A stretch of DNA of 64,000 bases from Dictyostelium discoideum (taxonomy: Eukaryota), in NCBI GenBank assembly GCA_000004695.1, contig CM000152.2, positions 2,816,001 to 2,880,000 of the forward strand. Direction: 5' to 3'. The notes beneath the pieces are model-generated. The model was given only the letters and a program-made list of their open reading frames with translations, was not told the origin of the DNA and did no database searches. This document shows, piece after piece, positions 1 to 64,000 of the stretch. Positions within the stretch are counted from its first letter, which is position 1. Each line of letters begins with the position of its first letter. The translations under genes and the position numbers were made by a program.

Positions 1-1
1 T

Positions 2-58
2 AATAATAATAATAATAATGATAATAATAAATTTGAAACATTGGATTCTAGTGATTAA
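2..58 (+). CDS. Possible 3' end of a gene that starts upstream of the window (Asn-rich C-terminus NNNNNNDNNKFETLDSSD, stop TAA 56-58)
   Basis: Open frame from the window edge ending in TAA. Its (AAT)n codons are typical of dictyostelid poly-Asn tails. No start is visible, so this is weak. Confidence 0.2.
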   Translation, partial: NNNNNNDNNKFETLDSSD

Positions 59-139
59 ATTTAGTTTTATAATAATAAAAAATAAATAAAAAAAAAAATG
101 AATAAAAAATAAATTAAATAAAATAAATAAAATAAAAAA

Positions 140-615
140 TTTATTTCTTGTATTAATTGATCGTTATCCCTCAGATTATCTTGAGTACCAAATTTATTTT
201 CGACCAAATCTTAATTTTTACAATGGACAAAATGGATTTTTTTGGGGGTTATTTTTATTTTATTTTTTTTTCGAAAAAAATTGTGGAAAAAAAAAAGTGA
301 GTTGTACCAATTATGAAAATAAAAATCTAATAAGTGGTTCTGGATATTTGGAATTTAGTTTTTTAGTAATAAAAAATAAATAAAAAAAAATAAAAATCAA
401 TATAAATTTATTTCTTGTATTAATTGACCGTTATCCCTCAGATTTTCTTGAGTACCAAATATATTTTCGTCCAAATCTTAATTTTTGTAATGGACAAAAT
501 GGATATTTTGTGGTGGTTGTTTTTTTTTTTTTTTTAATTAAAAAATTATGGAAAAAAAAAAGTGAGTTGTACCAATTCCGAATAAAAATATCTGATCAGT
601 GGTTCAGAAAAAATA
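140..615. repeat. Tandem duplication of a ~270-bp unit (copy 1 ~140-400, copy 2 ~410-615, roughly 90% identical)
   Basis: Direct reading: 'tttatttcttgtattaattga(t/c)cgttatccctcagatt(a/t)tcttgagtaccaaat...ttgtaccaatt' occurs twice, head to tail. Each copy holds a segment less AT-rich than its surroundings. Confidence 0.75.
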
Positions 616-1182
616 AAAAAAAAATTTTATTTTAATTTTTTTATTTTATTTTATTTTTTTAATTTTTTTTTTTATTTTTTATTTTTTATTTTTTATTTTA
701 TTTTATTTTATTTTTATTTTTTTTATTTTATTTGAATAATTATTTATAATTATTTAATTTGTAGAACTTCCTTTTTTTATTTTTTTTATAATAATATAAA
801 AAAAGGGAAAAAAAGAAAAATTATTTTATTATTAAATATCTTAGATATTAAAATTTTATTTTTTATTTTTATACAATTTTGAGAATTATTAATAATAAAA
901 TTTTTATTTTTTTATTATATTCAAGTAATTGAAAAATATCTTTTTATTAAGATTGATTGGTGATCATTATTGTTCAACGCATTCAAAAAAAAAAAAAATA
1001 TTTTGTGTAAAGATATTTTTTTATCTTTTCATTTACCATTGGTTTTTTAATCAGATTTTTATTTCCCAATTTTTTATTTTTTTTTAATTTTTTATTTTGG
1101 TGCAAGTTTTGGCAATTGTTTTTTTTTACTCCAAATTCAAACAGTACTTTTTTTAAAAAAATGATTTTTATTTTTATTTTAA

Positions 1183-1214
<32 letters not shown>

Positions 1215-1296
1215 ATAAATAAATAAATAAAATAAATAAATAAAAAAAAAAAAAAAATATAATTTATTTATTTAAAAATAAATAATAAATTCATAA

Positions 1297-2056
1297 ATGA
1301 AGTTTTTTAAATTGAATTTTTTATTTTATATTTTTTTTATTTTATTATTGGTTGTTAATAATATTCCACAAGTTAATTGTATAGTAAAGAATTTTATTTC
1401 TGTAAATGGTCAATGGGGCACAACATCAAATTGGGCTGATGGAATAATTCCAACAAATGCTGATACTGTTTATATTAGTAATTCAAATAACCAAACTTGT
1501 TTTAGTTCCAATGTTAAAATTGTATCCAATCGTACCATTGTCGGTGATGGTAGTTTAAAAGGAATAGTTTTACAAATTGATAATTATGGTTTCCAATTTC
1601 AAAGATTAAGTATCCAACAAGGTGGAAGAGTATTTTTAGGAATTAAAGGTGACCCAACAACACTTGGTTCTTCATATGATTCTGATGTTGAGATTATTTT
1701 TATTTATGGTGAATTGGATATTAAAGGAACTTTCAAAAAATCATCAAGTGCAAAATATAAAAATACTACAATTCAACTATATCAAGGTTCAGAATTCATT
1801 ATTGATAATAGCCAATTTGAAAGTTATTTAATTAATTCAATTCAAACTTCAACAATATCATTCCAAACTGGAACAAAAGCAACAATGTATGGTCTTATTG
1901 CTGATGCTGGAACTTTTGTTGGTGTTGGTAATAGTAGTATCATCATTAAAGATAATCCAGTTGGTAGAAGTACATTCTTTAATAGTTCAGCTCAACTTTC
2001 TGTTAGAAATTCATCATTTGAATGTCATGATATTTCAAATATAGCTGTAAATATTC

Positions 2057-2115
<59 letters not shown>

Positions 2116-2169
2116 TATTATTATTATTATTTATTATTATTATATTTATTATTATTTTACTTAAGTAAA

Positions 2170-2242
<73 letters not shown>

Positions 2243-4496
2243 AAAAAAAAGGGAGATTCTGAATTTTTCTTTTCTAAAAAATCAAATGTATCATTTATAG
2301 ATGATTCAAATGATTCATTTAATGAAATTGGATTATATGTTGATAGTTCATCAATTTTTATTCAAGATCATACAAATTTTTATTGTGAAAAATTTATTGG
2401 TAATTTTGATAGTTATATTCAATTTGAGAATGGTTCAGTTGGTTTTATTAACAATGATTACTATTTAAATGGTGAATCAATTTTAGTAGTAAAACAATCA
2501 ACACTTACTCTAAACCATACATTAAAAGCAAGTGATGATTCTTGGGTTTATGTTTTACAAGGATCAGTTGTTAATATTAAGAATAATGTTTTAATTAGCA
2601 AAAATGGTTTGATTAGTGGATATCAATCTAAATTTGAAATCACTGGAAAGGAATCAACTGAAAAATTATATTTCCTATTAGAAGATCAAGGTCAATTATA
2701 TTTCTATGATCAATCAACTGTAATTTTAGAATCAAATTTACAAGCAGCAGGAAATTCAGTTGTTGCTTTCAATCATACATATACTAATTTCAATTCAAAT
2801 ATAACCTTTTTTGATACATCATCATTAATTGGTAGAAATTTTAGTACTATTGCATTAGATAATAATTTAGTTATGGTAGATAACTCAAGTATGTATTTGG
2901 AAAATTCTGATCTTACAATTAGTGGTTCAATTGTTTTCAATGATAATGCATTCCTTACAATGAGACAATCATCATGTAAAGTTAATGGATTTTTCTCTGA
3001 TTATACTTCACCAATTAAAAAATATTATCTTGCAATTATAAATTCACAATTTAATATTGATGGTTTTTTCTTTAGTGTAAGTTTTATTTTTATTTTAATT
3101 ATTTATAAAAAAAAAAATAATAATAATTAATTAAATTTTTATTTTTTTATTTTTATTTTTATTTTTAAAGTCTGGTAATATTTTAATTTCAAGTTCAACA
3201 TTAGAATGTAATAATGAATTTAAAATTGTTGGAGGTTTAAGAACTGATAATGGATCACATATTATTGTTTCAAATGGTAATTTTTCAATTGATGGTCGTA
3301 TTAGAATTAATGATACTACAATTGAATTAAAGAATGGTATTTTAGAATTTAGTGAATCATCAAATTCAATTCTTTTTAATTCAACAATTATTTTAGATAG
3401 AGGTGATATGAAAATTAAAGTTGGATCAACATTAGAACTTTTAAATACTAAATTGATAAATAAAAATGCCAATATGAATATCAATGGTAATATTTATATT
3501 AATACCAATAGTAGTATGACAAATGGTGCCAACTTTAAATTAAATTCAAATATTCTTCCATTGAATAATTCTGGTACTGAAGAGTTTGATAATCAAGGTT
3601 ACTTTGATATTGTAAAGGGTGCAAATGAATCAATTATTATGGTTCCAGTTAGAAATAGTGGTACAATTAATGTTGGTAGAGAAACTACAATTATTTCATT
3701 CACTTCAACCAATGGTACTATAATTGTTAATCCAAATGCAACTCTTCATTCAAATAACACTTTTATAATTTCAAATAGTAGTGTACAAGGTAGTGGTGTA
3801 ATTAATTCATCAATTTCATCAAATGGTGGATCAAGTTATGGTAACGATACAATCACAAACTTGGATATTAATGGTAATTTAGAATCAAATGAAGATGAAT
3901 TTATATTTACATTGGATGGTAAAAACTCTACAACTATTAATATTGGTAATAATGCAACCATTACAAATGCTACTTTAATCATTAGAGTTAGTAATGATAT
4001 TGTAAATTCAACCCAAAATACAACATTGGTAACAAGTTCAAATTTGGATGCAACCTTTTCAAAAATTGTTTTTCAATCATATGATCCAGAAACTGGAATT
4101 CAAAAACAATTGGATGATTGTGCTCATAAAATTAAAAATGATAAAGGTACTCTTGGATTATTATTAAATTCAAATGCTAAACAATGTGTAATAGTTTCCA
4201 CTACAAGTAGTGGTACAGGTGGTGGCACAGGTGGTGGTACAGGTGGTAGTACAGGTGGTGGTACAAGTGGTAGTACAGGTGGAGGTACAGGTGGTACAGG
4301 TGGAGGTACAGGCCAAACTGTTGTGGTTGTTGAAGAAGATCAAAAGAGCTCATTAAGTGCTGGTGCAATTGCTGGTATTATTGTAGGTATCGTTTGTGTT
4401 GCTGGTATTGTTGGTGTAATTATTCATTTCAGAAATAAATTACCATCTGCTCAAAGATTAACTTTCAAATTAAAGAATCTTAGTGATAAACCTTAA
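1297..4496 (+). CDS. Three-exon gene (~1297-2046, ~2252-3076, ~3171-4496) for a ~960-aa secreted/type I membrane glycoprotein with right-handed beta-helix-like repeats
   Basis: The start encodes a signal peptide (MKFFKLNFLFYIFFILLLVVNN). Exon 1 ends at a GTAAAT donor. Intron 1 carries (ATT)n followed by about T70. Exon 2 begins after AG at 2250-51 and ends at a GTAAGT donor at 3077. Exon 3 begins after AG at 3169-70 and is in frame with ORF 3408-4496. The protein has many N-x-S/T sites and repetitive beta-strand-like segments, then a (GTGGG)n-type Gly/Thr tract at ~4200-4320, then a TM helix (IAGIIVGIVCVAGIVGVIIHF) and a short tail. Confidence 0.6.
2053..2240. repeat. Intronic microsatellite: (ATT)~30 followed by a ~70-nt T homopolymer
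   Basis: Direct reading of intron 1 of the gene at 1297-4496. Confidence 0.9.
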
Positions 4497-4884
4497 AAAT
4501 TTTAAGATTCTAATTATTTATTTAAAAAAAAAAAAAAAAAAAAAAAAAATTAAATTAAATAAAAAACTAATTGTAATTATATCACCATAATTATTTTTCA
4601 CTCCCATAATTTGTAATATTTAATTTTTACTATTTTAATATTAGTAAAAGATTAAAATTTTTTACAATACTAAAAAAAACAAATCGGGTTAAAATTTTAT
4701 TTTTAGAATAAAAAAAAAAAAAAAAAAAAAAATTAATATTAAAACTAAAATTAAAAAAAAAAAAAATAATTAGAGCTTACTATGAAAACTAAAAAAAACT
4801 ATAAATGATGTAACTATGGATTTAAAATTATTAAATCTTTTTTTTTTTTAAAAAAAAAAATGATTAACTAAATTTTAAACATAT

Positions 4885-4922
<38 letters not shown>

Positions 4923-4923
<1 letters not shown>

Positions 4924-5597
4924 TGGAAGTTTTAAATAATTGGTTATCAAATAAATGTTCATTAAAAGATATAAATAAATACTTTTTTGGTATTAGAGAT
5001 AAAAACAATAATTTAAATTATAAATTAATGGAAAGAGAATATGAATATTTAAGTTTTAAATATAATGGTATAATTCCAAAAGAAATTTTAGAAAAATGTA
5101 GTGATAGAATTGGTATACCAATGGATTATTTATTAAATAGAGGATTATGTGAAACTGCATTTTTTCATTTAAAATTAAAAAATGATAAAAAAATGGCAAA
5201 AAGGTATTTTAGAGTAGCAATAAAATTCAATTCAGCCGAAGCATCATTTGGTATGTCTTTATTGTATTGTGAAGAAAATAATATCGAAAAAGCAATAAAG
5301 TATGGTGAAAAATCAGCACTTGAACCACCAATGATTAAATTAATAAATCAAGATAAACTTTATCCAAACTATAGAGTTCATGAAGCTCAATATCAAACTG
5401 GTCATTTATATGCAAAATTCAAAAAAGATTTTACAAAATGTTTTTGTTTTTATTTATTATCAGCAGAAAGTGGTAATATTAGAGGAAATTATTTAATTAG
5501 TTGTATGTATAAAAAAGGTGTTGGTTGTGAAAAAAATGAAGAATTTAGTAAAAAATATTTATTAAAAGCAACTTCTTTAGTTAAATGTAAATGTTAA
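4923..5597 (+). CDS. 224-aa Sel1-like (TPR-family) repeat protein, single exon
   Basis: Intact ORF. It contains repeated units such as AEASFGMSLLYCEENNIEKAIKY, GHLYAKFKKDFTKCFCFYLLSAESG and GNYLISCMYKKGVGCEKNEEFSKKYLLKA. These match the Sel1 pattern (G..Y..G.G...D...A..W..KAA). Confidence 0.5.
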
Positions 5598-5633
5598 AAA
5601 TAAAATAAAATAAAATTAAAAACCTTTTTTTTT

Positions 5634-7688
<2,055 letters not shown>

Positions 7689-7692
7689 TTGG

Positions 7693-7726
<34 letters not shown>

Positions 7727-8516
7727 AAATTAAATAAAAATAAATAAAAACAAAGTTTTTTTTTAAAAAAAAAAAAAAAGCTTTTTGCGGATATTATTTT
7801 TCTTTTATTTTTTAACAAATATTATTTTTTTTTTTATTTTTTATGAAATTTCATAAATATAAAAATGTCAAATGTATTATTCTTTTCATATTTTCTAAAA
7901 ATAAATAATTTATACTTTAATTTTAATACTAAAAATTAATAATAAATAATTATTTTAAAAAAAAAAAAAAAAAAATAAAAACAAAAAAAGAAAGAAGAAG
8001 AAAAAGAAAAAGAAAGATTTAGTGAAGAATACATTGAAAACGCAAAAACTCAAATTAATAAATTATTTTTTGATAGAATTGGTGGATTAATTGGATTCTC
8101 TGATCAAGATAACAATCAAGATATAAATCATAAAAATACATTAAATTTAAACTATCAAGAACGTGAAGAAGAAGATGATGATGAAGAAGAAACAACTCAA
8201 ACTGTAAATGTATATTCAACTATTGGTATTAATAATAATAATAACATCAATAAAACCTTTAAAATAAATGATAACGAAACCATTATAATTAATAATAATA
8301 ATAATGATAATGATAATAATAATAAAGAGAAAGAAGATAATGATGAAAAAGAATATCAAAGAATTAAATCTGAATATATTAAAATTTCAAAAAGATATTT
8401 TGAATTAAAAGAAAAAAGAATAATTAAAAAAAGGAATAAAGAATAAAAAAAATAAAAAAACTATTATTATTATTTGTTAAAGTATTATTTTATTTTTTAT
8501 TTTATTTTATTTTATT

Positions 8517-10676
8517 TTAATTATAAACTGCTTTTTGATAAACTAAATTATCAATGATTGAAGTAAAATATTCTTCAGTTTTTAAAGGTTTTGGATCAGA
8601 AGTATTATTTAAATAAATTTCTTTATGATTTCTAATCATTGTATTAATTAATTCAAAAGTTGAATCTTCAACAGGATATTTACCAGCAAAAGTTGCTAAA
8701 TATTTCATTTCCAATATGAAATGTTGTAAACCACCATAACCGAAAACCAAATTTGAAGTAGATTCGAATCTATTTGAAATGATATTAACGATTTCAGAGA
8801 TGATTCTAGAGGCAATTGGTAAAACACTTTCAACATTGACATTGGTTTGAATTGATTCAGCCAATCTATCCAAAGCTTCTGATAAAACAATAAAATTCTT
8901 TGGAAATGGGTCCAACTCTTCCTCGACTTGATATTCTTGTTCTTCCCAATTCATACTATTATCCACCAATTCCAATGCTTTTCTAGTTGAATATTGGTCT
9001 CTAATTGACTCGAAATAACTATACAACAATGACGATAACTGAGTTAGGTTATTTAATTTCTCACCTGTTGCATCTTCGAATCTAGTTGCAATTCTTGATA
9101 CTAAATCATCGACAATATAAACTGAATCACTAATGATCGCCAAACATTGAGTATCTGATAAATATTCTTTTTGAATTTCATTTTTTAAATAACTCATATA
9201 ATCTTTGAAAATACTACCAAGTGATTGAGAAATCACTGGTATCAAATCAATTGTAATAATTTGACAAATATCAATTGCAAACTTTTGAATTATTGTATTT
9301 AAAAATATAGTACTTGATGTTAATTTTAATCTACCTTGATCAATATCTTCCATATTATTTAAATTATCTTGATGCATTTGTTGAAATGTTAATCCAATTT
9401 TTTTATTACCACCACCACTATTAAAATTATTATTAATTATTGGTGATTGATAATTATTATTATTATTACTATTATTATTACTAATACCACTACCACCACT
9501 ATTTGGAGTACCACTATTTTTTAATGATGATGGTAATGAATTTAATTGTGATTTTACTTCATAATCCCAATTTGAAACACCATTCCATTTTTCATCCATT
9601 AATTGATGTAACATACTATCTCTAATCTTTATTTCATAATTTACAATTAATTGTTCAACATGTGGTTGTAATAATAAATTCCAATAAAATCCAATTGATA
9701 AACCAGTTTGATCCATCTATATTTATTAAAATAAAATAAAATAAAATAAAGGTTAATAAATTATTTATTTATATATATATATGTAAATTGTTGTTCTTTT
9801 TTTTTTTTTTTGTTTTTTTAATATTACCATTTCACAATGTGATTCAATAATTCTAATTGCTTGAGAAATTGAATAAAAATTATCTAAAATAAAAACTTGT
9901 CTATTAAAAATATCAGAAATTAATACTAATTCTTCAATGATCCAAGAAACTAAACCAGAATTCATATAAGAAGGAAATGAATTTGTGAAATCATTACAAG
10001 TTGAATTGATTGAATTAAAGATAACTCTAGCCAATTCACCAATGAATCTATTTAAATCACCACTAAAAACAATCTTTTTAATAGCTTGATTAATTGAATG
10101 ACTTCTACTCTCTAAAAATATTGATTTCGCTTTATCATTTTGTGATAATCTAACTAGTAACGAAATTGTATCTTTAATTTGATTAGCTTTTAATAATGGG
10201 CTTCTTAATTCATTCATTAATTTATCTGTTAATATTTTAACTTTATTCTCAATTTGATCTTTTAATGGATGTGTTTGCATTACAATTTCAACTTTTGGAT
10301 TTGATTCATAAATTTTATTAACTTTTTTTAAAAAAAATAAAAATAAAAAATAAAAAAAAAGTATTAATAAATTAAATTTATAATTTATTATTATTATTAT
10401 TATAATAATAGAATATTATAATTATACTTTTTTCAACTAAACCAACAGCAACTTCAAATTCTCTTTGTTCAATTGAAACTGATAATTCATTTGGAGCAGT
10501 AGTTAACCATTGAATTGGTTCAGTTGCAGGTGATAATGGTTCGAAATCAATTTTACCACTTTTTTTAACTTTATAATGATCCCAACTAATTGATATATTT
10601 TGTAATGATGACATAACATTACCATAATCTGATATTAAATTTCTAAAATCTAACATATCAACTTCAGAATCTAAAA

Positions 10677-10711
<35 letters not shown>

Positions 10712-11436
10712 AAAAATAAATAAACAAATAAATAAATAAATAAATAAATAAATAAAAAATAAATATTAATAAATTTAAAGAGAGAGAAGAAAAAAAAAAA
10801 GTTTTTTTAAAACTTACTTGCAATTTCTTTTGAAGCACCAATAAATATTAAATGATTTTTATATACATCCTTTTTTAAATGATCAATACATCCTAATTTT
10901 CGATTTTCTAAATATTGTAAATGAACAGTTGCTTGTTGATCAGTTTTATGTGTAAATAAATCATTAACATCTATATATATATATATATATATATACAATT
11001 ATTATTTTGATATTAGTATATGATGAATGAATGAATGAATGAATTAATAAATGAATGAATGAATGAATGAATGATTACATTTTTCAGAATTAAAATTTGA
11101 AGATAAAAAAGTTTCATATTGTACTGGATTATCTTCTTTTTTATTTTGTTCAGTTTCTTTTTTATTTGGAAATTCACCCCAACGATAAACAGTTTTCTTT
11201 TTATCGGTATGTGTGCATGTTACAGTTTGTTCTTTTAGATCGATTGAAATTTTAATTGAAGTTTTTTGTGTCGTCATTAAATTTAATGGTCCTACCCATT
11301 CTCTATACATAAATTTTACAATATAATGTCCATTAGATTTGATATCAACACATTCTATATCATTATAATTTACTGATGATGATACTGTTGATAAATTTGT
11401 ATCGATTTTTAATGGATATGTTACACCTTTTTTCAT
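8517..11436 (-). CDS. Five-exon gene (~11436-11079, ~10970-10818, ~10670-10429, ~10321-9828, 9716-8517) for a ~830-aa protein resembling exocyst subunit Exo84 (PH-like N-terminal part plus helical-bundle C-terminal part)
   Basis: The exons join in frame through GTAATC, GTAAGT, GTATAA and GTAATA donors and AG acceptors. The introns hold (ATGA)n, (TA)n and (AAATAAAT)n repeats. Exon 1 has a PH-domain-like sequence. Motifs '[13 protein letters not shown]' and '[30 protein letters not shown]' resemble the region after the PH domain in Exo84. The C-terminal 399-aa exon is alpha-helical. The family assignment comes from remembered motifs, not from a search. Confidence 0.45.
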
Positions 11437-11620
11437 TTTTATATTAAAAATAAACTATACCGCTATATATCTCTCTCTCCTTTATCTATCTATCTATCTA
11501 TATTATTCTTATTCTTATTTACACCTGTCTACAATTTAATTTTTTGAAAAAAAAAAAAAAAAAAAAAAAAAACAATAAATTAAAATTTTATGCTGGTGGA
11601 AAAAAAAAAAAAAATTATGG

Positions 11621-11678
<58 letters not shown>

Positions 11679-11798
11679 CTTTTCTAATCAAAAACTTTAT
11701 TAATAATTTAGAATTTAATTATTTATCATTCATTTTTTATAATTGTTTTTTTTATAAATTTAATTTTTATTTGATTTAATTTTTTTTTTTTTTTTTTT

Positions 11799-11879
11799 TT
11801 ATATATTATAATTTAAAGTTTGTTCAGTTTGATAAACTTGTACTTGATTATTATTATTATTATAATTATTATTATTATA

Positions 11880-11920
<41 letters not shown>

Positions 11921-12197
11921 TACTATTATTACTATTATTATTATTATTACTATTATTATAGTTATTATTAAAATTATTTTCAATAATAGAATTATTATTA
12001 TTGTATGCCATATTATTTAATATTGTAAAATATGGTGCAATTGCATTTGGTGAAGTTGGTACTAAAATCCATTGATGTGTATTATTAGTGAAATTTGTTA
12101 AAATTGGTGATCCTTTTGGTGCTTTTGGATATATAATTAAAATCTATTATTTTTTTTAAAAATAAATAATAAAAAATAGAAATAATAAAAAATAATT

Positions 12198-12239
<42 letters not shown>

Positions 12240-12704
12240 ATAATAATAATTTAATAATTAAACATACATTAATTAATGGTGAAGAATCATTATTAAAATC
12301 ATCAGAATTTTCAAAACAATAAGAAATTGTTATACCTCTTGAATTATAAATACTTGAATATTTATGAACCATAATATTTAAATCATTATATAGATGAGTA
12401 TAATAATGAGATCTTTTCTTTGAATATAAAATAGCAGCAGGTATAATTAAAATGAATCCAATTAAAGCAATTAATAAAATGGTACTAACCAATAAGAATA
12501 TTAATTGTTTTTTAATATCAATCTTTCTAACTAATACAGTATTAAATTCTCTAATCATTGATTGATATTCACTCTCTAACATGAAATTATATAAATCTTT
12601 ATCATAATTTGTATCTTTAAAACCATAAAAATTATCATCTTTTAATCCATTTGTTTTTCTTTCACTATTATTATAATTTATTTTTGTTTTACAATAATTT
12701 ATAA

Positions 12705-12735
<31 letters not shown>

Positions 12736-13409
12736 GTTTAAAATTGGAGTTTTATCATTAATTTTATTCGATTTTTTTGATTTATTAAATTTATTTGATT
12801 GTGATGATGATAAATAAAGTTGATCAAAATTTATTAAATCCAATGGTGCTGGTGGTAATACTAAAATATTTCTACCTTCTGGTGAAACTATAAAATCACC
12901 AACAATTTCTTTTTTTGGTTGTTCATCTTGATAACTAATTATTAATTCTAACTTTTGCATTTTTCTAATTTTACTTGTAAATTTAAATGAAAATGTAACA
13001 TTTCTACATTTTATTAATTCATTAATTTGTTTTAAACAATTATCAAAATCTCTTTCAAACTAAAATTTTTTTTTTTTTTTTTTAAAAAAATAAAAGGTAT
13101 GTTAATTATTTTTATTTTTATTTTAAAAAAAAAAAAAAAAAAACATACTCTATTTTTATAAAGTGATGAACGAAAAAGTTCAAAAATTAATGCAATTAAA
13201 AAAGGTAATAAACCAAAAATTGCAAAGATAATCATATAAAGAATATAACTTTTATAATCTCTTTGAGTTTTTAAATTTATATAATCAATTATTTGTGTGT
13301 ATTCTATAATTGGTAATGAAGAATATAACTCTTCTGGGTATGATTTATCAAAACCTGAAAAGTTATGACCAATACTATGTTTTGGTAAAATTTTAATTTG
13401 TCTAACCAT
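11799..13409 (-). CDS. Three-exon gene (~13409-13149, ~13062-12266, ~12151-11799) for a hypothetical membrane protein with two TM helices and poly-Asn tails
   Basis: Exon 1 ends 'YKNR' followed by GTATGT. Exon 2 starts after TTTTAG with 'FERDFDNCLKQ' and ends 'SPLIN' followed by GTATGT. Intron 2 holds an A30 run. Exon 3 starts after AATAG, is in frame with ORF 11799-12011 and ends with (AAT)n. The TM segments are IILYMIIFAIFGLLPFLIALIFELF and LIFLLVSTILLIALIGFILIIPAAILY. Confidence 0.45.
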
Positions 13410-13764
13410 GGCCTTATTTTTTTATTGTTAAAAATAAAATGAATTATTATTATTGTTTTTATTTTGTTGGGTGGTATTGTTTAAAAAAAAAGATATTTTC
13501 GAAATCTTGCGGGTTTTTGTATTTTTTTTTTTTTTTTTTTTTATTTTTTTTTTTTTTTTTTTTTTTTAGAATGAATTTTTAAGATATGTTAATTATTATT
13601 TTATCACCCATATTTTCAATTCCCAAACACCTAAAAAAAATAAAAAAATAAAATATCTTTTTATAATAATAATATTAAAAAAAAAAAAAAAAACTCTTTT
13701 TATAATAATTCTAATTATTATTTTTATTTTTATTAATTTTATTTTTATTTTTATTTTTTTTTAT

Positions 13765-14413
13765 TTATACATCTTTATATTCATTAATTGTATGTCTACT
13801 TCTTGAGAATTGATTATTTATAAATAACCAATCAGTTAATTTATTTTGAGTATCATTTAAGTAAATATATGGAACAATTAATGGGGTTGGATTATTTGCA
13901 AATAATAAAACTGTAATATAATGATAGCCTTTTTTAACTGGACATTCAGTTGATTCACTAACCATAATTTGAGAAACTTTATCAAAATCAAAATTTGTAT
14001 TTAATTCCATTCTATTTAAAATTACACCATTTTCTTCTTTAATTATACCTGCATTCTTTACATCAACTGGAATTGATTTTGATCCCATTCTATTTATACG
14101 TCTCTATAATGTTTATTATAATTTTTTATTTTTTATTTATTAGTTTTTAAACAAGAAATAATAAAAAATATTTTTATTTTTATTTTTATTTTTAAGTATT
14201 AAAAAAAGAAAAGAAAAAAAAAAAAATTACTTTTTCTTTATTTAATTGATCTTTCATCCAAACTACAACATTTCTTTCAATTACATCATCAAATTCACCA
14301 CCATTCTTTTTATCAGATACAATTTCACCTAATGAGCTTGGTGTATTTTGGTTGGTTTCCTCAATTTGTGTCTCTGTATTAGTTGTTGTGGTGGTATTTA
14401 ATTGTTCTGACAT
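13765..14413 (-). CDS. Two-exon gene (~14413-14231, ~14117-13765) for a ~170-aa globular hypothetical protein
   Basis: Exon 1 is 'MSEQLNTTTTT...WMKDQLNKEK' followed by GTAATT. The acceptor TTATAG then gives 'RRINRMGSKSIPVDV...' in frame. Exon 2 has normal complexity, is not microsatellite-derived and is AT-poorer than its flanks. Confidence 0.45.
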
Positions 14414-14505
14414 TGTTGAGATTTTTTAAATTAAAAAAAAAAAAAAAAATGAAAATATAAAAAAAAAAACGAACGACAATTTTTTCTTTTTTTTTATTTT
14501 TTATA

Positions 14506-14538
<33 letters not shown>

Positions 14539-14879
14539 TTTTTTTTATTATGATCAAATATCTATTTGAAAAAATTAATTCTTTAATTTTAGTTTTTGAA
14601 AATGCATTATTTAAAATAACAATTTAATACAGTTTTTAGTTATGTGTCTTTTTTTTATATAAAATATATTCCCTACTCTCTTTGTTCAAAATAAAAAAAT
14701 AATTAAAAATAAATAATAAAATTATAAAAATAAAATTTTTGATTTAAAAAAAAAAATTCAAAAAACATGATGATTGCATTCATTTTTTTTATTTTTTATA
14801 TCATTTTTGAGTTCTCTATTTATCTATACTAAATTCATATTATCCTTATTTTAAAAATTAATAATAAAAAAATAATCAC

Positions 14880-15600
14880 ACACATACAAAACACAATTAC
14901 AACATCAAATCACCACCACCAGCACCACAATCGAAACAATTGCAGCTCATGAATTAATTCTTGATACTCTTCAAATCCAGTCAGTAAGTGGTATCTCTGA
15001 AAAAGAAAATGAGACAAAATCTCAACAAGCCACCCTAGAGAATGAAATCTACGCTCTAAAGTTGATTGATGACGATTGTTATCACACAGATGGTAACAAT
15101 CTTTTCAACCCCATATGGTTTATATGAATTATAAATTTTAAACATCGCGATCTATCATTGGATTTGTTTGGAGAAACCTGATCGTATCCAAGTCACTGTC
15201 AGTTGTATCAACGTATACCCTGTAAACATCCATGGTTTATATCTTTAATAATCCACCAGAGTTTTACATTCGTTAGATATTAGTAATTGTTTAGGTGTTA
15301 GAGAGGTCAAATTTTAGCAAATTTCCAAAACCAAACTTAATGACATTGTGTTAGATTTGGTAGTGTTAATGCAGCATCAATAATTGGTAAAAATTAAGAT
15401 TTCCAATCTTTTGATAATATATCACAGCAACAACAACACTCATCAAATACACAAACACAATAACCAGTAGAACAACTCAAACTTCACCACAGGTACAGGT
15501 ATAAACACAATAACAACAACAACAACAAATAAACATATCCAACAACACAATCACCACCATCACAACTACTGATCAACCATGGCCTCAAATAACTTTAGGT
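14880..15600. repeat. AT-poor ~700-bp island (A/C-rich at both ends) with no ORF, containing a dispersed repeat unit
   Basis: Base composition differs sharply from the flanking >85% A+T DNA. No reading frame longer than about 25 codons. It contains the 14990-15185 unit, which recurs at 47380-47535. Confidence 0.5.
14990..15185 (+). repeat. Dispersed repeat, copy 1 (~190 bp)
   Basis: This segment is ~85% identical to the reverse complement of 47380-47535. The core shared sequence is acaaaatctcaacaagccaccctagagaatgaaatctacgctctaaagttgattga...ggatttgttt. Confidence 0.7.
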
Positions 15601-15812
15601 TACATAAATAAATAAATATGTAAAAATAAATAAAAAATTTAATTCATTGTTAACTTTATTAATTAAAACATAAATTTCTTTATTTTTACTTTTTTTTTAT
15701 TAAAAATATTATTATCATTAAGTTAATTTGAAAAGTATAATTTTAATTTATGATTTTCCTCGAGTTGGTAGTCAATATATATACATATATATATTAAAAG
15801 GTAATGATGATT

Positions 15813-16800
15813 CTAATCTATGTAATAAACATCAGAAATTTGTAAATATTTTAAACTTGATATAATATCAAAATTATCAAAAGGGCAATTTGAAAAATTT
15901 TGATATAATTTACTTTTGTAATAAGTTAAATTACCTAAAAATCGAAAAGTTTTTATATTAAAAGTATTAAAAGTTAGATTTTTTAAGGTGGTTGGTAACC
16001 ATTTAATTTTTTCAAATACTCCATTAATTATATCTAAATAATAGTAATGATAATCTAAGACCAAGGTAATTAAATATAATGGTAAACAATTAAATTTAAT
16101 TAATGGTTGGTAAAATTGAAATGGTCCTCTACCTCGATGACTTATAATTCTTAGAGTAGTAATAATAATAATGGTTGATTTAACATCAATTCAAAAAATA
16201 TTAATTCTTTTAAATTTTCTGGAAATATTGAAACAACTGCTCCATCTTTTAATTTGGTGGGAATAGGTCTCATAAAACCTATTAAATAAATATATGTGCA
16301 TGAAATTGGGAAAAAATTATTAACTTGAATATTTTGATTAAATCCAGGGTATCTGGAAACAATAAACTTTTTTAATCCATTTGGTAATGAATCTGTTTCA
16401 AAAATTTTAAATTTAGAGTCATTTTCTATTTTGCCATGTGAAAAATTCTTTCCATAAAATTTTAAAATCTCCAAGGTTGATGGTAATTGTGTTTTATTTA
16501 TAGTTAAATTTGGTGGTAGTATATCTGCTTTTAAAGTGCCACTAATTGAACCATCAATGGAAAAAGTTGATAATACCAACGTATGTATTGATGTAAATTT
16601 TGAAATTTTAAATATTCACATGCTTTAAATGGAAAATGCCTGTATTCAAATTTTAAATATTCAAGTGTTTGAGGTGGTGATATATACAATTTCATTTTAT
16701 ATCTATTATATTTTGAACAAAAAAAACTATCTTCTCCCCAAGCTCTATATGATAAATAAAGTCGTTTCAAATTATTTGGATGAATTCCACTAATTCTACC
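15813..16800 (-). pseudogene. FNIP-repeat protein gene remnant with frameshifts
   Basis: Three overlapping ORFs in different frames (16531-16770, 16151-16579, 15813-16064) encode FNIP-type repeats, for example LPPNLTINKTQLPSTLEILKFYGKNFSHGKIE and LPNGLKKFIVSRYPGFNQNIQ. A frame change near 16575 sits inside continuous homology, and there is an in-frame stop between 16064 and 16151. Confidence 0.4.
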
Positions 16801-17405
16801 ACTACTACCGCTACCACCAATATTATAATCATTATATATTTTTTAAAAATTTAAATCTAATATCTTTAATTAGAAAATTTGAAAATTGATTATTGTAACA
16901 ATTATTGGGACAAATTGAAATAATTCTTTTTTGTAAATCATTGAAGGCTTTTTATGAATTCATTTTTCCCCTTTTTTGTTTTTTTTTTATACCTTAATCT
17001 GGAAAATAAAATATTCATAATAGGGAAAATGTTAAAAAAAAAGGGGGTTAAAAAAAAAAAAAAAAAAAAAGTTGAAAATTCCACAATAAAACTATAACTC
17101 AACAAAAATACCTCAATTAATATTAATATTTTAAATTTCAGATGTATCATTCATCCATAAGATGTCACCGAAACCAGTAATTAGGCAAACCCTTCCCATG
17201 GACTTCTAATGATCCTCATGATATAGCCATCAGGACTTGTCATGAATATAGTATAAAAGTTTGAATTATAATTTTTTGCTCACTTTAAACATAACCAAAA
17301 ACATAAACACCATAAATAATTATATTTTTAAAATAATTAAACCAAATTTTTTTAATAATAATAATTTTTTTTTTTTTTTTTTTTATTTTTACATGATTTT
17401 TAATA

Positions 17406-17701
17406 TTATAATACAAATAATAAAATAATTAAAATTACAAAAATAGATGAACATAAAGAATTTCTTTGGGTAACTCTATTTGAAGTATTGAATGATTCGG
17501 ATGATGTTTCAGTGGAATTAATTGGAGATTTTGTTGGTTTTTCTGTTGGTATTGGAGTTTGTGTTGGAGTTGATGTTGAATTTGGTTGAGTTGGAGATGG
17601 GGTATTTGTTGGTGTGCTTGTTGGTTCCTCCGTTGAAATACTTGAGGATTGCTCTGGGGTTGAATAACTTCCATTATTTTCATGACTATTACCATCGGTT
17701 T

Positions 17702-17799
<98 letters not shown>

Positions 17800-20050
17800 G
17801 AACTATCTTCACCAAAAGATTGAGAATCGGTATTAATTACAGAATCGGAACCTCCTTGATTTGATGATGTGGATGTGGTAGAAGAATTAATTGTTGTACT
17901 TCCACTAATTGATGGTGAACTTGTTGTACTTCCGCTAGTTGATGATGAGCTTGTTGTACTTCCACTAGTTGATGGTGAACTTGTTGTAGCATCAATAGTT
18001 GTACTTGTTGTTGTTATTGATGATGTGGAGGAAGTGGTGGTAGTTGAAGAACTACTTGTTGTACTTCCACTAGTTGATGGTGAACTTGTACTTGCACTGG
18101 TTGATGATGAGCTTCCACTGGTTGATGATGAGCTTGTTACACCACCACTGCCAGTAGTTGTAACTAATGAAGTGGGTGAAGAACTTGTTGTGGTTGTTTT
18201 TGAAGTTGTTGTACCGACATTACTACTTGGTATAGTTGTAGAATAACCAGTTACACCACCAGTAGTTGGCTTTGAAGAAGTTGAACCATAACCAGTTGTA
18301 CCATAACCAGTTGTACTAGAACCAGTTGTGGAATAACTAGTTGTACTAGTAGTTGGTTTTGAAGAGGTTGTACCATAGCCAGTTGTACCATAGCCAGTTG
18401 TATAAGAAGGTGGTGGAGTACCAGTAGTTGTATATGGTCCAGTTGTTGGTGTATCTGGTTGTTCTGGTGTAGTTTCATTGATAATCATTGATGCTAATAC
18501 CCCAGTTAATAAAGCATTATAATCAATTGATGGTTGATTCATTGTAAAATTAATTCTATCATCTATATAGAAATCAAATTTATTAATTGGACCACCAACT
18601 AAAGCACCTTGAATTGGAAATGAATTTAATGTTGGATTTGTAATTGAATTTGAAATTGAATAATGTGAAGCTCTATGATGTAAATTTACAGGTGTTGAAG
18701 CACCTAAAAAACCAACACCACAAACATATGATTGATCATTTGAATTATTACCAAGTACAATTTTAATTTGATCAATATTAAAAGTATCTTTGAATTGTTT
18801 TGAAATGTGTTGATTATTATTCCAAATTGCTACCAATAATGAACCACCCATTGAATATTTAATTGAGCCACCGAAACCACCACCACCAACACCACCACCA
18901 TTTTGATCAATAAAAAATAAACCATCATTGGTTTTTGGCATTTTCAAACTCCAATAATTTAAAATATCATTCGTTTGAGTATTAAATAAACCAAAATTCT
19001 TTGAAAGGAATAAAATTGCAGCTGAATACTTTTGATCATAATTATAAATTACTGATGAAGTAGTTGTTGAGAAATTTGGTAGTAATGATTTTTGAGAATT
19101 AATAATTGATAAATATTTACTTTTACCAGTAATTTGATACATCCAAGCTGATGCCCAAAATAATTCATCTTTATAATCCGATGACGGATATAAAATTTGT
19201 TCACCACTTGTTTCAATATCAGAATATTTACCAGGATATGAAAAACCAAAATCAAATAATTGAATTGCATGAGTACGTAACTGAATTGAATAATTTGGAT
19301 CAATTAATGAAAAGATCATATGTGAAGCAGCAAATGCTGATGCCATTTCATGAGCAACATCTGAACCTGGATTATTTTCATTAATAATTAACCAACAAGT
19401 ACGTTTTGGTGAACCATTATATAAATCATAAATTCTTGATGGTATATTCCATTTTGATAAATCTCCAACTTTACCACATTGAGCATAAATTGTATTTTGG
19501 TTTGGATGTGCAACCATTAACCAATCCAATCCAATTCTTAATGTTGATAAATATTGTTTTTTTAATCCTTGACATGAATCAATATTATATTGAAATTCTA
19601 AAAATGTCCATGCAAGAGTTGTAATTGAATGAGCTTTTTTTTGGAAAAAAAAATAAAAATAAAAAAATAAATAAAATAAAATAAAATAAAATAAAATTAT
19701 TAGTAAAATAAAATAAAATAAAATAATTATAATATTATAAAATTAAAAAAATTACCTAATGCAAATGTTGATTTAATATATGAACCATCATTAAAGAAAC
19801 CACCAGATAAAATACCATTCCCATTTGAATCTAAAGCTTTATCAATTGTTGAATCAAAATTTGTAGTAATACCAGATTGCCATGGATATAATATTGGTAA
19901 ATCACTTGAAGTTAAATTTCCAGCTCTATTTGCATTAAAAAAATTTAATGAAGATTTTAAAGCATTACAATAACTAAAGTTTGGTTCAATTGGAACTGAA
20001 TTTACTATTTTAATAATAATAAATAATAAAATCAATTTTAAAAATTTCAT
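17406..20050 (-). CDS. Glycoside hydrolase family 9 endoglucanase (cellulase), two exons (20050-~19756, ~19633-17406), with a Ser/Thr/Pro-rich mucin-like linker, a poly-Ser tract and a C-terminal hydrophobic tail
   Basis: Exon 1 has a signal peptide plus 'GGFFNDGSYIKSTFAL' (compare GH9 GGWYDAGDHVKF) followed by GTAATT. Exon 2 has 'AHSITTLAWTFLEF', 'DVAHEMASAFAASHMIF', 'DELFWASAWMY' and 'NEVDYNALLTGVLASMI', all GH9-like. Downstream of the catalytic domain come (TTGYG...), PT-rich repeats and S35 encoded by (AGT)n at ~17700-17800. The protein ends SLCSSIFVILIILLFVL with no cytoplasmic tail, which fits a GPI signal. Confidence 0.8.
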
Positions 20051-20932
20051 ATTTACAAATATATTTAAAAATTATTATTATTATTAATGATTATTCAAAA
20101 AATGTTTTTTTTTTTTTTTTTTTTTTATTATTTATTTATTTTTTTGGATTAAATCACTTATTATTATAAACTAATAGAAATATTATTATTATTATTATTA
20201 TCGATCGAAAAAAATAAATTGAACTAATAATAAAAAAAAAAAAAATTAAAAATAAAATGGTTTGAAAATAATAGAAAAAAAAAAAAAAATAAAAAATAAA
20301 AAAAAAAATAAAAAAACAAATAAAAAAAATAAAAAAAATTTAACCTGAATGGACAGGTGCAGATATTTTTATTTAATCAAAAGATATTTAAATATGAAAA
20401 AAAACTGGAGTTTATTTTTTATTTTTGGAAAGTCAAAAAATGTGATGGCATAAAATTTTAACTTTTTTTTTTTTAAAATGGTAAAAACTTGGAAAAAAAA
20501 AAAATAAAAAAAAAAAAAAAAAAAAATAAATAAAAATTTTCTTTTTTTAGTATTGATTAGAGGTTAAAAAAACTATAAAAATCATTTTTTTAAATTAAAT
20601 AAAATTTTATTTTATTTTATTGAATTTTATTTTAGTATTGATTAATAAAAAAAAAAAAAATATTGATGGTGGGAGTTTAAAAAAAAAAAAAATTAATTAA
20701 ATAAAACTATTTTTTCTATATCTATTTTTTTTTTTTTATATTTAGTTTGATTTAATTTTAAATCTTATTTTTTTTTTTTTTTGTTTGAACCGTTTAATAA
20801 TTTCAAAAAAAATTATTAAAAAATAATTTAAGTTAGATATTTGAAATTTCAAAAAAAAAAAAAAGTAAAAATAGTTTTATTTTTTTTTCATATCAAATAA
20901 TTTTTTTTTTGCCAAAAATGAAAATAAATATT

Positions 20933-20991
<59 letters not shown>

Positions 20992-21554
20992 AAAAACCCT
21001 TTTCTTGACACAAAACATCAACTTATAAACCAACACCATAATAAATTGATATCGCAAAGATATAAAAAACCTATTGTTTTTTTTTATTTATATTTTGCAA
21101 TATAAAAAGAAATGATAACTTAAAAAAAAAAAAATTTAATATAAGTTACTAATTAAAATTTAGTATTAAATCTTTTAAAAAATAGGTATTCCAAATAAAA
21201 GAAAAAAAAAATAAAAAAAATAAAAACCCAAAAATAAATAAACAATGAGATGGTTGTATACATTTATTATTAAAACTAAAAAATAAATAATTAAAATATT
21301 ATTTTCTATTCCTTTTTTAAAATTTTTTTAAAAAAAGAGTTACAATATATTCTTTTTTTTATCTTTTTTTTTTTTTTACATTAATCTATGATTAATTTTT
21401 ATATTTTTTTTTAATTTTTTTTGGCCATGAAAAACGGTAACAAACAACTGAAAAAAAAAAAAAAAAAAAAATTCGAAATAATTTTTCAAATTTTTAACTC
21501 GATATTTTTTAATTTTTTTTTTGAATAATCGTTGTTAGTTTTCACAAATACACA

Positions 21555-22533
21555 ATGGTACGTTCTATCTGATTTCACACACGTTATCACATATCACATG
21601 TCGGAACTATGACAGTCTTGACATAATCCATTCAATATTCATTCAATCTATCAAATTAATAAAGGATTGAACAATATCAATACATAAAATAAAATAAAAA
21701 AAAAATATAAAGAGAGAGAGAAAACAGTTACTAACATAACAATATCATAGGCCATCGATAAATCCAAAAGATTCTTAAGAAAGACCGGTAGAAAGACTTT
21801 AGTCTCTCAAAATCCATACCATGCACTCTTAGTCAAAGTTTGTATTTTAATAATTACATAATATAGGTTAGGATAAATGATATTATATAGGATGAAAAGG
21901 ACAGCAATTAATTGATATTTATTTTATATTTTAGTTATACCGTTTCTTAGCCCGTAGAACCAACTCCAAGTTCAACAAGGTTGTCTTAAAGAGATTATTA
22001 CAAACTAAAACCAATAGACCACCAGTTTCAATCTCAAGAATTGCCAATTTAATGAAGGACAGAAAGAGCGGTAAGATTGCTGTTTGTGTTGGTACCGTTG
22101 TTGATGATGAAAGGTAAGTTGTTAAATAAAAAAAAAGATATAAGAAAACAGAGATTAATTGAAAATAAACAAAATATAGATTATTAGACTGCCCAAAACT
22201 CACTGTTTGTGCATTAAGATTCACTGAAACTGCTCGTTCAAGAATCGTCAAAGCTGGTGGTAAAGCATTATCTTTCGATCAATTCGCTTTAGTTAGACCA
22301 AGAGGTAACAACACTTTCTTAATCAAAGGTGTTACCAAAGCTAGAGAAGTCTACAAACATTTCGGTAGAGCTCCAGGTTTACCAGGTTCCCATGCTGTAT
22401 GTATAATTTTATAAAGTCTTATAATTTTTAATTAAAACTCAAACACTAATACATTTATCTTTTAATTTAAATAGCGTCCTTATGTCCGTTCAGAAGGTAT
22501 TAAATTCCAAAGATCAAAGACCAGAAATCCATA
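21555..22533 (+). CDS. rpl18: 60S ribosomal protein L18 (eL18), five exons: 21555-21557, 21751-21837, 21935-22113, 22180-22396, 22474-22533 (181 aa)
   Basis: The ATG is followed at once by GTACGT. The spliced product is '[51 protein letters not shown]...[97 protein letters not shown]'. It aligns along its whole length with eL18 (human: [78 protein letters not shown]). Minus-strand ORF 21931-22251 is its antisense artefact. Confidence 0.85.
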
Positions 22534-23094
22534 AAGGCAAAAAGAAAATAAAGTCGCCCATTAAAAACAAAAGACTTTTTAAAATTATTATTTTTTTTGT
22601 ACATTTTTTAAAGACATTCGGTATTTTGTTTCTGTTGTTTATTTAATATGCTTTTAAAAGGATAACAAAGATGCTTTGCAACTTGTTATTGTTTTTTTTT
22701 TAGTGTTAATTGTTTGATTTTTTTTTTTAATGTTTATTATTTGATTAATTTTTTAATGTTAATTGTTTGATTTTTGTCCTTATATCAATCACAGCAACAA
22801 TTTTATAAAATTGTAAACCAAAAATTCATTACACAAGAATTTAGTATGATGTATTTATTAATTATTACTATTTAAAACTAAATAATATTTTGTTTTACTA
22901 AAAAAAACCAAAAAATTAGTTAACAAAATATCTCAATATTTAAATGTTTTTTTCTAAATTATAGTTTAAGATTGTAAGTTGAGCAACCTTTTTTTTGATA
23001 AAAATTCAAAACTTAAAAAAAACAATACCAATTATACAGAACTAACATCCAAAAATAAAATAAAAATAAACAAAATACAACAATATTTATTATT

Positions 23095-23300
23095 TATTTG
23101 TTATTATTTTTTTTTTTTATACTTTTTTAGATTCAATTACTCTGTATCACTTGAATCAGTTCAAGAACTCCACAACTAGAAACAATTAGAAACCACAAGG
23201 CAATTAAGAGAATAAAGTCACCCATTAAACAAAAAAAAAAAAACTATCTAAAATTTTTATTATTTATTTTTTGTGCATTTTTTAAAGACACTCAACCAAG
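23095..23300 (+). repeat. Decayed tandem duplicate of the rpl18 terminal exon plus 3' flank, ~700 bp downstream of the real one
   Basis: 23125-23300 (ttttag|attcaattactctg...ccacaaggcaattaagagaataaagtcacccattaaac...gtgcattttttaaagacactc) aligns with 22466-22600 (aaatag|cgtccttatgtccg...ccataaaggcaaaaagaaaataaagtcgcccattaaaaac...gtacattttttaaagacattc). The copy has an in-frame stop. Confidence 0.45.
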
Positions 23301-24615
23301 GATTTTGTGTGCAGTTATTGTTTTTTTTTTTAAAACCTAGGATTTTTTAAAACCAACATTTCGTAGCTTTTTTTTATTTGTTTTGTTTACGTTTGATTAT
23401 TGTCATCATAATCAATCTTTACCAAAAAATTAAAAAATAAAAAATCAATTATATTCAGCAAAACAAAACACAAAATTAAATTTGATTTTGTTTTTTTTTT
23501 GTTTCTGTCATTTATTTGCTCTTATTATTTTTAATTATATATTTTTTTTTTTTTTTTTTTTTATTGTTATTAAGGTCTATTACACACCTAAAAATCTTTA
23601 TGTAAAAAAAGAAATTATTGTATAGAGATAAAAAAAAAAAAAATGAAATATAAAATTAAAAAAGGTAATTAATTATTTTATTTTTTTATTTTTATCTCAA
23701 ACTCAAAAAATAATATTAACGAAAAAAAATTAAAAAATTAAATTATTAAATATTAGAAAGTTAATTATATGTAAAATACCTATAACAAAAATCTTAATAT
23801 TAACTTATGATTTTAAAAAAAAAAATAATTTTAAAAAAATATATTATTTAGGTTCAATTAAAAATTCATAAATTAAACAATAGCTTATTCTTTTGTGAAA
23901 ACTCTTGGAAAAAAAAAAGTGGAAAACACAAATGAGGAAATTTAAAATAAACCCTCCCAAAAATTATAATAAAAAATAAAATAACTAAAAAAAAGAGAAA
24001 TTTAAAAATATATAAAGAAATTATATAAAGAAAATTAAGTAATCAATGTTTTTAATGTCTTTGTTTTTTTTTTTTTTCTCATATAAAATAAAAAAAAAAA
24101 AAAATAATTACACATAAAGAATTTTTTTTTTTTGATATATTTTAATTATATAGTGAAAATTTTTTTTTCATCCTATAATAAAATAAATGAAATTAATATA
24201 AAAAATTACATCCATCTATATATTTCTCTTTATTTAATTTCTTTATTTTTTTTAAAATTTTTTGAAATTATAAATCATGAAAAAGTTTTATTTTAAATTT
24301 CCACATGTTATATGCTATATTTTTTTTTTTTTTTCAACACAAAATAGTTAATTTTAAAAAAAAAAAATTATTTGTGTTTTATTTATTTATTCATTTTTTT
24401 TTTTTTTTTTTTTAAATGATACGACCAAGAGGATCCTTTAGAAGGACTTGTATTAACGAATTAACTCTTGTAAAAAAAAAATTATTTAAATTTTATATGC
24501 AAAAAAAAAGTGGAAAACTTGTGATATTCCTTTCTCCACCTTTAAAAAAAAGGGGGTATTTTTTAATTTCCTTTCCATTCCATGTTTTTTTTTAATAGGT
24601 TTTATATTAATTTTT

Positions 24616-24647
<32 letters not shown>

Positions 24648-25133
24648 GTTTTTTTTTTTTTTATTTTTTTTATTTATTTTGTTTATTCTTTTATTTTTTT
24701 TAAAATTAATTCAAAATAGCTCTTTTTTTATAACTTATTAATAATGATAATAATTCATTTCATTATTTGTTTAAATTATATTTTAAGATAAGTGCATTTT
24801 TTTTTTTTTTATAATAACTTTTATTAATTAGTGTTTTAACTCATCTGGATAATATTTCAAAATTTTAAGGATAATCGATAGGTTAAATAATTGGATAACA
24901 TATCCAAAAAAAAGTAAAATAAAGTTAAAAAAAGTTAAAAAATGGATAAGTTTTATTAGATAAAAAATATAATTTTATTTCAAACAAACCAACCCATCCT
25001 AAAAAAAAAATCTAAAAATATCTTTTATTTTCAAAAAAAAATCCAAATTATGATTTATTTTTTTTTTTTTTATTTTTATTTTTTATTTTTTATTTTTTAT
25101 TTTTTTTTTAAACCAACATAATCTTCTTATAAG

Positions 25134-28100
25134 ATGACCAAATTTCTTTTTATTTTATTAATTTCTTACTTGTTAATTATAAATGCTATCAAAGGTCAAT
25201 TAAATACTCAAAATGGTATGAAAAAAAAAAAAAAAAAAAAATAAAAAGAAAGATATTTGTTTACTAATTATATTTTTTTTTTTTTTTTATTTATTTTTTA
25301 AACATTTATTTCATTTAAAAAGGACAATGCCTTACTAATATTTATTCAAATTTAGAATTAAGTATTGATCCAGTAGATTATTGTTCATTAAATTATGCAA
25401 GTTGTAATGGACAATTTGTTACTGGTTTGTAAGTAAAAAAAAAAAAAACTAAGAATTAAAATTTCAATAACTAATTATTTTAATTATTTATTTAACTTCT
25501 TTTTATCTTATATACAAAAAAAGAAACATAAACTCATATACATCTACATACGAATTTTCTCAAGTTGATTTTCAATGTTTTTCAAAGCTTTCAACACTTT
25601 TTCTATCAAATTTAAAAATTTCATTTGATTTTTTGGAAGGACCACTCCCTAATGGAATTGCTCTTTCCTTTCAAAATTGTTCTACAACTTATAATACTTT
25701 TTTTAATACACCAATTCATTCAAGTATAGTTCATTTATCAATTGATACAATACCTCCACAGTCATTACCTATTAATATTAACTTATCATTCCTTAATAAA
25801 GTTAGTTTTTTGTAAGTATTTTGCCAAAAAAAAAAAAAAAAAAAAGTTATCCTATTAATATTATTTATAATTTAAAATTCAAAACCTAAAATTAATTTAT
25901 TATTTTTTTTTTCTAAAAAATAGTTTATTTAGATTGAAAAAATTGGATTCATCCACCGATAATATTACATTGATTAATGATTTCCCAGTTGATAGTATGA
26001 ACCAATTTTCTCAAATAGTAATTGATATTAAAGATTTACCACCAATGGATAATGTTATTGTTGAAAGTCTAAGTTTAAGAACTTATAATGCACCCACTAA
26101 TAAAGGATACAATAATATTAAAACTTTAAAGAATATTTCTTATTTGTATATTTTCATTGAACAGGGATATTCAGATTTTAGTGAATTTGCTTTAATTCCA
26201 AATCAAAATAACATAAAACAATTGTATATATTTTTTTTAAAATTATTATTATTAATAATATTATTATTATTATTTTTCCCAATTATTAATAAAATATGTA
26301 TTATTATCTTTATTATTATTACTTTTTTAATAAATTAGATCATTTTCAGGAAATTTATCACCAGCATCAACAGGTAGAATTGATTTAAGAAATTTATTAA
26401 AATTGAATTTATTAAAATTAATGTCAGTTTCACTAAATTTTAATTATCAAGGTAATATTCCACTTATTCTACCACAAACAGTTCAACATTTTCAGATTTC
26501 AGAGGGTTTATTTTCAGTTGGAGTAAAAGAGTTTTTGAATGCTTATCCAAATATCTCTGAGGTTTATATCTTAAACAATCAAATGGATGGTAATTTTTCA
26601 GAGTGGAAAAATAGAGGTTATGATCAATTTTCTATAAGTGGGAATAGATTTCAAGGAACTGTTGACTCGTCATGGTGTGCCACAATAGCAACATTATCCA
26701 GAAATAAATTGACAGGTGATTTACCATCATGTTTTGCTTGTCATTTGTATAGTACACTAATTAATAGTTCAATATCTCAAAATCATTTTAATCCTATTCC
26801 ACCATGTACAACTTTAATACCAAATCTTAGATTCAATTCATCAAGTAATCTATTATATCTATATGGTGATGACTTGGGTTTCTACACAAATGATATTAAA
26901 GTAACTTTATCAGAAACAAAATTTTTCAATCCTTTAATTTATTCAAAATTATTTTATTGTGATGCATTTACTCTATCAAATTTACCAGAAACTTTAGATA
27001 TATTTTTTAAAAGTGCAAATAAAAATTTCACATTATCAACAATTGAAAAATCACCATTAGTAAATTTAGTAACTGTTGCATCTTCATCTGGTTTGTTATT
27101 TTTTGATGGTTCATTTTTTAATTATAATAAATCATCAATTAAAATTCAAATTGAAGATTTAACATGTTTAATTACTCAAACTACATTTAATCAAATCAGT
27201 TGTCTAATTCAAGGATTTTATAATAAGAATTCAATTGCTAAAATTTCAATTTCAGTAGAAAGTTATTACACCAGTAATTTAAAAAATTTACAAACAAACC
27301 TTTTTGCTTATTTAAATCAATCAACAACTGTTTATAGTTGTTCATTAGATTGTAACTCACTTGGTGGTATTTGTAATACATTAATTGGTCAATGTTCATT
27401 TAATTGTCCAAATGATTGTACAAATTCTTTGGCAGGTACATGTAATAGTTCAACAGGAGTATGCAATTGTTATACTGATTTTCAAGGTTTAGATTGTTCA
27501 TTACCATTTAAAGCTTGTACATCAGATTGTAGTTCACCATTAAGTCAAGGTTCATGTAATAATCAAACTGGTATTTGTCAATGTATACCAAATTATCAAG
27601 GTTTAAATTGTAAAATTCCATCACATTATATTTCATCAGTTATTCCATGTTCAATTGATGGTGGTGAAGTTTTAATTAATGGTTGGTTTGGCAATAATAA
27701 TGATGGTACACATTTATTATCATCATATAATATAGTTATAGGTAGTTTAGATTGTATTGTTACATCAATTAATGAAACAACAATTACATGTAATCTTGGA
27801 GCAGGTACAGGTACAAAAAATATTAAAATTATAAATTCAATTAATCCAAATGTAATTTTCAATGGTAATGGATTATTTAATTATCAAAATCCAATTAAAA
27901 CTTGTCCAAATAGTTGTACAAGTTTAAATAATGGTAAATGTAATTCAAATACAGGTGAATGTCAATGTAACGATAAATTTAGTGGTTTCGATTGTAGTAC
28001 ACCAATTAAAATCATTGAAAGTGCACCATCAACAAATACATCAATCAATAAAGATACAGGAGGTATAGAACTTACCAATCAAGATACAATCTATGAAATT

Positions 28101-28877
28101 TCAATTATATCATTAAATGAAATTTCAATTGATGGTTCAATTATTAAATCACATCAATTAAAAGGTAATTGGTCAAGCGATAATACAACAATAACACCAG
28201 ATTCAAATTATTTCAAATTTTCACAACAATTAATTAATAATACATGTAAAATTACATTTACTATTGAAGAGATTAAATTAAAAGATAAGAACTTTACATT
28301 TGGAACGACAACGTTTAAAGTTGAAAAAGATTCAATAAAATTATCAGTTTTAATTCAAGATTATCAATATCAAAGTTCATTAAATACATTACAATTAATA
28401 TTTTATTCAGCAGTTGGGGATGATACAGACTCAAATGATGATTGTAATAAACAAGATACATCAATTGATACATCAAATGCAAATAATCAACAAATTTCAA
28501 ATTATATTCAAATTTCTAAAAATTCAAAAACATTAGTCGGTCGTTTCATTAATCAAGTAATTGCAGATTCAAGATCAACTTTTATGTCAAGTACAATTAT
28601 TAAAGATAATAATAATAATTCATCATCATCAGTTATGTTAGGATTAAATCTACCACATTGTAAAGAATGTTTAATTGATCCAGACTTTTCTGTATTAGTA
28701 AGTCCAGATTTTAAAGAATCATGCAATGAATCAAAAAACAAATGGCTAATACCTGTCGTTGTCATTGTACCTGTAGTAGGTTGTGCTGTAATTGTTACTC
28801 TATCTATTGTTTTTTTTAAAAAATATAAATATAATTTAAAATTTATTGCAATCAAATTAAAACCATTTAAAAAATAA
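25134..28877 (+). CDS. Array member A: five-exon gene (~25134-25215, ~25323-25428, ~25524-25811, ~25924-26230, ~26339-28877) for a type I membrane protein with signal peptide, LRR-like region, 3+1 EGF-like repeats, IPT/TIG domain, TM helix and short tail
   Basis: Exon 1 'MTKFLFILLISYLLIINAIKGQLNTQN' ends at GTATG. The small exons end at GTAAGT/GTATAT donors and keep phase. Exon 5 (ORF 26403-28877) has the Cys spacing of EGF/tenascin-type repeats (CNSLGGICNTLIGQC, CPNDCTNSLAGTCNSSTGVCNCYTDFQGLDC, CTSDCSSPLSQGSCNNQTGICQCIPNYQGLNC). It has an IPT/TIG-like segment (PSHYISSVIPCSIDGGEVLINGWF...SLDCIVTSINETTITCNLGAG). The TM helix is WLIPVVVIVPVVGCAVIVTLSIVFF and the tail is KKYKYNLKFIAIKLKPFKK. Confidence 0.75.
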
Positions 28878-29222
28878 TAAAATAAAAAAATATTTTTTCA
28901 TTTTTTTTTTCATTTTTTTTTTTTAATTGAATCTAATACATATATCAAATTTTTATTTTTATTAATAACTTTTTAAAAAGTTATTATTATAATTCTTGTT
29001 GGTTTTAAAAGACTGAAAACGTAACCAAATAAAAAAAAAATCTGAAAAAAAAATCTAGAAAAATCTAATTCAGAGAAAAACCATAAATCAAAATTGTTTT
29101 TTTTTTTTTTTTTTTTTTTTTACATTTTCAATCATAATTATTTTTTTTTTTACTTTTTCATTGCCCAAAATTTTTTATTTTATTTTAATTTATTTTATTT
29201 TTAACAAAATATATTTAATATA

Positions 29223-30397
29223 ATGAAATTTCTTTTGATTTTATTTATTTCCTATTTAATAATAAATTTAGTTAAGGGTCAATTAAATTTACAAGAGGGT
29301 ATGAAAAATAAAAAATAAAAAAAAAAAAAATTATTTTATTACTCACCCCTTTTTTTTTTTTTATTTTATTTTTTTTTTTTCACACCCACATCAATTAAAA
29401 GAACAATGCCTTGGTCAAATATTTTCAAATTTGGGTGTTAATATTCAAATATCAGATTATTGTTCATCAAATTATGCAGTTTGTAATGGACAATTTGTTA
29501 ACGTTTTGTATGTAAAAAAAAAAAAAAAAAAAAAATTAATATTAAAATTTCAATAACTAATTATTTATTTTTAAATATTTATTTAATTCTTTTTACCTTA
29601 TATAAAAAAAAAGAGATATAAAATCATATACATCTACACACGAATTTTCTCAAATTGATTTTCAATGTTTTTCAAAGGTTACATCAATTAGTATTTCAGA
29701 TTTAAAAATTTCATCAACATTTTTAATAGGACCATTCCCTAGTGAAGTAGCACTTTCCTTTAGTAATTGCTCTACTACTTATAGTAATTTATTTTCAACA
29801 ATAATCAATTCAAATATAATAAGTTTGTCTTTTTATAAAATAGATCCACTTCAAATATCAACTACTATTAATATCAAATTATCATACCTTAATAGAGCAT
29901 CAATTTTGTAAGTTTTTTTTTTTTTTTTTTATATTTTTTATATTTTTTTATTTATTTACAATTTATTTTATTTATTGATTTGTTTTTTTATTTTTTTTTT
30001 ATTCTTTTTTTTTTTTATTTTTTTTTTTTAGTGTTTTTAGTTTGATAAATGTAGATTCATCAACTAATTATATCATATTGATCAATGATATCCCAGCTGA
30101 AAGTACGAAATCATTTACTCAAATTTCAATGGATATTAAAGATTTACCACCAATGGATAATATTATTTTGAAAGGTCTTAGTCTAAGAACTTATGATTCA
30201 CCTACTAGTAAAGGATACAGCAATATTCAAACTTTAAAATATATTACAAGTTTGAATATAATAAATATTCTAGGATATTCAGATTTTAATCAATTTTCTT
30301 TAATTCCAAATCAAAATAACTTTAAAACAATGTATTTATTATTATTTATTATTATTTTTTATTATTTATTTAATTTATATTAATAATAATAATAATT

Positions 30398-30428
<31 letters not shown>

Positions 30429-32982
30429 TAGATCATTTACAGGAAAATTATTACCAACACCAGCAGGAATAATTGATTTAAGAAATTTATCAGGATTAGA
30501 ACTATTAAAATTATCGTTGGTTTCATCAGATTTCAATTATCAGGGTAATATTCCACTTAATTTACCACAAACAGTTACAAGTTTTGATATTTCTGGTGGT
30601 TCATTTTCAGTTGGTGTAAAAGAGTTTTTGAATGCCCACCCAAATATCTATACTGTTTTTATCACAAGTAATCAAATTAATGCTAATTTTTCAGAATGGA
30701 AAAATAGAGGTTATGATCAATTTTCTATAAGTGGGAATAGATTTCAAGGAACTGTTGATACATCATGGTGTACCACAATAATAACTATTTCCCAAAATAA
30801 ATTGACAGGTGATTTACCATCATGTTTTGCTTGTCATTTGTATAATGCATATATTAATTTTACAGTATCTGAAAATCTTTTTAATCCTATTCTACCATGT
30901 ACAACTTTAATACCAAATCTTAGATTCGATTCATCAAGTAATATATTATATCTATATGGCGATGACTTGGGTTTCTTTGATATTGATATTAAAATAGTTT
31001 CATCACCAACAAACTTATTCAATCATTTAATTTATTCAAAATTATTTTATTGTGATAAATTTACTCAATCAAATTTACCAGAAATTTTAACTTTAGATTT
31101 TACAAGTGCAAATAAAACTTTTATATTATCAACAGTTGAAAAACCACCATTGGTAGATTTAGTCACTGTTGCATCTTCATCTGCTTTATTATTTTTTGAT
31201 GGATCATTTTTTAATTATAATAAATCATCAATTAAAATCAAAGTTGATGATTTAACATGTTTAATTACTCAAACTACATTTAATCAAACTAGTTGTCTAA
31301 TTCAAGGATCATATAATAAGAATTCACTTGCTCAAATTACAATTACAGTAGAAAGTTATTATACTACTAAATTAAAAATATTACAAACAAACCTTTTTGC
31401 TTATTTAAATCAATCAACAACAGTTTATAGTTGTTCGTTGGATTGTAACTCACTTGGTGGTATTTGTAATACATTAACAGGTCAATGTTCATTTAATTGT
31501 CCAAATGATTGTGCAAATTCTTTGGCAGGTACATGTAATAGTTCAACAGGAGTATGCAATTGTTATACTGATTTTCAAGGTTTAGATTGTTCATTACCAT
31601 TTAAAGCTTGTACATCAGATTGTAGTTCACCATTAAGTCAAGGTTCATGTAATAATCAAACTGGTATTTGTCAATGTATACCAAATTATCAAGGTTCAAA
31701 TTGTAATATTCCATCACATTATATTACTTCAGTTATTCCATGTTCAATTGATGGTGGTGAAGTTTTAATTAATGGTTGGTTTGGCAATAATAATGATGGT
31801 ACACATTTATTATCATCATATAATATAGTTATAGGTAGTTTAGATTGTATTGTTACATCAATTAATGAAACAACAATTACATGTAATCTTGGAGCAGGTA
31901 CAGGTACAAAAAATATTAAAATTATAAATTCAATTAATCCAAATGTAATTTTCAATGGTAATGGATTATTTAATTATCAAAATCCAATTAAAACTTGTCC
32001 AAATAGTTGTACAAGTTTAAATAATGGTAAATGTAATTCAAATACAGGTGAATGTCAATGTAACGATAAATTTAGTGGTTTCGATTGTAGTACACCAATT
32101 AAAATCATTGAAAGTGCACCACCAACAAATACATCAATCAATAAAGATACAGGAGGTATAGAACTTACCAATCAAGATACAATATATGAAATTTCAATTA
32201 TATCATTAAATGAAATTTCAATTGATGGTTCAATTATTAAATCACATCAATTAAAAGGTAATTGGTCAAGCGATAATACAACAATAACACCAGATTCAAA
32301 TTATTTCAAATTTTCACAACAATTAATTAATAATACATGTAAAATTACATTTACTATTGAAGAGATTAAATTAAAAGATAAGAGTTTTACATTTGGATCG
32401 ACAACGTTTAAAGTTGAAAAAGATTCAATAAAATTATCAGTTTTAATTCAAGATTATCAATATCAAAGTTCATTAAATACATTACAATTAATATTTTATT
32501 CAGCAGTTGGAAATGATTCAAATTCTAACAATGATGATTGTAATAAACAAGATACATCAATTGATACATCAAATGCAAATAATCAACAAATTTCAAATTA
32601 TATTCAAATTTCTAAAAATTCAAAAACATTAGTCGGTCGTTTCATTAATCAAGTAATTGCAGATTCAAGATCAACTTTTATGTCAAGTACAATTATTAAA
32701 GATAATGATAATAACTCATCGTCATCAGTTATGTTGGGATTAAATCTACCACATTGTAAAGAATGTTTAATTGATCCAGACTTTTCAGTATTGGTAAGTC
32801 CAGATTTTAAAGAATCATGCAATGAATCAACAAATAAAAACAAATGGTTAATACCTGTCGTTGTCATTGTACCTGTAGTAGGTTGTGCTGTAATTGTTAC
32901 TCTATCTATTGTTTTTTTTAAAAAATATAAATATAATTTAAAATTTATTGCAATCAAATTAAAACCATTTAAAAAGCAATAA
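29223..32982 (+). CDS. Array member B: five-exon paralog (~29223-29298, ~29403-29508, ~29607-29906, ~30037-30337, ~30432-32982), 821-aa main exon
   Basis: Same architecture as A. Signal peptide is MKFLLILFISYLIINLVKGQLNLQE. The 3' ~1.6 kb is nearly identical to A, C, D and E. The N-terminal part is ~80% identical to A and >95% identical to C. Confidence 0.75.
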
Positions 32983-33211
32983 AATAAAAAAGAATTTTTC
33001 ACAATTTTAAAATTTATTGCAATCAAATTAAAACCATTTAAAAAAAAAAAAAAAAAAAAAAGAATTTATTATTTATTATGTTGGTGACTCTATAAACTTG
33101 ATTGTTTTGGAAAACCAAAAAAGCATGACCATTTAGAAAATGCAAATTTTATATTTTCACCAAATATTCACAAGATTCACTCAACATTTTAGATTATCAT
33201 TATAGTCACTA

Positions 33212-33259
<48 letters not shown>

Positions 33260-33428
33260 TGGAATCTAATCGATAAATCAAATTTTAATTTATATTAATA
33301 AATTTCTAAAAAGTAATTATTATAATTTTTATTCGTTTTAAAAAATTGAAAATGTGAGTAATCAAAAAAAAAAAAAAAAATCTGAAATAATCTTTAATTC
33401 AGAGAAAAACAATAAATATCCAAAATCG

Positions 33429-33459
<31 letters not shown>

Positions 33460-33524
33460 TTCCTTGCCCAAAATTTTTATTTTATTTTATATTTTTTTAT
33501 TTTTAGCAAAATATATTTTATATA

Positions 33525-33813
33525 ATGAAATTTCTTTTGATTTTATTTATTTCCTATTTTGTAATAAATGTTGTCAAGGGTCAATTAAATTTACAAGAGG
33601 GTACGAAAAATAAAAAAATAAAAAAATAAAAAAAATTATTTATTACTCATCCTTTTTTATTTTTTTTTTTTTTTTTTTTCACACCCATCCACATCAATTA
33701 AAAGAACAATGCCTTGGTCAAATATTTTCAAATTTGGGTGTTAATATTCAAACATCAGATTATTGTTCATCAAATTATACAGGTTGTAATGGACAATTTG
33801 TTAGCGTTTTGTA

Positions 33814-33860
<47 letters not shown>

Positions 33861-36800
33861 AGGAATAAAATTCCAAAAACTAATTATTTATTTAAATTAT
33901 TTGTTTAACTTCTTTTTAAATGTTTAATAAAAAAAAAGAAATATAAAATCATATACATCCACACACGAATTTTCTCAAGTTGATTTTCAATGTTTTTCAA
34001 AGGTTATATCAATTAGTATTTCAGATTTAAAAATTTCATCAACATTTTTAGAAGGACCATTCCCCACCGAAGTAGCACTCTCCTTTCACAATTGCTCTAC
34101 TACTTATAGTAATTTATTTTCAACAATAATCAATTCAAATATAACGTATTTGTCTTTTGATAGAATAGATCCACTTCAAATATCAAATACTGTTAATATC
34201 AAATTATCATACCTTAATAGAGCGTCAATTTTGTAAGGTTTTTTTTTTTTTATATTTTATTTATTTTATTTATTAATTTATTTATTTATTTATTTATTTA
34301 TTTATTTTTTTAAAAAAAGTATTTTTAGTATTATAAAAGTAAGTTCATCATCTGATTATATCATATTGATTAATGATATCCCAGCTGGTAGTACGAAATC
34401 ATTTACTCAAATTGCAATGGATATTAAAGATTTACCACCAATGGATAATATTATTTTGAACGGTCTTAATATAAGAACTTTTAATTCACCTACTAGTAAA
34501 GGATACAGCAATATTCAAACTTTAAAATATATTACAAATTTCTATATTTTCATTAATCAAGGATATTCAGATTTTAGTGAATTTGCTTTAATTCCAAATC
34601 AAAATAACTTTAAAATAATGTATTTATTATTATTTTTTAAAAAATCATTATTTATTTAATTTATATTAATAAAAATAAAAATAATAATAATATAATATAT
34701 AGACAAATGGCAGGAAATTTATCACCAACACCAACTGGAATAATTGATTTAAGAAATTTATCAGGATTAAAACAATTAATATTATCGTTGGTTTCATCAG
34801 ATTTCAATTATCAAGGTCATATTCCACTTAATTTGCCACAAACAGTTAAAAATTTTCATATTTCCGATGGTTCATTTTCAGTTGGTGTAAAAGAGTTTTT
34901 GAATGCTTATCCGAATATCTCTATTGTTTCTATCCCAGGCAATCAAATTAACGCTAATTTTTCAGAATGGAAAAATAGAGGTTATGATCAATTTTCTATA
35001 AGTGAGAATAACTTTCAAGGAACTGTTGATTCATCATGGTGTACCACAATGACAACTTTATTAAAAAATAAATTGACAGGTGATTTACCATCATGTTTCG
35101 CTTGTCATTTGTATAATGAATATATTAATTTTACAGTATCTGAAAATCTTTTTAATCCTATTCTACCATGTACAACTTTAATACCAAATCTTAGATTCGA
35201 TTCATCAAGTAATATATTATATCTATATGGTGATGACTTGGGTTTCTATGAAACTGATATTAAAATAGTTTCATCACCAACAAAATCATTCAATCATTTA
35301 ATTTATTCAAAATTATTTTTTTGTGATAAATTTACTCAATCAAATTTACCAGAAATTTTAACTTTAGATTTTACAAGTGCAAATAAAACTTTTATATTAT
35401 CAACAGTTGAAAAACCACCATTAGTAGATTTAGTCACTGTTGCATCTTCATCTGCTTTATTATTTTTTGATGGATCATTTTTTAATTATAATAAATCATC
35501 AATTAAAATCAAAGTTGATGATTTAACATGTTTAATTACTCAAACTACATTTAATCAAACTAGTTGTCTAATTCAAGGATCATATAATAAGAATTCACTT
35601 GCTCAAATTACAATTACAGTAGAAAGTTATTATACAACTAAATTAAAAATATTACAAACAAACCTTTTTGCCTATTTAAATCAATCAACAACAGTTTATA
35701 GTTGTTCGTTGGATTGTAACTCACTTGGTGGTATTTGTAATACATTAATTGGTCAATGTTCATTTAATTGTCCAAATGATTGTACAAATTCTTTGGCAGG
35801 TACATGTAATAGTTCAACAGGAGTATGCAATTGTTATACTGATTTTCAAGGTTTAGATTGTTCATTACCATTTAAAGCTTGTACATCAGATTGTAGTTCA
35901 CCATTAAGTCAAGGTTCATGTAATAATCAAACTGGTATTTGTCAATGTATACCAAATTATCAAGGTTTAAATTGTAATATTCCATCACATTATATTACTT
36001 CAGTTATTCCATGTTCAATTGATGGTGGTGAAGTTTTAATTAATGGTTGGTTTGGTAATAATAATGATGGTACACATTTATTATCATCATATAATATAGT
36101 TATAGGTAGTTTAGATTGTATTGTTACATCAATTAATGAAACAGAAATTAAATGTAATCTTGGAGCAGGTACAGGTACAAAAAATATTAAAATTATAAAT
36201 TCAATTAATCCAAATGTAATTTTCAATGGTAATGGATTATTTAATTATCAAAATCCAATTAAAACTTGTCCAAATAGTTGTACAAGTTTAAATAATGGTA
36301 AATGTAATTCAAATACAGGTGAATGTCAATGTAACGATAAATTCATTGGTTTCGATTGTAGTACACCAATTAAAATCATTGAAAGTGCACCACCAACAAA
36401 TACATCAATCAATAAAGATACAGGAGGTATAGAACTTACCAATCAAGATACAATATATGAAATTTCAATTATATCATTAAATGAAATTTCAATTGATGGT
36501 TCAATTATAAAATCACATCAATTAAAAGGTAATTGGTCAAGCGATAATACAACAATAACACCAGATTCAAATTATTTCAAATTTTCACAAAAATTAATTA
36601 ATAATACATGTAAAATTACATTTACTATTGAAGAGATTAAATTAAAAGATAAGAACTTTACATTTGGAACGACAACGTTTAAAGTTGAAAAAGATTCAAT
36701 AAAATTATCAGTTTTAATTCAAGATTATCAATATCAAAGTTCATTAAATACATTACAATTAATATTTTATTCAGCAGTTGGAAATGATTCAAATTCTAAC

Positions 36801-37250
36801 AATGATGATTGTAATAAACAAGATACATCAATTGATACATCAAATGCAAATAATCAACAAATTTCAAATTATATTCAAATTTCTAAAAATTCAAAAACAT
36901 TAGTTGGTCGTTTCATTAATCAAGTAATTGCAGATTCAAGATCAACTTTTATGTCAAGTACAATTATTAAAGATAATAATAATAACTCATCGTCATCAGT
37001 TATGTTGGGATTAAATCTACCACATTGTAAAGAATGTTTAATTGATCCAGACTTTTCAGTATTAGTAAGTCCAGATTTTAAAGAATCATGCAATGAATCA
37101 ACAAATAAAAACAAATGGTTAATACCTGTCGTTGTCGTTGTACCTGTAGTAGGTTGTGCTGCAATTCTTACTCTATCTGTAGTTTTATATAAAAAATATA
37201 AATATAATTTAAAATTTATTGCAATCAAATTAAAACCATTTAAAGAATAA
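33525..37250 (+). CDS. Array member C: five-exon paralog (~33525-33600, ~33705-33810, ~33925-34235, ~34330-34620, ~34702-37250), 847-aa main exon
   Basis: Near-duplicate of B including ~300 bp of 5' flank. Exon 1 donor is GTACGA. TM helix is WLIPVVVVVPVVGCAAILTLSVVLY. Confidence 0.75.
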
Positions 37251-37322
37251 AAAATAATTTTTTTTAAAATCGCTTGTGTTTGAAATTATCTATATCTGCC
37301 CTATATTTATGGGTCTTAGATA

Positions 37323-37358
<36 letters not shown>

Positions 37359-37583
37359 CCTATTTATGTTTTATCTAATTAAATGCCAAAATAAAATGGT
37401 GTGTTATTGTTGAAGGATTCAAAACCCCAAAAAAAAAAAAATAATAAAAAATCAGACTCTTTGAAAAACTGGGTCTCATTAGTAGGATGGCGTAACCCTT
37501 ATTTTTTTTTTATTTCTAAACTTAATTCTTCAATTTTTTTTATTACTTTCTGAATGTGCAACTATTTTTTATTTTTTTTAATG

Positions 37584-37616
<33 letters not shown>

Positions 37617-38260
37617 ATAAGAAATGGTTACATTTATTTTTTATGTCATTTTGTGTATTTTTGAAGGAGATTTCTATTTATCATACTAAATTCATATTAA
37701 AAATAAATAAAATTAAATTTTTGTTCAAAAAAAAATGAAAAATGAAAATATTTTTTTTTATTTCAAATGCCAATGTTTTTATCTTTTTAAATTTTCTTTT
37801 TTTATTTTTTTTTTTAAAAATAACGCCCTTTAAAATAAATTTCTTCAATTATTAAAAAAATCAACGTAAAAAGTTTTTTTTCATATAAATTTTTATTTTT
37901 TTTATTTTTTTTTTTTATTTTTTTTTTTTATTTTTTTTTATTTTTTTTTTTTTTTTGTTTTATTTTATTTTTTATTTTATTTTATTTTATTTTATTTTAT
38001 TTTATTTTATTTTATTTTATTTTATTTTATTTTATTTTATAATTAAAATTGGCAAATTAATATGAATATTCAATTTTTATGTAATATTTTTATTTTTCGT
38101 CGAATAATTTGATATTTATAGGTTCCGTTTGATTTCTCGTTTAAATTTTCTTTTTTTTTTCTATTTTTTTTTTTTGGGATTGAAAATCTAAAAAATTATT
38201 TTTTTATAAAAAAAAAAAAAAACGATGATTTTTCATTAAGCAAACAACCAAAAAGTCGTG

Positions 38261-38397
38261 ATGATCAAATTTTTTACCATTTTAATTATATATTCTTTGT
38301 TGTTATTAAATTTTACCAAAGGTTCGACATTAGAGGACAGTGAAAGTATGAATAAAAAAAAAAAAAAAAAAAAAAGAAAATTCACAATACTAAATAT

Positions 38398-38430
<33 letters not shown>

Positions 38431-39055
38431 GATCACAAAAAAGAAATATGCTTAGATCATCTTTTATCAAATTTAGGAATAAATACTGTTATAGATTGTT
38501 TAAATAGTAATATTGTAGTATGTTCTACAAATAACCTAGGGACATTTGTTAGTGGTTTGTAAGAATGAATAAAAAAATAAAAAAAAAATAAAAAAAAAAA
38601 ATAATTCTATTAACATTTAATTTTTTATTACATTTTATTTAATTATTTATTTTATTTTATTTAATTTTGTTTTATTTTATTTTATTTTATTTTATTTTAT
38701 TTTATTTTATTTTATTTTATTTATTAGAGTTTTAAAATCAAACAATAATGCATACCAAATTTCTTCACTTGATTTTCAATGTTTTTCTAAGATTTCACAA
38801 GTTACTATTTCAAATTCAAATATTTCATCATCTTTTTTAAGAGGAAATACAACCATTGAATTCATTTCTTTTTCTAATAATACCATCGAATATAATGAAT
38901 TATTTTCATCACAAATTAATACAAAATTAAAAAATGTTTTTATTACTAATATACCACCACCAAATTCTCAAATTAATATTAATTTTTCAATAATTGCTTC
39001 CTTATCAAATTTGTAAGTTTTTTTTTTTTTTTTTTTTAATTTTTAATTCTTATTA

Positions 39056-39149
<94 letters not shown>

Positions 39150-39519
39150 CATTTTTATTAATATTATTTAATTAATTAAAATTGTTTTTTAAAAAAAGAC
39201 AATTTCAATTGAATACTTGGGGTGAGAATAGTAGATATATATCATTGATTAATGATTTTCCAGTTGGAGGAATGCGTCCAATCCCAAGTTTAGCAATGGA
39301 TCTTAAAGATATACCACCCATGGATAATGTTAAATGTGGAAGTGTTACTTTTAGAGCCTACGATTCACCTTCAGCTTTGGTTTTAGCATTTCCTAACATT
39401 AAAAAATATAAATTCAATTTATTTATACATTGCAAGAGGAACTTCAGATTTTACCCAATTTAGTTTAATTCCAAATGATAATTTTATATATACAATGTAT
39501 GTTTTTATTATTATTATTA

Positions 39520-39597
<78 letters not shown>

Positions 39598-42358
39598 TAT
39601 TATTTATTATTATTATTTTTATTATTAAAAAAGAACTAATTTATAATATTATTTTTTTTTTTTTTATTTTAAAAAAAAAAAAAGATTCTTTAATGGAGCT
39701 TTGATTTCACCATCTATTGTTGATTTAAGAAATTTAACTATATTAAATTATATTGATTTAAGAAATGTTATTTTAGATTTTAATTATCAAGGTAAAATTC
39801 CTCTTATTCTTCCTCAAAGTGTTACTAGTCTTGGTATTAGTGGAAGTTCTTTTTCTAGTGTTAATGAATTTATAGGAAATTATCCAAGAATTTCAACGAT
39901 TGCAATTTCTTTTAATCAAATTCCAGATAATTTTACAGAATGGAGAAATAGAGGTTATGCATCATTTGATGTAAATAATAATAAACTTCAAGGAACTATT
40001 GATTCGTCATGGTGTACTACTGTTTTAAAGATTGGTGATAATCAATTATCAGGTAAATTACCTTCTTGTTATACTTGTCATTTATTAAGTGATTATGTTA
40101 AATTTATGATTATTGGTGGTAAAAATTCATTTACAAATGTAGATCCAATACCAGAATGTACAACTTTAATACCAAACCTTAGATATAATTCCTCAACAAA
40201 AGAACTCACTCTATATGGTGATGATTTAGGTTTTTATACTGAAAATGTTATAGTACCAGGTTTTGATTATTCATTTTCTCCAAAGATTCAATCGAAATTA
40301 TTTGTAGCTAGTAATGTAATTCAATATGATTTACCCCAGATTTTAAATTTTAAATTTCCAGGAGCAAATAAAACATTTACATTATCAACAATTCAAAAAC
40401 CACCCATTATAAATACAGTAATAGCAACGGTTCAATCCTATTCTGTTATTTTAGAAGGATCATTTTTCAACTATAATATATCATCAATTGAAATCTTTAT
40501 TGGTGATGTTCAATGTTCAATAGTGTCTGCAACATTTTATAAAGTTGAATGTTTAACATTTGAAACATATGAGAAAAATATAATTGGAAAAGTTTCAATT
40601 AATATTAAAGATTATTACTATAGCAATTTAACAATATTAGAAACATCTGTAATTGCATATTTAAATCAAACTACACAAATTAAAAATTGTCAATTAGATT
40701 GTATCTCACTTGGTGGTTTTTGTAATACATTAATTGGTCAATGTAATATTGATTGTCCAAATAATTGTACTGGTTCATTATCAGGTACTTGTGAAAGATC
40801 AACAGGAGTTTGTATTTGTAATATTGGTTATCAAGGTATTGATTGTTCAGTACCAATTCATTCTTGTCCCTCAAATTGTAATGCTCAATCCAATCAAGGT
40901 ACATGTAATTATCAAAATGGTATTTGTCAATGTTCTCCAAATTATCAAGGTTTAGATTGTTCATTACCATTTAAAGTTTGTACATCAGATTGTAGTTCAC
41001 CATTAAATCAAGGTTCATGTAATAATCAAACTGGTATTTGTCAATGTATACCAAATTATCAAGGTTCAAATTGTAATATTCCATCACATTATATTACATC
41101 AGTTATTCCATGTTCAATTGATGGTGGTGAAGTTTTAATTAATGGTTGGTTTGGTAATAATAATGATGGTACAAATTTACTATCATCATATAATATTGTT
41201 ATAGGTAGTTTAGATTGTATTGTTACATCAATTAATGAAACAGAAATTAAATGTAATCTTGGAGCAGGTACAGGTACAAAAAATATTAAAATTATAAATT
41301 CAATTAATCCAAATGTAATTTTCAATGGTAATGGATTATTTAATTATCAAAATCCAATTAAAACTTGTCCAAATAGTTGTACAAGTTTAAATAATGGTAA
41401 ATGTAATTCAAATACAGGTGAATGTCAATGTAGTGATAAATTTAGTGGTTTCGATTGTAGTACTCCAATTACAATCATTGAAAGTGCACCACCAACAAAT
41501 ACATCAATCAATAAAGATACAGGAGGTATAGAACTTACCAATCAAGATACAATCTATGAAATTTCAATTATATCATTAAATGAAATTTCAATTGATGGTT
41601 CAATTATAAAATCACATCAATTAAAAGGTAATTGGTCAAGTGATAATACAACAATAACACCAGATTCAAATTATTTCAAATTTTCACAAAAACTAATTAA
41701 TAATACATGTAAAATTACATTCACTATTGAAGAGATTAAATTAAGAGATAAGAGTTTTACATTTGGAACAACAACGTTTAAAGTTGAAAAAGATTCAATA
41801 AAATTATCAGTTTTAATTCAAGATTATCAATATCAAAGTTCATTAAATACATTACAATTAATATTTTATTCAGCGGTTGGAGATGATACAAATTCAAATT
41901 CAAATAATGATTGTAATAAACAAGATACATCAATTGATACATCAAATGCAAATAATCAACAAATTTCAAATTATATTCAAATTTCTAAAAATTCAAAAAC
42001 ATTAGTCGGTCGTTTCATTAATCAAGTAATTGCAGATTCAAGATCAACTTTTATGTCAAGTACAATTATTAAAGATAATAATAAATCATCTTCATCATCA
42101 TCATCATCATCAGTTATGTTGGGACTAAATCTACCACATTGCAAAGAATGTTTAATTGATCCAGACTTTTCTGTATTAGTAAGTCCAGATTTTAAAGAAT
42201 CATGCAATGAATCAACAAATAAAAACAAATGGTTAATACCTGTCGTTGTCGTTGTACCTGTAGTAGGTTGTGCTGTAATTGCTACTATATCTATACTAAT
42301 GTATAGAAAGAATAGATATAGAATACAGCTTCTCAAACTAAGAACTTTTAAAAAATAA
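38261..42358 (+). CDS. Array member D: five-exon paralog (~38261-38345, ~38441-38549, ~38712-39011, ~39200-39489, ~39679-42358) with 4+1 EGF-like repeats; exon 4 carries a 2-nt deletion that gives a premature stop, so it may be a pseudogene
   Basis: Signal peptide is MIKFFTILIIYSLLLLNFTKGS. Exons 1-3 and exon 5 (ORF 39701-42358, 885 aa) are intact and in phase. Exon 4 reads '...SPSALVLAFPNIKKYKFNLFIHCKRNFRFYPI*' in the entering frame. The frame needed for exon 5 reads 'FLTLKNINSIYLYIARGTSDFTQFSLIPNDNFIYTM', which matches paralogs A-C. Compared with gene A, the gene D sequence is 2 nt shorter at ~39395-39420. Intron 4 holds two long (ATT)n arrays. Confidence 0.65.
39058..39155. repeat. (ATT)n microsatellite in intron 3 of gene D; a second array lies at 39497-39600 in intron 4
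   Basis: Direct reading. Confidence 0.9.
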
Positions 42359-43637
42359 AAAAATAAAATAGAAAAAATTTGAAAGTATGGTCCATTTTGG
42401 ATTTTACTTTTTTTTTTTAATGATAATTTTTTTAAATCTCGAAAGACAACCAATTCCAAATGGAAAAATAAAATCTAAACCTAAATTAATTTATAAATTA
42501 ATTTCTTTTAAATAACAATAATAATTTAAAGACAAAAAAAAAAGTTATTTTTAATAAAAAAAAAAGAGAAAATAAATATTATTTATAAAGTTTTTTTTTT
42601 TTTTTATTTTTTTTTTTATTTCCTATGCGGCTCTCCTTTGTTTTTGAAAATGAAATTATTTTTTTTTTTTTAATTATTTAAATGGTAATAAAAATAAAGA
42701 AAAATAAAAAAAAAAAATTACTAGGAGTAGTAGTACCCAGCTATCTCAAATACAAAGCAACATCATACCGCTACTATTACTATCATTATCATTATTATTG
42801 CCATTACCACCATTACCACTACCACACTATTATTACATTATTATTACCATACCACCATTATTATTATTATTACTACTACTATTAACATTACCACATTATT
42901 ATTATTACCACGATTATTACTATTACCATTATCATCAGCAATATATAAAAAAAAAAGATTCAATAGACTGACATATAGAATTTTCAATTTTGTACTGTTG
43001 TTCCAATTCTTGTCTCAGTTTCAATTTACAAATGTTCAATCACAGTAGAAATTATTTGGTACATGCCTTTATCGTTTTCTATCTTTTTCTTTTTCTTTTT
43101 TTTGTTGTTCTCTATGTTTTTCATTCTCTTTTTCGCAATGCTGTTGAAGATGATGGTGATGATGTTTATCCTCTGATCTAATTATTATTATTATTATTAT
43201 TTTTATTGGGAAAGGTTATGGTTGTTGATTTTGTTGGTGTTATTATTATAGATGCTTCTTTATTACTACTACTAAACCTTCATTTTTACTGGTTGTTTTT
43301 AATTAAAACAAAAAGAAAAGAAAAGAAAAAATAAAAAAATAATAAGTTTTGGATTGTTGTTTGGTTTTTTTTTTTTTTTTTTTTTTTTCCAAAAACCCAT
43401 TAAAAAATTTTTCCACCCCCCAAATTTTTTTAATTATTTGAAAAGTTTAATAGTTTTGGTATTTGATGTCTAGTTTTAATTTTTTGTTTTTTTTTATCTT
43501 AGGATAATAAAAAAAAAAAAATAAGAAATAAAAAAAAAAAAAAAAGAATGGATGTTGTTGTTTTTTTTTTTTTATTTTCACAAAAATAGCATTCATATAA
43601 TTTTTTTTATTTAATTGTTTAGCTCTTTGAAAGAACA

Positions 43638-46328
43638 ATGACAAAATTAATTACAATATTAATATTTTTTTTTTTATTATTTAATGTTATTAAAAGTTCT
43701 TCAACTGACCAAAGTATGTAGGAAAAAAAAAATAAAAAAATAAAAAACAAAAAAAAAAAAAACTTATATTTAAAAACTTTTTTTTTTTTTTTCATATTTA
43801 TTAAGATTGCTTGAATACTCTTAAAAATCAATTAAATGTAAAAGAATGTATAATTTGCCAAAAGGAAAATTGCATAAATACATTTGAATCATGTATTTCT
43901 GGTGATGAGGAAAATTTAAGTGTGTAGGTTTAAATTAATAAATAAAATAAATAAAAAAATAAATAAAAAAAAAATAAAAAAAAAAAAAATAAATAAATAA
44001 ATAAATAAATTAATAAATTATTATTATCACTAATTTTTGAAAATGTAATTTTTTTAATAGATTCTTAGACCAAATTCCAATTGATAGATTTGATCCTACA
44101 TGTTTTAAAAAGGTCAAAGAATTAACCATAAAAAACTTGAATTTTACAGAGTATTTGGATTCATTCAATGGTACATCTATTTCACTTATTGATTGTACTT
44201 ATGATAATTTAAATTCAATTAAGCATAATAAGATATATTTAACACATCTAAATATTACTAATTTAAAAACACAAGAGATTGGGGATATTGCTATTAATTT
44301 TATTAAAACCTTAATAGGATTTAAATCTATTTCTTATTTTTCATTTACTTTCAGTAATATTATCGGGGATTTCTCTGAATTCACGGCCGTGTTGGAAAAT
44401 TTAGAAATTAAAAGTTTTGAAATAAATAATAATCAACTTGTTGGAACTATTAATTCATCATGGTGTAATACCCTTTTAAAAATTAATAATAACAAGTTAT
44501 CCGGTGAATTACCATCTTGTTTTACATGTCATATTTATAGTGATTACGTTAAAAGTATGATTATTACTGGAAATAAATTTACAAATGAAAATCCAATAGC
44601 AGATTGTAAAACTTTAAAACCAAACCTTTTTTATAATTCCACTAGTCGCGAACTGTATCTCTATGGTAAAGATTTAGGTTTTATATCTGATGATATTAAA
44701 AATGATAAATATACTTTCAATTTAGAGAAACCTTCGAAATTATTTATAGCAACTAATGTAAATGAATCAGATTTACCAAAATATTTAAATATTACCTTTT
44801 CAGGAGCAAAAAAAGAATTTTCATTATCTACAACCAAAATAGCACCAATTGTATCCTCGATAACAATTTCAGAAATATTAGATTCAATAACCTTTACTGG
44901 AACAAATTTAAATGATCCACCACCAATTTCAATCTTGATTGGTGATAAAAATTACACAGACCTAAATTTTAATTTTAATCAAGTCCAATGTAAAATTCAA
45001 AGATTAAGTTATGATGATGATTTTGTAATCGTTAAAATTATTAATGGAGATGATTTTTACAAATTCAGTACTACTATATATACATATATAAACCAAAGCA
45101 TACAAGTTGATTATTGTTCAAAAGTTTGTAAAAAACTTGATGATGGTGTTTGCATTAAAATAAAAGAATATTGTGGTGGTGGAAATATAATATCAAATTC
45201 TTGTACTTCTTCAACAGCAGGCGGTTGTAATTGTTCAAATGATTTTCAAAATTCTTTTTGTTCCTATATACCTTGTCCTATGGATTGTAATTCTGAATCT
45301 AACCAAGGTATATGTAATTATCAAACTGGTAAATGTGAATGCCTACCATATTACCAAGGTCTGGATTGCTCTTTACCAAATAAACCCTGTAATACCAATT
45401 GTAGTTTTGATTCCGATCAAGGTAAATGTAATACTCAAACTGGTAATTGTGAATGCTCACCAAATTTCCAAGGTAAAAATTGTGAATTACCATTAAAATA
45501 TTGTTCATCAGACTGTAGTGCACCATTAAATAAAGGTTTTTGTAATGATCAAACTGGTATTTGTCAATGTTTTCCAAATTATCAAGGTTCAGATTGTTCT
45601 TTACCATTAAAAGTTTGTACATCAGATTGTAGTTTCGATTTAAATCAAGGCTGGTGTAATAATCAAACTGGTACTTGTCAATGTAAACCAAATTATCAAG
45701 GTTCGGATTGTAAAACTCCATCACATTATATTACATCAGTTATTCCATGTTCAATTGATGGTGGTGAAGTTTTAATTAATGGTTGGTTTGGTAATAATAA
45801 TGATGGTACAAATTTACTATCATCATATAATATTGTTATAGGTAGTTTAGATTGTATTGTTACATCAATTAATGAAACAGAAATTAAATGTAATCTTGGA
45901 GCAGGTACCGGTACAAAAAATATTAAAATTATAAATTCAATTAATCCAAATGTAATTTTCAATGGTAATGGATTATTTAATTATCAAAATCCAATTAAAA
46001 CTTGTCCAAATAGTTGTACAAGTTTAAATAATGGTAACTGTAATTCAAATACAGGTGAATGTCAATGTAATGATAAATTTAGAGGTTTCGATTGTAGTAC
46101 ACCAATTAAAATCATTGAAAGTGCACCATCAACAAATACATCAATCAATAAAGAAACAGGAGGTATAGAACTTACCAATCAAGATACAATATATGAAATT
46201 TCAATTATATCATTAAATGAAATTTCAATTGATGGTTCAATTATAAAATCATATCAATTAAAAGACAATTGGTCAATTTATAATATAAATGATGAATCAA
46301 CAACAAAAAGAACAACAACAACAAAAAG

Positions 46329-46380
<52 letters not shown>

Positions 46381-47067
46381 GATTTCAATAATATATTCAT
46401 GTTTTCACAAAAATTAATTAATAATACATGTAAAATTACTTATACCATAGAAGAGATTAAATTAAAAGATAAGAACTTTACATTTGGAACAACAACGTTT
46501 AAAGTTGAAAAAGATTCAATAAAATTATCAGTTTTAATTCAAGATTATCAATATCAAAGTTCATTAAATACATTACAATTAATATTTTATTCAGCAGTTG
46601 GAAATGATTCAAATTCTAACAATGATGATTGTAATAAACAAGATACATCAATTGATACATCAAATGCAAATAATCAACAAATTTCAAATTATATTCAAAT
46701 TTCTAAAAATTCAAAAACATTAGTCGGTCGTTTCATTAATCAAGTCATTGCAGATTCAAGATCAACTTTTATGTCAAGTACAATTATTAAAGATAATGTA
46801 AAATCATCATCAATTATGTTAGGATTAAATCTACCACATTGTAAAGAATGTTTAATTGATCCAGACTTTTCAGTTTTGGTTAGTCCAGATTTTAAAGAAT
46901 CATGTAATGAATCAACAAATAAGAACAAATGGTTTATACCAGTCATTGTCGTTGCACCTGTGGTAGGTTGTGCTGCAATTCTTACTCTATCTATTGTTTT
47001 GTATAGAAAGAACAAATATAACATTAAAATTGCTTCTGAAAAATTAAAATCTTTGAAAAGGAAATAA
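43638..47067 (+). CDS. Array member E: three-exon paralog (~43638-43714, ~43809-43921, ~44063-47067) with 6+1 EGF-like repeats and a poly-Thr insertion; it lacks the introns that separate exons 3, 4 and 5 in A-D
   Basis: Signal peptide is MTKLITILIFFFLLFNVIKSSSTDQ. Donors are GTATGT and GTAGGT. Exon 3 runs without interruption into ORF 44137-47067 (976 aa). The N-terminal half is strongly diverged but keeps the GELPSCFTCHIYS / LPNLFYNSTS..LYLYGKDLGF framework. There are extra Cys-rich repeats at 45240-45720. (ACA)n encodes TTKRTTTTKRT(T)17 at ~46300-46380. The 3' 1.3 kb is nearly identical to A-D. Confidence 0.75.
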
Positions 47068-47379
47068 TCAAAAAAAAAAAAAAAATATGAAAAGACAACA
47101 AATTCCAAATGTTGGAAAAATAAAATCCAAACCTCAAATTAAATTTTAAATTTAAACAAATAATTTAAAAACGAAAAAAATAAAATTATTTTTCACTAAA
47201 AAAAAAAAAAAAAAATAGAAAATAAATATTTATTTGCAAAGGTTTAAAGTTGGTTTTGATTTTTTTTTTTTTTTTTTTTTTTTACTTTTGATTTTTTTAT
47301 TTTCTATGAGGCTCTCCTTGAAAATGAAATTATTTATTTAAATGGACAATAAAAAAATAATTTAAAAAAAGTTTGGAAA

Positions 47380-47535
47380 CAAATCCAATTATAGATTGCG
47401 ATGTTTTAAATTTATTCTTCAAATAAACCATATAGAGTTGAAAAGATTGTTACAGATTTACCATTTGTGTGATAACAATGAGTTGCGTCAATCAACTTTA
47501 GAACGTAGATTTCATTCTATAGGGTGGCTTGTTGA
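47380..47535 (-). repeat. Dispersed repeat, copy 2 (inverted relative to the copy at 14990-15185), a fragment with AT-rich DNA on both sides
   Basis: The reverse complement, 'gaaaaataaataaacaaaatctcaacaagccaccctatagaatgaaatctacgttctaaagttgattgacgca...ggatttgtttccaaac', aligns with 14990-15180 at ~85% identity and has one 8-bp indel. Confidence 0.7.
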
Positions 47536-48347
47536 GATTTTGTTTATTTATTTTTCTTTTTATTTTTAATATTATTATTATTTATAATTTATTATTTAAT
47601 ATTTAATTTTTTTTTTTTTTTTATTTTATTTTTTTTATTTATTATTTATTATTTATTATTTAATATTTATTATGTATTTGTTATTAGTATTAGTTTTAAA
47701 CTAAATATTTAGATCTAAAAATACATACCATTTATGATGAGTTTATTAATTATTTAAATAATTTGTTGAATAGATTGATAAAATTATTTAATGTTATTGG
47801 AAAATATTTATTTATAAGTTTCTTATTAAATAAGTCAAAGGAGATAAAACGAATAATGATATGATGGACATATTGTGGTGGATTGTTTAATAAAAAATTG
47901 AAATTGTTTTCAAATAATATTTTAATAATTAAAATGATATTATTGAAATGACTATTTTTTATTGTTATTTTATCTGTACTGATAGAATCCTTTACTGGGA
48001 AATATCTCTTCACCTTTTTTGTACTGGTTATATATACCATTCTAATATTATATATTGATGTAATACATATAAAAAAAAAATTGAATAGACACACAGTAAA
48101 TAGTGTAAGTTGTTTTGAAAAATTTAAATTTAAATTAATTGTTTTTTTTTTTTTTTTGATTTCCCATGATAAAGACATGTGTTTATACATACTTACTTTA
48201 AATATAAAAAAATTATTATTTTCCTCAAAATGCACAATATTTTTTTTAAAAAAGAGAAAATAAATATTTATTTACAAAGTTTTTTACTTTTTTGTTCTTG
48301 AAAACGATATTATTTACAAAGGATTAAAGTGGTCTTGATTGATTTGA

Positions 48348-51597
<3,250 letters not shown>

Positions 51598-53174
51598 TGA
51601 TTATTATTATTTTACTTTTTTATTTTTTTTATTTTTTATTTTGAACAAGTATTTTTTTTATTTATATTATTCTTTTTTTTTTTTTTTTTTTTTTTTCCTT
51701 TGATTTCTAAAAAATTATTAAAATAATTGGATGTTATTACTTATTATTTTAAAAAAAAAAAAAATTAAAAAATAAAAAAAAAACAATGATAAAATTTAAA
51801 TTGTATTTAATAAAAAAAAAATTAAATAATTAAATAATTATTAAATTATAATAGTAATAATATTATTTTCTATAAAGTTGGTCGGTGTGCGTATTTTAAA
51901 TAATAAAAAAAAAAGTTTTTTTTTTATTTTTCTTTTTTTTTTTCTTTTTTTTTTTTTTTTTTGAATGAAAAAAAGAAAAATGTTGTTGGTGTGTGGTTGT
52001 GAGTGGGTCAATTTGTAGAATGTTTCAAATGTTATTGTTGTTGTTATAATTATTAAATAAAAATAAATAAATATTTCATCTCCAAAAAACCAAAAAAAAA
52101 TAATAAAAAAATAATAAAAAAATAAATAAAAAAATAAATAAAAAAATAAAATAAAAAAAAATAAAAAAAAAAAATAAAAAAAAATAAAAATTAAAAATTT
52201 AAGAAAAAAAATTTATTGAAAATTTTATGGTTTAAAACAATAGAATTGTTTATTTATGAATGTATTGAGATTAATGAGTTTGAGTGAATGAATAAATGGT
52301 TGTGGTTGTGGTGGTGGTGGTGGTTGTGATAATAACTATTATTTATGAATTAAAGACAAAAAATAACTTTTTTTTTTTTTTTTTTTTTTTTCCTCCAAAA
52401 TAAAAAATAAATTACTTTATAATTTATCTTTCTTTATTTTAATTAATTTTATTTATCATTAAAAAAATTTTAAAATTATAAATTAAAATATTATTTAATT
52501 ATTTAATTATTTAATTATTTTTTTATTTTATCTTTTTATTTTTTTATTTTTTTTTTAAAAGTTGACTATAGACAGTTATGTACAATTGTATATTTATCCA
52601 CAAATATATAAATGTGATTATTATTTATTTATTTATTTTTTTCTTTGCAAATAATTTTTTTTTTTCTTTTTTTTTTTTTTCTTTTTTTTTTTTTTTTTCT
52701 TTTTAAATTTTTTATTTTTTTTTTATTTTTTTATTTTTTTAATTCTTTAATTGTTTTGCCAAATGAAGAGAATTGGAGAAGTGTGGTGTGTGTTATTTTT
52801 AGTGTTTTTTTTTAACAACTAAAAAAAAAAAAAATTTAAAAAAAAACAAAAAAAATAAAAAAAAATAAAAAAATGTCATGTCGTGTTTTTAAAAATTATC
52901 ATCATACATTTTATTGAATGTGAAAACAACAAAACTCACACACAAACACACTCCCAATTCAATCTTGCTAGAATCTTAAAAAAATGAAAAAAAAAAAAAA
53001 TTTTTTTTTTTTTATATTATAAAAATAACCATATAAAAATAATCTATCACTAAACACACAAAAACACAAAAAAATTATAACCCACAAACACTTTGAAATA
53101 ATATGATATTATATATATAACACAAACACTTTGGGGCAAATTATAATTTTTTTTGTATATCTATATTAAAAAAA

Positions 53175-53205
<31 letters not shown>

Positions 53206-53745
53206 AAAAAAAGAAAATAATTAAAAAATTAAAAAATTAAATTGAATAATTAAAAAAAATTAAATTAAATAAAAAAAAAAAAATTATTTCAAATAAAAAA
53301 AAAGAAAAAAAATAAAAAATAAATTAAAAAATTAAATAAATTTTGATATCATCATAAATTAAATGTATACAGTATTATTATTTTTTGATTTTGATTTTAT
53401 TTATTTTTTTAAAAGTTTTTTTTGGATTACTTTTTTTTAATTTCAAACTTGTAATTATTTAAATGATGGTGTTATCATATTTGTATAAATAATAATTTTA
53501 TAATTTTTTTTGTTTTCTTTATGACGTTTATACCATCATCATCATCATCAAAAAATAAAATCATTTAATAATATTGACCATTACCTTCACACTATGTCAC
53601 AAATTATTTTAATCATCACCATCTCCAAAATAAAATTATTTTAATAGTTTTTTTTTTATTTAATTTTACAAAAAGGTTTTTATAATCAAAATCGAATAAA
53701 AAAAAAAAAAAAAATAATAATAATTATAATTCAAAAATATGATTA

Positions 53746-53787
<42 letters not shown>

Positions 53788-53876
53788 AAAATATTCTTAA
53801 AATTATTATATATTTTTGGTGTTTAATAAAGTAAGAATTTTGGGTTTATGGATTTTTTTTTTTTGGTAATCAGAAA

Positions 53877-53913
<37 letters not shown>

Positions 53914-54033
53914 TAATTAATCGTATATATATATATATATTTTTTTTTGAATCATCTCACAATTTGAATCATTTATTAATTAATGTTTTAAAAAACAAAA
54001 ACAAGATGAATAAAAAAAAAAAAAAAAAAATTG

Positions 54034-54072
<39 letters not shown>

Positions 54073-54184
54073 ATAATAATTATTTTATTTTTAATTTTAT
54101 AAATTAAATAAAATAGTATTATTAATGATGATATAATTATAATATTTTTATTTTTTTTCATAAAAATTAATTTCATTTGTTGTT

Positions 54185-54350
54185 ATTGGTTAGAGAGTGT
54201 TGTTACCTCTTTGGTTCCAACAAAAATGAATTGATCAAAAGATAATGCTTAACCACAAGCTTTGACGATTCTTGAACGAGCAGTTTCAGTGAATCTTAAT
54301 GATTAAACAAACAGTGAGTAGTCTAATCTATATTTTTTATTTTCAATTAA
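54185..54350 (-). pseudogene. Genomic fragment of rpl18 covering the last ~30 bp of intron 3 plus most of exon 4; ~85% identical to 22150-22330
   Basis: The reverse complement reads 'gattaattgaaaataaaaaatatag attagactactcactgtttgtttaatcattaagattcactgaaactgctcgttcaagaatcgtcaaagcttgtggttaagcattatcttttgatcaattc...ggtaacaacact'. The rpl18 gene reads 'gattaattgaaaataaacaaaatatag attattagactgcccaaaactcactgtttgtgcattaagattcactgaaactgctcgttcaagaatcgtcaaagctggtggtaaagcattatctttcgatcaattc...ggtaacaacact'. Intron sequence is included, so this is a DNA-level copy rather than a processed one. Confidence 0.7.
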
Positions 54351-54384
54351 TCCTTAATTAATTTCTGTTTTTTTGTAAAGGATG

Positions 54385-54760
54385 TGGGTTTACCATTAAT
54401 TTCTATATTTGAAATAAGTTATTATTTCATCAATTGATATTAAAATACTTCCTGGTACGAAACCTTTCTGATTATTGCTAATAGTTTTTGGGTGAATGGG
54501 TATTAATCTATTATTGATTGCTAATGATTGAATTTTATATTTACAGTTTGCCAGAGTGACCAGTCTCCAGTTTTTTTTTAGTTCTAGATAACCTTCTTTG
54601 GAATTGAGACAACCAGTCTTTTTTTATATTCATTTTTGATGAGACACGGATTCTTTAATGTGCTTCCAAATTGAATCAATTCAAAAGACTTTTTTTGAGT
54701 TTGAGGATGAGCATTTAATCAATGTAGAAAGTGTAATGAATTGTTTAATATTAAAAAGTT
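54385..54760 (-). mobile_element. Diverged fragment of a TRE3-like element (reverse-transcriptase region) lying beyond the poly(A) end of the full-length copy
   Basis: 54455-54560 (tcctggtacgaaacctttctgattattgctaatag...ttttatatttacagtttgccagagtgaccagtctcc) aligns at ~75% with 56893-57020 inside ORF2 of the full-length element (gcctggtacgaaacctttttgattgtggttgatcac...ttttatatatacagttagccagtgtaattggtcttc). The fragment has no intact ORF. Confidence 0.5.
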
Positions 54761-54788
54761 TTTAACAGCATTCATATAATATTATTTA

Positions 54789-54819
<31 letters not shown>

Positions 54820-54917
54820 TGGATTAACAAGATTGATATATGTCCATCTGTGTTAATACGAGTTTTTATTTAATATTTATTTATAGGCTTATCATTTAAG
54901 CTGAAGGGTTATTTTAA

Positions 54918-57900
54918 TCATATGAATTGATCAAAAGATATAATATTTGGGAGAGATGATTCTGGAATACAATAGTAATTAGCTGTTGTTTTTCTTAGCT
55001 TGATCGTTGAGGTGAGAAGGATCTTAGGATCTTTGAAATTATTATGGTCTTTTGCTGATAAGTTTTTCAGATCTTTTGCTTTTTTGATGTATTCTAGAGT
55101 GGCCAATTTGTGCCATTTCTTTAGAAGGGAGCTGTATGATAATGATTCATTTGTTAAAGGATCTTCACTGTATATTTGATTGCAAATCCAAATCCAAATG
55201 TTGTGGAGGATAAGGGCCATTAGGTTTCTATATGCGAATGATCTGGTTAGATCATAGTCTATTGCTTTATAGTTCCATTCAAAGTATTCTTTGTGGAATC
55301 TGTGGTTGGCGTAATCTGCATTCACTTCTTGATCTTTTTTGGCTGTCGGTGATAATTTTGGAGTTATTCTATTAATGAAATTGTTATTTTGCCTAATTCT
55401 TGTATGATGCCAGTTTTTACCTTTGCCTGTGGTAATATAGATGAAATTTTTGAGTTTATTTATTTTTATGAATTGTTTTGTTTTCTTGCATGAGAAGAAC
55501 AGGTGACCGTATGGGTCTTTGCTCATATCTTCTTTGCAGAGTGGGCATTGTTTGTTGTGAAGGTAGTTTATTGGAAGGCATCTGGCATGGAATCTAAACA
55601 TTGTGTCTCTTGTTTTAGGGTCTTTTATCTTCAGTATGTTGTTGAAGAGTTGATTATAGCTGTAGCCTCTTAAGTTTAGAGATGATTGGATTTCCGTTTT
55701 AGGGATGGTTGGATTTTGGTCTTGAATTGTGGTATACCATTCTGCCAGTGAAAGTGGTTGTCCATTTTCGTTTTTTATGGATGTGAGATTATTGTTGAAG
55801 ATTGCTTTTTTGATTCTTATTTTGTTCCATTCGTCTAAGTTTTCTTTTAGGTATCTGGATGTGAATTTGTTTTTTTGGATTTGATATTCCCAGCTTTTGT
55901 GATGAGATGAGTTTGTTTGTTTGGTTTCTAGTGCTAGGATGAATTGGTTTATGATCCAAAGTTTCTGCGCCAGTTGTCTCAATTCTATATTCCAAATGTT
56001 CCAGCCCCCTACTTTTAGTGGGTATCTTGCTCTTTTGGTTCTCATTAAATTAATAACTTGAAATCCACTAGCATTTTTGTTGTTTGGTGCCGATAAAAAC
56101 CATTCGACTAATTTATTGATTTGGTTTAATTCCTCTTCCTTAAAGTTCTCTACATATGAATAGTAGGTTAATTTAGAGAGTGCGAATGCTTTGAGGATGT
56201 TGGTTTTGGTTTTGATTGTTGAGTCAGTGGTTTTCCATAGTACTAAGGATGATCTTATTGTGTTTAATATTTCTGGCATTTTTCTTGTTATCCCTTTGCC
56301 TGTGAAGAAGTATCCCAAGTATCTTTCTGGATTTGTAGATATTGGAATTCTTTGGTTGGTATTGTCTGGGTTGCCTATAAGAATTGATGAAGATTTGTCG
56401 ATGTTTAGTTTTGAGGAAGTGGCTTTGCAAAATGAATTGAAGTGTTGTAGTACTAATTCAAGTTGTTGAAAGTCTGGGACCATTGAAGCCGAGTCGTCTG
56501 CAAAGCTTTGGAATTTCTCTCTGTGGTTGCTGTTGTTTAGAGGAAGGCCAGTAATTCGGTCATCTTGTAAAATTTTTCTAGCTAAAGCCTCTATTACAAG
56601 GACGAACAGGGTGGGTGATAGTGGATCTCCTTGTTTAACTCCTCTTTTGATCTCAAAGGGTATAGTAGTTCTTCCATTAATTTCAATTCTTGCTTCAGAT
56701 TTGGTGAGTAGATTCATTATCAGGTTGATTATATTGGTTGGAATGTTGATGTGTTGTAGTGATCTAAGTATTGAACCGTGTGAGATCGAGTCAAAAGCTT
56801 TTTCGAAATCATATAGTGTAATTATTCCGTTAATTCTTTTATCATTACAATAGTTGATTAATTCGTTCATTGATATGATATTATCTAGAATGAATCTGCC
56901 TGGTACGAAACCTTTTTGATTGTGGTTGATCACTTTCGTTAGTATTGGGATTATTCTATTGTTTATTAGTTTTGAGTGGATTTTATATATACAGTTAGCC
57001 AGTGTAATTGGTCTTCTGTTTTTGATTAGTTCGGGGTCTCCCTTTTTAGGTATCGTGATAATGAGGCCTTCTTTGTAATTTTTGCTAATTAGATGAGGAT
57101 TTCTTAGAGTGTCGTTGAATGCTGAGGCCAGTATTGGAGCTAGTTTTTCTTTGTGTGTTATGTAGAATAAGTTTGGAATTCCATCTGGGCCTGGAGATTT
57201 GTGTGGGTTCAATTGTTTTATTACTTCTAGGATCTCTTGTGATGTGAATTCATTTTCAAGGTTGTCCCATGTTGAGTCCCTGGTCACTGTCCAATTTTCC
57301 AACATTTCATAATGAGATGGTGGGTCATCTTCTTTGTAGTCATAAAGATTTGAGTAATATTTTACGTATTCTTCTTCGATCAATTCCTGTTTGTTGATTG
57401 TTCTACCTTGTGCATCTTTTACTGCGTTGATGGTGAAATCATTGTGTCTTTTCTTGATTCTCGCGGAGATGTACTTGAGTGAGGTTTCTTCGCAATAGTT
57501 GTTCAATTCTTGTTTAAGTTGTTCTTCTCTTTTTTTAGATTCATTTATTGCTGAAAGGGTTGCGAAGGCTTGGTCTTTAAATTCTGTCTCTAGTAGGGAG
57601 ATTAGATTTTTGATGTTTGCCTTATTGTTGTAGTCATTTTGTTTTTGAAATTCTGTGTATAGTTGTTTTATTTTGTTTAGTAAGCTGTTGAGTTGAGAGA
57701 AGGAAATAGAGTTATGGTTGGATGACAGCTCCCTTGAATAATCGTTAAGTAGGAAGTCTATTTTCTTAAGCATTATGCTTGAGAGGATTGAGGATTTTTT
57801 TAATCTCCATCTGCGCTTGTTCATCTGTATGTTGGGTAGAGTGAAGGTGGTTGATAGGAAGTTGTGATCTGATAGAGGTATGTCATTAATTTTTGGGGGG

Positions 57901-58517
57901 ATTAGGTTCCTTAAGTATAATTGGCTGTAGTTGATTATGCTATTGTTAAGGTATATTCTGTCTAGTCTCCTTTCCAAGATTCTTGTGAGGTTATTGTTTG
58001 TGTTGTGTATCGTTCTTGAGAAGGTGGGTCTTTTATTTAGTTGGTCCATATCCATTAGGTTATTTGAAATTCTGATGGCTTCGATTACTGTGGCCATCTC
58101 ATCTGGGGATTGTGTTGTCAAGTTGCCTTGGTCATCATTTGATGTGTGATTGTCATTGAAGTCTAAACAGTTGAAGTCGCCTGCTATGATGTCGATGTTT
58201 TTATTAGGGTTAGACGTTAGGTTGTGGTATTGGTTGTTGAAGTGTTTGTTTAGTGTTGAAGCTAGTGTTTTTCTTTTATCAGGTTGGGCCGGGGCGTATA
58301 TGGCCAAGATTCTCGTTGTGGTATCTTTTATTAGAATGTCTGATATTATTAGTCTACCTTCTATTATGAATATTGGTGAGAGTTTTATGTTTTGGTTGTT
58401 GTGGTTTAGTATTCCTATTCCGTTGCCTCTGTTGGTTGCGCTAATGATGGAGCCAGGAAATAGCTGGTGTGCTTGTGTTGCGTCGGCGTTGAGTTCATTG
58501 ACTATGGTTAGTGCCAA
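54918..58517 (-). CDS. Retrotransposon ORF2: AP-endonuclease + reverse transcriptase + C-terminal Cys-rich (CPLCKEDMSKDPYGHLFFSC) domain
   Basis: Intact 1199-aa ORF with the motifs listed for the element. Confidence 0.8.
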   Translation of the reverse strand: MALTIVNELNADATQAHQLFPGSIISATNRGNGIGILNHNNQNIKLSPIFIIEGRLIISDILIKDTTTRILAIYAPAQPDKRKTLASTLNKHFNNQYHNLTSNPNKNIDIIAGDFNCLDFNDNHTSNDDQGNLTTQSPDEMATVIEAIRISNNLMDMDQLNKRPTFSRTIHNTNNNLTRILERRLDRIYLNNSIINYSQLYLRNLIPPKINDIPLSDHNFLSTTFTLPNIQMNKRRWRLKKSSILSSIMLKKIDFLLNDYSRELSSNHNSISFSQLNSLLNKIKQLYTEFQKQNDYNNKANIKNLISLLETEFKDQAFATLSAINESKKREEQLKQELNNYCEETSLKYISARIKKRHNDFTINAVKDAQGRTINKQELIEEEYVKYYSNLYDYKEDDPPSHYEMLENWTVTRDSTWDNLENEFTSQEILEVIKQLNPHKSPGPDGIPNLFYITHKEKLAPILASAFNDTLRNPHLISKNYKEGLIITIPKKGDPELIKNRRPITLANCIYKIHSKLINNRIIPILTKVINHNQKGFVPGRFILDNIISMNELINYCNDKRINGIITLYDFEKAFDSISHGSILRSLQHINIPTNIINLIMNLLTKSEARIEINGRTTIPFEIKRGVKQGDPLSPTLFVLVIEALARKILQDDRITGLPLNNSNHREKFQSFADDSASMVPDFQQLELVLQHFNSFCKATSSKLNIDKSSSILIGNPDNTNQRIPISTNPERYLGYFFTGKGITRKMPEILNTIRSSLVLWKTTDSTIKTKTNILKAFALSKLTYYSYVENFKEEELNQINKLVEWFLSAPNNKNASGFQVINLMRTKRARYPLKVGGWNIWNIELRQLAQKLWIINQFILALETKQTNSSHHKSWEYQIQKNKFTSRYLKENLDEWNKIRIKKAIFNNNLTSIKNENGQPLSLAEWYTTIQDQNPTIPKTEIQSSLNLRGYSYNQLFNNILKIKDPKTRDTMFRFHARCLPINYLHNKQCPLCKEDMSKDPYGHLFFSCKKTKQFIKINKLKNFIYITTGKGKNWHHTRIRQNNNFINRITPKLSPTAKKDQEVNADYANHRFHKEYFEWNYKAIDYDLTRSFAYRNLMALILHNIWIWICNQIYSEDPLTNESLSYSSLLKKWHKLATLEYIKKAKDLKNLSAKDHNNFKDPKILLTSTIKLRKTTANYYCIPESSLPNIISFDQFI

Positions 58518-58621
58518 TGAGTTTGGGGGGGATTGGGATTTGATAAAGTCTGTTTTGTTTTTGAAGGAGGTGTCAGTGCCCCAACCTCTGACATTCCATT
58601 GGTTGATTTTGATTACTACTA

Positions 58622-59872
58622 TTATGAGATGATATCGATCTCCTCTTGGGAGTCGTATAGCTGCGGTTTGGATGGTGAAGGGTAGATACTCTCTATGAAG
58701 CTCTCAATGATTCCTTTCCTTTCTTTTTTGACAGGTGTCTTAGGGGTGGATGGGATGTAAGGGTTGCTTCTGTTTATTGTTGGTGAGAGTTGGGTGACTT
58801 CATTGTTTGAGTGGATTTCCTCGTTCTTGCGTTTATGTGATGGAGGGATGTTTAGTGTCTTCTCTCTGTTTTCCGAGGATGAATGGATGTTAGTGCTTGT
58901 TTTGTTGGCATTGTCTTTTTGGATGGCGTTGGATGTTGTGGTAGTGGTTGTGGTGGGTTTGACAGATTGAGATTCTGCTGGGTTTTTGGGGGGAAGAGGT
59001 TGAGATGACTTTTTTGCTTGGGCTTTTTTCTCTTGTGTTGATTGTTTATCAGACTGATTGTTTGCTGAGTTGTTTGTTTGTTGTTGTGGTTTTGGTTGAG
59101 AGGATTTGATTGCTATCCTGTTTTGAGTGTTAGGAGGATCTGTCATCTCATCTTCTAATGGTTCCTCCGTGTTGTTTGTCTCTACTTTCTTGTTTTTCTT
59201 TTGTGAGGAGTAGGTTTTGGTGGCCGTTCTGATGGTAAAGTTTGCGATTTCTGTAATGTGTTGGCCAGATTTCATTTGATCGCCTATTTTGCATTCTATT
59301 AGACCGAATACTATGAGGTGGTCGGTGGAGTATATAGTATTGTATATTGCATAGGGTATTTCTTCTGCAAAGGCAGTTTTGATGAGGGCGTCCACTATTC
59401 CTGCCTTTTCTCTGGGAATTCTTACTCTTCCTGTGAGGACGTGGAAGTCTCTACTGGAGGTGATGAAGGTTCCCAATTTGCTTCTATCTCTAATGATATT
59501 TAGGAGAGATTGTTCGTTTTTAATCATCAGGTGGATCATTTTTCTAGTTCCTTTGCCTATGTATATCTTGTCGATTGGGATATCGTAGTTTGAGAGTGTT
59601 TTTCTCATTTCTTCTAACCCCTTGAGATCCATTTTGGGGAATTCGAGTGTAATTGGGTAGAATCCGTTGTTCTTCTCGTAGGTTGAGAGCGCAGTCATGT
59701 TCAATATGGTCTCGCAGTATTTGGAGATGTCTTTGAGGCCTATTGATAGTTTGGGGTAAGTTTCCTTTGTCTCTGCTGTTTTTGTGGAGAATTCCTTAAT
59801 GAAGTTCTCCGATGCCTCGTCCATATGGGTGGAGGGGTTGGCCATTTTAGCCGCGTCTGCGTAGGAATTCAT
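58622..59872 (-). CDS. Retrotransposon ORF1 (416 aa, basic/Ser-Thr-Gln-rich C-terminal half)
   Basis: Intact ORF just upstream of ORF2 in the same element, with GC-normal composition. Confidence 0.6.
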   Translation of the reverse strand: MNSYADAAKMANPSTHMDEASENFIKEFSTKTAETKETYPKLSIGLKDISKYCETILNMTALSTYEKNNGFYPITLEFPKMDLKGLEEMRKTLSNYDIPIDKIYIGKGTRKMIHLMIKNEQSLLNIIRDRSKLGTFITSSRDFHVLTGRVRIPREKAGIVDALIKTAFAEEIPYAIYNTIYSTDHLIVFGLIECKIGDQMKSGQHITEIANFTIRTATKTYSSQKKNKKVETNNTEEPLEDEMTDPPNTQNRIAIKSSQPKPQQQTNNSANNQSDKQSTQEKKAQAKKSSQPLPPKNPAESQSVKPTTTTTTTSNAIQKDNANKTSTNIHSSSENREKTLNIPPSHKRKNEEIHSNNEVTQLSPTINRSNPYIPSTPKTPVKKERKGIIESFIESIYPSPSKPQLYDSQEEIDIIS

Positions 59873-60082
59873 CTCGATGGGATTCCTTTGAATCGGCGAT
59901 TTGGTAAGTTAGATCTGTAGATCGTGGTGGATTGGTGATTTTTTTCGAAAGATTGGTTAAAATTGACCGAGATTAAGGATAGAAAAGGATGAATTACTTT
60001 TCACGTGTATCTTGTATCCTCTTGATAGCCAATATAATATTAATTGTGAGTTCCTTTATTTACTGACAATTCATTAAAGGAA

Positions 60083-60094
60083 TCGAACCCTTTG
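60083..60094 (-). promoter_or_regulatory. External B box (ex-B box) downstream of the tRNA gene: GGTTCGATTCC on the tRNA strand
   Basis: The minus strand reads agGGTTCGATTCCttt, a perfect B-box consensus, ~30 bp after the tRNA 3' end. Dictyostelid tRNA genes characteristically carry such an extra B box. The surrounding sequence does not fold into a second tRNA, as no acceptor-stem partner is present. Confidence 0.5.
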
Positions 60095-60113
60095 TCTAAG
60101 TTGGGAAGACCCC

Positions 60114-60119
60114 AAAAAA
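60114..60119 (-). terminator. Pol III oligo(T) terminator (TTTTTT on the tRNA strand) 5 nt after the tRNA 3' end
   Basis: Plus strand reads cccAAAAAAtata immediately after the tRNA. Confidence 0.5.
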
Positions 60120-60123
60120 TATA

Positions 60124-60197
60124 CGAGACCATCAGGGGTCGAACCTGAGACCTACCGGTTCGTAGCCGGTCGTTATATCCAACTAAACTATAGTCCC
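60124..60197 (-). tRNA. tRNA-Arg (anticodon ACG), 74 nt, no intron
   Basis: Minus strand: GGGACTA TA GTTT AGTTGGATA TAAC G ACCGG CTACGAA CCGGT AGGTC TCAGG TTCGACC CCTGA TGGTCTC G. The acceptor stem pairs GGGACUA/UGGUCUC with two G-U wobbles. The D loop has GG. The anticodon stem is 5 bp with loop CU-ACG-AA. The T arm is TCAGG-TTCGACC-CCTGA. The discriminator is G. Confidence 0.75.
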
Positions 60198-60224
60198 TTT
60201 GATATTTTTCAAAGAAAAATAGAT

Positions 60225-62034
60225 AAAATATATATTACTATTCACCTTAAACTCAACAATAGAAATAATAAAACGAGAGATTAACACAAAAGAGGATATG
60301 GAACCAATCATAACATTTTATGATTTTGAAAAAGCATTCGATTCAATCTCACATAACGCCATTCTACGTACTCTTGCACATCTAAAACTACCACTCAAAA
60401 TGGTCCTCACAATAATGAACTTACTCAATGAATCAGAAACATCAGTGTACATCAATAACTCATTATCTAAAAGCTTTACATCAAAAAGAGGAACCAAACA
60501 AGGTGATCCTATCTCTCCCACTATCTTCGCATTAGTGGTTGAATGCATGGCAACTACTATAATAAATGACCGCTGCATCAATGGTGTAACCAAAGAAACC
60601 ATTAAAATACTACAGTTCGCCGATGATACAGCAACAATAGCATACAACTTTATGGACCATTTCCTCATGAATGAATGGATCAAGAAGTTTTGCCAAGCAA
60701 CCAGCGCAAAAATAAACCAAACCAAATGCTCGTGTATCACTTTCAAATGGAACACCAGAACGCTATACACCGTCATAAAATCAAACGAAAGGTACCTCGG
60801 CTTTGACTTCAACAATAAGGGTATCAAATCCAAAATCAATACAATCTCAGACAACATCAGAGCTAAACTAGTAACATGGAACTCAACTTCATCAACCTAT
60901 ATGGGCAGACTCATAATGGCAAAAACATATGCACTATCTCAGTTAACGTTCCACACTTACATCAACACCACACCACAACACAATAGTATTGAAAATAACA
61001 TCGTAAAATTCGTTTTCAACACAAAATCTAAAAACTCTCTTTCACTACAAAGAAGACAAAACAACTATATCAATGGTGGCCTAAACTTATGGAACCTGAA
61101 GACAAGAGAACTAGCACAGAAAGCATGGTTATTCGAAAGATACCTCCACCAAAGAGTAAGTAACACTCCTAGTTCATATATAAAACTGTGGGAAGAGGAA
61201 CTCAAAAACAACAACAACAACAAAACAACAACAAAACAAAATCAACTACAACTACACTGGCAATGCAAGCAAGCATGGACCCAATTAAAAACTCCACAAA
61301 ATAAACAAACACACTACGAACACCTCCCAAAATTAAAAAAAATATACGAGGATATGATGACAACTCAATCTCCTGAACACAACAAATTCATACCAACTCC
61401 TGGCCAAAAAGAAATAATGACCAAAATTAATAGCAAACACCTTCCATTTAAAGAAATCAAAAAAATAATAAACATGAAAGGTAGAGATCTATTATGGAGA
61501 TACACACTGAAAGCACTACCAAAAATATACAACATGCCATGCCAACAGTGTGGGGAAGATGAGACCTCAGAACATATATTCTTCAACTGCAAAGCCCACA
61601 TCAAAAACACACAAGAAATCTTCAACTACACCCTAACTAAGTGTGGACACACCACTCACACCTGGAATGTGAAGATTTTAAACCATCTACAAATTGCACT
61701 AGTAGCCAATTTAATAGCTATTATATTCGATAAAATCTGGCACAAAAGAAATAAACTCATTCACGATGAAAAAGAAATAATAATTCACAGACAACAAGTC
61801 ATACGTGAACTAATTAAAACACAAAGAGCTGCATGGGACAGGACACAAGCGGTTATAAACAAAACATTAAGAATCAAATCAAAGCAACGGCCAGAAGAAC
61901 AAAATAAATTAGACTCACTAATCTCGCTAAAGCTATTACAATTTAGCAGACAATGGAACTCACCTCTTCACGCAATAGAACTTCCTAAACATCTCAAAAA
62001 ATACAATAATTCACTCAGTACTTTCTATAAATAA

Positions 62035-62092
<58 letters not shown>
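60225..62092 (+). mobile_element. 5'-truncated non-LTR retrotransposon copy, TRE5-like by position (~40 bp upstream of the tRNA 5' end, oriented divergently), ending in a 58-nt poly(A)
   Basis: The ORF opens inside the RT domain. The region from ~60235 to 60298 is in frame with no stop, and the RT motifs are 'ITFYDFEKAFDSISH', 'GTKQGDPISPTIF' and 'FADDTATIA'. It has a CCHC-like finger (CQQCGEDETSEHIFFNC). The stop at 62034 is followed directly by A58 (62035-62092). Its RT is related to but distinct from the minus-strand element (~45-50% identity), so it belongs to a different family. Confidence 0.65.
60298..62034 (+). CDS. Truncated retrotransposon ORF2 (C-terminal part of the RT plus zinc finger), 578 aa from the first Met
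   Basis: See the element call. Minus-strand ORF 60318-60857 is its antisense artefact. Confidence 0.7.
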   Translation: MEPIITFYDFEKAFDSISHNAILRTLAHLKLPLKMVLTIMNLLNESETSVYINNSLSKSFTSKRGTKQGDPISPTIFALVVECMATTIINDRCINGVTKETIKILQFADDTATIAYNFMDHFLMNEWIKKFCQATSAKINQTKCSCITFKWNTRTLYTVIKSNERYLGFDFNNKGIKSKINTISDNIRAKLVTWNSTSSTYMGRLIMAKTYALSQLTFHTYINTTPQHNSIENNIVKFVFNTKSKNSLSLQRRQNNYINGGLNLWNLKTRELAQKAWLFERYLHQRVSNTPSSYIKLWEEELKNNNNNKTTTKQNQLQLHWQCKQAWTQLKTPQNKQTHYEHLPKLKKIYEDMMTTQSPEHNKFIPTPGQKEIMTKINSKHLPFKEIKKIINMKGRDLLWRYTLKALPKIYNMPCQQCGEDETSEHIFFNCKAHIKNTQEIFNYTLTKCGHTTHTWNVKILNHLQIALVANLIAIIFDKIWHKRNKLIHDEKEIIIHRQQVIRELIKTQRAAWDRTQAVINKTLRIKSKQRPEEQNKLDSLISLKLLQFSRQWNSPLHAIELPKHLKKYNNSLSTFYK

Positions 62093-62097
<5 letters not shown>

Positions 62098-62470
62098 GGA
62101 ACCCAAGTTAATCAGAAAATTTCCAGATTTTTAACTTTTTAAAGAAAAATATAAAAAATAGAAAGAAAATAAAATGAAAATCACAAACAACACCACAAAT
62201 ATTAAGCAACACAAATGCCTACAAAAAATAAGCGAAATTGTGGATAAAACTCAATTAAAAAAAAAACAATTCAAATACGTCATAAACATCAATCACGAAC
62301 CAGACGATAAAATAAAAAAAGATTTAGAAAAAAGTTTGGACAAAAAAGATGTTTTAATCAAAAGTAATAATACAATTCAAAATTCGAAACAAAAAAAAAA
62401 AAAAAAAAAAAAGTAAACTAACCCCTCTTTTAGAGACCCTGTAAAAAAAAAAAAAAAAATAAAATAAAAT
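62093..62470 (+). other. A/C-rich segment with three internal oligo(A) runs, resembling stacked 3' tails or fragments of retroelements. ORF 62174-62416 inside it is Lys-rich and ends in A23
   Basis: The sequence 'cctgggaacccaagttaatcag...' begins straight after the A58 tail. Oligo(A) runs lie at 62035-62092, 62390-62412 and 62445-62462, separated by short unique sequence (gtaaactaacccctcttttagagaccctgt). The composition is retroelement-like rather than genomic-AT-rich. Confidence 0.3.
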
Positions 62471-63113
62471 GAGATCTAGCATCTCAAGGAGAAGCAAATA
62501 ATAATTGCGTTATCCAATTCAAAAAAAAAAATATATATTACTATTTTCCAATTCAAAAAAAAATATTCTTAAAATATAAATAATACAAAAAATAATCCAT
62601 GATCAAAATTAATTAAACCGGGTTGATATTATAATTATTAAATAAAATCTATTCACCCTTAACAAACAAACTTTCCAAAATTATATTTAATATTTTTAAT
62701 TAAAAAAAACATTTATTCAAATTTAACCACCTTTGATCTATTTTGTGGGTATTTTGAACTTATTATTGTAAGAAAAAGATAATATCAAATTTTTACATAA
62801 TTCCTATTTATTTATAAATTTCTTAATTAAATTTTAAGTGAATTACTATTTATTTTTAAGTACGATAATTATATTTGAAAATTTATCTACATATTAAAAA
62901 AAATTATAACTCTCTCAATTATAAGTTTTTTTTGTGTATTTTAACAATATAATTTTAAGTCAACATATAATTATTTAAGTTTTTTTTTAATTTAAAATAA
63001 TTCTATTTTTTTTTAAATATATAAATTACTTAATTTTTTTAAAAAAAGTATAAATTCTATTTTTTTTTTTTTAATTTATTATTATTGTTTATTAAAGTAT
63101 TATACATTTTAAA

Positions 63114-63918
63114 ATGCTATGTAATTTTTTTCAAACTATTGTAGAAAATGATATAACTAAAAATATATTTGGTGATAAAACTTATTTTATAACCCATGTT
63201 CTATTAGTTGGTCTTTATATTTGGTTTTTATTTTATTCTTTATATACCTATTTAAAAGAAAAAAGTAAGTTAAAACTAAATTAAACCAAATTACTATTAA
63301 TAGTAGTATTATTATTATTTTCTACTATGACTATTACTAACCTTTTTAAAATATTAAAAAAAAAAAAAAGAATGTTTTAGAAGAATTACTATTGCAATTT
63401 ATTGGCCTTTACTATTAGGGAATGTGTGTAGGATTGTATCATTTTCTTTATTCATTTTATATAAAGAAGAAATATTACCAAATTCAAAATATCTTGGGAA
63501 TTTTTTATTTGGATTATACATCTTACCTGCTTTACTATTCTTAACTTTCTTTTCAAGTATTTCTTTATTATTGTAAATATTTCAAAAATTATTTTATTTT
63601 AATTTAATTTAATTTAATTTCATTTTATTATTAATATATTTTTTTTTTCCTTTTTTAATTTATTTTTTAAAAAATAGATTAAAAATTTATAAAAGGGTAA
63701 AATCAAATAATAAAGAAGTTACTCAATATAAAACAATTATAAAAATGTTAAATTTAATTATTTATACAGTTATGTTAATAATGGTAATTCTTGAATTTAC
63801 CTTATCACCAAATGAAAAAGCTTCAGTTGATATACCAGATTCTCCAGCACAAGTAATTATTCAAATGTTTATTGCATTTATTTATTTATTTGCAAGTTCA
63901 GTTTCAATAATTAATATG
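63114..63918 (+). CDS. Partial gene with at least three exons (~63114-63264, ~63371-63573, ~63679-63918, continuing past a GTAAGT donor towards the window end) for a small multi-pass membrane protein
   Basis: Exon 1 reads MLCNFFQTIVENDITKNIFGDKTYFITHVLLVGLYIWFLFYSLYTYLKEK and ends at GTAAGT. After AG at 63369-70 the next exon reads CFRRITIAIYWPLLLGNVCRIVSFSLFILYKEEILPNSKYLGNFLFGLYILPALLFLTFFSSISLLL and ends at GTAAAT. After AG at ~63676 the next reads KIYKRVKSNNKEVTQYKTIIKMLNLIIYTVMLIMVILEFTLSPNEKASVDIPDSPAQVIIQMFIAFIYLFASSVSIINM and ends at GTAAGT. Phases are consistent, and the protein has four or more hydrophobic helices. It is absent from the ORF track because its exons are short. Confidence 0.4.
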
Positions 63919-63939
63919 TAAGTAAAAATAATTATTTTT

Positions 63940-63975
<36 letters not shown>

Positions 63976-64000
63976 TATTAAAAAAAAAAAAAAAAAAAAA

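Follow-up and report, generated by a model that had tools for sequence, protein, structure and literature searches.

The two inverted copies in the 64,000-nt stretch of Dictyostelium discoideum DNA analyzed here (the window) belong to a repeat family, and we put at about even the chance that both are relics without function, derived from a dispersed repeat that is gene-like but unclassified. The existence and extent of the family, the polarity of insertion, the neutral divergence of the copies, and the missing hallmarks of transposons and RNA genes were observed directly, and neither copy showed any sign of present function. If these are relics, the unit would be gene-like rather than transposon-like, and the copies would be dead DNA, left behind either by an orphan gene that was dying out or by a unit that was already non-coding. 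Duplicative insertion may have spread them through regions where tandem gene arrays abound and turnover is fast, and their inverted orientation 32 kb apart would then be incidental and without effect.

The preliminary description had proposed an inverted pair of ~85% identity, and BLASTN of the island against the window confirmed this, aligning 15001–15169 (+) with 47555–47377 (−) at 84.4% identity over 180 columns including gaps (E = 6.6e-51). Counting substitutions alone, identity was ~90% (90.2%), as the two copies differ at 15–18 substituted positions and by two indels, one of 3 bp and the other of 8 bp. By eye, the shared part of copy 1 spans ~15000–15177 on the + strand and carries both deletions as private changes, while copy 2 spans 47369–47566 on the − strand (47365–47557 by nhmmer) and is a ~190-bp isolated internal family fragment equivalent to positions 10044–10221 of L008, a family member at another locus in another genome. 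Copy 2 had been placed at 47380–47535; the location was right, but its right end was ~30 bp short of where homology stops (~47566). No third copy was found in the window with BLASTN or nhmmer, and BLASTN gave a single non-self match. The island around copy 1 (14880–15600) was AT-poor and ORF-free as described, with a GC content of 0.33–0.35 vs. about 0.1–0.2 in the surroundings and a longest mechanical ORF of 35 aa. Copy 2 begins 302 bp beyond the stop of ORF E at 47067, very near the ~310 bp first reported, and has AT-rich DNA on each side.

Family members were present well beyond this pair. An exhaustive phmmer search with 68 residues from window positions 14921–15124 matched four small annotated ORFs at 71–85% identity: DDB_G0286275 in AX4, and ACTFIW_003725, ACTFIW_012782, and ACTFIW_012783. 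DDB_G0286275 sits on a 5,450,249-bp record, the length of AX4 chromosome 4, and beyond it the sister lineage (assembly GCA_054859355.1) holds at least three family loci. With copies on another AX4 chromosome and in the sister lineage, this is a repeat family rather than a private two-copy duplication. These loci match the whole island in DNA alignment, beyond the 180-bp core, and the unit initially taken to be 190 bp long is instead the entire island plus its tail, ~850 bp here and ~1.2 kb or more in L008, the longest copy seen. Judging from these alignments, the family appears to be low-copy and dispersed, and the only genomes in which it has so far been seen are those of AX4-type D. discoideum and of the sister lineage nearest to them. 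When metagenome and prokaryote collections were scanned for exact 22-mers, there were 0 matches, as expected for an amoeba-specific sequence. A word-indexed protein search with all ORF fragments also returned nothing, but this was uninformative because true relatives later recovered by exhaustive phmmer had escaped it.

The body of the unit is AT-poor and contains runs of CAA, ACC, and CACCAG, together with what remains of a reading frame, whose vestigial segments include PDDRTIQVTVSCINVKYTLQDNIFNNLPEFDIRYVMVIHQFD, FETNCAAVDSVCRSGFTRTHTFSF, and LWPSNGAILEKYVNHVSIIEDFSTSKYTITWEDFGVGYSSCNV. Its 3′ end carries a conserved '...DQPWPQIT(S/L)GY(I/V)NK' followed by TAA and then an AT-rich tail, and this C-terminal peptide and TAA are kept in AX4, L001, and L008. 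Across the core, substitution-only identities were 90.2% for copy 1–copy 2, 91.3% for copy 1–L008, and 90.7% for copy 2–L008, a star-like pattern in which the three best copies are equidistant at about 9–10% divergence. Truncations and internal deletions differed from copy to copy in the family alignment, and the two L007 copies (L007a and L007b) are a local tandem duplication that took in flanking DNA. Every copy seen lies inside a tandem gene array or within ~10 kb of one.

Copy 1 (14887–15739, + strand) is a ~850-bp family member, 5′-truncated and internally deleted, with homology to L008 and L007. It matches L008 over 14890–15275 and 15274–15618, lacking an internal segment of ~490 bp with the deletion point near 15283, and it matches L007 over 14899–15376 and also over 14899–15167 plus 15519–15643. 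Its ends are A/C-rich, and it includes the conserved end '...DQPWPQITLGYINK-TAA' near 15560–15610 and an AT-rich tail common to L007b, which is (AAAT)n-like and gives way to a T-rich stretch also present in L007b. The first private deletion, following 15071, removes 3 bp, and the second, following 15092, removes 8 bp. The 8 bp are retained in all other family members, and the 3-bp site is full in copy 2 and L008, represented by 2 of the 3 bp in L007b, and part of an absent stretch in L007a. Against both L001 and L005, the left breakpoint of copy 1 falls at 14886/14887; at L001, an RNF220-like RING ORF (identified by Pfam) adjoins the right part of the island.

The same position in D. cf. discoideum is an empty site. 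The locus from that lineage aligns to AX4 up to 14551 and resumes at 15782, and the 450 bp between contain no family copy, in an AT-rich alignment that is imprecise. The insertion edges coincide with the ends of family homology. Copy 1 has an FNIP-repeat gene and DDB_G0302676 as neighbors, and D. firmibasis and D. citrinum have neither the FNIP gene nor the island. These comparisons place the insertion of copy 1 between its two neighbors later than the split from the D. cf. discoideum lineage. The FNIP gene was the first insertion here and the repeat unit the second; one lineage later gained an element with terminal inverted repeats and a RING-gene fragment.

Copy 2 lacks both the 5′ and 3′ portions of the unit, is 87% identical to L008, and is a 190-bp internal fragment within a separate, lineage-specific 1-kb block. 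The C2-RING gene (ORF at 48348–50894, − strand) has duplicated pieces of its 3′ flank on both sides of this ~1-kb block, and copy 2 lies at the left end of the block. The left flank copy (47210–47336, +) and the right one (48248–48316, +), which adjoins the C2-RING stop, form direct repeats at 47210–47245/48248–48283 (92%) and 47317–47336/48297–48316 (90%). The block is missing in D. firmibasis, where only about 230 bp separate the two stop codons. The earlier suggestion that copy 2 could mark a rearrangement breakpoint is sound insofar as the copy lies in a lineage-specific inserted block. However, BLASTN and nhmmer found no family sequence at the junctions between array units in the window, so the repeat is not a marker of array duplication breakpoints.

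The substitutions and reading frames are consistent with relics. Copy 1, copy 2, and L008 have an in-frame TGA in common, and mismatches between copies 1 and 2 fall almost evenly across codon positions (7/6/5), with 8 transitions and 10 transversions. Exhaustive phmmer with the 68-residue segment recovered neither an intact parent gene nor any homologous protein of greater length, and its only matches were the small ORFs that other family copies carry. Scores for stop-codon depletion and codon usage were weak, so the unit is not shown to have a coding origin. Counting against relics, the discrete insertion and the star-like divergence would also be expected of a mobile element.

Such an element is the main rival explanation, and it is possible but clearly less probable: an unrecognized, non-autonomous mobile element whose activity would date to the ancestor shared by AX4 and the sister lineage. 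It could be a deletion derivative of an orphan Dictyostelium DNA-transposon family or a retro-mobilized unit, with copy 1 as a 5′-truncated insertion and copy 2 as a fragment. The empty site in D. cf. discoideum, with edges matching the ends of family homology, fits this well, as do copies on at least two AX4 chromosomes and several sister-lineage contigs, their star-like divergence of about 9–10%, and their varied truncations and internal deletions, with copy 1 in AX4 and L007b having a common 3′ end. Moreover, the same in-frame stop in dispersed copies implies that the unit was already non-coding while it was spreading. The proteins of Dictyostelium DNA transposons resemble no known transposases (PMC5633606), and thus a missing Pfam match is no argument against a mobile element.

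Still, the features expected of one were largely missing. A repeat search of 14700–15800 and of L008 9000–11500 yielded only A/T low-complexity pairs and no terminal inverted repeats, including at the island edges, where a check for them had been suggested. No common k-mer of at least 6 bp was found at the ends of copy 1 that could represent a target-site duplication, the empty site shows none, and the 8-mer flanking copy 2 is AT-only. The initial comparison with MITEs consequently found no support. There is also neither an LTR nor a clean poly(A) tail, the L007 pair is a local tandem duplication with its flanks rather than independent insertions, and density is low, with no additional family copy found by nhmmer in the ~200 kb of sequence searched. 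Nor does the unit resemble the TRE-type elements of the window, as BLASTN found no similarity to the TRE copies at 54.9–62 kb; it matched none of the elements compared, in keeping with the first impression that it was unlike a described transposon. A more specific version, an undescribed non-autonomous element of the D. discoideum species complex without terminal inverted repeats or LTRs that inserted after the D. cf. discoideum split and possibly prefers array edges, is more tentative still.

Returning to relics of a gene-like repeat, the annotations of DDB_G0286275, ACTFIW_003725, ACTFIW_012782, and ACTFIW_012783 would instead suggest a live family of small protein-coding genes, which we consider very unlikely. 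ORFs of 51–144 aa were called on family copies in two independent annotations, and the open frame of copy 2 runs for 66 codons (P about 0.0025 for one frame, uncorrected for the six tested). However, the called ORFs vary among copies in frame and in invented introns, the frame left open in copy 1 is on the other strand of the unit from that in copy 2, the substitutions lack codon-position bias, and family sequence had no Pfam match and no significant PDB match. We also considered and rejected exon relics of neighboring genes. A repeat segment, 'CYHTDG...IWFI*', resembled 'CWHVNCEDCWLIWYC*' of a RING finger, but BLASTP reached E = 0.002 only with stops replaced by W and gave no alignment without that replacement, and L007b and L008 place the right part of the island in the repeat family rather than in a RING gene. 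Searches with tblastx and tblastn for ComC-family, FNIP, or C2-RING exon relics found no similarity.

It is highly improbable that the pair arose by simple local inverted duplication, with either copy as the source of the other, and marks a rearrangement breakpoint where the ComC-like array ends. The two copies do lie 32 kb apart on one chromosome, a CA dinucleotide present in both is missing from sister-lineage copies, and copy 2 sits in a lineage-specific block bracketed by duplicated flank. By contrast, copy 2 is no closer to copy 1 (90.2%) than to L008 (90.7%), which comes from another genome and locus, and the equidistance of the three best copies argues against local duplication. The two private deletions of copy 1 are absent from copy 2, the array unit junctions lack the sequence, and the additional copies in AX4 and the sister lineage already contradict a duplication that had been expected to leave only two copies in the genome.

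Least credible of all is the idea, also raised initially, that the copies form a non-coding RNA gene family, for example of snoRNA, Class I RNA, or miRNA precursor genes. It is favored by an AT-poor non-coding segment within an AT-rich genome, by a hairpin of 11 bp in copy 1, and by weak Rfam matches that are C/D-box-like, but those matches had E-values above 3, far under gathering thresholds, with none at copy 2, and in the window only tRNA matched Rfam at the gathering threshold. The hairpin was rejected as a structure since it is a product of the private 8-bp deletion and other copies lack it. A candidate C/D-box snoRNA (UGAUGA at 15066, CUGA at 15178) was likewise dropped, as the C box is not kept in copy 2 and the D box falls outside the shared segment. 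On both strands, RNAalifold on four copies found no compensatory pairs, and the folds had weak energy with positive covariation terms. The Dictyostelium upstream sequence element (DUSE) has the consensus WCCCAYAA, and it occurs in the window only at 4602, 37307, 53080, and 62743, none within 1 kb of either copy.

The practical worth of these results lies mainly in annotation, as the "hypothetical proteins" DDB_G0286275, ACTFIW_003725, ACTFIW_012782, and ACTFIW_012783 would be better labeled as relics of a repeat or pseudogene. The locus is in addition a dated case of how intergenic DNA turns over in a very compact genome, and if the unit is mobile, it would be a small new entry for the Dictyostelium repeat catalogue. 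The finding touches no long-standing open question.

Compared with known systems, the repeat is like MITEs in being non-coding, with short copies in intergenic DNA near genes, but it is ~1.2 kb or more in length (vs. less than ~0.8 kb for a MITE), has an apparently low copy number, and lacks terminal inverted repeats and target-site duplication. Like the TRE-type non-LTR retrotransposons of D. discoideum, it has a 5′-truncated copy that keeps its 3′ end, but unlike them it has no nearby tRNA gene, no oligo(A) end, and no similarity to the TREs of the window. The DNA transposons Tdd, DDT, and thug are dispersed, AT-poor relative to the genome, and low in genomic share, with copies that are often deleted (PMC5633606). 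The repeat is like them in its dispersal, low AT content, low share, lack of resemblance to known transposases, and deleted copies (PMC5633606), but differs in having no terminal inverted repeats at the copy ends examined, in a comparison made by description only. From decayed gene copies, that is, processed or unprocessed pseudogene fragments, it differs in that no parent was found, dispersed copies have a common in-frame stop, and the copy-1 insertion is discrete and outside any larger duplicated block; retro-copies further have a poly(A) tail and target-site duplication, neither of which it shows. Yet it matches decayed gene copies in its AT-poor body with Dictyostelium-type simple-codon runs and a vestigial frame, in ending with a conserved peptide, TAA, and an AT-rich tail, and in its 5′ truncation, neutral substitutions, and private deletions.

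The match between the two ends of this region was robust in the AT-rich Dictyostelium DNA of the window. When 14800-15700 was compared with the window by BLASTN, the single non-self match paired 15001-15169 (+) with 47555-47377 (-), at 84.4% identity over 180 columns (E 6.6e-51). These sequences belong to copy 1 (14887-15739, +) and copy 2 (47369-47566, -); 15-18 substitutions and two indels, one of 3 bp and one of 8 bp, separate them. The preliminary description of an inverted repeat was accurate overall, except that copy 2 extends ~30 bp further on its right side. Copy 1 occupies an AT-poor island (14880-15600) whose longest ORF is at most 35 aa, and copy 2 lies 302 bp beyond the stop codon of the fifth ComC-like gene in the array. 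The island sequence is identical in the window and in the chromosome-level assembly GCA_054883475.1; elsewhere, DDB_G0279987 of D. discoideum AX4 is an exact match to the ORF at 4923-5597, as is DDB_G0302676 to the 173-aa product obtained by splicing 14413-13765. The A/C-rich ends of the island (14893-14952 and 15513-15572) are ~68% alike in direct orientation, with the common core AATCACCACCA, and are probably low-complexity stretches that resemble each other within the unit.

A word-indexed protein search with all island ORF fragments gave no match, and it overlooked relatives that an exhaustive search later recovered. That exhaustive search used phmmer and covered a single segment of the unit, the 68-residue translation of 14921-15124. 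It returned four short annotated proteins with 71-85% identity: DDB_G0286275 in AX4, and ACTFIW_003725, ACTFIW_012782 and ACTFIW_012783 in GCA_054859355.1. DDB_G0286275 lies on a record of 5,450,249 bp, the length of AX4 chromosome 4, which differs from the record holding the window. DNA similarity of the matched loci to the island reached far past the 180-bp core. In the longest copy, L008, positions 9940-10329 matched window 14890-15275 (83.6% identity) and 10822-11094 matched 15274-15618 (70.5%), the ~490 bp between these blocks being missing from the window copy. At a second locus, L007, copy a (10853-11318) matched 14899-15376 at 71.7%, while copy b matched 14899-15167 (12436-12717, 83.0%) and 15519-15643 (12787-12908, 81.9%). 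Copy 2 corresponded to L008 10044-10221 only, at 87%. Multiple alignment showed truncations and internal deletions that differ copy by copy, and an nhmmer family profile found no additional copy in the ~200 kb of sequence searched. Read from its upstream end, L008 has an AT-rich region, then (CACCAG)n repeats and an AT-poor body, one reading frame of which has few stops. It finishes with an AT-rich tail, preceded by the conserved end 'TTTDQPWPQIT(S/L)GY(I/V)NK' plus TAA, which AX4 and L001 also have.

We examined the copy 1 site in orthologous loci obtained via neighbouring proteins. In L001 (GCA_054859385.1) and L005 (GCA_054859355.1), both labelled D. discoideum but from a ~92% identical lineage, window homology ends at 14886 on the left and restarts at 15345 on the right, with 3.5 kb of other DNA between. 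This DNA comprises a 1.8-kb element and an RNF220-like RING ORF that is frameshifted. The element (L001 17370-19205; L005 from ~19900), which has terminal inverted repeats of 70-90 bp (core GTGAATTTTATTATTTAATTTCAC), sits at the island's left breakpoint and carries Thr/Pro/Ser-coding repeats with a 45-bp period in a GC-rich array; the RING ORF follows it, from L001 16662 down to 15690, and stops at the start of the repeat-family homology. In D. cf. discoideum (L010, ~85% identical), only 450 bp separate the FNIP gene from the 178-aa gene, and nothing of the island is present. When the AT-rich flanks were aligned, the AX4-specific segment fell between '...TCACACA' (14886) and 'TTGAAAAGTATAA...ATTTTCCTCGAGTTGG' (~15740), with approximate junctions. 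D. firmibasis and D. citrinum have neither the FNIP gene nor the island, the GH9 gene lying immediately next to the 178/179-aa gene. Together, these absences and the L001/L005 breakpoints indicate that the island is a derived insertion that arose in the ancestor shared by AX4 and the 92% lineage. Copy 1 and L007 copy b also share an AT-rich tail of ~60 bp that ends at ~15739, which is the right insertion edge estimated from L010, both junctions being approximate in such DNA. Because L007 and L008 match beyond the core and this tail meets the insertion edge, the 700-bp island together with its tail is one family member in its own right, not the host of a 190-bp unit.

At the copy 2 site, the last ComC-like gene stop and the C2-RING gene stop are ~230 bp apart in D. 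firmibasis vs. 1.28 kb in the window. The C2-RING 3' flank is partly duplicated there: 48248-48283 reappears at 47210-47245 (92%) and 48297-48316 at 47317-47336 (90%). These repeats bracket a ~1-kb block (47263-48247) that D. firmibasis lacks and that has copy 2 at its left end. The rest of the block matched none of the sequences compared. It also holds a 161-codon ORF (47750-48235, -) with a GTAAGT splice-donor-like site, for which neither a Pfam match nor similarity among the sequences compared was found.

The copies form a star of ~9-10% divergence, similar to the ~8% between AX4 and its sister lineage, which fits dispersal of the family around that split. Both this pattern and the discrete empty site fit the main rival explanation, a bona fide non-autonomous mobile element. 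However, terminal inverted repeats were not found at the ends of the island, copy 2 or L008, no target-site duplication of at least 6 bp is present at the copy 1 ends, LTR and poly(A) are likewise lacking, and copy density is low. We consider a mobile element less probable than the gene-relic reading below.

Local duplication within the window is poorly supported. Core identities, counting substitutions only, were nearly equal (copy 1-copy 2, 90.2%; copy 1-L008, 91.3%; copy 2-L008, 90.7%). Copy 1 alone has lost the 8 bp, which all other copies retain, and the 3-bp difference is likewise a copy 1 deletion relative to copy 2 and L008, with L007 copy b retaining two of the three bases. Copy 2 was therefore not copied from copy 1. 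We interpret the inverted pair as real but incidental.

An RNA gene is also poorly supported. At the Rfam gathering threshold only a tRNA-Arg was recovered, and permissive E-value scans gave nothing useful at copy 1 or copy 2. Single-sequence folds were unremarkable, and RNAalifold on four copies and both strands found no compensatory pair; the sole strong hairpin, in copy 1, was rejected as an artefact of that copy's private deletion. The DUSE motif, found upstream of many non-coding RNA genes in Dictyostelium, is absent from the vicinity of both copies; its consensus WCCCAYAA matches the window at 4602 (+), 37307 (-), 53080 (+) and 62743 (-). The tRNA-Arg(ACG) gene (60124-60197, -) has reverse-transcriptase-domain ORFs on both sides (54918-58517 and 58622-59872, -; 60298-62034, +), the typical layout of tRNA-targeted TRE-type non-LTR retrotransposons, in a GC-rich block (54918-62034) with strong strand skew.

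A live micro-ORF gene is poorly supported as well. Several copies carry ORFs called by gene predictors (51-144 aa), but these differ in frame and rely on "introns" that are not AT-rich. Stop-codon depletion and codon-usage scores were marginal at best in any frame, and Pfam and PDB sequence searches gave no match. Copy 1, copy 2 and L008 share an in-frame TGA after '...NPIWFI', so in that frame the unit was non-coding by the time of its dispersal. Mismatches between copy 1 and copy 2 (7/6/5 by codon position; 8 transitions, 10 transversions) show neutral divergence.

Both window copies and the L007 copies lie beside or ~10 kb from ComC-like genes, and the L008 copy lies within an array of large paralogous genes. 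This ComC-like/GH9/FNIP neighbourhood has undergone rapid turnover: AX4 has five large tandem ComC-like ORFs (25000-47067, compared with L003 and L011) and D. firmibasis two at the same position, L001 also aligns to an upstream stretch (~25000-25950), and GH9 position and FNIP gene presence vary among D. firmibasis, D. citrinum, D. cf. discoideum and AX4. With middling confidence, we read the copies as what remains of a dying orphan gene, or of a gene-like unit that was already dead, duplicatively inserted in fast-evolving, tandem-array-rich regions. Copy 1 and copy 2 are decayed members of a low-copy, gene-like dispersed repeat that is unclassified with respect to named elements such as DDT, Tdd and thug (PMC5633606).

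Follow-up and report, generated by a model that had tools for sequence, protein, structure and literature searches.

The five co-oriented paralogues at positions 25134-47067 of the analysed 64-kb stretch of Dictyostelium discoideum AX4 chromosome 3 (hereafter the window) are very probably uncharacterised members of the known ComC family, in which concerted evolution by gene conversion is restricted to certain domains. As a sequence-only reading of the same DNA had claimed, the five genes share one orientation, contain introns and sit at the positions given in Table 1; all coordinates are those of the window, and all genes lie on the + strand. Four of the five (A, B, C and D) are annotated in AX4. 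The gene A product was identical to XP_641457 in an NCBI protein comparison, and the annotated gene B protein (P0071, 1086 aa) equals the present model except that it lacks a 22-residue stretch of the cytoplasmic tail before the final residue. Neither exact matching nor a homologue search turned up the gene E protein among the proteins of AX4 or AX2, and none of the genes A-E was found named in the main text of the literature searched.

Table 1. Genes, exons and features of the array, in window coordinates (protein domains of gene A in residues)
Feature	Position	Strand	Description
Gene A (DDB_G0279999)	25134..28877	+	5 exons, 1104 aa, intact ORF
Gene A exons	25134-25215, 25323-25428, 25524-25811, 25924-26223, 26339-28877	+	from alignment to gene C splice sites
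Gene A protein, Pfam	LRR_ComC 78-383; TIG 505-572; ComC_SSD 824-1045		TIG weak; EGF_2 also matched
Core of A	27477..28742	+	last EGF, TIG2, EGF, ComC_SSD, juxtamembrane; from sliding identity and block boundaries
TM helix and tail of A	28743..28877	+	A/B/C type, KKYKYNLKFIAIKLKPFKK
Gene B (DDB_G0280001)	29223..32982	+	1108 aa in present model
Gene B exons	29223-29298, 29402-29507, 29614-29907, 30032-30331, 30432-32982	+	
Core of B	31570..32844	+	from sliding identity and block boundaries
TM helix and tail of B	32845-32982	+	A/B/C type
Gene C (DDB_G0280003)	33525..37250	+	1107 aa, protein 100% identical
Gene C exons	33525-33600, 33705-33810, 33939-34232, 34320-34619, 34703-37250	+	exact spliced match of P0001
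Core of C	35841..37115	+	from sliding identity and block boundaries
TM helix and tail of C	37116-37250	+	A/B/C type
Gene D (DDB_G0280029, 100% identical)	38261..42358	+	exon structure from orthologues P0009, P0012
Gene D natural exons	38261-38345, 38444-38558, 38728-39012, 39199-39496, 39685-42358	+	
Gene D annotated AX4 exons	38348-38397, 38728-39012, 39199-39230, 39439-39496, 39685-42358	+	
Gene D exon 4 lesion	39374..39395	+	two single-base deletions relative to FIR, FIW, FIY, FIZ and the AX2 protein
Core of D	40934..42229	+	from sliding identity and block boundaries
TM helix and tail of D	42230-42358	+	RKNRYRIQLLKLRTFKK
Gene E	43638..47067	+	3 exons, 1066 aa, intact ORF
Gene E exons	43638-43713, 43806-43923, 44061-47067	+	
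Core of E	45637..46929	+	interrupted by poly-Thr insertion
Gene E Thr-rich insertion	46289..46366	+	in frame, AX4-specific, inside ComC_SSD
TM helix and tail of E	46930-47067	+	RKNKYNIKIASEKLKSLKRK

Each of the genes encodes a type I surface protein that is heavily N-glycosylatable. The order of its parts is a signal peptide, a plant-type LRR solenoid (the head, ~340 residues with a Cys-rich cap), a beta-sandwich/TIG, 3-6 EGF repeats, a second TIG, an EGF, the ComC supersandwich, the TM helix and a basic cytoplasmic tail of 17-20 aa devoid of a catalytic domain; the earlier reading as type I membrane proteins is supported. Searches with Pfam HMMs detected ComC_SSD (PF22933) in all five proteins (E values between about 1e-54 and 1e-59; 182-202 bits, cut-off 24), in what had previously been described as a membrane-proximal region of ~250 aa. 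LRR_ComC (PF24141) was present in A-D, with 52-63 bits (cut-off 27) in A, C and the D orthologue, and EGF_2 also exceeded its threshold (30-55 bits, cut-off 22); TIG remained just below threshold (18-20 bits, cut-off 20.9), and the gene E protein gave no LRR_ComC match in these searches, a ComC_SSD match split in two and 5-6 EGF. Both the alignment and a 114-nt periodicity bear out the EGF counts of 3, 3, 3, 4 and 6, with one more EGF following the second TIG. The claim of a single IPT/TIG fold did not survive: at least two TIG-like beta-sandwiches are present (gene C residues about 499-583 and 690-773), and a further beta-sandwich occupies residues 419-492 of the gene C protein. The AlphaFold2 model of that protein (mean pLDDT 78, about 90 in the head) has a helix at 1066-1101, the TM region, and its best Foldseek matches are plexin ectodomains containing IPT. 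The earlier failure to match the proteins to any named family is superseded by two Pfam domains named after Dictyostelium ComC and by the AX4 annotation. All 69 homologues retrieved by a word-indexed search are dictyostelid; most of the 162 HMMER matches at E<=1e-30 among 1.84 billion representatives cover residues about 610-1105, indicating that the C-terminal module defines the family.

Within the last exon, paralogue identity leaps at a sharp boundary from about 55-65% to 94-99%, delimiting a homogenised core of ~1.15-1.3 kb; B and C are also 95-100% identical from 30741 onward (gene B coordinate), and the 3' flanks cannot be aligned. Comparisons across head types give a head dS of 0.56-1.0 and a core dS of 0.08-0.13 (for gene A, 0.15-1.0 and 0.05-0.13, respectively). 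The homogenisation noted previously acts on the DNA itself, as both synonymous sites and incongruent phylogenies show. It was said to extend to the stop codon, but near-identity stops ahead of the TM helix: in TM and tail, the three head types (A/B/C, D and E) share only 58-68% identity, dS climbs back to 0.2-0.48, and the tails are type-specific, with the type kept in orthologues from other strains. The picture of a variable ectodomain on a homogenised stalk, TM and tail therefore stands for the N-terminal ectodomain and the membrane-proximal part, and fails for TM and tail. Head identity was 69% for A-B (and not the ~80% proposed), 87% for B-C, 45% for A/B/C against D and 33% for A/B/C against E.

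The history of the heads differs from that of the cores. The head tree groups sequences by orthologue across five discoideum-clade genomes; the head types are old paralogues that predate the split of these strains, and the C and D types also antedate the divergence from D. citrinum. The cores show a tendency to cluster by genome, as the FIZ and FIY copies do in the core tree. Paralogues of one genome lie at a mean nucleotide distance of 40% (head) and 4.1% (core), orthologues at 12% and 5.7%; the genomes other than AX4 are Nanopore-based assemblies, so their frameshifts and some of the differences may be erroneous. In D. firmibasis, D. citrinum and D. dimigraforme, paralogous proteins are 87-99% identical in the core and 45-59% in the head, and core protein identity between species is only 77-84%. 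The core runs from about residues 600-640 to 1080 in each lineage but D. firmibasis, whose homogenised stretch begins near residue 480 and takes in the tail. The AX4 core holds 25 informative sites in 7 mutually incompatible partitions, which occur in runs, and the same head-core gradient was seen in other ComC-family tandem pairs at other loci. Core dN/dS was 0.08-0.35, which indicates purifying selection on the core and genes that are not decaying; a GC3 excess was absent from the core, which therefore bears no footprint of GC-biased conversion.

To account for this pattern, we propose that short-tract interlocus gene conversion repeatedly overwrites the core between neighbours, which would leave the paralogues of one genome with nearly identical cores. 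As head and TM/tail are type-specific and linked, the fixed events would be internal conversion tracts, and not unequal crossovers, which would swap heads and tails. Selection would purge tracts reaching into heads or tails, and conversion of the core may be tolerated or favoured, for instance if all paralogues must fit one shared partner. The LRR head may bind ligands or surfaces; with no signalling domain present, the proteins would be adhesins or would signal via a laterally associated membrane partner, a role that would resemble that of ComC, whose loss leads to aberrant aggregation.

Strong purifying selection, or a single recent duplication or exon shuffle, could in principle yield near-identical 3' halves with no recurrent conversion, and the low core dN/dS shows that purifying selection does act there. 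This explanation is nevertheless extremely improbable, as synonymous divergence also drops five- to ten-fold in the core, cores differ more between species than between paralogues that the heads show to be older than the species, core trees group by genome, and the informative sites form a mosaic; nor can one recent event account for a pattern that arose separately in five lineages and recurs at other loci. Very improbable, too, is the idea behind the earlier claim of a polymorphic allorecognition cassette, namely that diversifying or balancing selection acts on the variable heads, which would serve as polymorphic self-labels during aggregation in the manner of TgrB1/TgrC1. It draws on surface proteins that combine a variable head with TIG-like and EGF modules, a copy number of 4 or 5 depending on the genome, an E head only 79% identical between AX4 and FIR, some 50-codon windows with nonsynonymous to synonymous counts at or above the neutral ratio, and a head dN/dS of 0.4-0.6 (for E, compared with FIY, as much as about 1) that exceeds that of the flank (0.19) and of the core (about 0.1-0.3). 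However, head dN/dS between AX4 and FIR was not above 1, overall dN/dS is below 1, and the head types are stable orthologous lineages in five genomes with no trans-specific allelic mixing, in a comparison between strains and isolates of the discoideum clade, as distinct from members of one interbreeding D. discoideum population. Head dS for AX4 against FIR (0.06-0.15) is at the level of the neighbouring RING-finger gene (0.12), which argues against ancient balanced alleles, and the closely related isolates FIR and FIW mismatch at 1-4% in the array and about 2% in the flank. A and C are absent from the supplement of a study of self and non-self chimeras. The only gene lists that include these two genes are of genes decreasing at about 2-4 h of starvation, and none of the searched lists of developmentally induced genes does; this evidence is gene-list membership, with columns inferred from tab positions. 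As for the resemblance to Tgr proteins, TgrB1 and TgrC1 are likewise type I surface glycoproteins of this organism with IPT/TIG-type folds, of which the array proteins have two, and duplication and recombination likewise shape the Tgr family (PMC12745789). Domain make-up and gene arrangement differ: Tgr ectodomains consist of characteristic TIG repeats, whereas the array combines two sub-threshold TIG with LRR, EGF and SSD, and its genes are co-oriented tandem copies instead of a divergent ligand-receptor pair.

The fall of A and C after the onset of starvation suggests that they are expressed in growing or early-starving cells. It is in keeping with a conceivable but doubtful alternative, in which the LRR heads would serve growing amoebae as a receptor repertoire for sensing prey, substrate or surroundings, recognising ligands of bacteria or surfaces much as TLRs and plant receptor-like proteins do, and the core and TM would couple all of them to one shared membrane partner. 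The heads are true plant-type LRRs, like those of FLS2, MIK2 and RXEG1, the short tail lacks an enzymatic domain, and every lineage examined has a conserved, homogenised core. Yet the expression evidence is weak and indirect, and the phenotype of ComC, the only relative studied, concerns development and not feeding. The match to GLMP (glycosylated lysosomal membrane protein, accessory subunit of the transporter MFSD1; 8r8q_B) is a single fold match to a multidomain model, and sequence similarity between GLMP and the array proteins was not detected; it is a lead, rather than evidence, for partner docking by the core. Unlikely is a partial decay of the array, in which D and E would be pseudogenes or becoming so. 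In the AX4 reference, the natural gene D model has a length of 3457, not a multiple of 3, and its reading frame is broken; the annotated model sidesteps the frameshift and loses the signal peptide. The AX2 orthologue (P0086, 1138 aa) is intact, however, reading through the lesion site as SALGFSNILTLKN, and its exons 3 and 5 are 100% identical to those of AX4, so that the lesion most probably reflects an error in the reference sequence or a mutation private to AX4. Gene E, which is missing from both protein sets, has lost the elsewhere invariant Cys535, and its head has a rate of evolution two to three times that of the A and D heads. The poly-Thr insertion described earlier is real: the gene C core aligns to AX4 gene E in two pieces (45718-46288 and 46366-46929) and in one piece to the orthologues in FIR, FIW and FIZ, three strains that lack it; in the E-type copy of FIY it aligns from query position 525 onward only. 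Given also the missing LRR_ComC match, gene E may be losing function. Against decay, its ORF is intact and its core dN/dS is 0.17-0.31, and the split ORFs seen in several copies from other assemblies are unreliable, these being Nanopore-based.

Domain-restricted conversion in a ComC-type family can be set beside several known systems. ComC itself carries EGF domains, a signal peptide and a TM segment, and its conservation is reported for group 4 only. The array proteins, whose retrieved homologues are all dictyostelid, share with it LRR_ComC (save for a significant match in E), EGF repeats, the supersandwich domain, a signal peptide and a single TM; this closeness rests on Pfam models named after ComC, not on ComC's own sequence. 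ComC has a described mutant phenotype, whereas no study of genes A-E was found in the literature searched. The primary work on ComC is cited as Kibler et al. 2003. The LRR solenoid is plant-type in both sequence and fold, matching plant LRR receptors at 1e-32 in a profile search and resembling RXEG1, FLS2, MIK2, BRI1-like and ERL1/TMM as well as animal TLRs, a likeness that carries no demonstration of common descent for the whole proteins. Plant receptor-like proteins also have a single TM and a short kinase-less tail, which in plants implies a co-receptor. The array proteins differ from plant LRR receptors and TLRs in lacking a kinase or TIR domain, and their EGF/TIG/supersandwich stalk between LRR and membrane has no counterpart there. 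Gene conversion is reported to homogenise part of the coding sequence in mammalian TLR1/TLR6 (PMC2077338) and in the clustered protocadherins (PMC1852091), leaving the ligand-binding parts distinct. These too are tandem paralogues with one coding part converted, but in other proteins and organisms; the array tract is internal, bounded by head and TM/tail, and its boundaries recur across several species and several family loci. As an alternative basis for such boundaries, the variable number of EGF repeats could mechanically block heteroduplex extension.

The long ORFs of the window (G+C ~20%) were found to match D. discoideum AX4 proteins at 100% identity, the large exons of genes C and D corresponding to DDB_G0280003 and DDB_G0280029, respectively. 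Spliced models were obtained by threading the annotated proteins exactly, by transferring the splice junctions of C to A and B through alignment, and by modelling D and E from their orthologues in other strains. These models and the exact protein matches confirmed the sequence-only reading in its coordinates and in its count of five co-oriented tandem paralogues, A to E. An origin of the window from a strain other than AX4, suggested by a best match of 89% for gene A, was rejected, since A and B had been absorbed into the C cluster by clustering at 90%. Two annotations were corrected in the process: the AX4 model of D, and gene E, which was missing. For E no exact or near AX4/AX2 counterpart was found in the protein collection; a word-indexed search with its N-terminal head yielded zero matches though the protein P0017 is 79% identical to it, and this outcome is a sensitivity failure and not a sign of absence, so that empty results from such searches are unreliable for AT-rich, low-complexity Dictyostelium queries. 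A literature search found none of the gene identifiers in the main texts covered.

Features of the window, in window coordinates
Feature	Position	Strand	Remarks
ORF	3408-4496	+	upstream of array; no Pfam match at E<=0.001
ORF	5634-7688	-	upstream of array; no Pfam match at E<=0.001
ORF	8517-9716	-	upstream of array; no Pfam match at E<=0.001
ORF	12085-12960	-	upstream of array; no Pfam match at E<=0.001
Glycoside hydrolase family 9 ORF	17406-19529	-	cellulase-like
Ribosomal protein L18 gene	~21500-22500	+	assignment by synteny (L002, L004)
Gene A, XP_641457 / DDB_G0279999	25134-28877		exact match; 1104 aa
Gene B, DDB_G0280001	29223-32982		
Gene C, DDB_G0280003	33525-37250		
Gene D, DDB_G0280029	38261-42358		
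Gene E	43638-47067		intact three-exon ORF, 1066 aa
RING-finger protein gene	48348-50894	-	
Reverse-transcriptase ORF	54918-58517	-	
Further ORF	58622-59872	-	
tRNA-Arg(ACG) gene	60124-60197	-	flanked by reverse-transcriptase ORFs
Reverse-transcriptase ORF	60298-62034	+	

All five genes belong to the known ComC family and are as yet uncharacterised. In Pfam HMM searches the ComC supersandwich domain (ComC_SSD, PF22933) scored 182-202 bits in A, C, D and E (cut-off 24), and over this domain gene B shares 98% identity with A and C; LRR_ComC (PF24141) scored 52.5 bits in A, 63.2 in C and 54.5 in the D orthologue (cut-off 27); these matches supply the named family that the initial reading had failed to assign. 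Gene E, the head of which is shorter (3 exons), gave no LRR_ComC match at E<=1. EGF_2 was above its Pfam cut-off, and two stretches (residues 505-572 and 714-774) matched Pfam TIG with 18-20 bits, just under the cut-off of 20.9. The AlphaFold2 model of gene C (36 homologues; mean pLDDT 78, head ~90) displays a solenoid at residues ~50-410, three beta-sandwiches (419-492, 499-583 and 690-773) and a large one at 823-1047, together with small EGF modules and a C-terminal helix at 1066-1101; in both sequence and fold, the extracellular solenoid is that of a plant-type LRR ectodomain. The domain calls made earlier are thus upheld by Pfam and AlphaFold2, except that at least two TIG-like sandwiches take the place of the single one proposed, and the membrane-proximal region described there is identified by Pfam as the ComC supersandwich domain. 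As read from the sequence, the proteins have hydrophobic N-termini and, ahead of a basic tail, a hydrophobic segment of 25 residues, which are traits of a type I topology; EGF repeats, a putative signal peptide and a single C-terminal TM, all features of the ComC family, are present. The cytoplasmic tail comprises 17-20 residues with no domain, and hence no cytoplasmic kinase.

All homologues from the word-indexed search (69/69) were dictyostelid. Exhaustive HMMER yielded 162 representatives at E<=1e-30, most of which align to residues ~610-1105 only; the C-terminal module is therefore the signature of the family, and the heads vary. The array belongs to a lineage-restricted family of surface proteins, the sole studied member of which affects cell-cell communication: in the secondary tables from which the facts on ComC were taken, its mutation is associated with aberrant aggregation and its conservation is given as confined to group 4 dictyostelids.

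Within AX4, the degree of similarity between the paralogues depends sharply on the segment compared. In the head (the N-terminal LRR and beta-sandwich part) protein identity is 69% for A-B, 70% for A-C and 87% for B-C, and only 45% between A/B/C and D and 33% between A/B/C and E, defining three head types. In the core (last EGF, TIG2, EGF, ComC_SSD and juxtamembrane segment), measured from TIG2 up to the start of the TM, it is 93-98%, and in the TM and tail it is 58-68% between head types. At the DNA level, identity between types rises from ~55-65% to 94-99% at a sharp boundary (A 27477 / D 40934 for A/B/C versus D; 45637 for E) and drops again at the TM; the 3' flanks of the paralogues are not alignable. 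Nei-Gojobori estimates between types gave a dS of 0.56-1.0 in the head, 0.08-0.13 in the core and 0.2-0.48 in the TM and tail, with dN/dS values of 0.6-0.9 in the head and 0.14-0.34 in the core.

The core is under purifying selection, and the uniformity of its sequence might be ascribed to constraint on the protein; such constraint cannot yield a five- to ten-fold collapse of dS. The 25 parsimony-informative sites of the AX4 core fall into seven mutually incompatible partitions that are arranged in runs, the footprint of several short conversion tracts. No signal of GC-biased conversion was observed, core GC3 (0.06-0.07) being not above head GC3 (0.06-0.13). Exchange by crossing-over inside the core would have reassorted heads and tails; the tails stay with their own head type in every strain, and the fixed events are therefore internal conversions.

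Syntenic arrays for this comparison were taken from four long-read assemblies (strains FIR, FIW, FIY and FIZ), which by accession are part of the PMC12745789 set; that paper describes two of them as diverged isolates of D. discoideum and the other two as possible cryptic species. FIR carries five copies and the other three genomes four each. In the tree of head segments there are three deep clades (A/B/C, D and E), within each of which the copies track strain relationships; in that of core segments FIZ and FIY each group by genome, and AX4, FIR and FIW are partly mixed. In the head, the mean nucleotide distance is 40% between different-type paralogues within a genome and 12% between orthologues across genomes; in the core the corresponding means are 4.1% and 5.7%. 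The paralogues thus evolve in concert in this domain block alone. This block begins within the EGF region (~residues 600-640 of C) and ends at ~residue 1080. Similar figures were obtained in less closely related species: two neighbours in D. firmibasis share 59% identity in the head and 99.2% in the core, paralogues of D. citrinum 45% and 94%, and those of D. dimigraforme 46% and 87%, while the cores of these three species are 77-84% identical to those of AX4. D. firmibasis is an exception as to extent, being homogenised from near residue 480 with the tail included.

Adjacent ComC-family pairs at unrelated loci, such as DDB_G0272364 / DDB_G0272334, also go from divergence at the 5' end to near-identity at the 3' end, and the same gradient was observed at other loci and species in the protein groups P0021-P0023, P0036/P0037/P0040, P0061/P0062, P0045/P0055 and P0041/P0056; the conversion pattern is therefore family-wide and not peculiar to this array. 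This bounded, recurrent gene conversion is the most interesting property of the genes: a sharply delimited internal coding block is identical among neighbours, the flanking head and TM/tail are type-specific, and the core has the same limits again in several species and at other family loci.

The sequence-only reading had proposed the array as a candidate polymorphic recognition locus and possible allorecognition cassette, a tempting label. Between AX4 and FIR, the heads of A-E show a dS of 0.06-0.15 and a dN/dS of 0.42-0.59, as compared to 0.124 and 0.19 for the flanking RING-finger gene; dN/dS in the cores is 0.08-0.17, and up to 0.4 against other strains. The heads thus evolve faster in protein, but neutral divergence is not raised, head dS being close to that of the flank, the alleles are not ancient and dN/dS does not go above 1. 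Gene E is the fastest, its head being 79% identical to the FIR orthologue and its dN/dS reaching ~1 against FIY. Some 50-codon windows lie at or above the neutral nonsynonymous/synonymous ratio, with small counts from which no positive selection is claimed. The closest isolates, FIR and FIW, differ by 1-4% mismatches in the array, one B/C-type copy apart, and by ~2% in the flank.

Two traits of the Tgr allorecognition family were looked for: exceptional between-strain polymorphism at the binding region was not seen in the five genomes, which do not constitute a population sample, and the ectodomain consists mostly of LRR, EGF and SSD and not of characteristic IPT/TIG repeats. As judged by list membership alone, DDB_G0279999 (A) and DDB_G0280003 (C) appear solely in the 'suspension_DOWN' lists of Rosengarten et al. 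2015 (~2-4 h by column position) and in no up-regulated list there, with B, D and E missing from the lists; the genes are also absent from the supplement of a self/non-self chimera study. Stable head lineages, background dS and dN/dS below 1 leave the allorecognition label unsupported.

The conversion pattern singles out the LRR heads as the carriers of specificity and the core as the segment that has to remain uniform, which leads to the testable prediction of a shared partner. The LRR head would bind ligands; the proteins, with their short domain-less tail, may act as adhesins or via a lateral partner; and conversion of the core would be tolerated or favoured on account of a role that this segment has in every paralogue. 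The ComC family could be a head-diversified repertoire of LRR receptors in social amoebae, with a TIG-EGF-supersandwich core kept uniform by conversion since each paralogue would have to dock on one shared membrane partner, much as the accessory subunit GLMP does on its transporter; we consider this proposal improbable as it stands. If true, the array would recognise prey, substrate or other cells in a modular fashion hitherto undescribed in Amoebozoa, with a logic like that of plant receptor-like proteins that share a co-receptor. GLMP, which serves a lysosomal transporter as a single-pass accessory subunit, gave the best non-LRR structural match; this model-based match is a lead for a candidate partner-docking core, and nothing more.

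In exon 4 of D, at 39374-39395, AX4 was found to have two single-base deletions within ~10 bp, and a nearby N/I difference, as compared with AX2, another D. discoideum strain, and with four wild strains. The annotated AX4 model skirts the deletions by artificial introns and starts inside intron 1 (MNKKKKKKKRKF...), thereby losing the signal peptide. D might on this account be a true pseudogene; this was mostly rejected, as AX2 has an intact protein (ACTFIT_010815, P0086) that matches AX4 at 100% identity across exons 3 and 5. The lesion therefore probably reflects an error in the reference or a change confined to AX4. Split ORFs in the other-strain assemblies, which are Nanopore-based, were likewise not counted as pseudogenes. 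Within the SSD of gene E there is an AX4-specific Thr-rich insertion of 78 nt (46289-46366), and in the first TIG-like domain of E a Cys that is invariant elsewhere has been replaced by Tyr. The reading frame of E is open, and dN/dS shows constraint on its core. Introns 3 and 4 of D are filled by long (TTA)n / (ATT)n microsatellites (39050-39150 and 39510-39600), and intron 2 of A, B and C contains A runs of 30-50 nt.

FIZ has its L18 gene downstream of the array and on the opposite strand, and the neighbourhood has therefore been rearranged. On the far side of the AX4 array, the block at 54918-62034, with 35-41% G+C and a strong strand skew, looks like tRNA-targeted non-LTR retrotransposons of the TRE type. 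In FIR, an RVT_1 gene is also located downstream of the array.

Follow-up and report, generated by a model that had tools for sequence, protein, structure and literature searches.

Probable repeated gene conversion of a membrane-proximal segment in a tandem array of ComC-family genes in Dictyostelium discoideum

Here, we provide evidence that five neighbouring genes encoding ComC-family type I membrane proteins, arranged as a tandem array (A to E) on chromosome 3 of Dictyostelium discoideum AX4, have mosaic histories: the back part of their extracellular region, ~1.2-1.5 kb long, has very probably been overwritten repeatedly by interlocus gene conversion, and their front parts are old. This reading rests on comparisons of the DNA itself, in which four signs of concerted evolution were observed, namely paralogues more alike than orthologues, homogeneity at silent sites, a bounded patch and clusters of phylogenetically incompatible sites. 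The array lies in a stretch of 64,000 nucleotides (assembly GCA_000004695.1, contig CM000152.2, positions 2,816,001 to 2,880,000; the window), and all coordinates given here are positions within it. The gene models are as follows.

25325..28877, plus strand: gene A, with small 5' exons from ~25325, placed by tblastn with the DDB_G0280003 protein
26334-28877, plus strand: large last exon of gene A, a stop-to-stop ORF with Pfam domains known from its paralogue C
29223..32982, plus strand: gene B, with its large last exon at ~30427-32982 (tblastn, stop-to-stop ORF)
33525..37250, plus strand: gene C, DDB_G0280003 (1107 aa), with its large last exon at ~34680-37250 (100% match; Pfam)
38729..42358, plus strand: gene D, DDB_G0280029 (1032 aa), with its large last exon at ~39686-42358 (100% tblastn match)
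44041..47067, plus strand: large last exon of gene E (stop-to-stop ORF), the coordinates being those of this exon only

The five plus-strand ORFs run, from A to E, at 26403-28877, 30517-32982, 34707-37250, 39701-42358 and 44137-47067. Residues 1-17 of gene D fall outside the mapped part of its model, and the model of gene E in a separate assembly of the locus (see below) begins ~400 nt further 5' than the large last exon. Pfam domains of gene C comprise LRR_ComC, EGF repeats, TIG, ComC_SSD and a transmembrane (TM) segment. In C, D and E, the ComC supersandwich domain (PF22933) gave E-values of 1e-54 to 1e-60, clearing the curated threshold by a wide margin, and the ComC-type LRR (PF24141) scored 63 bits against a cut-off of 27 at residues 76-383 of the gene C protein; Pfam gave no PF24141 match in the D protein model, where the N-terminus is shorter. 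EGF_2 matches account for the EGF-like repeats of the family, and a single C-terminal hydrophobic TM stretch, WLIPVVVVVPVVGCA...LS, followed by a short basic tail, can be read from the translations. Supersandwich domain, LRR, EGF repeats, TM segment and tail together place the array in the ComC family.

An initial annotation of the window had described a sharp switch from diverged to near-identical sequence inside these genes. Sliding windows of 100 nt along the five genes and maximum chi-square analysis confirm that switch and contradict uniform divergence (the self-BLAST of the window was run with a dust low-complexity filter and a length filter). In the 5' part, D and E share 55-66% nucleotide and 35-50% protein identity with A-C, at dS of 0.63-0.99, distances that are imprecise because silent sites of the 5' segments approach saturation (pS ~0.45-0.55) in a genome so rich in AT. 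Within the homogenised tract the same comparisons give 94.3-98.8% nucleotide identity and dS of 0.08-0.13, and in the TM segment and tail 69-73% and 0.20-0.52, so that homogeneity reaches silent sites as had been claimed. Upstream protein identity to A-C is 49-50% for D and 35-37.5% for E, in line with the annotated figure of below 50%, and 5' segments of different gene types within AX4 are 58-67% identical in nucleotides. For pairs that include D or E, the two-breakpoint maximum chi-square was 341-443, compared with a permutation maximum of 16-24 (200 permutations), and this heterogeneity is far beyond chance; between C and D, 33 of 1300 sites differ inside the tract and 354 of 1088 outside it, as delimited by the maximum chi-square segments.

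Breakpoints differ among the copies, as the annotation held. Between 40944 and 40953, gene D leaves the D/E state and takes on that of A-C, and E-private differences end after 45716, which agree with the switches annotated at ~40950 and ~45720. Identity of A to B/C rises from ~87% to ~98% at ~27295, and B and C have a separate breakpoint that lies more 5' (~30798/35069). Other parts of the description need correction. The ~99% identity assigned to the 3' parts of A-C is approached from ~27295, where A is ~98% identical to B/C, but the tract spans 94.3-98.8% and is not uniformly at 99%. Runs of hundreds of identical nucleotides occur in pairs of genes (up to 393 nt) and not in all five, for which the longest runs measure 128, 104 and 100 nt. 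Near-identity was said to persist to the stop codon from an anchor at the 3' end; this is wrong for D and E, where it is lost from ~42279 and ~46921, respectively, ~80-150 nt short of the stop codon, leaving an internal patch that ends within the TM-coding segment. We delimit the tracts and adjacent features as follows.

27485..28791, plus strand: homogenised tract in A, as defined by comparison with D (maximum chi-square segments, sliding window)
31578..32893, plus strand: homogenised tract in B, coordinates carried over from A via the codon alignment
35849..37164, plus strand: homogenised tract in C (maximum chi-square segments, domain map)
40948..42278, plus strand: homogenised tract in D, with its 3' end inside the TM-coding segment (site comparison, maximum chi-square)
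45717..46920, plus strand: homogenised tract in E, with its 5' breakpoint after 45716
42279..42358, plus strand: D-type TM end and cytoplasmic tail (YRKNRYRIQLLKLRTFKK), outside the homogenised tract and conserved in D-type orthologues in other genomes
46921..47067, plus strand: E-type TM segment and cytoplasmic tail (YRKNKYNIKIASEKLKSLKRK), outside the homogenised tract and conserved in E-type orthologues
27626..27862, minus strand: antisense 78-aa ORF with a TTG start (ORF listing, DNA search)

In C, the tract spans the last EGF, TIG, a further EGF, ComC_SSD and the start of the TM segment, and in E it is broken by an E-private Thr-rich insertion and a diverged block at ~46266-46401. Measured against B and C, the tract in A begins at 27295 and continues towards the stop codon. 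Among the five AX4 sequences, the tract holds seven informative splits that are incompatible with one another, with sites of the same split clustered within 8-15 nt (e.g., AD|BCE at 28419-28433 and AB|CDE at 27780-27787). No signature of GC-biased conversion was seen, GC3 being 0.06-0.07 in the tract versus 0.07-0.15 in the 5' part; such a signature often goes along with gene conversion but does not define it. The first 26 nt of the antisense ORF recur at 31955, 36226, 41325 and 45962, so that its start sequence is present in all five copies, and the ORF is, as annotated, a by-product of tract identity and no gene.

Our comparative set of 25 genes from seven Dictyostelium genomes, analysed with bootstrapped neighbour-joining trees on Jukes-Cantor distances, gave conflicting histories for the two parts of the genes. 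The 5' tree follows gene type, with D-type genes plus D. citrinum copies 2-4, E-type genes, and A-C-type genes plus cit_1 each at 100% bootstrap. The tract tree follows species: D. discoideum sensu lato, D. citrinum, D. firmibasis and D. dimigraforme are each recovered at 100% and D. cf. discoideum at 78%. Competing clades, such as type clades in the tract, received 0%. AX4 gene D is 80-90% identical in nucleotides to its D. cf. discoideum and D. citrinum orthologues in the 5' segment. Tract sequences from one genome share 94-99% of their nucleotides, or as little as 92-93% where the degraded copy FIW_4 is involved, compared with 80-95.5% between species; paralogues of the same genome thus resemble each other more closely than orthologues of different species do, and species-specific motif states are common to all paralogues of one species. 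Paralogue dS in the tract is 0.017 in D. firmibasis, 0.027 in D. dimigraforme, 0.04-0.09 in D. cf. discoideum and 0.10-0.12 in AX4, and between species it is 0.31-0.48 (AX4 versus D. citrinum, 0.34-0.35; versus D. firmibasis, 0.48), similar to the 5' orthologue dS of 0.40-0.50. Divergence of a flanking RING gene (~11% for D. citrinum and 12.7% for D. firmibasis) is comparable to that of the tract, which is thus not mutationally cold. The similarity step is present in the array of every species examined, and the cytoplasmic tails of D and E follow gene type across species. Given that the 5' types have orthologues in D. cf. discoideum and D. citrinum, the types predate and the tracts postdate the species split. 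Since dS of ~0.10-0.12 between D/E and A-C in the AX4 tract is as large as the divergence of AX4 from other D. discoideum isolates, homogenisation of D and E in this lineage is not very recent.

Conflicting trees, silent-site distances, mosaic sites and a separate assembly support repeated gene conversion over simple recent duplication, as the initial annotation had argued. The strongest competitor is unequal crossing-over within the array, yielding chimeric genes that join the 5' half of one copy to the 3' half and spacer of another. Genomes carry between 2 and 5 copies, which shows that unequal exchange takes place in this array; the D. citrinum gene cit_2 joins a D-type 5' segment to an A-type tail, and in D. 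firmibasis and D. dimigraforme, unlike AX4 D and E, the tract extends to the stop codon. However, the block shared by D/E and A-C is bounded on both sides, and one crossover cannot yield an internal patch; beyond it, identity drops to 69-73% in the TM segment and tail, and in their 3' flanks D and E are similar to one another and not to A-C. The seven incompatible splits in short clusters would also need many small exchanges, and homogenisation took place separately in each of five species. We therefore give crossing-over a slim chance as the main explanation. Recent duplication of whole genes, after which positive selection would have driven their 5' parts apart very quickly, finds some footing in high 5' dN/dS (up to ~1.0 for D versus E) and in B and C, which resemble a recent whole-unit duplicate: the two share ~95% identity along the gene and 88% where their upstream regions align, and part of the similarity among A, B and C is ordinary recent duplication of this kind. 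Silent sites in the 5' part are saturated too (pS 0.43-0.55), however, and each 5' type has orthologues in D. cf. discoideum and D. citrinum at 100% bootstrap. Such fast divergence is contradicted for D and E and serves as a partial explanation for B versus C only; for the array as a whole we rate it as extremely improbable.

It is equally hard to credit that the genes are uniformly old and that very strong constraint on the protein, an antisense transcript or RNA structure preserved their 3' halves. Between orthologues, dN/dS is indeed only 0.10-0.45 for the tract as against 0.41-0.79 for the 5' segment, and the antisense ORF recurs in all copies, but silent sites of the tract diverge normally between species (dS 0.31-0.48, approximately the rate of the flanking gene) while paralogues are near identical, the tract tree is species-specific at 100% bootstrap, and the ORF, with its TTG start, has no independent support. 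The annotation had itself named assembly collapse as a refutation, i.e., one 3' half collapsed or copied into several models of the AX4 reference, which was presumably assembled from Sanger-era data and contains near-identical repeats of 1.2-1.5 kb. Every AX4 copy nevertheless carries private substitutions and indels in the tract, and a separate D. discoideum chromosome assembly (GCA_054883475.1, locus L001) contains all five copies at 99.79% identity over 23.7 kb, with 12 mismatches and 9 gap openings against window positions 23503-47252. A near-identical separate assembly with the full array argues against collapse, as does the same architecture in six other genomes, and we assign artefact a negligible probability. 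We infer that L001 belongs to the AX2-214 assembly of PMC12745789, in which new assemblies were built de novo from Nanopore and Illumina data.

Under the favoured reading of repeated interlocus conversion, the A-C, D and E gene types are old, with separate orthologues in sister species, and short non-reciprocal copying between misaligned neighbours would overwrite a segment of ~1.2-1.5 kb. This segment encodes the membrane-proximal ectodomain (last EGF, TIG, EGF and ComC supersandwich domain, into the TM segment) and evolves in concert inside each genome, whereas the 5' head of LRR, first beta-sandwich and EGF repeats keeps its gene-type identity, as does the cytoplasmic tail in the discoideum-citrinum clade. 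The molecular route may be double-strand-break repair with a paralogue as template. Loss of homology probably sets the 5' boundaries, because conversion would not be able to enter sequence that is ~35-45% diverged or differs in EGF-repeat number; a boundary limited in this way would explain the ranking of tract lengths, B/C > A > D > E from longest to shortest, which matches that of 5' divergence. The boundary might be reinforced by selection that favours varied heads on a common stalk. It is conceivable, though on balance doubtful, that ComC arrays represent variable heads on a uniform stalk with a boundary kept by selection beyond homology loss alone. The old LRR/EGF heads would then carry different binding specificities, and the TIG-EGF-supersandwich stalk would be kept identical in each genome for a common partner, in cis or in signalling; if true, clustered protocadherins would have a counterpart outside animals that does without constant exons. 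A second ComC array (L009) has a comparable step at silent sites, with pS falling from 0.4-0.65 to 0.02-0.09, and three more ComC arrays follow the same pattern at the protein level, the sole level at which the AX4 array with DDB_G0272364 was compared. These patterns are compatible with variable heads on a uniform stalk and are no proof of it.

The array adds one clear if unexceptional case to a process already known, the closest example of which is regional gene conversion in the variable exons of clustered protocadherins of teleosts and mammals (Yu et al. 2007, PMC1852091; Noonan et al. 2004, cited there). Both systems are tandem arrays of cell-surface proteins of adhesion or recognition type in which the divergent 5' part, encoding the distal ectodomain within a large exon, tracks orthology, silent sites of the membrane-proximal 3' part show lineage-specific homogenisation among neighbours, and breakpoints vary between paralogue groups. 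In contrast to protocadherins, for which a GC-biased signature serves as support and GC3 is raised in the converted region in fugu (PMC1852091), the ComC array lacks such a rise, and its AX4 tract is 94-99% identical compared with above 99%. ComC proteins consist of LRR, EGF, TIG and ComC_SSD domains in place of cadherin repeats, their genes are complete with their own tails and share no constant exons, and their host is an amoebozoan. A plant parallel may be found in the tomato Hcr9 (Cf-4/Cf-9) clusters, for which Parniske and colleagues reportedly described sequence exchange between paralogues encoding LRR receptor-like proteins in 1997. These are said to be tandem LRR-TM genes with a variable N-terminal LRR and a near-identical C-terminal half, and to differ in being plant immune receptors with known ligand specificity. 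The likeness to ComC serves as a lead only.

Within the same genus, the tgrB/tgrC allorecognition locus (PMC12745789; bioRxiv 10.1101/2025.10.22.684067) also comprises tandem families that encode TIG/EGF surface proteins. Copy number turns over in these families, paralogues are intermingled, and N- and C-terminal parts have chimeric histories that were put down to interlocus conversion or recombination. It is another family at another locus, and exchange there generates diversity, whereas exchange in the ComC array homogenises a fixed domain block. Hyperpolymorphism of the tgr kind was considered for the 5' halves of the array and rejected: isolates differ by 3-8% in nucleotides there, and the flanking RING gene already differs by ~4%. 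Several of these D. discoideum isolates are treated as diverged or cryptic lineages (PMC12745789). No earlier account of gene conversion or concerted evolution for ComC of Dictyostelium turned up in our literature search.

As an example of domain-limited concerted evolution, the array is clean, spans several species and lacks a GC-biased signature; its host is an amoebozoan whose genome is extremely rich in AT. The pattern suggests a build of ComC-type proteins in which diversified heads sit on an interchangeable stalk. Trees of whole genes or 3' halves will mislead in this family, in which orthology is readable only from the 5' LRR part and the tail. Short reads are also a poor basis for assembling the array, and some of the gene models in existence merge adjacent copies.

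The window has a G+C content of ~20%, with coding islands set between very AT-rich spacers, and each of the five plus-strand ORFs A to E makes up the large final exon of its gene. ORF C (34707-37250) matches the C-terminal 847 residues of DDB_G0280003 (D. discoideum AX4, 1107 aa) at 100% identity and DDB_G0280029 is the protein counterpart of ORF D, which therefore places the window on AX4 chromosome 3. Small upstream exons were placed by tblastn, 3 or 4 for A-C and just two short upstream matches for D; the same search mapped none for E within the window. A-E encode ComC-family type I membrane proteins, laid out as follows in the full-length C protein (Pfam domains, then the C-terminal end):

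Residues 76-383, LRR_ComC
Residues ~618-685, EGF repeats
Residues ~714-774, TIG
Residues ~783-812, additional EGF
Residues 823-1046, ComC supersandwich domain
C-terminal end, after the supersandwich domain, TM helix and short basic tail

Homologues were found exclusively in Dictyostelium species (55/55).

Sliding 100-nt windows over a MAFFT alignment of A-E resolved an abrupt step in identity, as the initial annotation had described, and not uniform divergence. Identity of D to A-C was 55-81% until ~40900 and 93-100% thereafter; E remained at 47-67% and reached at least 94% not before ~45690, A rose against B/C from 82-94% to 96-100% at ~27300, and B and C were 86-100% identical over their whole length. 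The list of variable sites puts the switch in D between 40944 and 40953 and the last E-private differences at 45716, in agreement with the breakpoints first proposed (~40950 and ~45720), and the copy-specific breakpoints form a nested 5' series (B/C ~35069, A ~27295, D ~40948, E ~45717) in which the order of falling tract length (B/C, A, D, E) is the order of rising 5' divergence. Two-breakpoint max-chi2 values were 341-443 in pairs that include D or E, and 89-128 in pairs drawn from A-C, against maxima of 16-24 in 200 permutations. Homogenization includes silent sites, with Nei-Gojobori dS between A-C and D/E at 0.63-0.99 in the 5' part, read as near saturation because GC3 is ~0.1, and at 0.08-0.13 in the tract. 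At the protein level, the upstream parts of D and E were 49-50% and 35-37.5% identical to A-C, respectively (put earlier at below 50%).

Other parts of the first description needed revision. Nucleotide identity within the tract is 94.3-98.8% rather than a uniform ~99%, and identical runs of hundreds of nucleotides exist between pairs (up to 393 nt) but not across all five copies, where the longest are 128, 104, and 100 nt. Nor are the D and E tracts anchored at the 3' end: they finish inside the TM-coding segment (~42278 in D, ~46920 in E), and over the last 80-150 nt before the stop codon D/E and A-C share 69-73% identity with a dS of 0.20-0.52. The D/E tract is an internal patch. An E-private insertion at ~46266-46401, which encodes a Thr-rich run (…STTKRTTTTKRTTTTTTTTTTTTTTTTTD…) and is diverged at its borders, cuts the E tract in two. 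The antisense ORF of 78 aa begins with TTG, a start sequence found five times in all, and is a by-product of the identity, as first read. Directly after the B stop codon, in window 32983-33050 (...AAATTTATTGCAATCAAATTAAAACCATTTAAAAAA...), the sequence coding for the tail KFIAIKLKPFKK occurs a second time, the 3' end of B being duplicated here as a short tandem repeat.

Assembly collapse as the source of the likeness among tracts is excluded, since a separate D. discoideum assembly (GCA_054883475.1, locus L001) carries five copies and, along 23.7 kb, is 99.79% identical to window 23503-47252 (12 mismatches, 9 gap openings). Ten new Dictyostelium assemblies, de novo Nanopore plus Illumina, include the lab strain AX2-214 (PMC12745789), and given the near-identity to AX4 we infer that L001 belongs to the AX2-214 assembly.

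Syntenic arrays were compared from six further genomes: two D. discoideum isolates with the locus tags ACTFIR (5 copies) and ACTFIW (4), D. cf. discoideum with the locus tag ACTFIZ (4), D. citrinum (4), D. firmibasis (2), and D. dimigraforme (2). From 25 genes we took two segments with limits set by tblastn, a 5' segment (~0.9 kb, from the end of the LRR to the first EGF) and the ~1.1-kb 3' tract, and compared them by Jukes-Cantor or Nei-Gojobori distances, the codon bias of the genome being extreme. In the 5' segment, AX4_D shares 96.7-96.8% identity with gene 3 of both isolates, 89.9% with gene 3 of cf. discoideum, and ~80% with genes 2-4 of citrinum, but just 64-67% with AX4_A-C; for AX4_E the values are 92% and 82% with its orthologues versus 58-67% with its AX4 neighbours. 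The tract turns this pattern round, with higher identity within genomes than between species.

Nucleotide identity of the tract in the 25-gene segments
Within AX4: 95.5-98.8%
Within cf. discoideum: 93.7-98.8%
Within citrinum: 94.9-99.4%
Within firmibasis: 99.4% (5' segment 73.8%)
Within dimigraforme: 98.7% (5' segment 62.3%)
Between species: 80-95.5%

For the AX4_E tract, identity to AX4_C (96.2%) exceeds that to the E orthologue in ACTFIR (94.3%). Neighbour-joining trees of the 25 genes (200 bootstrap replicates) gave 100% support in the 5' segment to each of D-type plus citrinum genes 2-4, E-type, and A-C type plus citrinum gene 1, whereas in the tract these gene-type clades received 0%, and D. 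discoideum s.l., citrinum, firmibasis, and dimigraforme 100% each, with cf. discoideum at 78%. Motif states are likewise common to all paralogues of one species (SINETTIKC in 4/4 of cf. discoideum, KDKSFTFGTT in 4/4 of citrinum), and among D. discoideum isolates they are shuffled among non-orthologous copies.

The low-to-high step is present in the array of every species, with its rise in the EGF repeats, whose number varies among copies. At the other end, firmibasis and dimigraforme keep high identity as far as the stop codon, directly after which it collapses, and D- and E-type genes of cf. discoideum drop in identity at the TM, like those of AX4. Tail sequences track gene type across genomes:

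A-C type tail, FKKYKYNLKFIAIKLKPFKK
D type tail, YRKNRYRIQLLKLRTFKK
E type tail, YRKNKYNIKIASEKLKSLKRK

Within the AX4 tract (alignment columns 550-957), informative sites back seven different splits, of which one tree of five sequences can hold two at most:

AB/CDE, 6 sites (cluster at A 27780-27787)
ABC/DE, 6 sites
AD/BCE, 5 sites (cluster at 28419-28433)
ADE/BC, 2 sites
AE/BCD, 2 sites
ACE/BD, 2 sites (cluster at 28291-28292)
ACD/BE, 2 sites

Sites of like split sit close together, and judged from the alignment such tight clusters are the trace expected of many short conversion patches with different donors.

The comparisons show that a bounded segment has evolved in concert within genomes, silent sites included, as a mosaic between two flanks that both keep orthology. 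Gene conversion of the A-E tracts, as initially proposed, is well supported by these sequence comparisons, in which tree conflict, normal between-species silent divergence, the fine mosaic, and the orthology of both flanks concur. That silent divergence rules out constraint on the 3' half: tract dS between AX4 and citrinum is 0.34-0.35 (0.48 to firmibasis, 0.31 to dimigraforme) and that of 5' orthologues 0.40-0.50, while paralogous tracts differ by 0.017 in firmibasis, 0.027 in dimigraforme, 0.04-0.09 in cf. discoideum, and 0.10-0.12 in AX4 and citrinum. With the flanking RING gene at ~11-12.7% mismatches to citrinum and firmibasis, the tract is not slow-evolving. Recent duplication with a fast-evolving head (the 5' LRR/EGF part) fairly describes B versus C, but is excluded for D and E, whose heads are saturated at silent sites, each head type having cross-species orthologues. 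Unequal crossing-over alone offers no route to internal patches or a fine mosaic, although it probably has a part in copy-number change and in chimeras, one example being citrinum gene 2 (L004:16277-19681, in the D. citrinum array), likely a crossover or long-tract chimera, with a D-type 5' segment and an A-C-type cytoplasmic tail.

Under gene conversion, recombinational repair between misaligned tandem copies would transfer short stretches non-reciprocally, with tracts beginning in the already similar core and halting where homology is lost, in the head (~35-45% diverged, with EGF-repeat-number indels) or at the TM/tail. Such homology-limited stopping would make the boundary self-reinforcing and would account for the nested series of 5' breakpoints. 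An added factor may be selection that keeps heads distinct and the stalk (the membrane-proximal part) uniform; dN/dS between orthologues is 0.41-0.79 in the head and a lower 0.10-0.45 in the tract, a difference that agrees with such selection without being diagnostic of it. No GC3 excess was seen in the tract, and therefore GC-biased conversion is not visible there.

The asymmetry looks like a property of ComC-family arrays generally and not of this locus alone, because a second array on another D. firmibasis chromosome (L009, genes 6279-8879 and 11283-13928) drops in pS from 0.4-0.65 over the first ~450 large-exon codons to 0.02-0.09 over the last ~250, and three more arrays pair a divergent head with a near-identical 3' half at the protein level. 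Proteins in which this split is seen in other ComC-family arrays are P0041/P0046, P0036/37/42, P0043/48, and P0050/51. A literature search for gene conversion of ComC-family arrays found no report, and the A-E array adds a new case of a process that is well known. Its closest described parallel is regional conversion in protocadherin variable exons, where neighbouring paralogues share >99% identity in their 3' parts (from EC4-6 on) and diverge in their 5' parts, with subcluster-specific breakpoints (PMC1852091). Unlike the protocadherins, A-E lack a GC3 rise in the converted region and each gene keeps its own tail. Interlocus exchange with chimeric N- and C-terminal histories also occurs at the Dictyostelium tgrB/C locus, but in another family, and tied there to diversification rather than to homogenising a fixed block.

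The flanking RING/IBR-type gene (window 48348-50894 versus L003:20082-22249) differs by ~4% substitutions between AX4 and an isolate labelled D. discoideum, far above expectation within one species; this fits the diverged or cryptic lineages to which some tropical isolates belong (PMC12745789). In ACTFIW (L008), the first array gene (7188-7946) has a stop codon within the 5' segment and the fourth (21481-22613) a degraded 3' part with 48-71% protein identity to the AX4 tract in two overlapping tblastn pieces; both look like pseudogenising copies. Several of the newer annotations merge adjacent array genes into models of 2100-2500 aa or join them to the neighbouring ribosomal protein L18 gene (L001:1624-9472, L003:1-4977, L004:14962-23949, and L007:3149-8371), probably because of the near-identical repeats.

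Beyond the array, window 54000-62100 is a G+C-richer block (28-41%) with strong strand skew, where reverse-transcriptase ORFs flank a tRNA-Arg(ACG) gene (60124-60197) on both sides and look like tRNA-targeted non-LTR retrotransposons, presumably TRE-type. An inverted 180-nt match of 84.6% identity (47377-47556 versus 14999-15169 on the opposite strand) pairs the sequence just 3' of gene E with one that lies 32 kb upstream.

Follow-up and report, generated by a model that had tools for sequence, protein, structure and literature searches.

The frameshift in exon 4 of the ComC-family gene DDB_G0280029 is most probably an error in the AX4 reference sequence of Dictyostelium discoideum

Introduction

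The gene analysed here belongs with comC, which is listed as a developmentally essential group-4 gene and whose product combines a signal peptide with EGF domains and a membrane span (PMC4931340). At the sequence level the ComC family is recognised through two Pfam domains, LRR_ComC (PF24141) and ComC_SSD (PF22933). A different point of comparison is provided by the young unitary pseudogenes of tandem arrays, such as tgrB2 and tgrC2-C5, which are frame-disrupted members of a fast-evolving surface-protein family (PMC12745789). Three AX4-derived lines were found to share 1916 differences from the reference, with ~11.5 Mb callable per line, for which Saxer et al. 2012 held either errors in the reference or differences between stocks responsible (PMC3466296).

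Here we analyse a stretch of 64 000 nucleotides of D. discoideum DNA (assembly GCA_000004695.1, contig CM000152.2, positions 2 816 001 to 2 880 000), referred to below as the window. Its fourth array gene, D, is an uncharacterised paralogue within a five-gene tandem array on chromosome 3. A sequence-only reading of the window had noticed a premature stop in exon 4 of D and had offered two accounts of it, a young pseudogene or an error of the assembly. Comparison with newly deposited Dictyostelium assemblies allowed us to weigh these accounts against each other and to locate the lesion.

Materials and methods

The comparison set consisted of four assemblies (L001 to L004): ACTFIT (GCA_054883475.1, a 6.43-Mb chromosome record), ACTFIR, ACTFIW and ACTFIZ, the last deposited as 'D. 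cf. discoideum'. They come from Holland et al. 2025, whose de novo assemblies, built from Nanopore and Illumina reads, cover the lab strain AX2-214 along with nine isolates from the wild (PMC12745789). The exon structure of D was rebuilt from the window sequence together with orthologous proteins, and all of its introns are bounded by GT..AG. The coordinates of the features discussed are collected in Table 1.

Table 1. Features of the window, numbered from its first letter
Feature	Position	Strand	Remarks
Gene A, large last exon	26403-28877	+	
Gene B, large last exon	30517-32982	+	
Gene C, large last exon	34707-37250	+	
Second cluster of window-only differences	37465-37498	.	6 substitutions in 34 nt, C-D intergenic
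D exon 1	38261-38345	+	Signal-peptide-like N-terminus MIKFFTILIIYSLLLLNFTKGSTLEDSE, agreeing with the N-termini of P0063 and P0003; donor gtatga at 38346
D exon 2	38444-38558	+	KICLDHLLSNLG...TFVSGL; present in orthologue proteins P0062, P0063 and P0003
D exon 3	38728-39012	+	Ends in phase 2 (tt/gtaagt), fixing the frame into exon 4
D exon 4	39199-39496	+	298 nt in the window, 300 nt in four other assemblies; middle of LRR_ComC
'Intron' of XP_641460.1/Q54VZ0	39231-39438	+	208 nt of exon 4; gtagat...caagag; 31.7% G+C
Lesion 1	39379-39380	+	GG in the window, GGG in all other assemblies; invariant Gly codon
Lesion 2	39388-39390	+	One A gone after 39388, T at 39390 where others have A; invariant Asn codon; Ile to Phe
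Premature TAG	39461-39463	+	Met when exon 4 is read in the exon-3 phase (...RAYDSPSALVLAFPNIKKYKFNLFIHCKRNFRFYPI, then TAG)
Window-only T>A	39475	+	A in the window, T in all others; Ile to Asn (IPIDN to IPNDN)
D exon 5	39685-42358	+	2674 nt; remaining LRR, EGF repeats, ComC_SSD, hydrophobic membrane-span-like segment, short tail
Gene D, large last exon	39701-42358	+	Exon 5 from 39685
3' tract of exon 5	41051-42166	+	D 90-99% identical to A-C, mostly so for E
Gene E, large last exon	44137-47067	+	

Results

The window has a G+C content of ~20% and carries five tandem genes (A-E) on the forward strand, all of which encode EGF repeats and a ComC supersandwich domain; the C-terminal part of LRR_ComC was matched additionally in genes C and D. 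A protein search with the last exon of D gave a 100% match to DDB_G0280029 on AX4 chromosome 3 (XP_641460.1, UniProt Q54VZ0; hereafter P0001), and gene C corresponds to DDB_G0280003 (P0007). ComC_SSD was matched in full in exon 5 of the window (E=3.5e-59, profile 1-222/222), with P0001 and the orthologues P0062 and P0063 matching likewise, and EGF_2, EGF_TEN and EGF_laminin matches were also found in D. LRR_ComC is complete in P0062, the D protein of ACTFIT (residues 68-369, profile 1-288/288, E=8.8e-15), and P0063 covers the whole profile (1-288/288) as well; in both proteins exon 4 supplies the middle of the domain. In the window as deposited the LRR_ComC match is confined to the part encoded by exon 5 (profile 180-288).

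When the two bases discussed below are restored, the translation of D can be read directly from a signal-peptide-like N-terminus, MIKFFTILIIYSLLLLNFTKG, to a C-terminus in which WLIPVVVVVPVVGCAVIATISILMY, a hydrophobic stretch that would span the membrane, is followed by the short basic tail RKNRYR. The repaired D and its orthologues share the full architecture of the ComC family, and on the domains predicted from its sequence D is a ComC-family member among the group-4 dictyostelid surface proteins. By analogy, it would act at the cell surface in developmental contact-dependent signalling or adhesion. More distant members of the family, P0039 (DDB_G0272364) and P0046 (DDB_G0272334), are 29-32% identical. 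A literature search for DDB_G0280029 returned no match.

The introns of D are themselves repetitive: introns 3 and 4 consist largely of (ATT)n microsatellites of ~90 nt (39055-39150 and 39505-39600) and intron 2 largely of (TTTTA)n (38640-38720). Such tracts would impede read mapping and primer design near exon 4. Rfam and tRNA scans of the window revealed no element near the D locus, and the strand opposite exon 4 of D holds no ORF of note. Further downstream, the window contains a G+C-rich (35-41%), strongly skewed block (54918-62034) in which reverse-transcriptase ORFs at 54918-58517 (-) and 60298-62034 (+) flank a tRNA-Arg(ACG) gene (60124-60197, -); this block fits the pattern of the tRNA-targeted non-LTR (TRE-type) retrotransposons of Dictyostelium.

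The frameshift itself was readily reproduced. If the phase of exon 3 is carried over into exon 4 of D, the translation runs ...DSPSALVLAFPNIKKYKFNLFIHCKRNFRFYPI and then meets a TAG, which bears out the premature stop of the sequence-only reading; it lies at codon 250 of the 1152-codon gene. The alternative frame reads HFLTLKNINSIYLYIARGTSDFTQFSLIPNDNFIYT and ends in ...TLKNINSIYLYIARGTSDFTQFSLIPNDNFIYT, and this is the frame which joins exon 5, at 39685, through the donor gtatgt at 39497; the exon ends one base before this donor and not at 39489, where it had been placed. Given its phases, the exon falls two short of a multiple of three, and at 298 nt as against 300 nt in every orthologue the net deficit of 2 nt was correctly recognised. 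Likewise, paralogues A-C do read NIKTLKNISYLYIF... as described, and the string quoted for paralogue A is present at 26114-26152. The 'NIK' match between D and A, on the other hand, arose by chance from the shifted frame.

The deficit is not, however, the single 2-nt deletion at ~39395-39425 that had been deduced. That position had been obtained by aligning D to its paralogue A, an approach which we rejected, as paralogue identity in exon 4 is ~68-70% and it is the orthologue alignment that gives the true sites. Aligned to orthologues, the window shows two separate 1-nt losses within 39379-39390, the other assemblies reading GCTTTGGGTTTTAGCAATATCC where the window has GCTTTGG-TTTTAGCA-TTTCC. 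The window allele at 39374-39393 is GCTTTGGTTTTAGCATTTCC. At the second site GCAATATCC of the other assemblies is replaced by GCATTTCC, a lost base with a substitution beside it. The two lost bases fall in Gly and Asn codons that are invariant in all seven sequences compared (paralogues A-C and the D orthologues), and once repaired, exon 4 of D aligns to A-C without a gap from ISLINDFP to the end of the exon. Gene conversion from a paralogue was considered as the source of the window variants and rejected: A-C retain the Gly and Asn codons, and their local DNA is unrelated.

A protein search recovered intact D orthologues of 1138-1152 aa from the newly deposited Dictyostelium assemblies. In the comparison with other strains, which the sequence-only reading had proposed as a check, exon 4 is 300 nt long and open in all four independent assemblies. 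These assemblies are 0-13% diverged from one another in exon 4. They might conceivably all be wrong and the window correct for the species, for instance if polishing had gone astray among the paralogues of the array; indel errors are indeed made in Nanopore assemblies, and many homopolymer lengths differ between ACTFIT and the window. We regard this as the least probable of the explanations considered, to the point of being negligible, as four separate assemblies so diverged agree on the same two bases and keep the frame, the sites lie in a 3-base and a 2-base run and not in long homopolymers, and polishing across paralogues only ~68-70% identical in exon 4 could not have yielded these bases. 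The frameshifted ORF, looked up by exact match as a 63-aa and as a 93-aa version, has no record among public assemblies, and neither allele was matched in JGI metagenome contigs; both results are uninformative as to the choice between the explanations.

Among the four, ACTFIT is nearly identical to the window. Over window positions 23503-47252 it aligned as a single block (99.79% identity) that contains 9 gaps and 12 substitutions, giving a substitution identity of 99.95% over 23.7 kb; the gene C protein is identical in the two sequences, and exon 5 of D is free of differences throughout. ACTFIR and ACTFIW diverge from the window by 5-10% here. Wild D. discoideum isolates are genetically diverged from AX4 according to Holland et al., and AX2 and AX4 are 99.5% identical at the tgrBC locus (PMC12745789). 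By elimination, because the other D. discoideum isolates are clearly diverged, ACTFIT is almost surely the lab strain AX2-214. Most gaps between ACTFIT and the window mark long runs of A or T that are unequal in length. Long poly-T/poly-A tracts at 24641, 33215, 33429, 33817, 38399 and 42591 are 2-12 nt longer in the window, which could stem from the compression of homopolymers by Nanopore, from over-calling by Sanger sequencing or from real slippage.

The remaining differences proved to be strongly polarised. At all 11 polarisable substitutions, and at both indels outside homopolymers, the diverged isolates agree with ACTFIT and the window stands alone; if changes were split evenly between the two sequences, 13 of 13 on the window side would have a probability of ~1e-4. 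Within D, both indels and the substitutions at 39390, 39475 and 39633 (an A>G in intron 4) are found in the window and in none of the four assemblies. The differences are also clustered, three of them lying within 10 nt (39381-39390). A second cluster lies in the non-coding DNA between genes C and D (Table 1), where ACTFIR and ACTFIW side with ACTFIT wherever they can be aligned (ACTFIW at 5 of 6 positions), and this looks like a second patch of low quality in the reference. Only one of the 11 polarised changes is a G:C>A:T transition.

AX2 and AX4 both derive from the isolate NC4. For D. discoideum a substitution rate of 2.9e-11 per site per generation has been measured (PMC3466296), with a second estimate of 2.47e-11 (PMC7466956). 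At the former rate fewer than one change is expected in 23.7 kb even over 1e5 generations, as against the 12 substitutions and 2 non-homopolymer indels observed. As the density of differences is far above that expected for sister lab strains, spontaneous mutation is a poor account of them.

The public AX4 gene model deals with the frameshift in its own way. When mapped to the window, P0001 (1032 aa) starts at an ATG at 38348, within intron 1, skips exons 1 and 2, and joins 39230 to 39439, so that 208 nt of exon 4 are treated as an 'intron'. An alternative splice bypassing the region had been named by the sequence-only reading as something that would undo its claim, and the public model does exactly this; yet base composition and conservation identify the intron as an annotation device. 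The four real introns of D have G+C contents of 12.2, 4.7, 3.2 and 2.7%, while the removed segment (Table 1) is the G+C-richest part of the region. In all four other assemblies the same segment is open, in frame and conserved as protein, and it aligns to paralogues A-C. Because it is G+C-rich and is conserved coding sequence elsewhere, the intron is artificial, and it is therefore a workaround of the gene predictor for the frameshift.

It could still be argued that the AX4 gene is functional as annotated, with a genuine 208-nt intron which skips the shifted stretch to give the 1032-aa XP_641460.1, given that the segment has GT..AG borders and that the resulting frame is open. We consider this very improbable. 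An intron of this composition would stand apart from the four real ones, it would cut the middle out of LRR_ComC, the Pfam match to which is lost in P0001, and it would have to be coding sequence in four assemblies; the same model, moreover, is without the signal-peptide exon and exon 2. The ACTFIT annotation carries model errors of its own (L001 1624-9472 and 14528-18824; window 38062-38082). It merges A and B into a single product of 2165 aa, and its D model P0062, like P0002, begins with a mini-exon, MNIQFLC, and not with the signal-peptide exon of P0063 and P0003.

With the two bases restored, D has a coding sequence of 3459 nt with a single, terminal stop and a product of 1152 aa, the length of P0063 and P0003. 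Apart from the differently modelled N-terminus, this product differs from P0062 only by F227I and N255I, which stem from the window-only substitutions at 39390 and 39475.

Discussion

The results above are best explained by a reference sequencing error, and we hold with considerable confidence that the lesion is not a biological one. Three lines of evidence favour this reading: neither the almost identical sister strain nor the three more diverged isolates have the lesion, window-only differences are clustered around it, and the sequence downstream of it is without decay. The frameshift would go back to base-calling in a patch of poor quality within the Sanger reference of AX4 chromosome 3 from 2005, in which two bases were probably dropped (a G from the GGG run at 39379-80, and the A that should follow 39388) and the neighbouring positions 39390, 39475 and 39633 miscalled. 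Poor Sanger reads characteristically show dropped bases in short runs together with adjacent miscalls. The error had also been envisaged by the sequence-only reading, as a slip within the A/T-rich stretch 39395-39425; it would instead consist of two single-base drop-outs and a miscall at 39379-39390. The automatic AX4 model would then have absorbed the error through an invented 208-nt intron within exon 4. We infer that the sequence is intact in living AX4 cells, and the true DDB_G0280029 is most likely an intact five-exon gene encoding a 1152-aa ComC-family type I membrane protein.

The other account offered for the stop, a young pseudogene, fared less well than that of an error. A frame-disrupting lesion is certainly present in the genomic sequence (exon 4 of 298 nt, stop at codon 250), and in this D resembles tgrB2 and tgrC2-C5, likewise a frame-disrupted member of a fast-evolving surface-protein family. 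Unlike these pseudogenes (PMC12745789), however, D has a lesion that is missing in the sister lab strain, and it shows no further lesions, truncation or downstream divergence. No sign of downstream decay or relaxed constraint was seen, exon 5 being unchanged and no other stop present. Among orthologues, exon 4 gave dN/dS values of 0.29-0.83 on 12-37 changes, too few to be read beyond 'coding and fast-evolving'. What was found, namely variants confined to a single assembly, clustered in non-coding DNA as well as in D, and at a density beyond the mutation rate, is the profile of a reference error.

A more specific form of the pseudogene account is that the lesion is real in the AX3/AX4 lineage, where a clustered event after the split from AX2, for example mutagen-induced or through error-prone repair, would have made D a very young lab-strain pseudogene. 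AX3 was isolated after chemical mutagenesis, and AX3/AX4 and AX2 are separate NC4 derivatives. A mutated AX4 lineage would also show differences polarised towards the window; the frameshift is, after all, present in the deposited sequence, and as the content of ComC-family arrays varies among isolates the loss of one copy may be tolerated. If this were true, the most widely used reference strain would silently lack one ComC-family surface protein that AX2 retains, and the two standard lab backgrounds would differ genetically in a hidden way. We nevertheless judge it unlikely. Thirteen changes in 24 kb lie orders of magnitude above the measured rate, a similar window-only cluster is found in non-coding DNA, and the 2.7 kb of exon 5 carry no second lesion. 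Damage by nitrosoguanidine or other alkylating agents is expected mainly as G:C>A:T, and with 1 of 11 changes of this kind the spectrum is not mutagen-like; mutagenesis of this type was thus judged unlikely as a source.

Resequencing of AX4 has, in addition, already given ~1900 common discrepancies from the reference (PMC3466296), which again argues for an error over a real lesion in AX3/AX4. The density of the discrepancies of Saxer et al. is ~1.7e-4 per site as compared with ~5e-4 here, that is, of the same order. Their data comprise substitutions only, without a list covering DDB_G0280029, and reads of 31 nt with 0-1 mismatch would not map across three changes in 10 nt. A dedicated literature search on AX4 reference errors returned no match, the study of Saxer et al. 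2012 having been reached otherwise.

The sequence-only reading had also noted that the 3' part of D is homogenised with the rest of the array. This is true of the tract listed in Table 1, but it is not informative as to pseudogene status, since all members share the pattern. The last exons of the array are similar over their 3' 1.1-1.4 kb, the ComC_SSD region, and the boundaries of this similarity are sharp; towards the 5' side, D and E share only ~45-70% identity with the other members (~60-65% for the 5' part of exon 5 of D against A-C), whereas A, B and C are mutually 86-100% identical through most of the exon. The array shows concerted evolution, and the sharp boundaries suggest that this, or gene conversion, is limited to the 3' half. 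Array content varies by isolate, ACTFIW having models of 726 aa and 1016 aa upstream of D; in the diverged isolates, copies of the A/B/C type are 88-95% identical to those of the window and D orthologues 85-94%. These comparisons point to a turnover of copies in the array.

Returning to the reference error, its biological significance is small, as one further error in an old Sanger reference; of more practical value is the correction of annotation. The public DDB_G0280029 protein is wrong in three ways, as it has no signal-peptide exon, no exon 2, and an LRR from which 69 codons have been cut. Family counts, domain surveys and proteomics based on the AX4 proteome, as well as the design of knock-outs in the ComC array, inherit this error. 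Introns which bypass a frameshift in automatic models can be exposed by comparison with the AX2-214 and wild-isolate assemblies, and many AX4 models could probably be put right by screening the whole genome in this manner.

Follow-up and report, generated by a model that had tools for sequence, protein, structure and literature searches.

rpl18 and the strip behind tRNA-Arg(ACG)

The window, that is, the whole stretch of 64,000 nucleotides analysed here, is AT-rich Dictyostelium DNA. It carries on the plus strand the ribosomal protein gene rpl18 (eL18) and a decayed tandem copy of the 3' end of this gene, and on the minus strand a tRNA-Arg(ACG) gene followed by a strip of retroelement-derived sequence that includes a short piece of rpl18 (Table 1). 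The 181-aa product of the reconstructed rpl18 model matches the Pfam family Ribosomal_L18 (PF17135, 3e-78) and corresponds exactly to eL18 of D. discoideum AX4 (EAL67470.1); the introns of the model measure 193, 97, 66, and 78 nt, intron 3 occupying 22114-22179 and exon 4 the 217 nt of 22180-22396. The window belongs to an AX4-like lineage, because the locus of strain ACTFIT (L012) is 99.6% identical to it over 11484-32542.

Table 1. Positions in the window of rpl18, of its partial copies, and of the features behind tRNA-Arg(ACG).
Feature	Position	Strand	Remarks
rpl18 (eL18) parent gene	21555..22534	+	five exons, four introns; gene model from splice signals
rpl18 exons	21555-21557, 21751-21837, 21935-22113, 22180-22396, 22475-22534	+	reconstructed model
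Donor segment	22153..22327	+	final 27 nt of intron 3 and first 148 nt of exon 4; start possibly 22128-22146
Tandem partial rpl18 copy	23095..23401	+	decayed exon 5, 3'UTR and flank; significant core 23188-23335
3' flank X, TAACAACAAATGAAATTAATTTTTATG (27 nt), and A-rich run	54144..54185	-	A8TA5T in the window; A18 in ACTFIW, A13 in ACTFIR
rpl18 fragment	54186..54374	-	certain core 54186-54352; 54353-54374 possibly intron-derived, with an 11-nt local duplication
Old TRE3-like reverse-transcriptase (RT) fragment, 307 nt	54370..54676	-	ORF2 aa 467 to ~578; one frameshift, stop codons
97-nt stretch between TRE3 target-site duplication and RT fragment	54677..54773	-	no assigned source
Target-site duplication of the full-length TRE3, TAATATTATAT	54774..54784 and 60032-60042	-	exact, 11 bp
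Full-length TRE3-type non-LTR retrotransposon	54789..60031	-	ORF1 59872-58622, ORF2 58517-54918, A26 tail 54814-54789
External B box (exB) of tRNA-Arg, GGTTCGATTCC	60079-60089	-	
tRNA-Arg(ACG)	60124..60197	-	landmark targeted by TRE3; orthologous tRNA in L001, L002, L013

Read along the minus strand, the order of the strip is tRNA-Arg(ACG), the exB box, a full-length TRE3, 97 nt, a TRE3-like RT fragment, and the rpl18 piece. The full-length TRE3 begins 93 bp downstream from tRNA-Arg in the same orientation and codes for a 416-aa ORF1 and for an ORF2 of 1199 aa that includes an RVT_1 domain and shares 99% identity with a D. discoideum protein cluster of 79 members; on grounds of abundance, the element presumably belongs to subfamily TRE3-A. 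A second TRE3 copy (L014), 98.8% identical over 60029-54782, lies 84 bp behind a tRNA-Thr gene, again in the same orientation. Both distances agree with the integration rule of TRE3, by which an element inserts 40-150 bp downstream from a tRNA gene and points in its direction of transcription (PMC5911963), and so does the distance of 122 bp at which the rpl18 fragment itself lies behind the tRNA gene in strain ACTFIW.

The RT fragment retains 57% amino acid identity in blastx (E 6e-19), aligns at the nucleotide level to 56799-57120, and is equidistant (57-59% aa) from both TRE3 subfamilies retrieved, the L006 element being truncated; the 97 nt that precede it have no significant similarity to TRE3 ORF2. 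It is joined directly to the rpl18 piece within an A-run, both being sense on the minus strand, with the RT homology stopping at ~54370-54375 and the rpl18 homology beginning at 54352-54374. This junction is confined to the AX4-like lineage. From the poly(A) run of the full-length TRE3 (54789-54814) to the rpl18 fragment the distance is 415-437 bp, close to the ~450 bp given in the preliminary description of this locus. On the other side of the fragment, flank X, which is unique in the window and among 14 fetched loci, and its A-run are followed by ~0.5 kb of AT-rich DNA with more A-runs. A candidate 13-bp target-site duplication pairs ATTAATATTATAT (60044-60032) with ATTATAATTATAT (54143-54131), although the match is 11/13 with an empirical P of ~0.04 in AT-rich DNA. 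A C2/RING gene is situated 2.6 kb from the fragment, which lies upstream of this gene on the same strand. An Rfam scan of 53000-55200 returned no match.

Extent, decay, and age of the fragment

Aligned against itself by blastn, the window pairs 54192-54352 with 22319-22153 on the minus strand at 83.8% identity over 173 columns (E 4.65e-47), and Smith-Waterman extension of this match pairs 22128-22327 with 54374-54186 at a score of 217, compared with a mean of 26.5 and a maximum of 40 in 500 Markov shuffles and a maximum of 56 in 542 other window tiles on both strands. The fragment keeps the final 25-27 nt of intron 3 (54352-54328, with a 2-nt gap), including the junction of ATATAG with the exon, and the first 148 of the 217 nt of exon 4 at ~87% identity; ~25 further intron nt are possible, with AAAACAGA at 54371-54364 matching intron 3. 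It is inverted relative to the parent gene. The extent of ~30 nt of intron 3 and ~140 nt of exon 4, the identity of ~85%, and the reverse orientation that were first reported are thereby borne out.

A deletion of 7 nt, an insertion of 4 nt, and an in-frame TAA (54251-54249) destroy the coding capacity and leave no frame open. Local alignment with 200-nt flanks, the window-wide self-BLAST, and the comparison of all lineages reveal no homology beyond the ~190 nt on either side, and the check for a longer alignment that the preliminary description had called for leaves the fragment a short piece. At the equivalent of 22327 it ends inside exon 4 without a poly(A) at that end, and the A-rich run follows 27 nt later, after sequence that is not derived from rpl18. 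Junction identities amount to 1-2 nt at either boundary, in flanks that are AT-rich and ~16% diverged.

The fragment is colinear with its genomic parent, intron sequence included, as an unprocessed pseudogene is. It is not a processed pseudogene because intron sequence is present, the point already made in the preliminary description; an mRNA 3' end with poly(A) is likewise missing. We are highly confident that the fragment is a dead, unprocessed partial pseudogene, made up of the end of intron 3 and two thirds of exon 4 and without function of its own. As such it is a real but ordinary object, a further case of a pseudogene derived from part of a gene and lying where retroelements land.

A second, tandem partial copy lies 0.6 kb from the rpl18 gene, where 23188-23335 (reaching to 23401) aligns with 22523-22659 (reaching to 22722) at a score of 97, against at most 53 in the controls. 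In the window, this match is restricted to the last four codons, the 3'UTR, and the flank, and the body of exon 5 has no significant match. In the ortholog of this copy in D. cf. discoideum ACTFIY (L005 4710-5114), exon 5 is intact and stands between 37 nt of intron 4 and the 3'UTR. This ortholog has 76% identity to the copy in the window, shares its diagnostic indels, and sits where an inversion of the GH9 segment has its breakpoint; no such copy was found in strain ACTFIR (L007). For ACTFIY, this placement of the rpl18 3' end fits an inversion with staggered breaks, since such inversions duplicate sequence at their breakpoints. The earlier proposal of a tandem, decayed copy of the terminal exon at 23095-23300 is thus sustained by the score and by the intact exon 5 of ACTFIY, although within the window the body of that exon is unmatched. 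Two partial copies with intron sequence thus go back to rpl18, at least one of the two being clearly a DNA-level product, and the view that this gene has shed partial copies at least twice holds for the fragment at 54 kb together with the tandem 3' copy.

The age of the fragment can be read from orthologous loci, which were fetched via the neighbouring genes for ACTFIW (L002), ACTFIR (L004), D. citrinum (L013), and D. firmibasis (L001). Two D. cf. discoideum loci fall outside this comparison, since that of ACTFIZ (L003) ends 460 nt short of the fragment and that of ACTFIY (L005) ends in the C2/RING gene. ACTFIW and ACTFIR, both labelled D. discoideum, reach only 81-83% identity to the window in intergenic DNA, against ~93% in genes. 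Both carry the same rpl18 fragment, ~122 bp behind the tRNA gene in ACTFIW and ~118 bp in ACTFIR. The fragment copies of the two lineages have in common the derived substitutions GCTGG>GCTTG, TTTCGAT>TTTTGAT, and TTCGC>TTCA, the 5' motif TTAxTTAAGGA, and an identical 3' flank composed of X, the A-run, and ATTATAATTATATCATCA, and therefore go back to one ancestral insertion. Each copy also has private changes: the window copy has lost 7 nt and gained 4 nt, and the ACTFIW/ACTFIR copy has lost 5 nt and a further 29 nt between the repeats CGCTTT and CACTTT. Between the lineages, the fragments are ~80% identical to each other, against 81-83% for the neighbouring intergenic DNA, and the copied stretch of the functional rpl18 exon 4 is identical. 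The fragment decays at the neutral rate.

ComC, the C2/RING gene, and tRNA-Arg are again neighbours in D. citrinum, with 159 nt from exB to a conserved intergenic anchor, and this orthologous strip of 159 nt contains no rpl18-derived sequence; the similarity between the sequence after the A-run and the stretch just behind exB in D. citrinum is not significant (P ~0.13). The strip of D. firmibasis consists of ~1.1 kb of unrelated sequence that starts with a weak match to the C-terminus of TRE3 ORF2, and it contains no rpl18 fragment either. In length, the orthologous strip ranges from 159 nt (D. citrinum) over ~670 nt (ACTFIW, ACTFIR) to 6452 nt (the window). At the five sites that are informative between the rpl18 genes of D. 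discoideum and D. firmibasis, the fragments show the D. discoideum state. Presence in both D. discoideum lineages and absence from D. citrinum and D. firmibasis place the origin in the D. discoideum stem, later than the split from D. citrinum and earlier than the separation of the AX4-like from the ACTFIW/ACTFIR lineage.

The strip behind the tRNA gene in ACTFIW and ACTFIR holds neither a full-length TRE3 nor the RT fragment, and its ~80-nt spacer has no significant similarity to TRE3 or to the RT fragment of the window. A look-alike of the TRE3 3' tip with poly(A) occurs in this spacer and is not significant. Since these strains have the fragment without the TRE3, the full-length element is a later arrival specific to the AX4-like lineage, in which its insertion shifted the rpl18 fragment ~5.7 kb from the tRNA gene. 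The picture of a gene piece transplanted into an existing retroelement cluster is contradicted by this order of events, and the statement that the piece abuts an old RT fragment is right for the window (RT homology 54676-54370) and fails in ACTFIW and ACTFIR. Similarly, the separation of 32 kb from the donor is correct for the window and does not represent the original distance. It amounts to ~27.7 kb in ACTFIW, and in D. firmibasis, whose fetched locus includes both, rpl18 lies ~15 kb from the tRNA gene with only two ComC genes and the C2/RING gene in between; the value of the window is inflated by the TRE3 (5.3 kb) and by the expansion of the ComC array, which counts five copies in the window versus two in D. 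firmibasis. From rpl18 to the tRNA gene, order and orientation are the same as in D. firmibasis.

Possible origins of the fragment

The preliminary description left the choice between ectopic gap repair, template switching onto a pre-mRNA, and a segmental duplication later split by retroelement insertions. Ectopic break-associated repair would fit best, template switching fits the known LINE chimeras poorly, and a large segmental duplication finds no homology in the flanks. Tentatively, we infer that the fragment is a DNA-level patch from break repair in the target strip of TRE3. A chromosome break would have occurred in the strip just downstream of tRNA-Arg(ACG), which the TRE3 endonuclease may be expected to cut repeatedly, and it would have been mended with filler DNA, a short internal stretch of rpl18 that was copied or captured as DNA and set in inverted, possibly together with a piece of a TRE3 element in the same event. 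Such a patch, neither selected for nor against, would persist and erode. It is favoured because the piece is internal at both ends, contains intron sequence, and has its donor in cis, with an empty strip in D. citrinum, and because rpl18 has another DNA-level partial copy. Insertions templated by other loci are, moreover, an established result of break repair (PMC8421209). Against the patch stands the donor distance of 15-30 kb, the insertions described in that work having been copied from within ~100 bp of the insertion site. No diagnostic microhomology is seen at either junction, in flanks that are AT-rich and old, and the argument from a donor in cis is subject to ascertainment, as the preliminary description could recognise only donors inside the 64-kb window. 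Furthermore, the TRE3-like orientation, the 122-bp position in ACTFIW, the A-rich run, and the 11/13 match of the 13-mer also fit an insertion of the retrotransposition type.

These features would be expected if the TRE3 reverse transcriptase, primed on a polyadenylated RNA (X and its A-run), had jumped to unspliced rpl18 pre-mRNA, which could be a nascent transcript, and then to TRE3 RNA, leaving a tripartite insert of RT fragment, rpl18 fragment, and X with a poly(A) tail. In favour of such an insert, transcripts of ribosomal proteins are abundant, position and orientation conform to the TRE3 rule, and in the window the rpl18 piece is joined straight to the RT fragment, both being sense; the A-rich run lies 27 nt past the rpl18 part in both lineages, and there is the candidate target-site duplication. 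Double template jumps by LINE reverse transcriptases are also documented to yield tripartite chimeras (PMC2104539). A chimera of this kind is nevertheless unlikely: the presence of the intron demands an unspliced template, the rpl18 part does not carry its own poly(A) tail, and both acceptor points are internal, one in mid exon 4 and the other in the middle of the RT domain. To our knowledge, the junctions of known LINE chimeras fall at the 3' ends of acceptor RNAs. In addition, the RT fragment is missing from ACTFIW and ACTFIR, the 97 nt that precede it in the window are not detectably derived from TRE3, the target-site duplication is no more than marginally significant in AT-rich DNA, and a donor in cis would be a ~0.2% coincidence for a trans-acting RNA unless a nascent transcript is invoked. 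That the fragment belongs to a single tripartite TRE3 RT retro-insertion, made via a nascent unspliced rpl18 transcript of the neighbouring gene and then TRE3 RNA, is quite improbable. The fragment may also be the remnant of a larger inverted segmental duplication that brought the 3' half of rpl18 behind the tRNA gene and was whittled to ~190 bp by deletions and TRE3 insertions before the lineages split. The region is prone to rearrangement, with ComC in two copies in D. firmibasis and five in the window and with the ACTFIY inversion carrying the rpl18 3' copy at its breakpoint; both partial copies begin inside an intron and are DNA-like; and deletions of microhomology type have occurred independently in each lineage, such as the 29-nt loss in ACTFIW/ACTFIR. 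The chance of such a trimmed duplication is nonetheless small, because no lineage has homology past ~190 bp where an identity of 84% would be easily detectable, both end points are common to the two lineages so that all trimming would have to precede their split, the gene order and orientation of D. firmibasis are kept with no trace of an inversion, and an inversion that broke the single, essential rpl18 gene would be lethal.

A functional element, either the source of a small or antisense RNA that controls rpl18 or part of the region upstream of the C2/RING gene, is suggested by the persistence of the fragment in two lineages and by its location upstream of that gene on the same strand. It is very improbable, given that the fragment evolves no slower than the surrounding intergenic DNA (~80% vs 81-83%), has different indels in each lineage, including the 29-nt loss, is not found in D. 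citrinum and D. firmibasis despite the same gene neighbourhood, is sense rather than antisense to read-through from the tRNA gene and TRE3, and has no Rfam match. Other candidate sources were rejected. An inversion by staggered breaks would have destroyed the single rpl18 gene at its breakpoint, and the gene order is that of D. firmibasis. A lariat intermediate, considered because both copies begin 25-50 nt upstream from a 3' splice site, would fit poorly with boundaries that lie upstream of the likely branch sites and with a tandem copy that runs past the likely poly(A) site. The window contains a second inverted pair of similar size, 14999-15169 and 47556-47377, with 84% identity and an offset of ~32 kb. 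A common event or local copying process for both pairs was discarded, as their order and orientation do not fit a single inverted duplication; in addition, the 83-aa open frame matches four different short proteins and so belongs to a small dispersed family.

Significance and comparison with known systems

Alone, the rpl18 fragment matters little, being a neutral relic of an essential gene that does nothing detectable. As a dated marker, it indicates that the strip behind a Dictyostelium tRNA gene gathers host-gene filler besides TRE3 copies, and that such filler can predate and outlast the retroelements that now adjoin it. The AX4-like and ACTFIW/ACTFIR lineages have old insertions in common and differ in the TRE3 occupancy at the same tRNA gene. 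Should many intron-bearing pieces of genes in cis be found genome-wide in such strips, they would point to a specific break-repair signature of TRE3 endonuclease activity. If, instead, the tripartite RT reading were true, tRNA-gene-targeted retroelements of Amoebozoa would mobilise host RNA by template switching, for which we know of no earlier evidence, and a nearby highly transcribed gene could feed pre-mRNA into target-primed reverse transcription.

Among known systems, the fragment resembles unprocessed pseudogene fragments in being a truncated genomic copy with intron DNA and a splice junction, in carrying frame-breaking indels and a stop, and in drifting neutrally. Unlike these, it is ~190 bp long, inverted, dispersed over 15-32 kb rather than tandem, and located precisely in a retroelement landing zone. 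With LINE template-switch chimeras, of the U6-L1 type or tripartite (Gogvadze et al. 2007, PMC2104539), it has in common the head-to-tail arrangement in one orientation beside non-LTR sequence, the A-rich 3' end, and the possible short target-site duplication, the direct fusion in the same orientation being found in the AX4-like lineage only. It departs from them in that the rpl18 part has an intron, both template junctions are internal, and the element part is an internal piece of the RT domain instead of a 3' end and is missing in the sister lineage; the 3'-terminal joins with poly(A) that mark such chimeras are replaced by an rpl18 part that ends in mid exon 4 and a TRE3 piece (aa 467 to ~578) that lies 5' of it.

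Yeast breaks capture retroelement cDNA and other DNA. The rpl18 fragment is like such break filler and like templated insertions of the MMBIR type (PMC8421209) in being a short internal piece of another locus that adjoins a retroelement piece, at a site that is empty in the outgroups D. citrinum and D. firmibasis and that was probably exposed to repeated breaks. It differs in having its donor 15-30 kb away, versus ~100 bp, and no recognisable junction microhomology at ~16% divergence. Lastly, the TRE3 insertions behind Dictyostelium tRNA genes (PMC5006619, PMC5911963) consist of element sequence, whereas the fragment is host-gene sequence; it nonetheless occupies the same strip in the same orientation as these insertions and in the window is embedded in TRE3-derived sequence.

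Rearrangement and gene content around the ComC-like array

In D. cf. discoideum ACTFIY, the GH9 segment lies in inverted orientation (locus L005, 984-5114, against window 17365-23475), and a partial rpl18 copy, consisting of the 3' end of intron 4, an intact exon 5 and the 3'UTR, is found at the inversion breakpoint, adjoining the first ComC gene. This copy resembles either a breakpoint duplication or the outcome of an inversion break between the gene and an older tandem copy.

The units of the ComC-like array are 85-94% identical in the window, and the corresponding position in D. firmibasis harbors two copies versus five, so the array has expanded recently. D. firmibasis, D. purpureum and Polysphondylium each have a clear ortholog of the C2/RING/IBR ORF, which lies on the minus strand of the window; a protein search returned no D. 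discoideum ortholog protein among its matches, although genes are called at the same position in the D. discoideum strains ACTFIW and ACTFIR.

Features in the window and at related loci
Feature	Position	Strand	Remarks
Direct tandem repeat	window 101-340 and 368-605		~240 bp, 86% identity; start of window
Short inverted pair	window 14999-15169 and 47377-47556	+ and -	84% identity, ~180 bp, offset ~32 kb
Five ComC-like genes, tandem array	window 25001-47100		domains EGF, TIG, ComC supersandwich
C2/RING/IBR ORF, intact, 848 aa	window 48348-50894, probably on to 51566		
5'-truncated RT ORF (RVT_1)	window 60298-62031	+	~100 bp upstream of tRNA-Arg, opposite orientation
ATCCAAT(A)ATTCTGC + A11-14	L002 (ACTFIW) 22440-22475; L004 (ACTFIR) 21075-21105	minus	spacer between exB and rpl18 fragment
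Long (TAA)n array	L001 (D. firmibasis) 7334-7507		at end of apparent 5'-truncated TRE3 3' end

A second inverted pair in the window

The short inverted pair could be read as a copy made in cis; this reading was rejected because an open frame of 83 aa at window 14876-15124 matches four distinct short predicted proteins (P0132-P0135), which share the motif SEKENETKSQQATLENEIY.LKLID, and the sequence is therefore a member of a small dispersed family. The 15-kb copy is confined to the AX4-like lineage; the 47-kb copy occurs in the window and in ACTFIW and is missing in ACTFIR, ACTFIY, D. citrinum and D. firmibasis.

Retroelements flanking the tRNA-Arg gene

In ACTFIW and ACTFIR, the spacer between the external B box (exB) of tRNA-Arg and the rpl18 fragment contains ATCCAAT(A)ATTCTGC followed by A11-14, which looks like the TRE3 3' tip AATCCAATATT plus poly(A), a likeness that is not statistically significant; this stretch may be a TRE3 insertion with extreme 5' truncation, perhaps accompanied by a deletion at the target site. 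In D. firmibasis, the element that ends in (TAA)n has the appearance of a TRE3 3' end left by 5' truncation; it starts ~97 bp behind the tRNA-Arg ortholog, and its blastx match to the ORF2 C-terminus is weak (E 0.4). Lastly, the RT ORF on the other side of tRNA-Arg in the window occupies a TRE5-type position, so this tRNA gene has been hit by retroelements from both sides.

Follow-up and report, generated by a model that had tools for sequence, protein, structure and literature searches.

Results

A tRNA-Arg(ACG) gene and its Pol III signals

In the window, by which we mean the whole stretch of 64,000 nucleotides of Dictyostelium discoideum DNA analyzed here, a tRNA gene on the minus strand has retroelements on both sides. 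The gene and its transcription signals are as follows, with positions counted from the first letter of the window.

60124-60197, minus strand: tRNA-Arg(ACG) gene (ARAGORN call; Rfam RF00005, 57.9 bits)
60145 to 60135, minus strand: internal B box of the tRNA gene, GGTTCGACCCC (B-box scan)
60119 to 60114, minus strand: Pol III terminator T6, read from the sequence, 4 nt from the tRNA 3′ end
60089 to 60079, minus strand: external B box (ex-B), GGTTCGATTCC, 34 nt 3′ of the tRNA

A first-pass annotation of this DNA had read a tRNA-Arg(ACG) at 60197-60124, a T6 terminator after it and an ex-B box about 30 bp downstream, and all three features were recovered. Matches to the B-box pattern GGTTCGANNCC number two in the whole 64 kb, against 0.02 expected by chance, and they are the ex-B box and the internal B box of this gene. 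Protein searches with this DNA matched D. discoideum assemblies at 99-100% identity. The tRNA gene and 12 nt of its 5′ flank are identical to those of another tRNA-Arg(ACG) locus (L005), one of eight comparison loci, which were retrieved via proteins of assembly GCA_054883475.1. Self-comparisons were made by protein-level or dust-filtered searches, because A/T runs swamp raw blastn.

An essentially full-length TRE3 element downstream of the tRNA gene

Downstream of the tRNA gene, and on its strand, lies a non-LTR retrotransposon of TRE3 type with the following parts.

54785-60031, minus strand: TRE3-type non-LTR retrotransposon, essentially full-length (homology to the L002 and L004 copies)
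59873-60031, minus strand: 5′ UTR
58622-59872, minus strand: ORF1, 416 aa, intact (ORF list)
54918-58703, minus strand: uninterrupted ORF2 reading frame of about 1261 codons (frame geometry)
54816-54917, minus strand: 3′ UTR
54790-54815, minus strand: poly(A) (A26; T26 on the plus strand)
60032-60042: target-site duplication (TSD), tRNA-proximal copy, ATATAATATTA in plus-strand reading (exact match to 54774-54784)
54774-54784: TSD, distal copy, ATATAATATTA (exact match to 60032-60042)

The element measures 5216 nt plus its tail. It is 99.3% identical to the L002 copy over 5249 bp and 99.0% identical to the L004 copy, and the range for L002, L004 and L005 together is 99.0-99.4%. Its 5′ end, at 60029-60031, follows the tRNA 3′ end by 92 nt; counted from the B boxes, the distance is 47 nt for the external and 103 nt for the internal one. 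The first-pass annotation was thus right about a downstream element in the tRNA orientation, though its distance of about 80 bp was too short, and the poly(A) that it placed at 54781-54812 is the T-run given above. The copy is not strictly full-length, because the first ~7 nt (CCGTACC) of the L002 and L004 copies are missing here, with TG in their place. The 11-bp TSD adjoins the ends defined by homology, but it consists entirely of A and T, and random 11-mers with ±3 nt of slack match about 1% of the time in DNA this AT-rich.

ORF1 has no Pfam match, and a 416-aa ORF1 gene is called in L002 as well. ORF2 is read in the −1 frame relative to ORF1, whose end it overlaps by about 79 nt. Its product matches Pfam RVT_1 (5e-33), more weakly, over the full length of the domain, Exo_endo_phos (0.0058, aa 36-280) and faintly zf-RVT, giving the domain order APE-RT-zinc finger, in which the first and last domains come from the weak and faint matches.

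This element is most likely a TRE3-A, a label based on length and abundance; like the TRE5-A label below, it was set by published structural descriptors rather than by alignment to named references. The published consensus lengths are 5229 for TRE3-A, 5279 for TRE3-B and 4734 for TRE3-C, and no other TRE3 is as abundant as TRE3-A, which has 67 copies, 13 of them intact. The window copy resembles TRE3-A (formerly Tdd-3) in having two ORFs, the second of them in the −1 frame, the APE-RT-ZF order, a length of about 5.2 kb, short UTRs and a poly(A) tail, and in lying past the tRNA, beyond the ex-B box and co-oriented. The published TRE3-A ORF2 is described as needing a −1 frameshift. As in the intact genomic copies reported, both ORFs are open, and what sets the window copy apart is its altered 5′ end. 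We consider it rather unlikely that the element belongs to another subfamily such as TRE3-B, which would leave the TRE3 reading itself unaffected. In favor of TRE3-B are its own high copy number, 43 with 9 intact, and its consensus length, just ~50 bp above that of TRE3-A, which is a small margin. However, 5216 nt with a short tail and ~7 missing 5′ nt come nearer to 5229 than to 5279, and the ORF2 belongs to the largest ORF2 cluster that we found (79 members across strains), which suits the abundance of TRE3-A. Moreover, a second TRE3-type family (P0003, in L008), with 58% amino acid and 67% nucleotide identity, is a natural candidate for TRE3-B.

A truncated TRE5-A element upstream of the tRNA gene

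On the other side of the tRNA gene, and divergent from it, we find a 5′-truncated element whose parts are listed here.

60243-62531, plus strand: 5′-truncated TRE5-A element (homology to the L005 and L001 copies)
60243-62034, plus strand: C-terminal part of ORF2 (RT from about motif 3 on, and zinc-finger region; Pfam, ORF list)
62037-62093, plus strand: internal run of 57 A separating the ORF2 stop from the B-module (the same run is internal in L001, L003, L006 and L007)
62094-62383, plus strand: 3′ B-module, 290 bp (97-98% identity to the 5′ B-module of L003)
62384-62520, plus strand: C-module, 137 bp, ending in ...GCGTTATCCAATTC, with a predicted terminal stem-loop (module lengths; RNA fold)
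62521-62531, plus strand: oligo(A) tail, 7-11 A (homology to L003, L004, L006 and L007 stops here)
60225-60242: TSD, tRNA-proximal copy, AAAATATATATTACTATT (exact 18/18 match to 62528-62545)
62528-62545: TSD, distal copy, AAAATATATATTACTATT (exact 18/18 match to 60225-60242)

The copy comprises about 2278 nt and an A tail, compared with a consensus of 5647 nt. It is 100% identical to the full-length copy in L005, with the match beginning at 60242, and from 60703 to 62531 it aligns continuously with the L001 copy at 98.8% identity. The 5′ junction at 60242/60243 and the tRNA 5′ end (60197) are 44-45 nt apart, and the element lies on the opposite strand. An upstream, divergent element had been proposed before at about 40 bp, a distance that these ends revise. 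The plus-strand, 5′-truncated nature of the element likewise held: the ORF2 match to Pfam RVT_1 (2.4e-18) starts only at profile position 69, with a Cys/His motif region also present, and the A-module, 5′ B-module, ORF1, APE and N-terminal RT are all missing. The TRE5-A ORF2 is of the L1-like, non-LTR kind with APE, RT and zinc-finger domains, of which this copy shows the C-terminal RT part and the Cys/His region.

The ORF2 stop codon, at 62032-62034, is followed directly by the run of A residues, and the first-pass annotation read these as 58 A that closed the element with no 3′ module. This would make the copy a module-less TRE5, similar to TRE5-B, that ends at 62093 and is followed by unrelated flank or a separate small insertion. 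The resemblance of 57-58 A directly 3′ of an ORF2 stop to a poly(A) tail is the attraction of that reading, which we nevertheless regard as highly improbable. The order ORF2 end, A-run, B-module, C-module is unbroken at four other loci (L001, L003, L006 and L007) with 97-99% identity, and the length of the run differs from copy to copy. In L003 the same run also stands before the 5′ B-module. Beyond the run lie 427 bp of B- and C-modules, so the element reaches 62520 plus its A tail and the end previously set at 62470 was too short.

The TSDs point the same way. No TSD is present at 62094, whereas a perfect 18-bp TSD encloses 60243-62527, and a 12-bp TSD surrounds the equivalent span in L001. 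The oligo(A) tail of the window copy runs into the A-rich start of the distal TSD. An oligo(A) tail and a TSD are hallmarks of target-primed reverse transcription. TSDs had been anticipated for the two elements at about 60045, 54780, 60230 and 62093, and those found are at 60032-60042, 54774-54784, 60225-60242 and 62528-62545, the last of them not near 62093.

The modules themselves agree closely with published descriptions. The B-module is about 290 bp, the C-module at the 3′ end is 134-137 bp and has a terminal stem-loop that is essential, ORF1 starts in the 5′ B-module, and a 3′ B-module is found in TRE5-A only, being absent from TRE5-B and TRE5-C (PMC3159450). The sum of 290 and 137 is 427 bp, exactly the span 62094-62520. 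Within the 3′ B-module begins a copy of the ORF1 start, seen as an 80-aa ORF at 62174-62416. In L003, a 444-aa, 51.3-kDa ORF1 starts in the 5′ B-module and agrees with the 80-aa ORF of the window in each of its first 67 aa; at the nucleotide level, 62043-62385 and the region of the L003 ORF1 start share 97% identity. The published size of the TRE5-A ORF1 product is 51 kD (PMC5911963). For the last 54 nt of the C-module, the predicted fold has −11.3 kcal/mol (z = −3.1), and none of 200 shuffles is as stable. The bases mutated in the published C-module work were C38/A35 and C26/T15 (PMC3159450); the window module has T, C, A and C at positions 15, 26, 35 and 38 from its 3′ end, as published, with these bases paired in two predicted stems.

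[quoted passage not shown] Like TRE5-A.1 (formerly DRE), it has the order ORF2, B-module (290 bp), C-module (137 bp) and oligo(A), a B-module that repeats the start of the 51-kDa ORF1, a C-module hairpin with C38/A35/C26/T15, and an upstream divergent landing at a tRNA gene (here at 44-45 nt) with a TSD. Nothing of substance differs, except that the window copy is a dead 5′-truncated fragment of about 2.3 of 5.6 kb. With the non-autonomous derivative TRE5-A.2 it has the B- and C-modules in common, and the L003 copy, our comparator for B-module identity, is of that type: its BC region has lost about as much as the 72 bp published for TRE5-A.2, and 87 bp of C-module remain, which is the signature of this derivative. 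The window copy, in contrast, keeps the 3′ half of ORF2 and the whole BC region with no such ~72-bp deletion, and it therefore derives from a TRE5-A.1-type RNA. TRE5-B and TRE5-C have related ORF2 proteins and the same preference for divergent insertion about 50 bp upstream, but the window element differs from them in carrying both modules.

Older remnants

Behind the TRE3 copy and beyond the TRE5-A copy are traces that may stem from earlier insertions.

54351-54670, minus strand: degraded remnant of a different TRE3-clade element, RT aa ~507-660 (tblastn, blastn)
62547-62563, plus strand: TCCAATTC-A9, the last 8 nt of a C-module plus oligo(A) (15-mer count)

An older, diverged RT fragment behind the TRE3 copy had been noted at 54385-54760. 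The fragment is real, and homology places it at 54351-54670, with one frameshift and an internal deletion of ~135 bp. Its tblastn identity is 57-59% to TRE3-type ORF2s, compared with at most 50% to TRE5-type ORF2s, and its blastn identity is 65-71%. An exact 19-nt match to the C-terminal end of ORF2 at 54226-54244 may belong to it. The eight comparison loci contain no closer relatives of the remnant, the sole match being a TRE3 RT region with 74% identity.

The 17-nt scrap TCCAATTC-A9 just past the distal TRE5-A TSD contains a 15-mer found twice in the window, with 0.01 expected, and the occurrences checked in the comparison loci lie at or by TRE5 3′ ends or C-module homology. Probably, a TRE5 had already inserted at this position, and the scrap is what is left of that extremely truncated copy.

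Finally, a 42-nt block (AAATAAAGGAAC..ATGAATGCTGT) starts 62-67 nt downstream of the tRNA-Arg gene here and of tRNA-Asp in L004, and it is split by the resident TRE3 copies at two different points. We found it neither in the P0003 family (L008) nor in the RT gene that follows tRNA-Ala in L004, and we thus rejected it as the 5′ end of either. An origin by 3′ transduction was also rejected, because the left part of the block sits only in the 5′ flank of the window TRE3 copy.

The arrangement recurs at other tRNA loci

Three other tRNA genes have an independent, divergent TRE5-A copy upstream, with a gap of 47 nt at tRNA-Met, 47 nt at tRNA-Lys and 48 nt at an intron-containing tRNA. For TRE3, the gap on the downstream side is 88 nt both at tRNA-Asp (L004) and at the other tRNA-Arg(ACG) (L005), and both copies are co-oriented with the tRNA. 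In L005 the TRE5-A is full-length, and the TRE3 copies, three in number, are truncated. That the arrangement reflects chance proximity, or segmental duplication of a block of tRNA gene and elements, is scarcely credible despite the identity of the tRNA gene and its short 5′ flank to L005, since that identity ends 12 nt past the tRNA and the elements there differ, each window element has a TSD of its own, and spacing and orientation repeat at tRNA-Met, -Lys, -Asp and the intron-containing tRNA.

Discussion

Taken together, these observations make it very likely that a single tRNA-Arg(ACG) gene of D. discoideum has been targeted repeatedly by TRE5-A and TRE3 non-LTR elements. The ORF2s of the upstream and downstream elements share only 33% identity and therefore represent two different families, as the first-pass annotation had supposed. 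Its central proposal, a TRE5-type element upstream and a TRE3-type element downstream beyond the ex-B box at their characteristic distances, also holds now that the tRNA gene is confirmed and exact ends have been mapped, with 44-45 nt and 92 nt both falling within published ranges. TRE5-A lands ~48 bp (40-54 bp) upstream of the tRNA coding region in the opposite transcriptional orientation, and TRE3 elements, which share the orientation of the tRNA gene and are positioned by reference to its internal or an external B box, land 40-150 bp downstream (PMC5911963), with a TRE3-A distance range of 14-228 bp (Table 1, PMC5006619).

The following course of events would account for the locus. A remnant of a different TRE3-clade element would mark an earlier event, and a TRE3, most likely TRE3-A, would then have integrated 3′ of the functional-looking tRNA gene in the same orientation, with the newer copies presumably the ones nearer the tRNA. 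On the 5′ side, a TRE5-A would have integrated by target-primed reverse transcription in the opposite orientation, cut to its last ~2.3 kb. Work on these elements suggests that TRE5-A was placed through contacts of its ORF1 protein with TFIIIB on the B-box-dependent Pol III complex, and that the internal or external B box served as the reference point for TRE3.

Such a situation is already known and well described in D. discoideum: 61% of its tRNA genes carry a TRE and 13% carry both TRE5 and TRE3 (PMC5006619, Table S2), and TRE tandems arise by sequential targeting (PMC5006619). The locus is therefore not special. Yeast Ty3 and Dictyostelium DGLT-A and Skipper-2 likewise insert where Pol III transcription complexes on tRNA genes offer a safe site, but these are LTR elements with an integrase, and DGLT-A inserts ~15 bp upstream and Skipper-2 8-23 bp downstream; this locus has no LTR or integrase features.

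A more tentative proposal, which we think improbable as it stands, is that the locus records more than two targeting events, one of them involving an uncatalogued element terminus. If this were true, the 42-nt block could be the conserved end of an older, possibly undescribed, downstream-targeting element, and the TCCAATTC-A9 scrap would imply two TRE5 integrations with 5′ junctions at most 1-2 nt apart.

Past correct annotation, the finding is of little weight. The internal A-run of TRE5-A can be mistaken for a poly(A) tail, which leaves the element ~430 bp too short and suggests the wrong subfamily. With both ORFs open, the TRE3 copy could, on its sequence, be active. More generally, the locus offers a clean textbook case of how retrotransposons in a gene-dense genome insert at specific positions next to Pol III genes.

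Targeting of a single tRNA gene from both sides

The tRNA-Arg(ACG) gene proposed in the first-pass annotation is recovered at 60124-60197 both by ARAGORN, for which it is the sole tRNA gene in the 64-kb window, and by Rfam (57.9 bits). The T6 terminator 3′ of the gene is also present as described, and the external B box (ex-B box), placed about 30 bp downstream, lies 34 nt past the gene end. Only two sites in the window match the B-box pattern GGTTCGANNCC, compared with 0.02 expected by chance, namely the internal B box of the tRNA and the ex-B box. On either side lie non-LTR retrotransposons of the tRNA-targeted (TRE) type, TRE3 downstream and TRE5 upstream, whose ORF2s share only 33% identity and thus represent different families, as had been claimed. 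Proteins from D. discoideum assemblies match those of the elements at 99-100% identity.

Features of the tRNA-Arg(ACG) locus, in window coordinates (TSD, target-site duplication)
54351-54670, minus strand: degraded RT remnant (tblastn and blastn)
54774-54784: distal TRE3 TSD ATATAATATTA, just past the tail
54785-60031, minus strand: TRE3 element (homology-defined ends and TSD)
54790-54815: T26 run of the TRE3 tail, which reads ATAAA plus T26 on the plus strand
58703-54918, minus strand: open TRE3 ORF2 frame, -1 relative to ORF1, overlap about 79 nt
59872-58622, minus strand: TRE3 ORF1, 416 aa
60032-60042: tRNA-proximal TRE3 TSD (same 11-mer), adjoining the homology-defined 5′ end at 60029-60031
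60089 to 60079, tRNA strand (minus): ex-B box GGTTCGATTCC
60119 to 60114, tRNA strand (minus): Pol III terminator T6, separated from the gene by TATA
60124-60197, minus strand: tRNA-Arg(ACG)
60225-60242 and 62528-62545: TRE5-A TSD AAAATATATATTACTATT, a repeated string bracketing 60243-62527/31
60298-62034, plus strand: ORF with the C-terminal part of ORF2, including RT (RVT_1 from profile position 69)

The downstream element

The downstream element is essentially full length and co-oriented with the tRNA, as first described, although its poly(A) had been placed at 54781-54812 rather than at the T26 run, and its 5′ end lies 92 nt past the tRNA 3′ end instead of about 80 bp. This start is 47 nt past the ex-B box and 103 nt past the internal B box. 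Other tRNA-proximal copies begin 88 nt downstream of a tRNA-Asp (locus L004) and of another tRNA-Arg(ACG) (locus L005), both co-oriented, and TRE3 integration is known to occur 40-150 bp downstream in the same orientation (PMC5911963); the spacing and orientation of this family are the defining TRE3 behaviour. ORF2 matches RVT_1 strongly (5e-33), with a weak yet full-length Exo_endo_phos match before it and a faint zf-RVT match after it. The resulting domain order, APE-RT-ZF, and the -1 frameshift are as described for TRE elements (PMC5006619, PMC5911963).

The element termini are defined by a copy in locus L002 with 99.3% identity across 5249 bp (60029 to 54781), and further copies in L004 and L005 are 99.0-99.4% identical. 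Because random 11-mers, with 3 nt of slack either way, match about 1% of the time in this AT-rich DNA, the 11-bp TSD is supportive but not overwhelming taken alone. Full-length copies in L002 (2052-2068) and L004 (2554-2570) begin with an A-run, CCGTACC and then GC[T/G]ATCAAGAGG. In the window copy TG replaces CCGTACC at 60029-60031, so either about 7 nt are missing from its 5′ end or it carries 2 untemplated nt.

The copy measures 5216 nt without its tail (about 7 nt missing 5′), and its ORF2 falls in the largest ORF2 cluster (79 members). By length and cluster size it is quite likely TRE3-A, whose consensus is 5229 bp and which has 67 copies, in preference to TRE3-B (5279 bp) or TRE3-C (4734 bp).

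The upstream element

The upstream element was correctly seen to diverge from the tRNA, but the full-length L005 copy, which matches the window at 100% identity from 60242 on, places its junction 44-45 nt away rather than about 40 bp. The first-pass annotation also had the ORF2 stop followed by A58 with no 3′ module, and this proved wrong. In L001, an independent copy beside a tRNA-Met gene matches 60703-62531 without a break (98.8%) across the A-run and ends ...GCGTTATCCAATTC-A(n) with a 12-bp TSD on both sides. The same contiguity in the L003, L006 and L007 copies, together with the AAAATATATATTACTATT TSD, rules out the run of 57-58 A as the element tail. This internal run (62037-62093), between ORF2 and the B-module, varies from roughly 35 to 57 A among the window, L001 and L003 copies; because the run is found ahead of the 5′ B-module in L003 as well, it seems to be part of the duplicated unit.

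TRE5-A.1 has the layout AB-ORF1/ORF2-BC, in which the 290-bp B-module is copied from the 5′ UTR and bears the ORF1 start; the 3′ B-module is absent from TRE5-B and TRE5-C, and the C-module (134/137 bp) is terminal in TRE5-A and TRE5-C but not in TRE5-B (PMC3159450). In the window, 62043-62385 is 97% identical to the L003 region where a 444-aa ORF starts (51.3 kDa, in line with the 51 kD published for ORF1), the first 67 residues of which are identical to a window 80-aa ORF (62174-62416), and 290 + 137 = 427 bp fill 62094-62520 exactly. The last 54 nt have a predicted fold of -11.3 kcal/mol (z = -3.1; none of 200 shuffles as stable), and the bases mutated in PMC3159450 (C38, A35, C26 and T15, counted from the 3′ end) all occur here and pair within two separate predicted stems. 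Other copies of the family lie upstream of tRNA genes at 47 nt from tRNA-Met, 47 nt from tRNA-Lys(TTT) and 48 nt from an intron-containing tRNA that Rfam alone detected; all are divergent. By module architecture, including the 3′ B-module that TRE5-B and TRE5-C lack, predicted fold and tRNA spacing, the element is TRE5-A.

The L003 comparator carries the published TRE5-A.2 signature, with a large ORF2 deletion and a second deletion in BC, close to the published 72 bp in size, after which exactly 87 bp of C-module remain. Before its 5′ B-module, a segment of about 115 bp (TTGAGAATTTTGCGTAGCAAAATTTTC...GACTTAAAAAA) occurs twice, about 65 bp apart (5850-6210), and looks like a duplicated part of the A-module. 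ARAGORN detects no tRNA gene in the 17.6 kb of this locus. Antisense to the window ORF2 fragment is a 179-aa ATG ORF (60318-60857, minus strand) that is probably spurious. Weak antisense transcription from the C-module has been reported.

Traces of earlier insertions

An older, diverged RT fragment does lie behind the TRE3 copy, with homology at 54351-54670 rather than 54385-54760. It contains a frameshift and an internal deletion of about 135 bp. Because it shows 57-59% identity to two different TRE3-type ORF2 families, versus at most 50% over shorter stretches to TRE5-type proteins, it is, as judged from sequence, a decayed copy from a third lineage of the TRE3 clade. The C-terminal end of ORF2 is matched exactly over 19 nt at 54226-54244, a stretch that may be part of it. 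Lying distal to the intact copy, the remnant agrees with published tandems, which are attributed to sequential targeting (Table S2 legend of PMC5006619).

Immediately past the distal TRE5-A TSD, 62547-62563 reads TCCAATTC-A9, which corresponds to the final 8 nt of a C-module followed by oligo(A). The window contains two copies of this 15-mer where 0.01 would be expected, and in the compared loci it turns up at or next to TRE5 3′ ends. It probably represents an earlier, ultra-truncated TRE5 insertion, with a 5′ junction within 1-2 nt of that of the later one. A 42-nt block (AAATAAAGGAAC[TC]ACAATTAATATTATATGAATGCTGT), starting 62-67 nt downstream of tRNA-Arg in the window (60032-60061 and 54765-54784, minus strand) and of tRNA-Asp in L004 (7810-7849), contains the TRE3 target site. 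The two loci differ in where the local TRE3 interrupts it, the break being 20 nt further upstream in L004, and a search of the other six loci gave no match. The block may represent the end of an older element targeted to tRNA genes.

Mechanism and prevalence

Both elements bear marks of target-primed reverse transcription, namely A tails and TSDs, with 5′ truncation in TRE5-A. TRE5-A targeting depends on the B box being intact, and its ORF1 protein is a binding partner of TFIIIB subunits (PMC5911963, PMC5006619); on this literature, TRE5-A would be placed via the B box and contact between ORF1 protein and TFIIIB, and TRE3 would integrate at a set distance from an internal or external B box.

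L005 (1-8883) contains a second tRNA-Arg(ACG) gene (4014-4087), identical to that of the window together with 12 nt of 5′ flank. With a full-length TRE5-A upstream and three stacked 5′-truncated TRE3 copies downstream (4176-4457, 4500-7785 and 7802-8883), it is a more extreme example of repeated targeting. TRE5 and TRE3 sequences also surround the tRNA-Asp in L004. Elsewhere in L004 (11249-12180), a TRE5-like 3′ fragment of only 91% identity ends 17 nt from a tRNA-Ala(AGC) gene (11818-11890), which could mean that it belongs to another TRE5 subfamily or that part of the target site was deleted, and a 1353-aa APE+RT gene starting 184 nt downstream of this tRNA is probably another TRE3 subfamily.

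The central interpretation of the first-pass annotation, a tRNA gene targeted upstream by TRE5 and downstream by TRE3, is sound, with spacing, TSDs and other loci in agreement. Among D. discoideum tRNA genes, 61% carry at least one TRE and 13% are targeted by both TRE5 and TRE3 (PMC5006619). Dual targeting of a tRNA gene is already known biology, and is ordinary in this organism.
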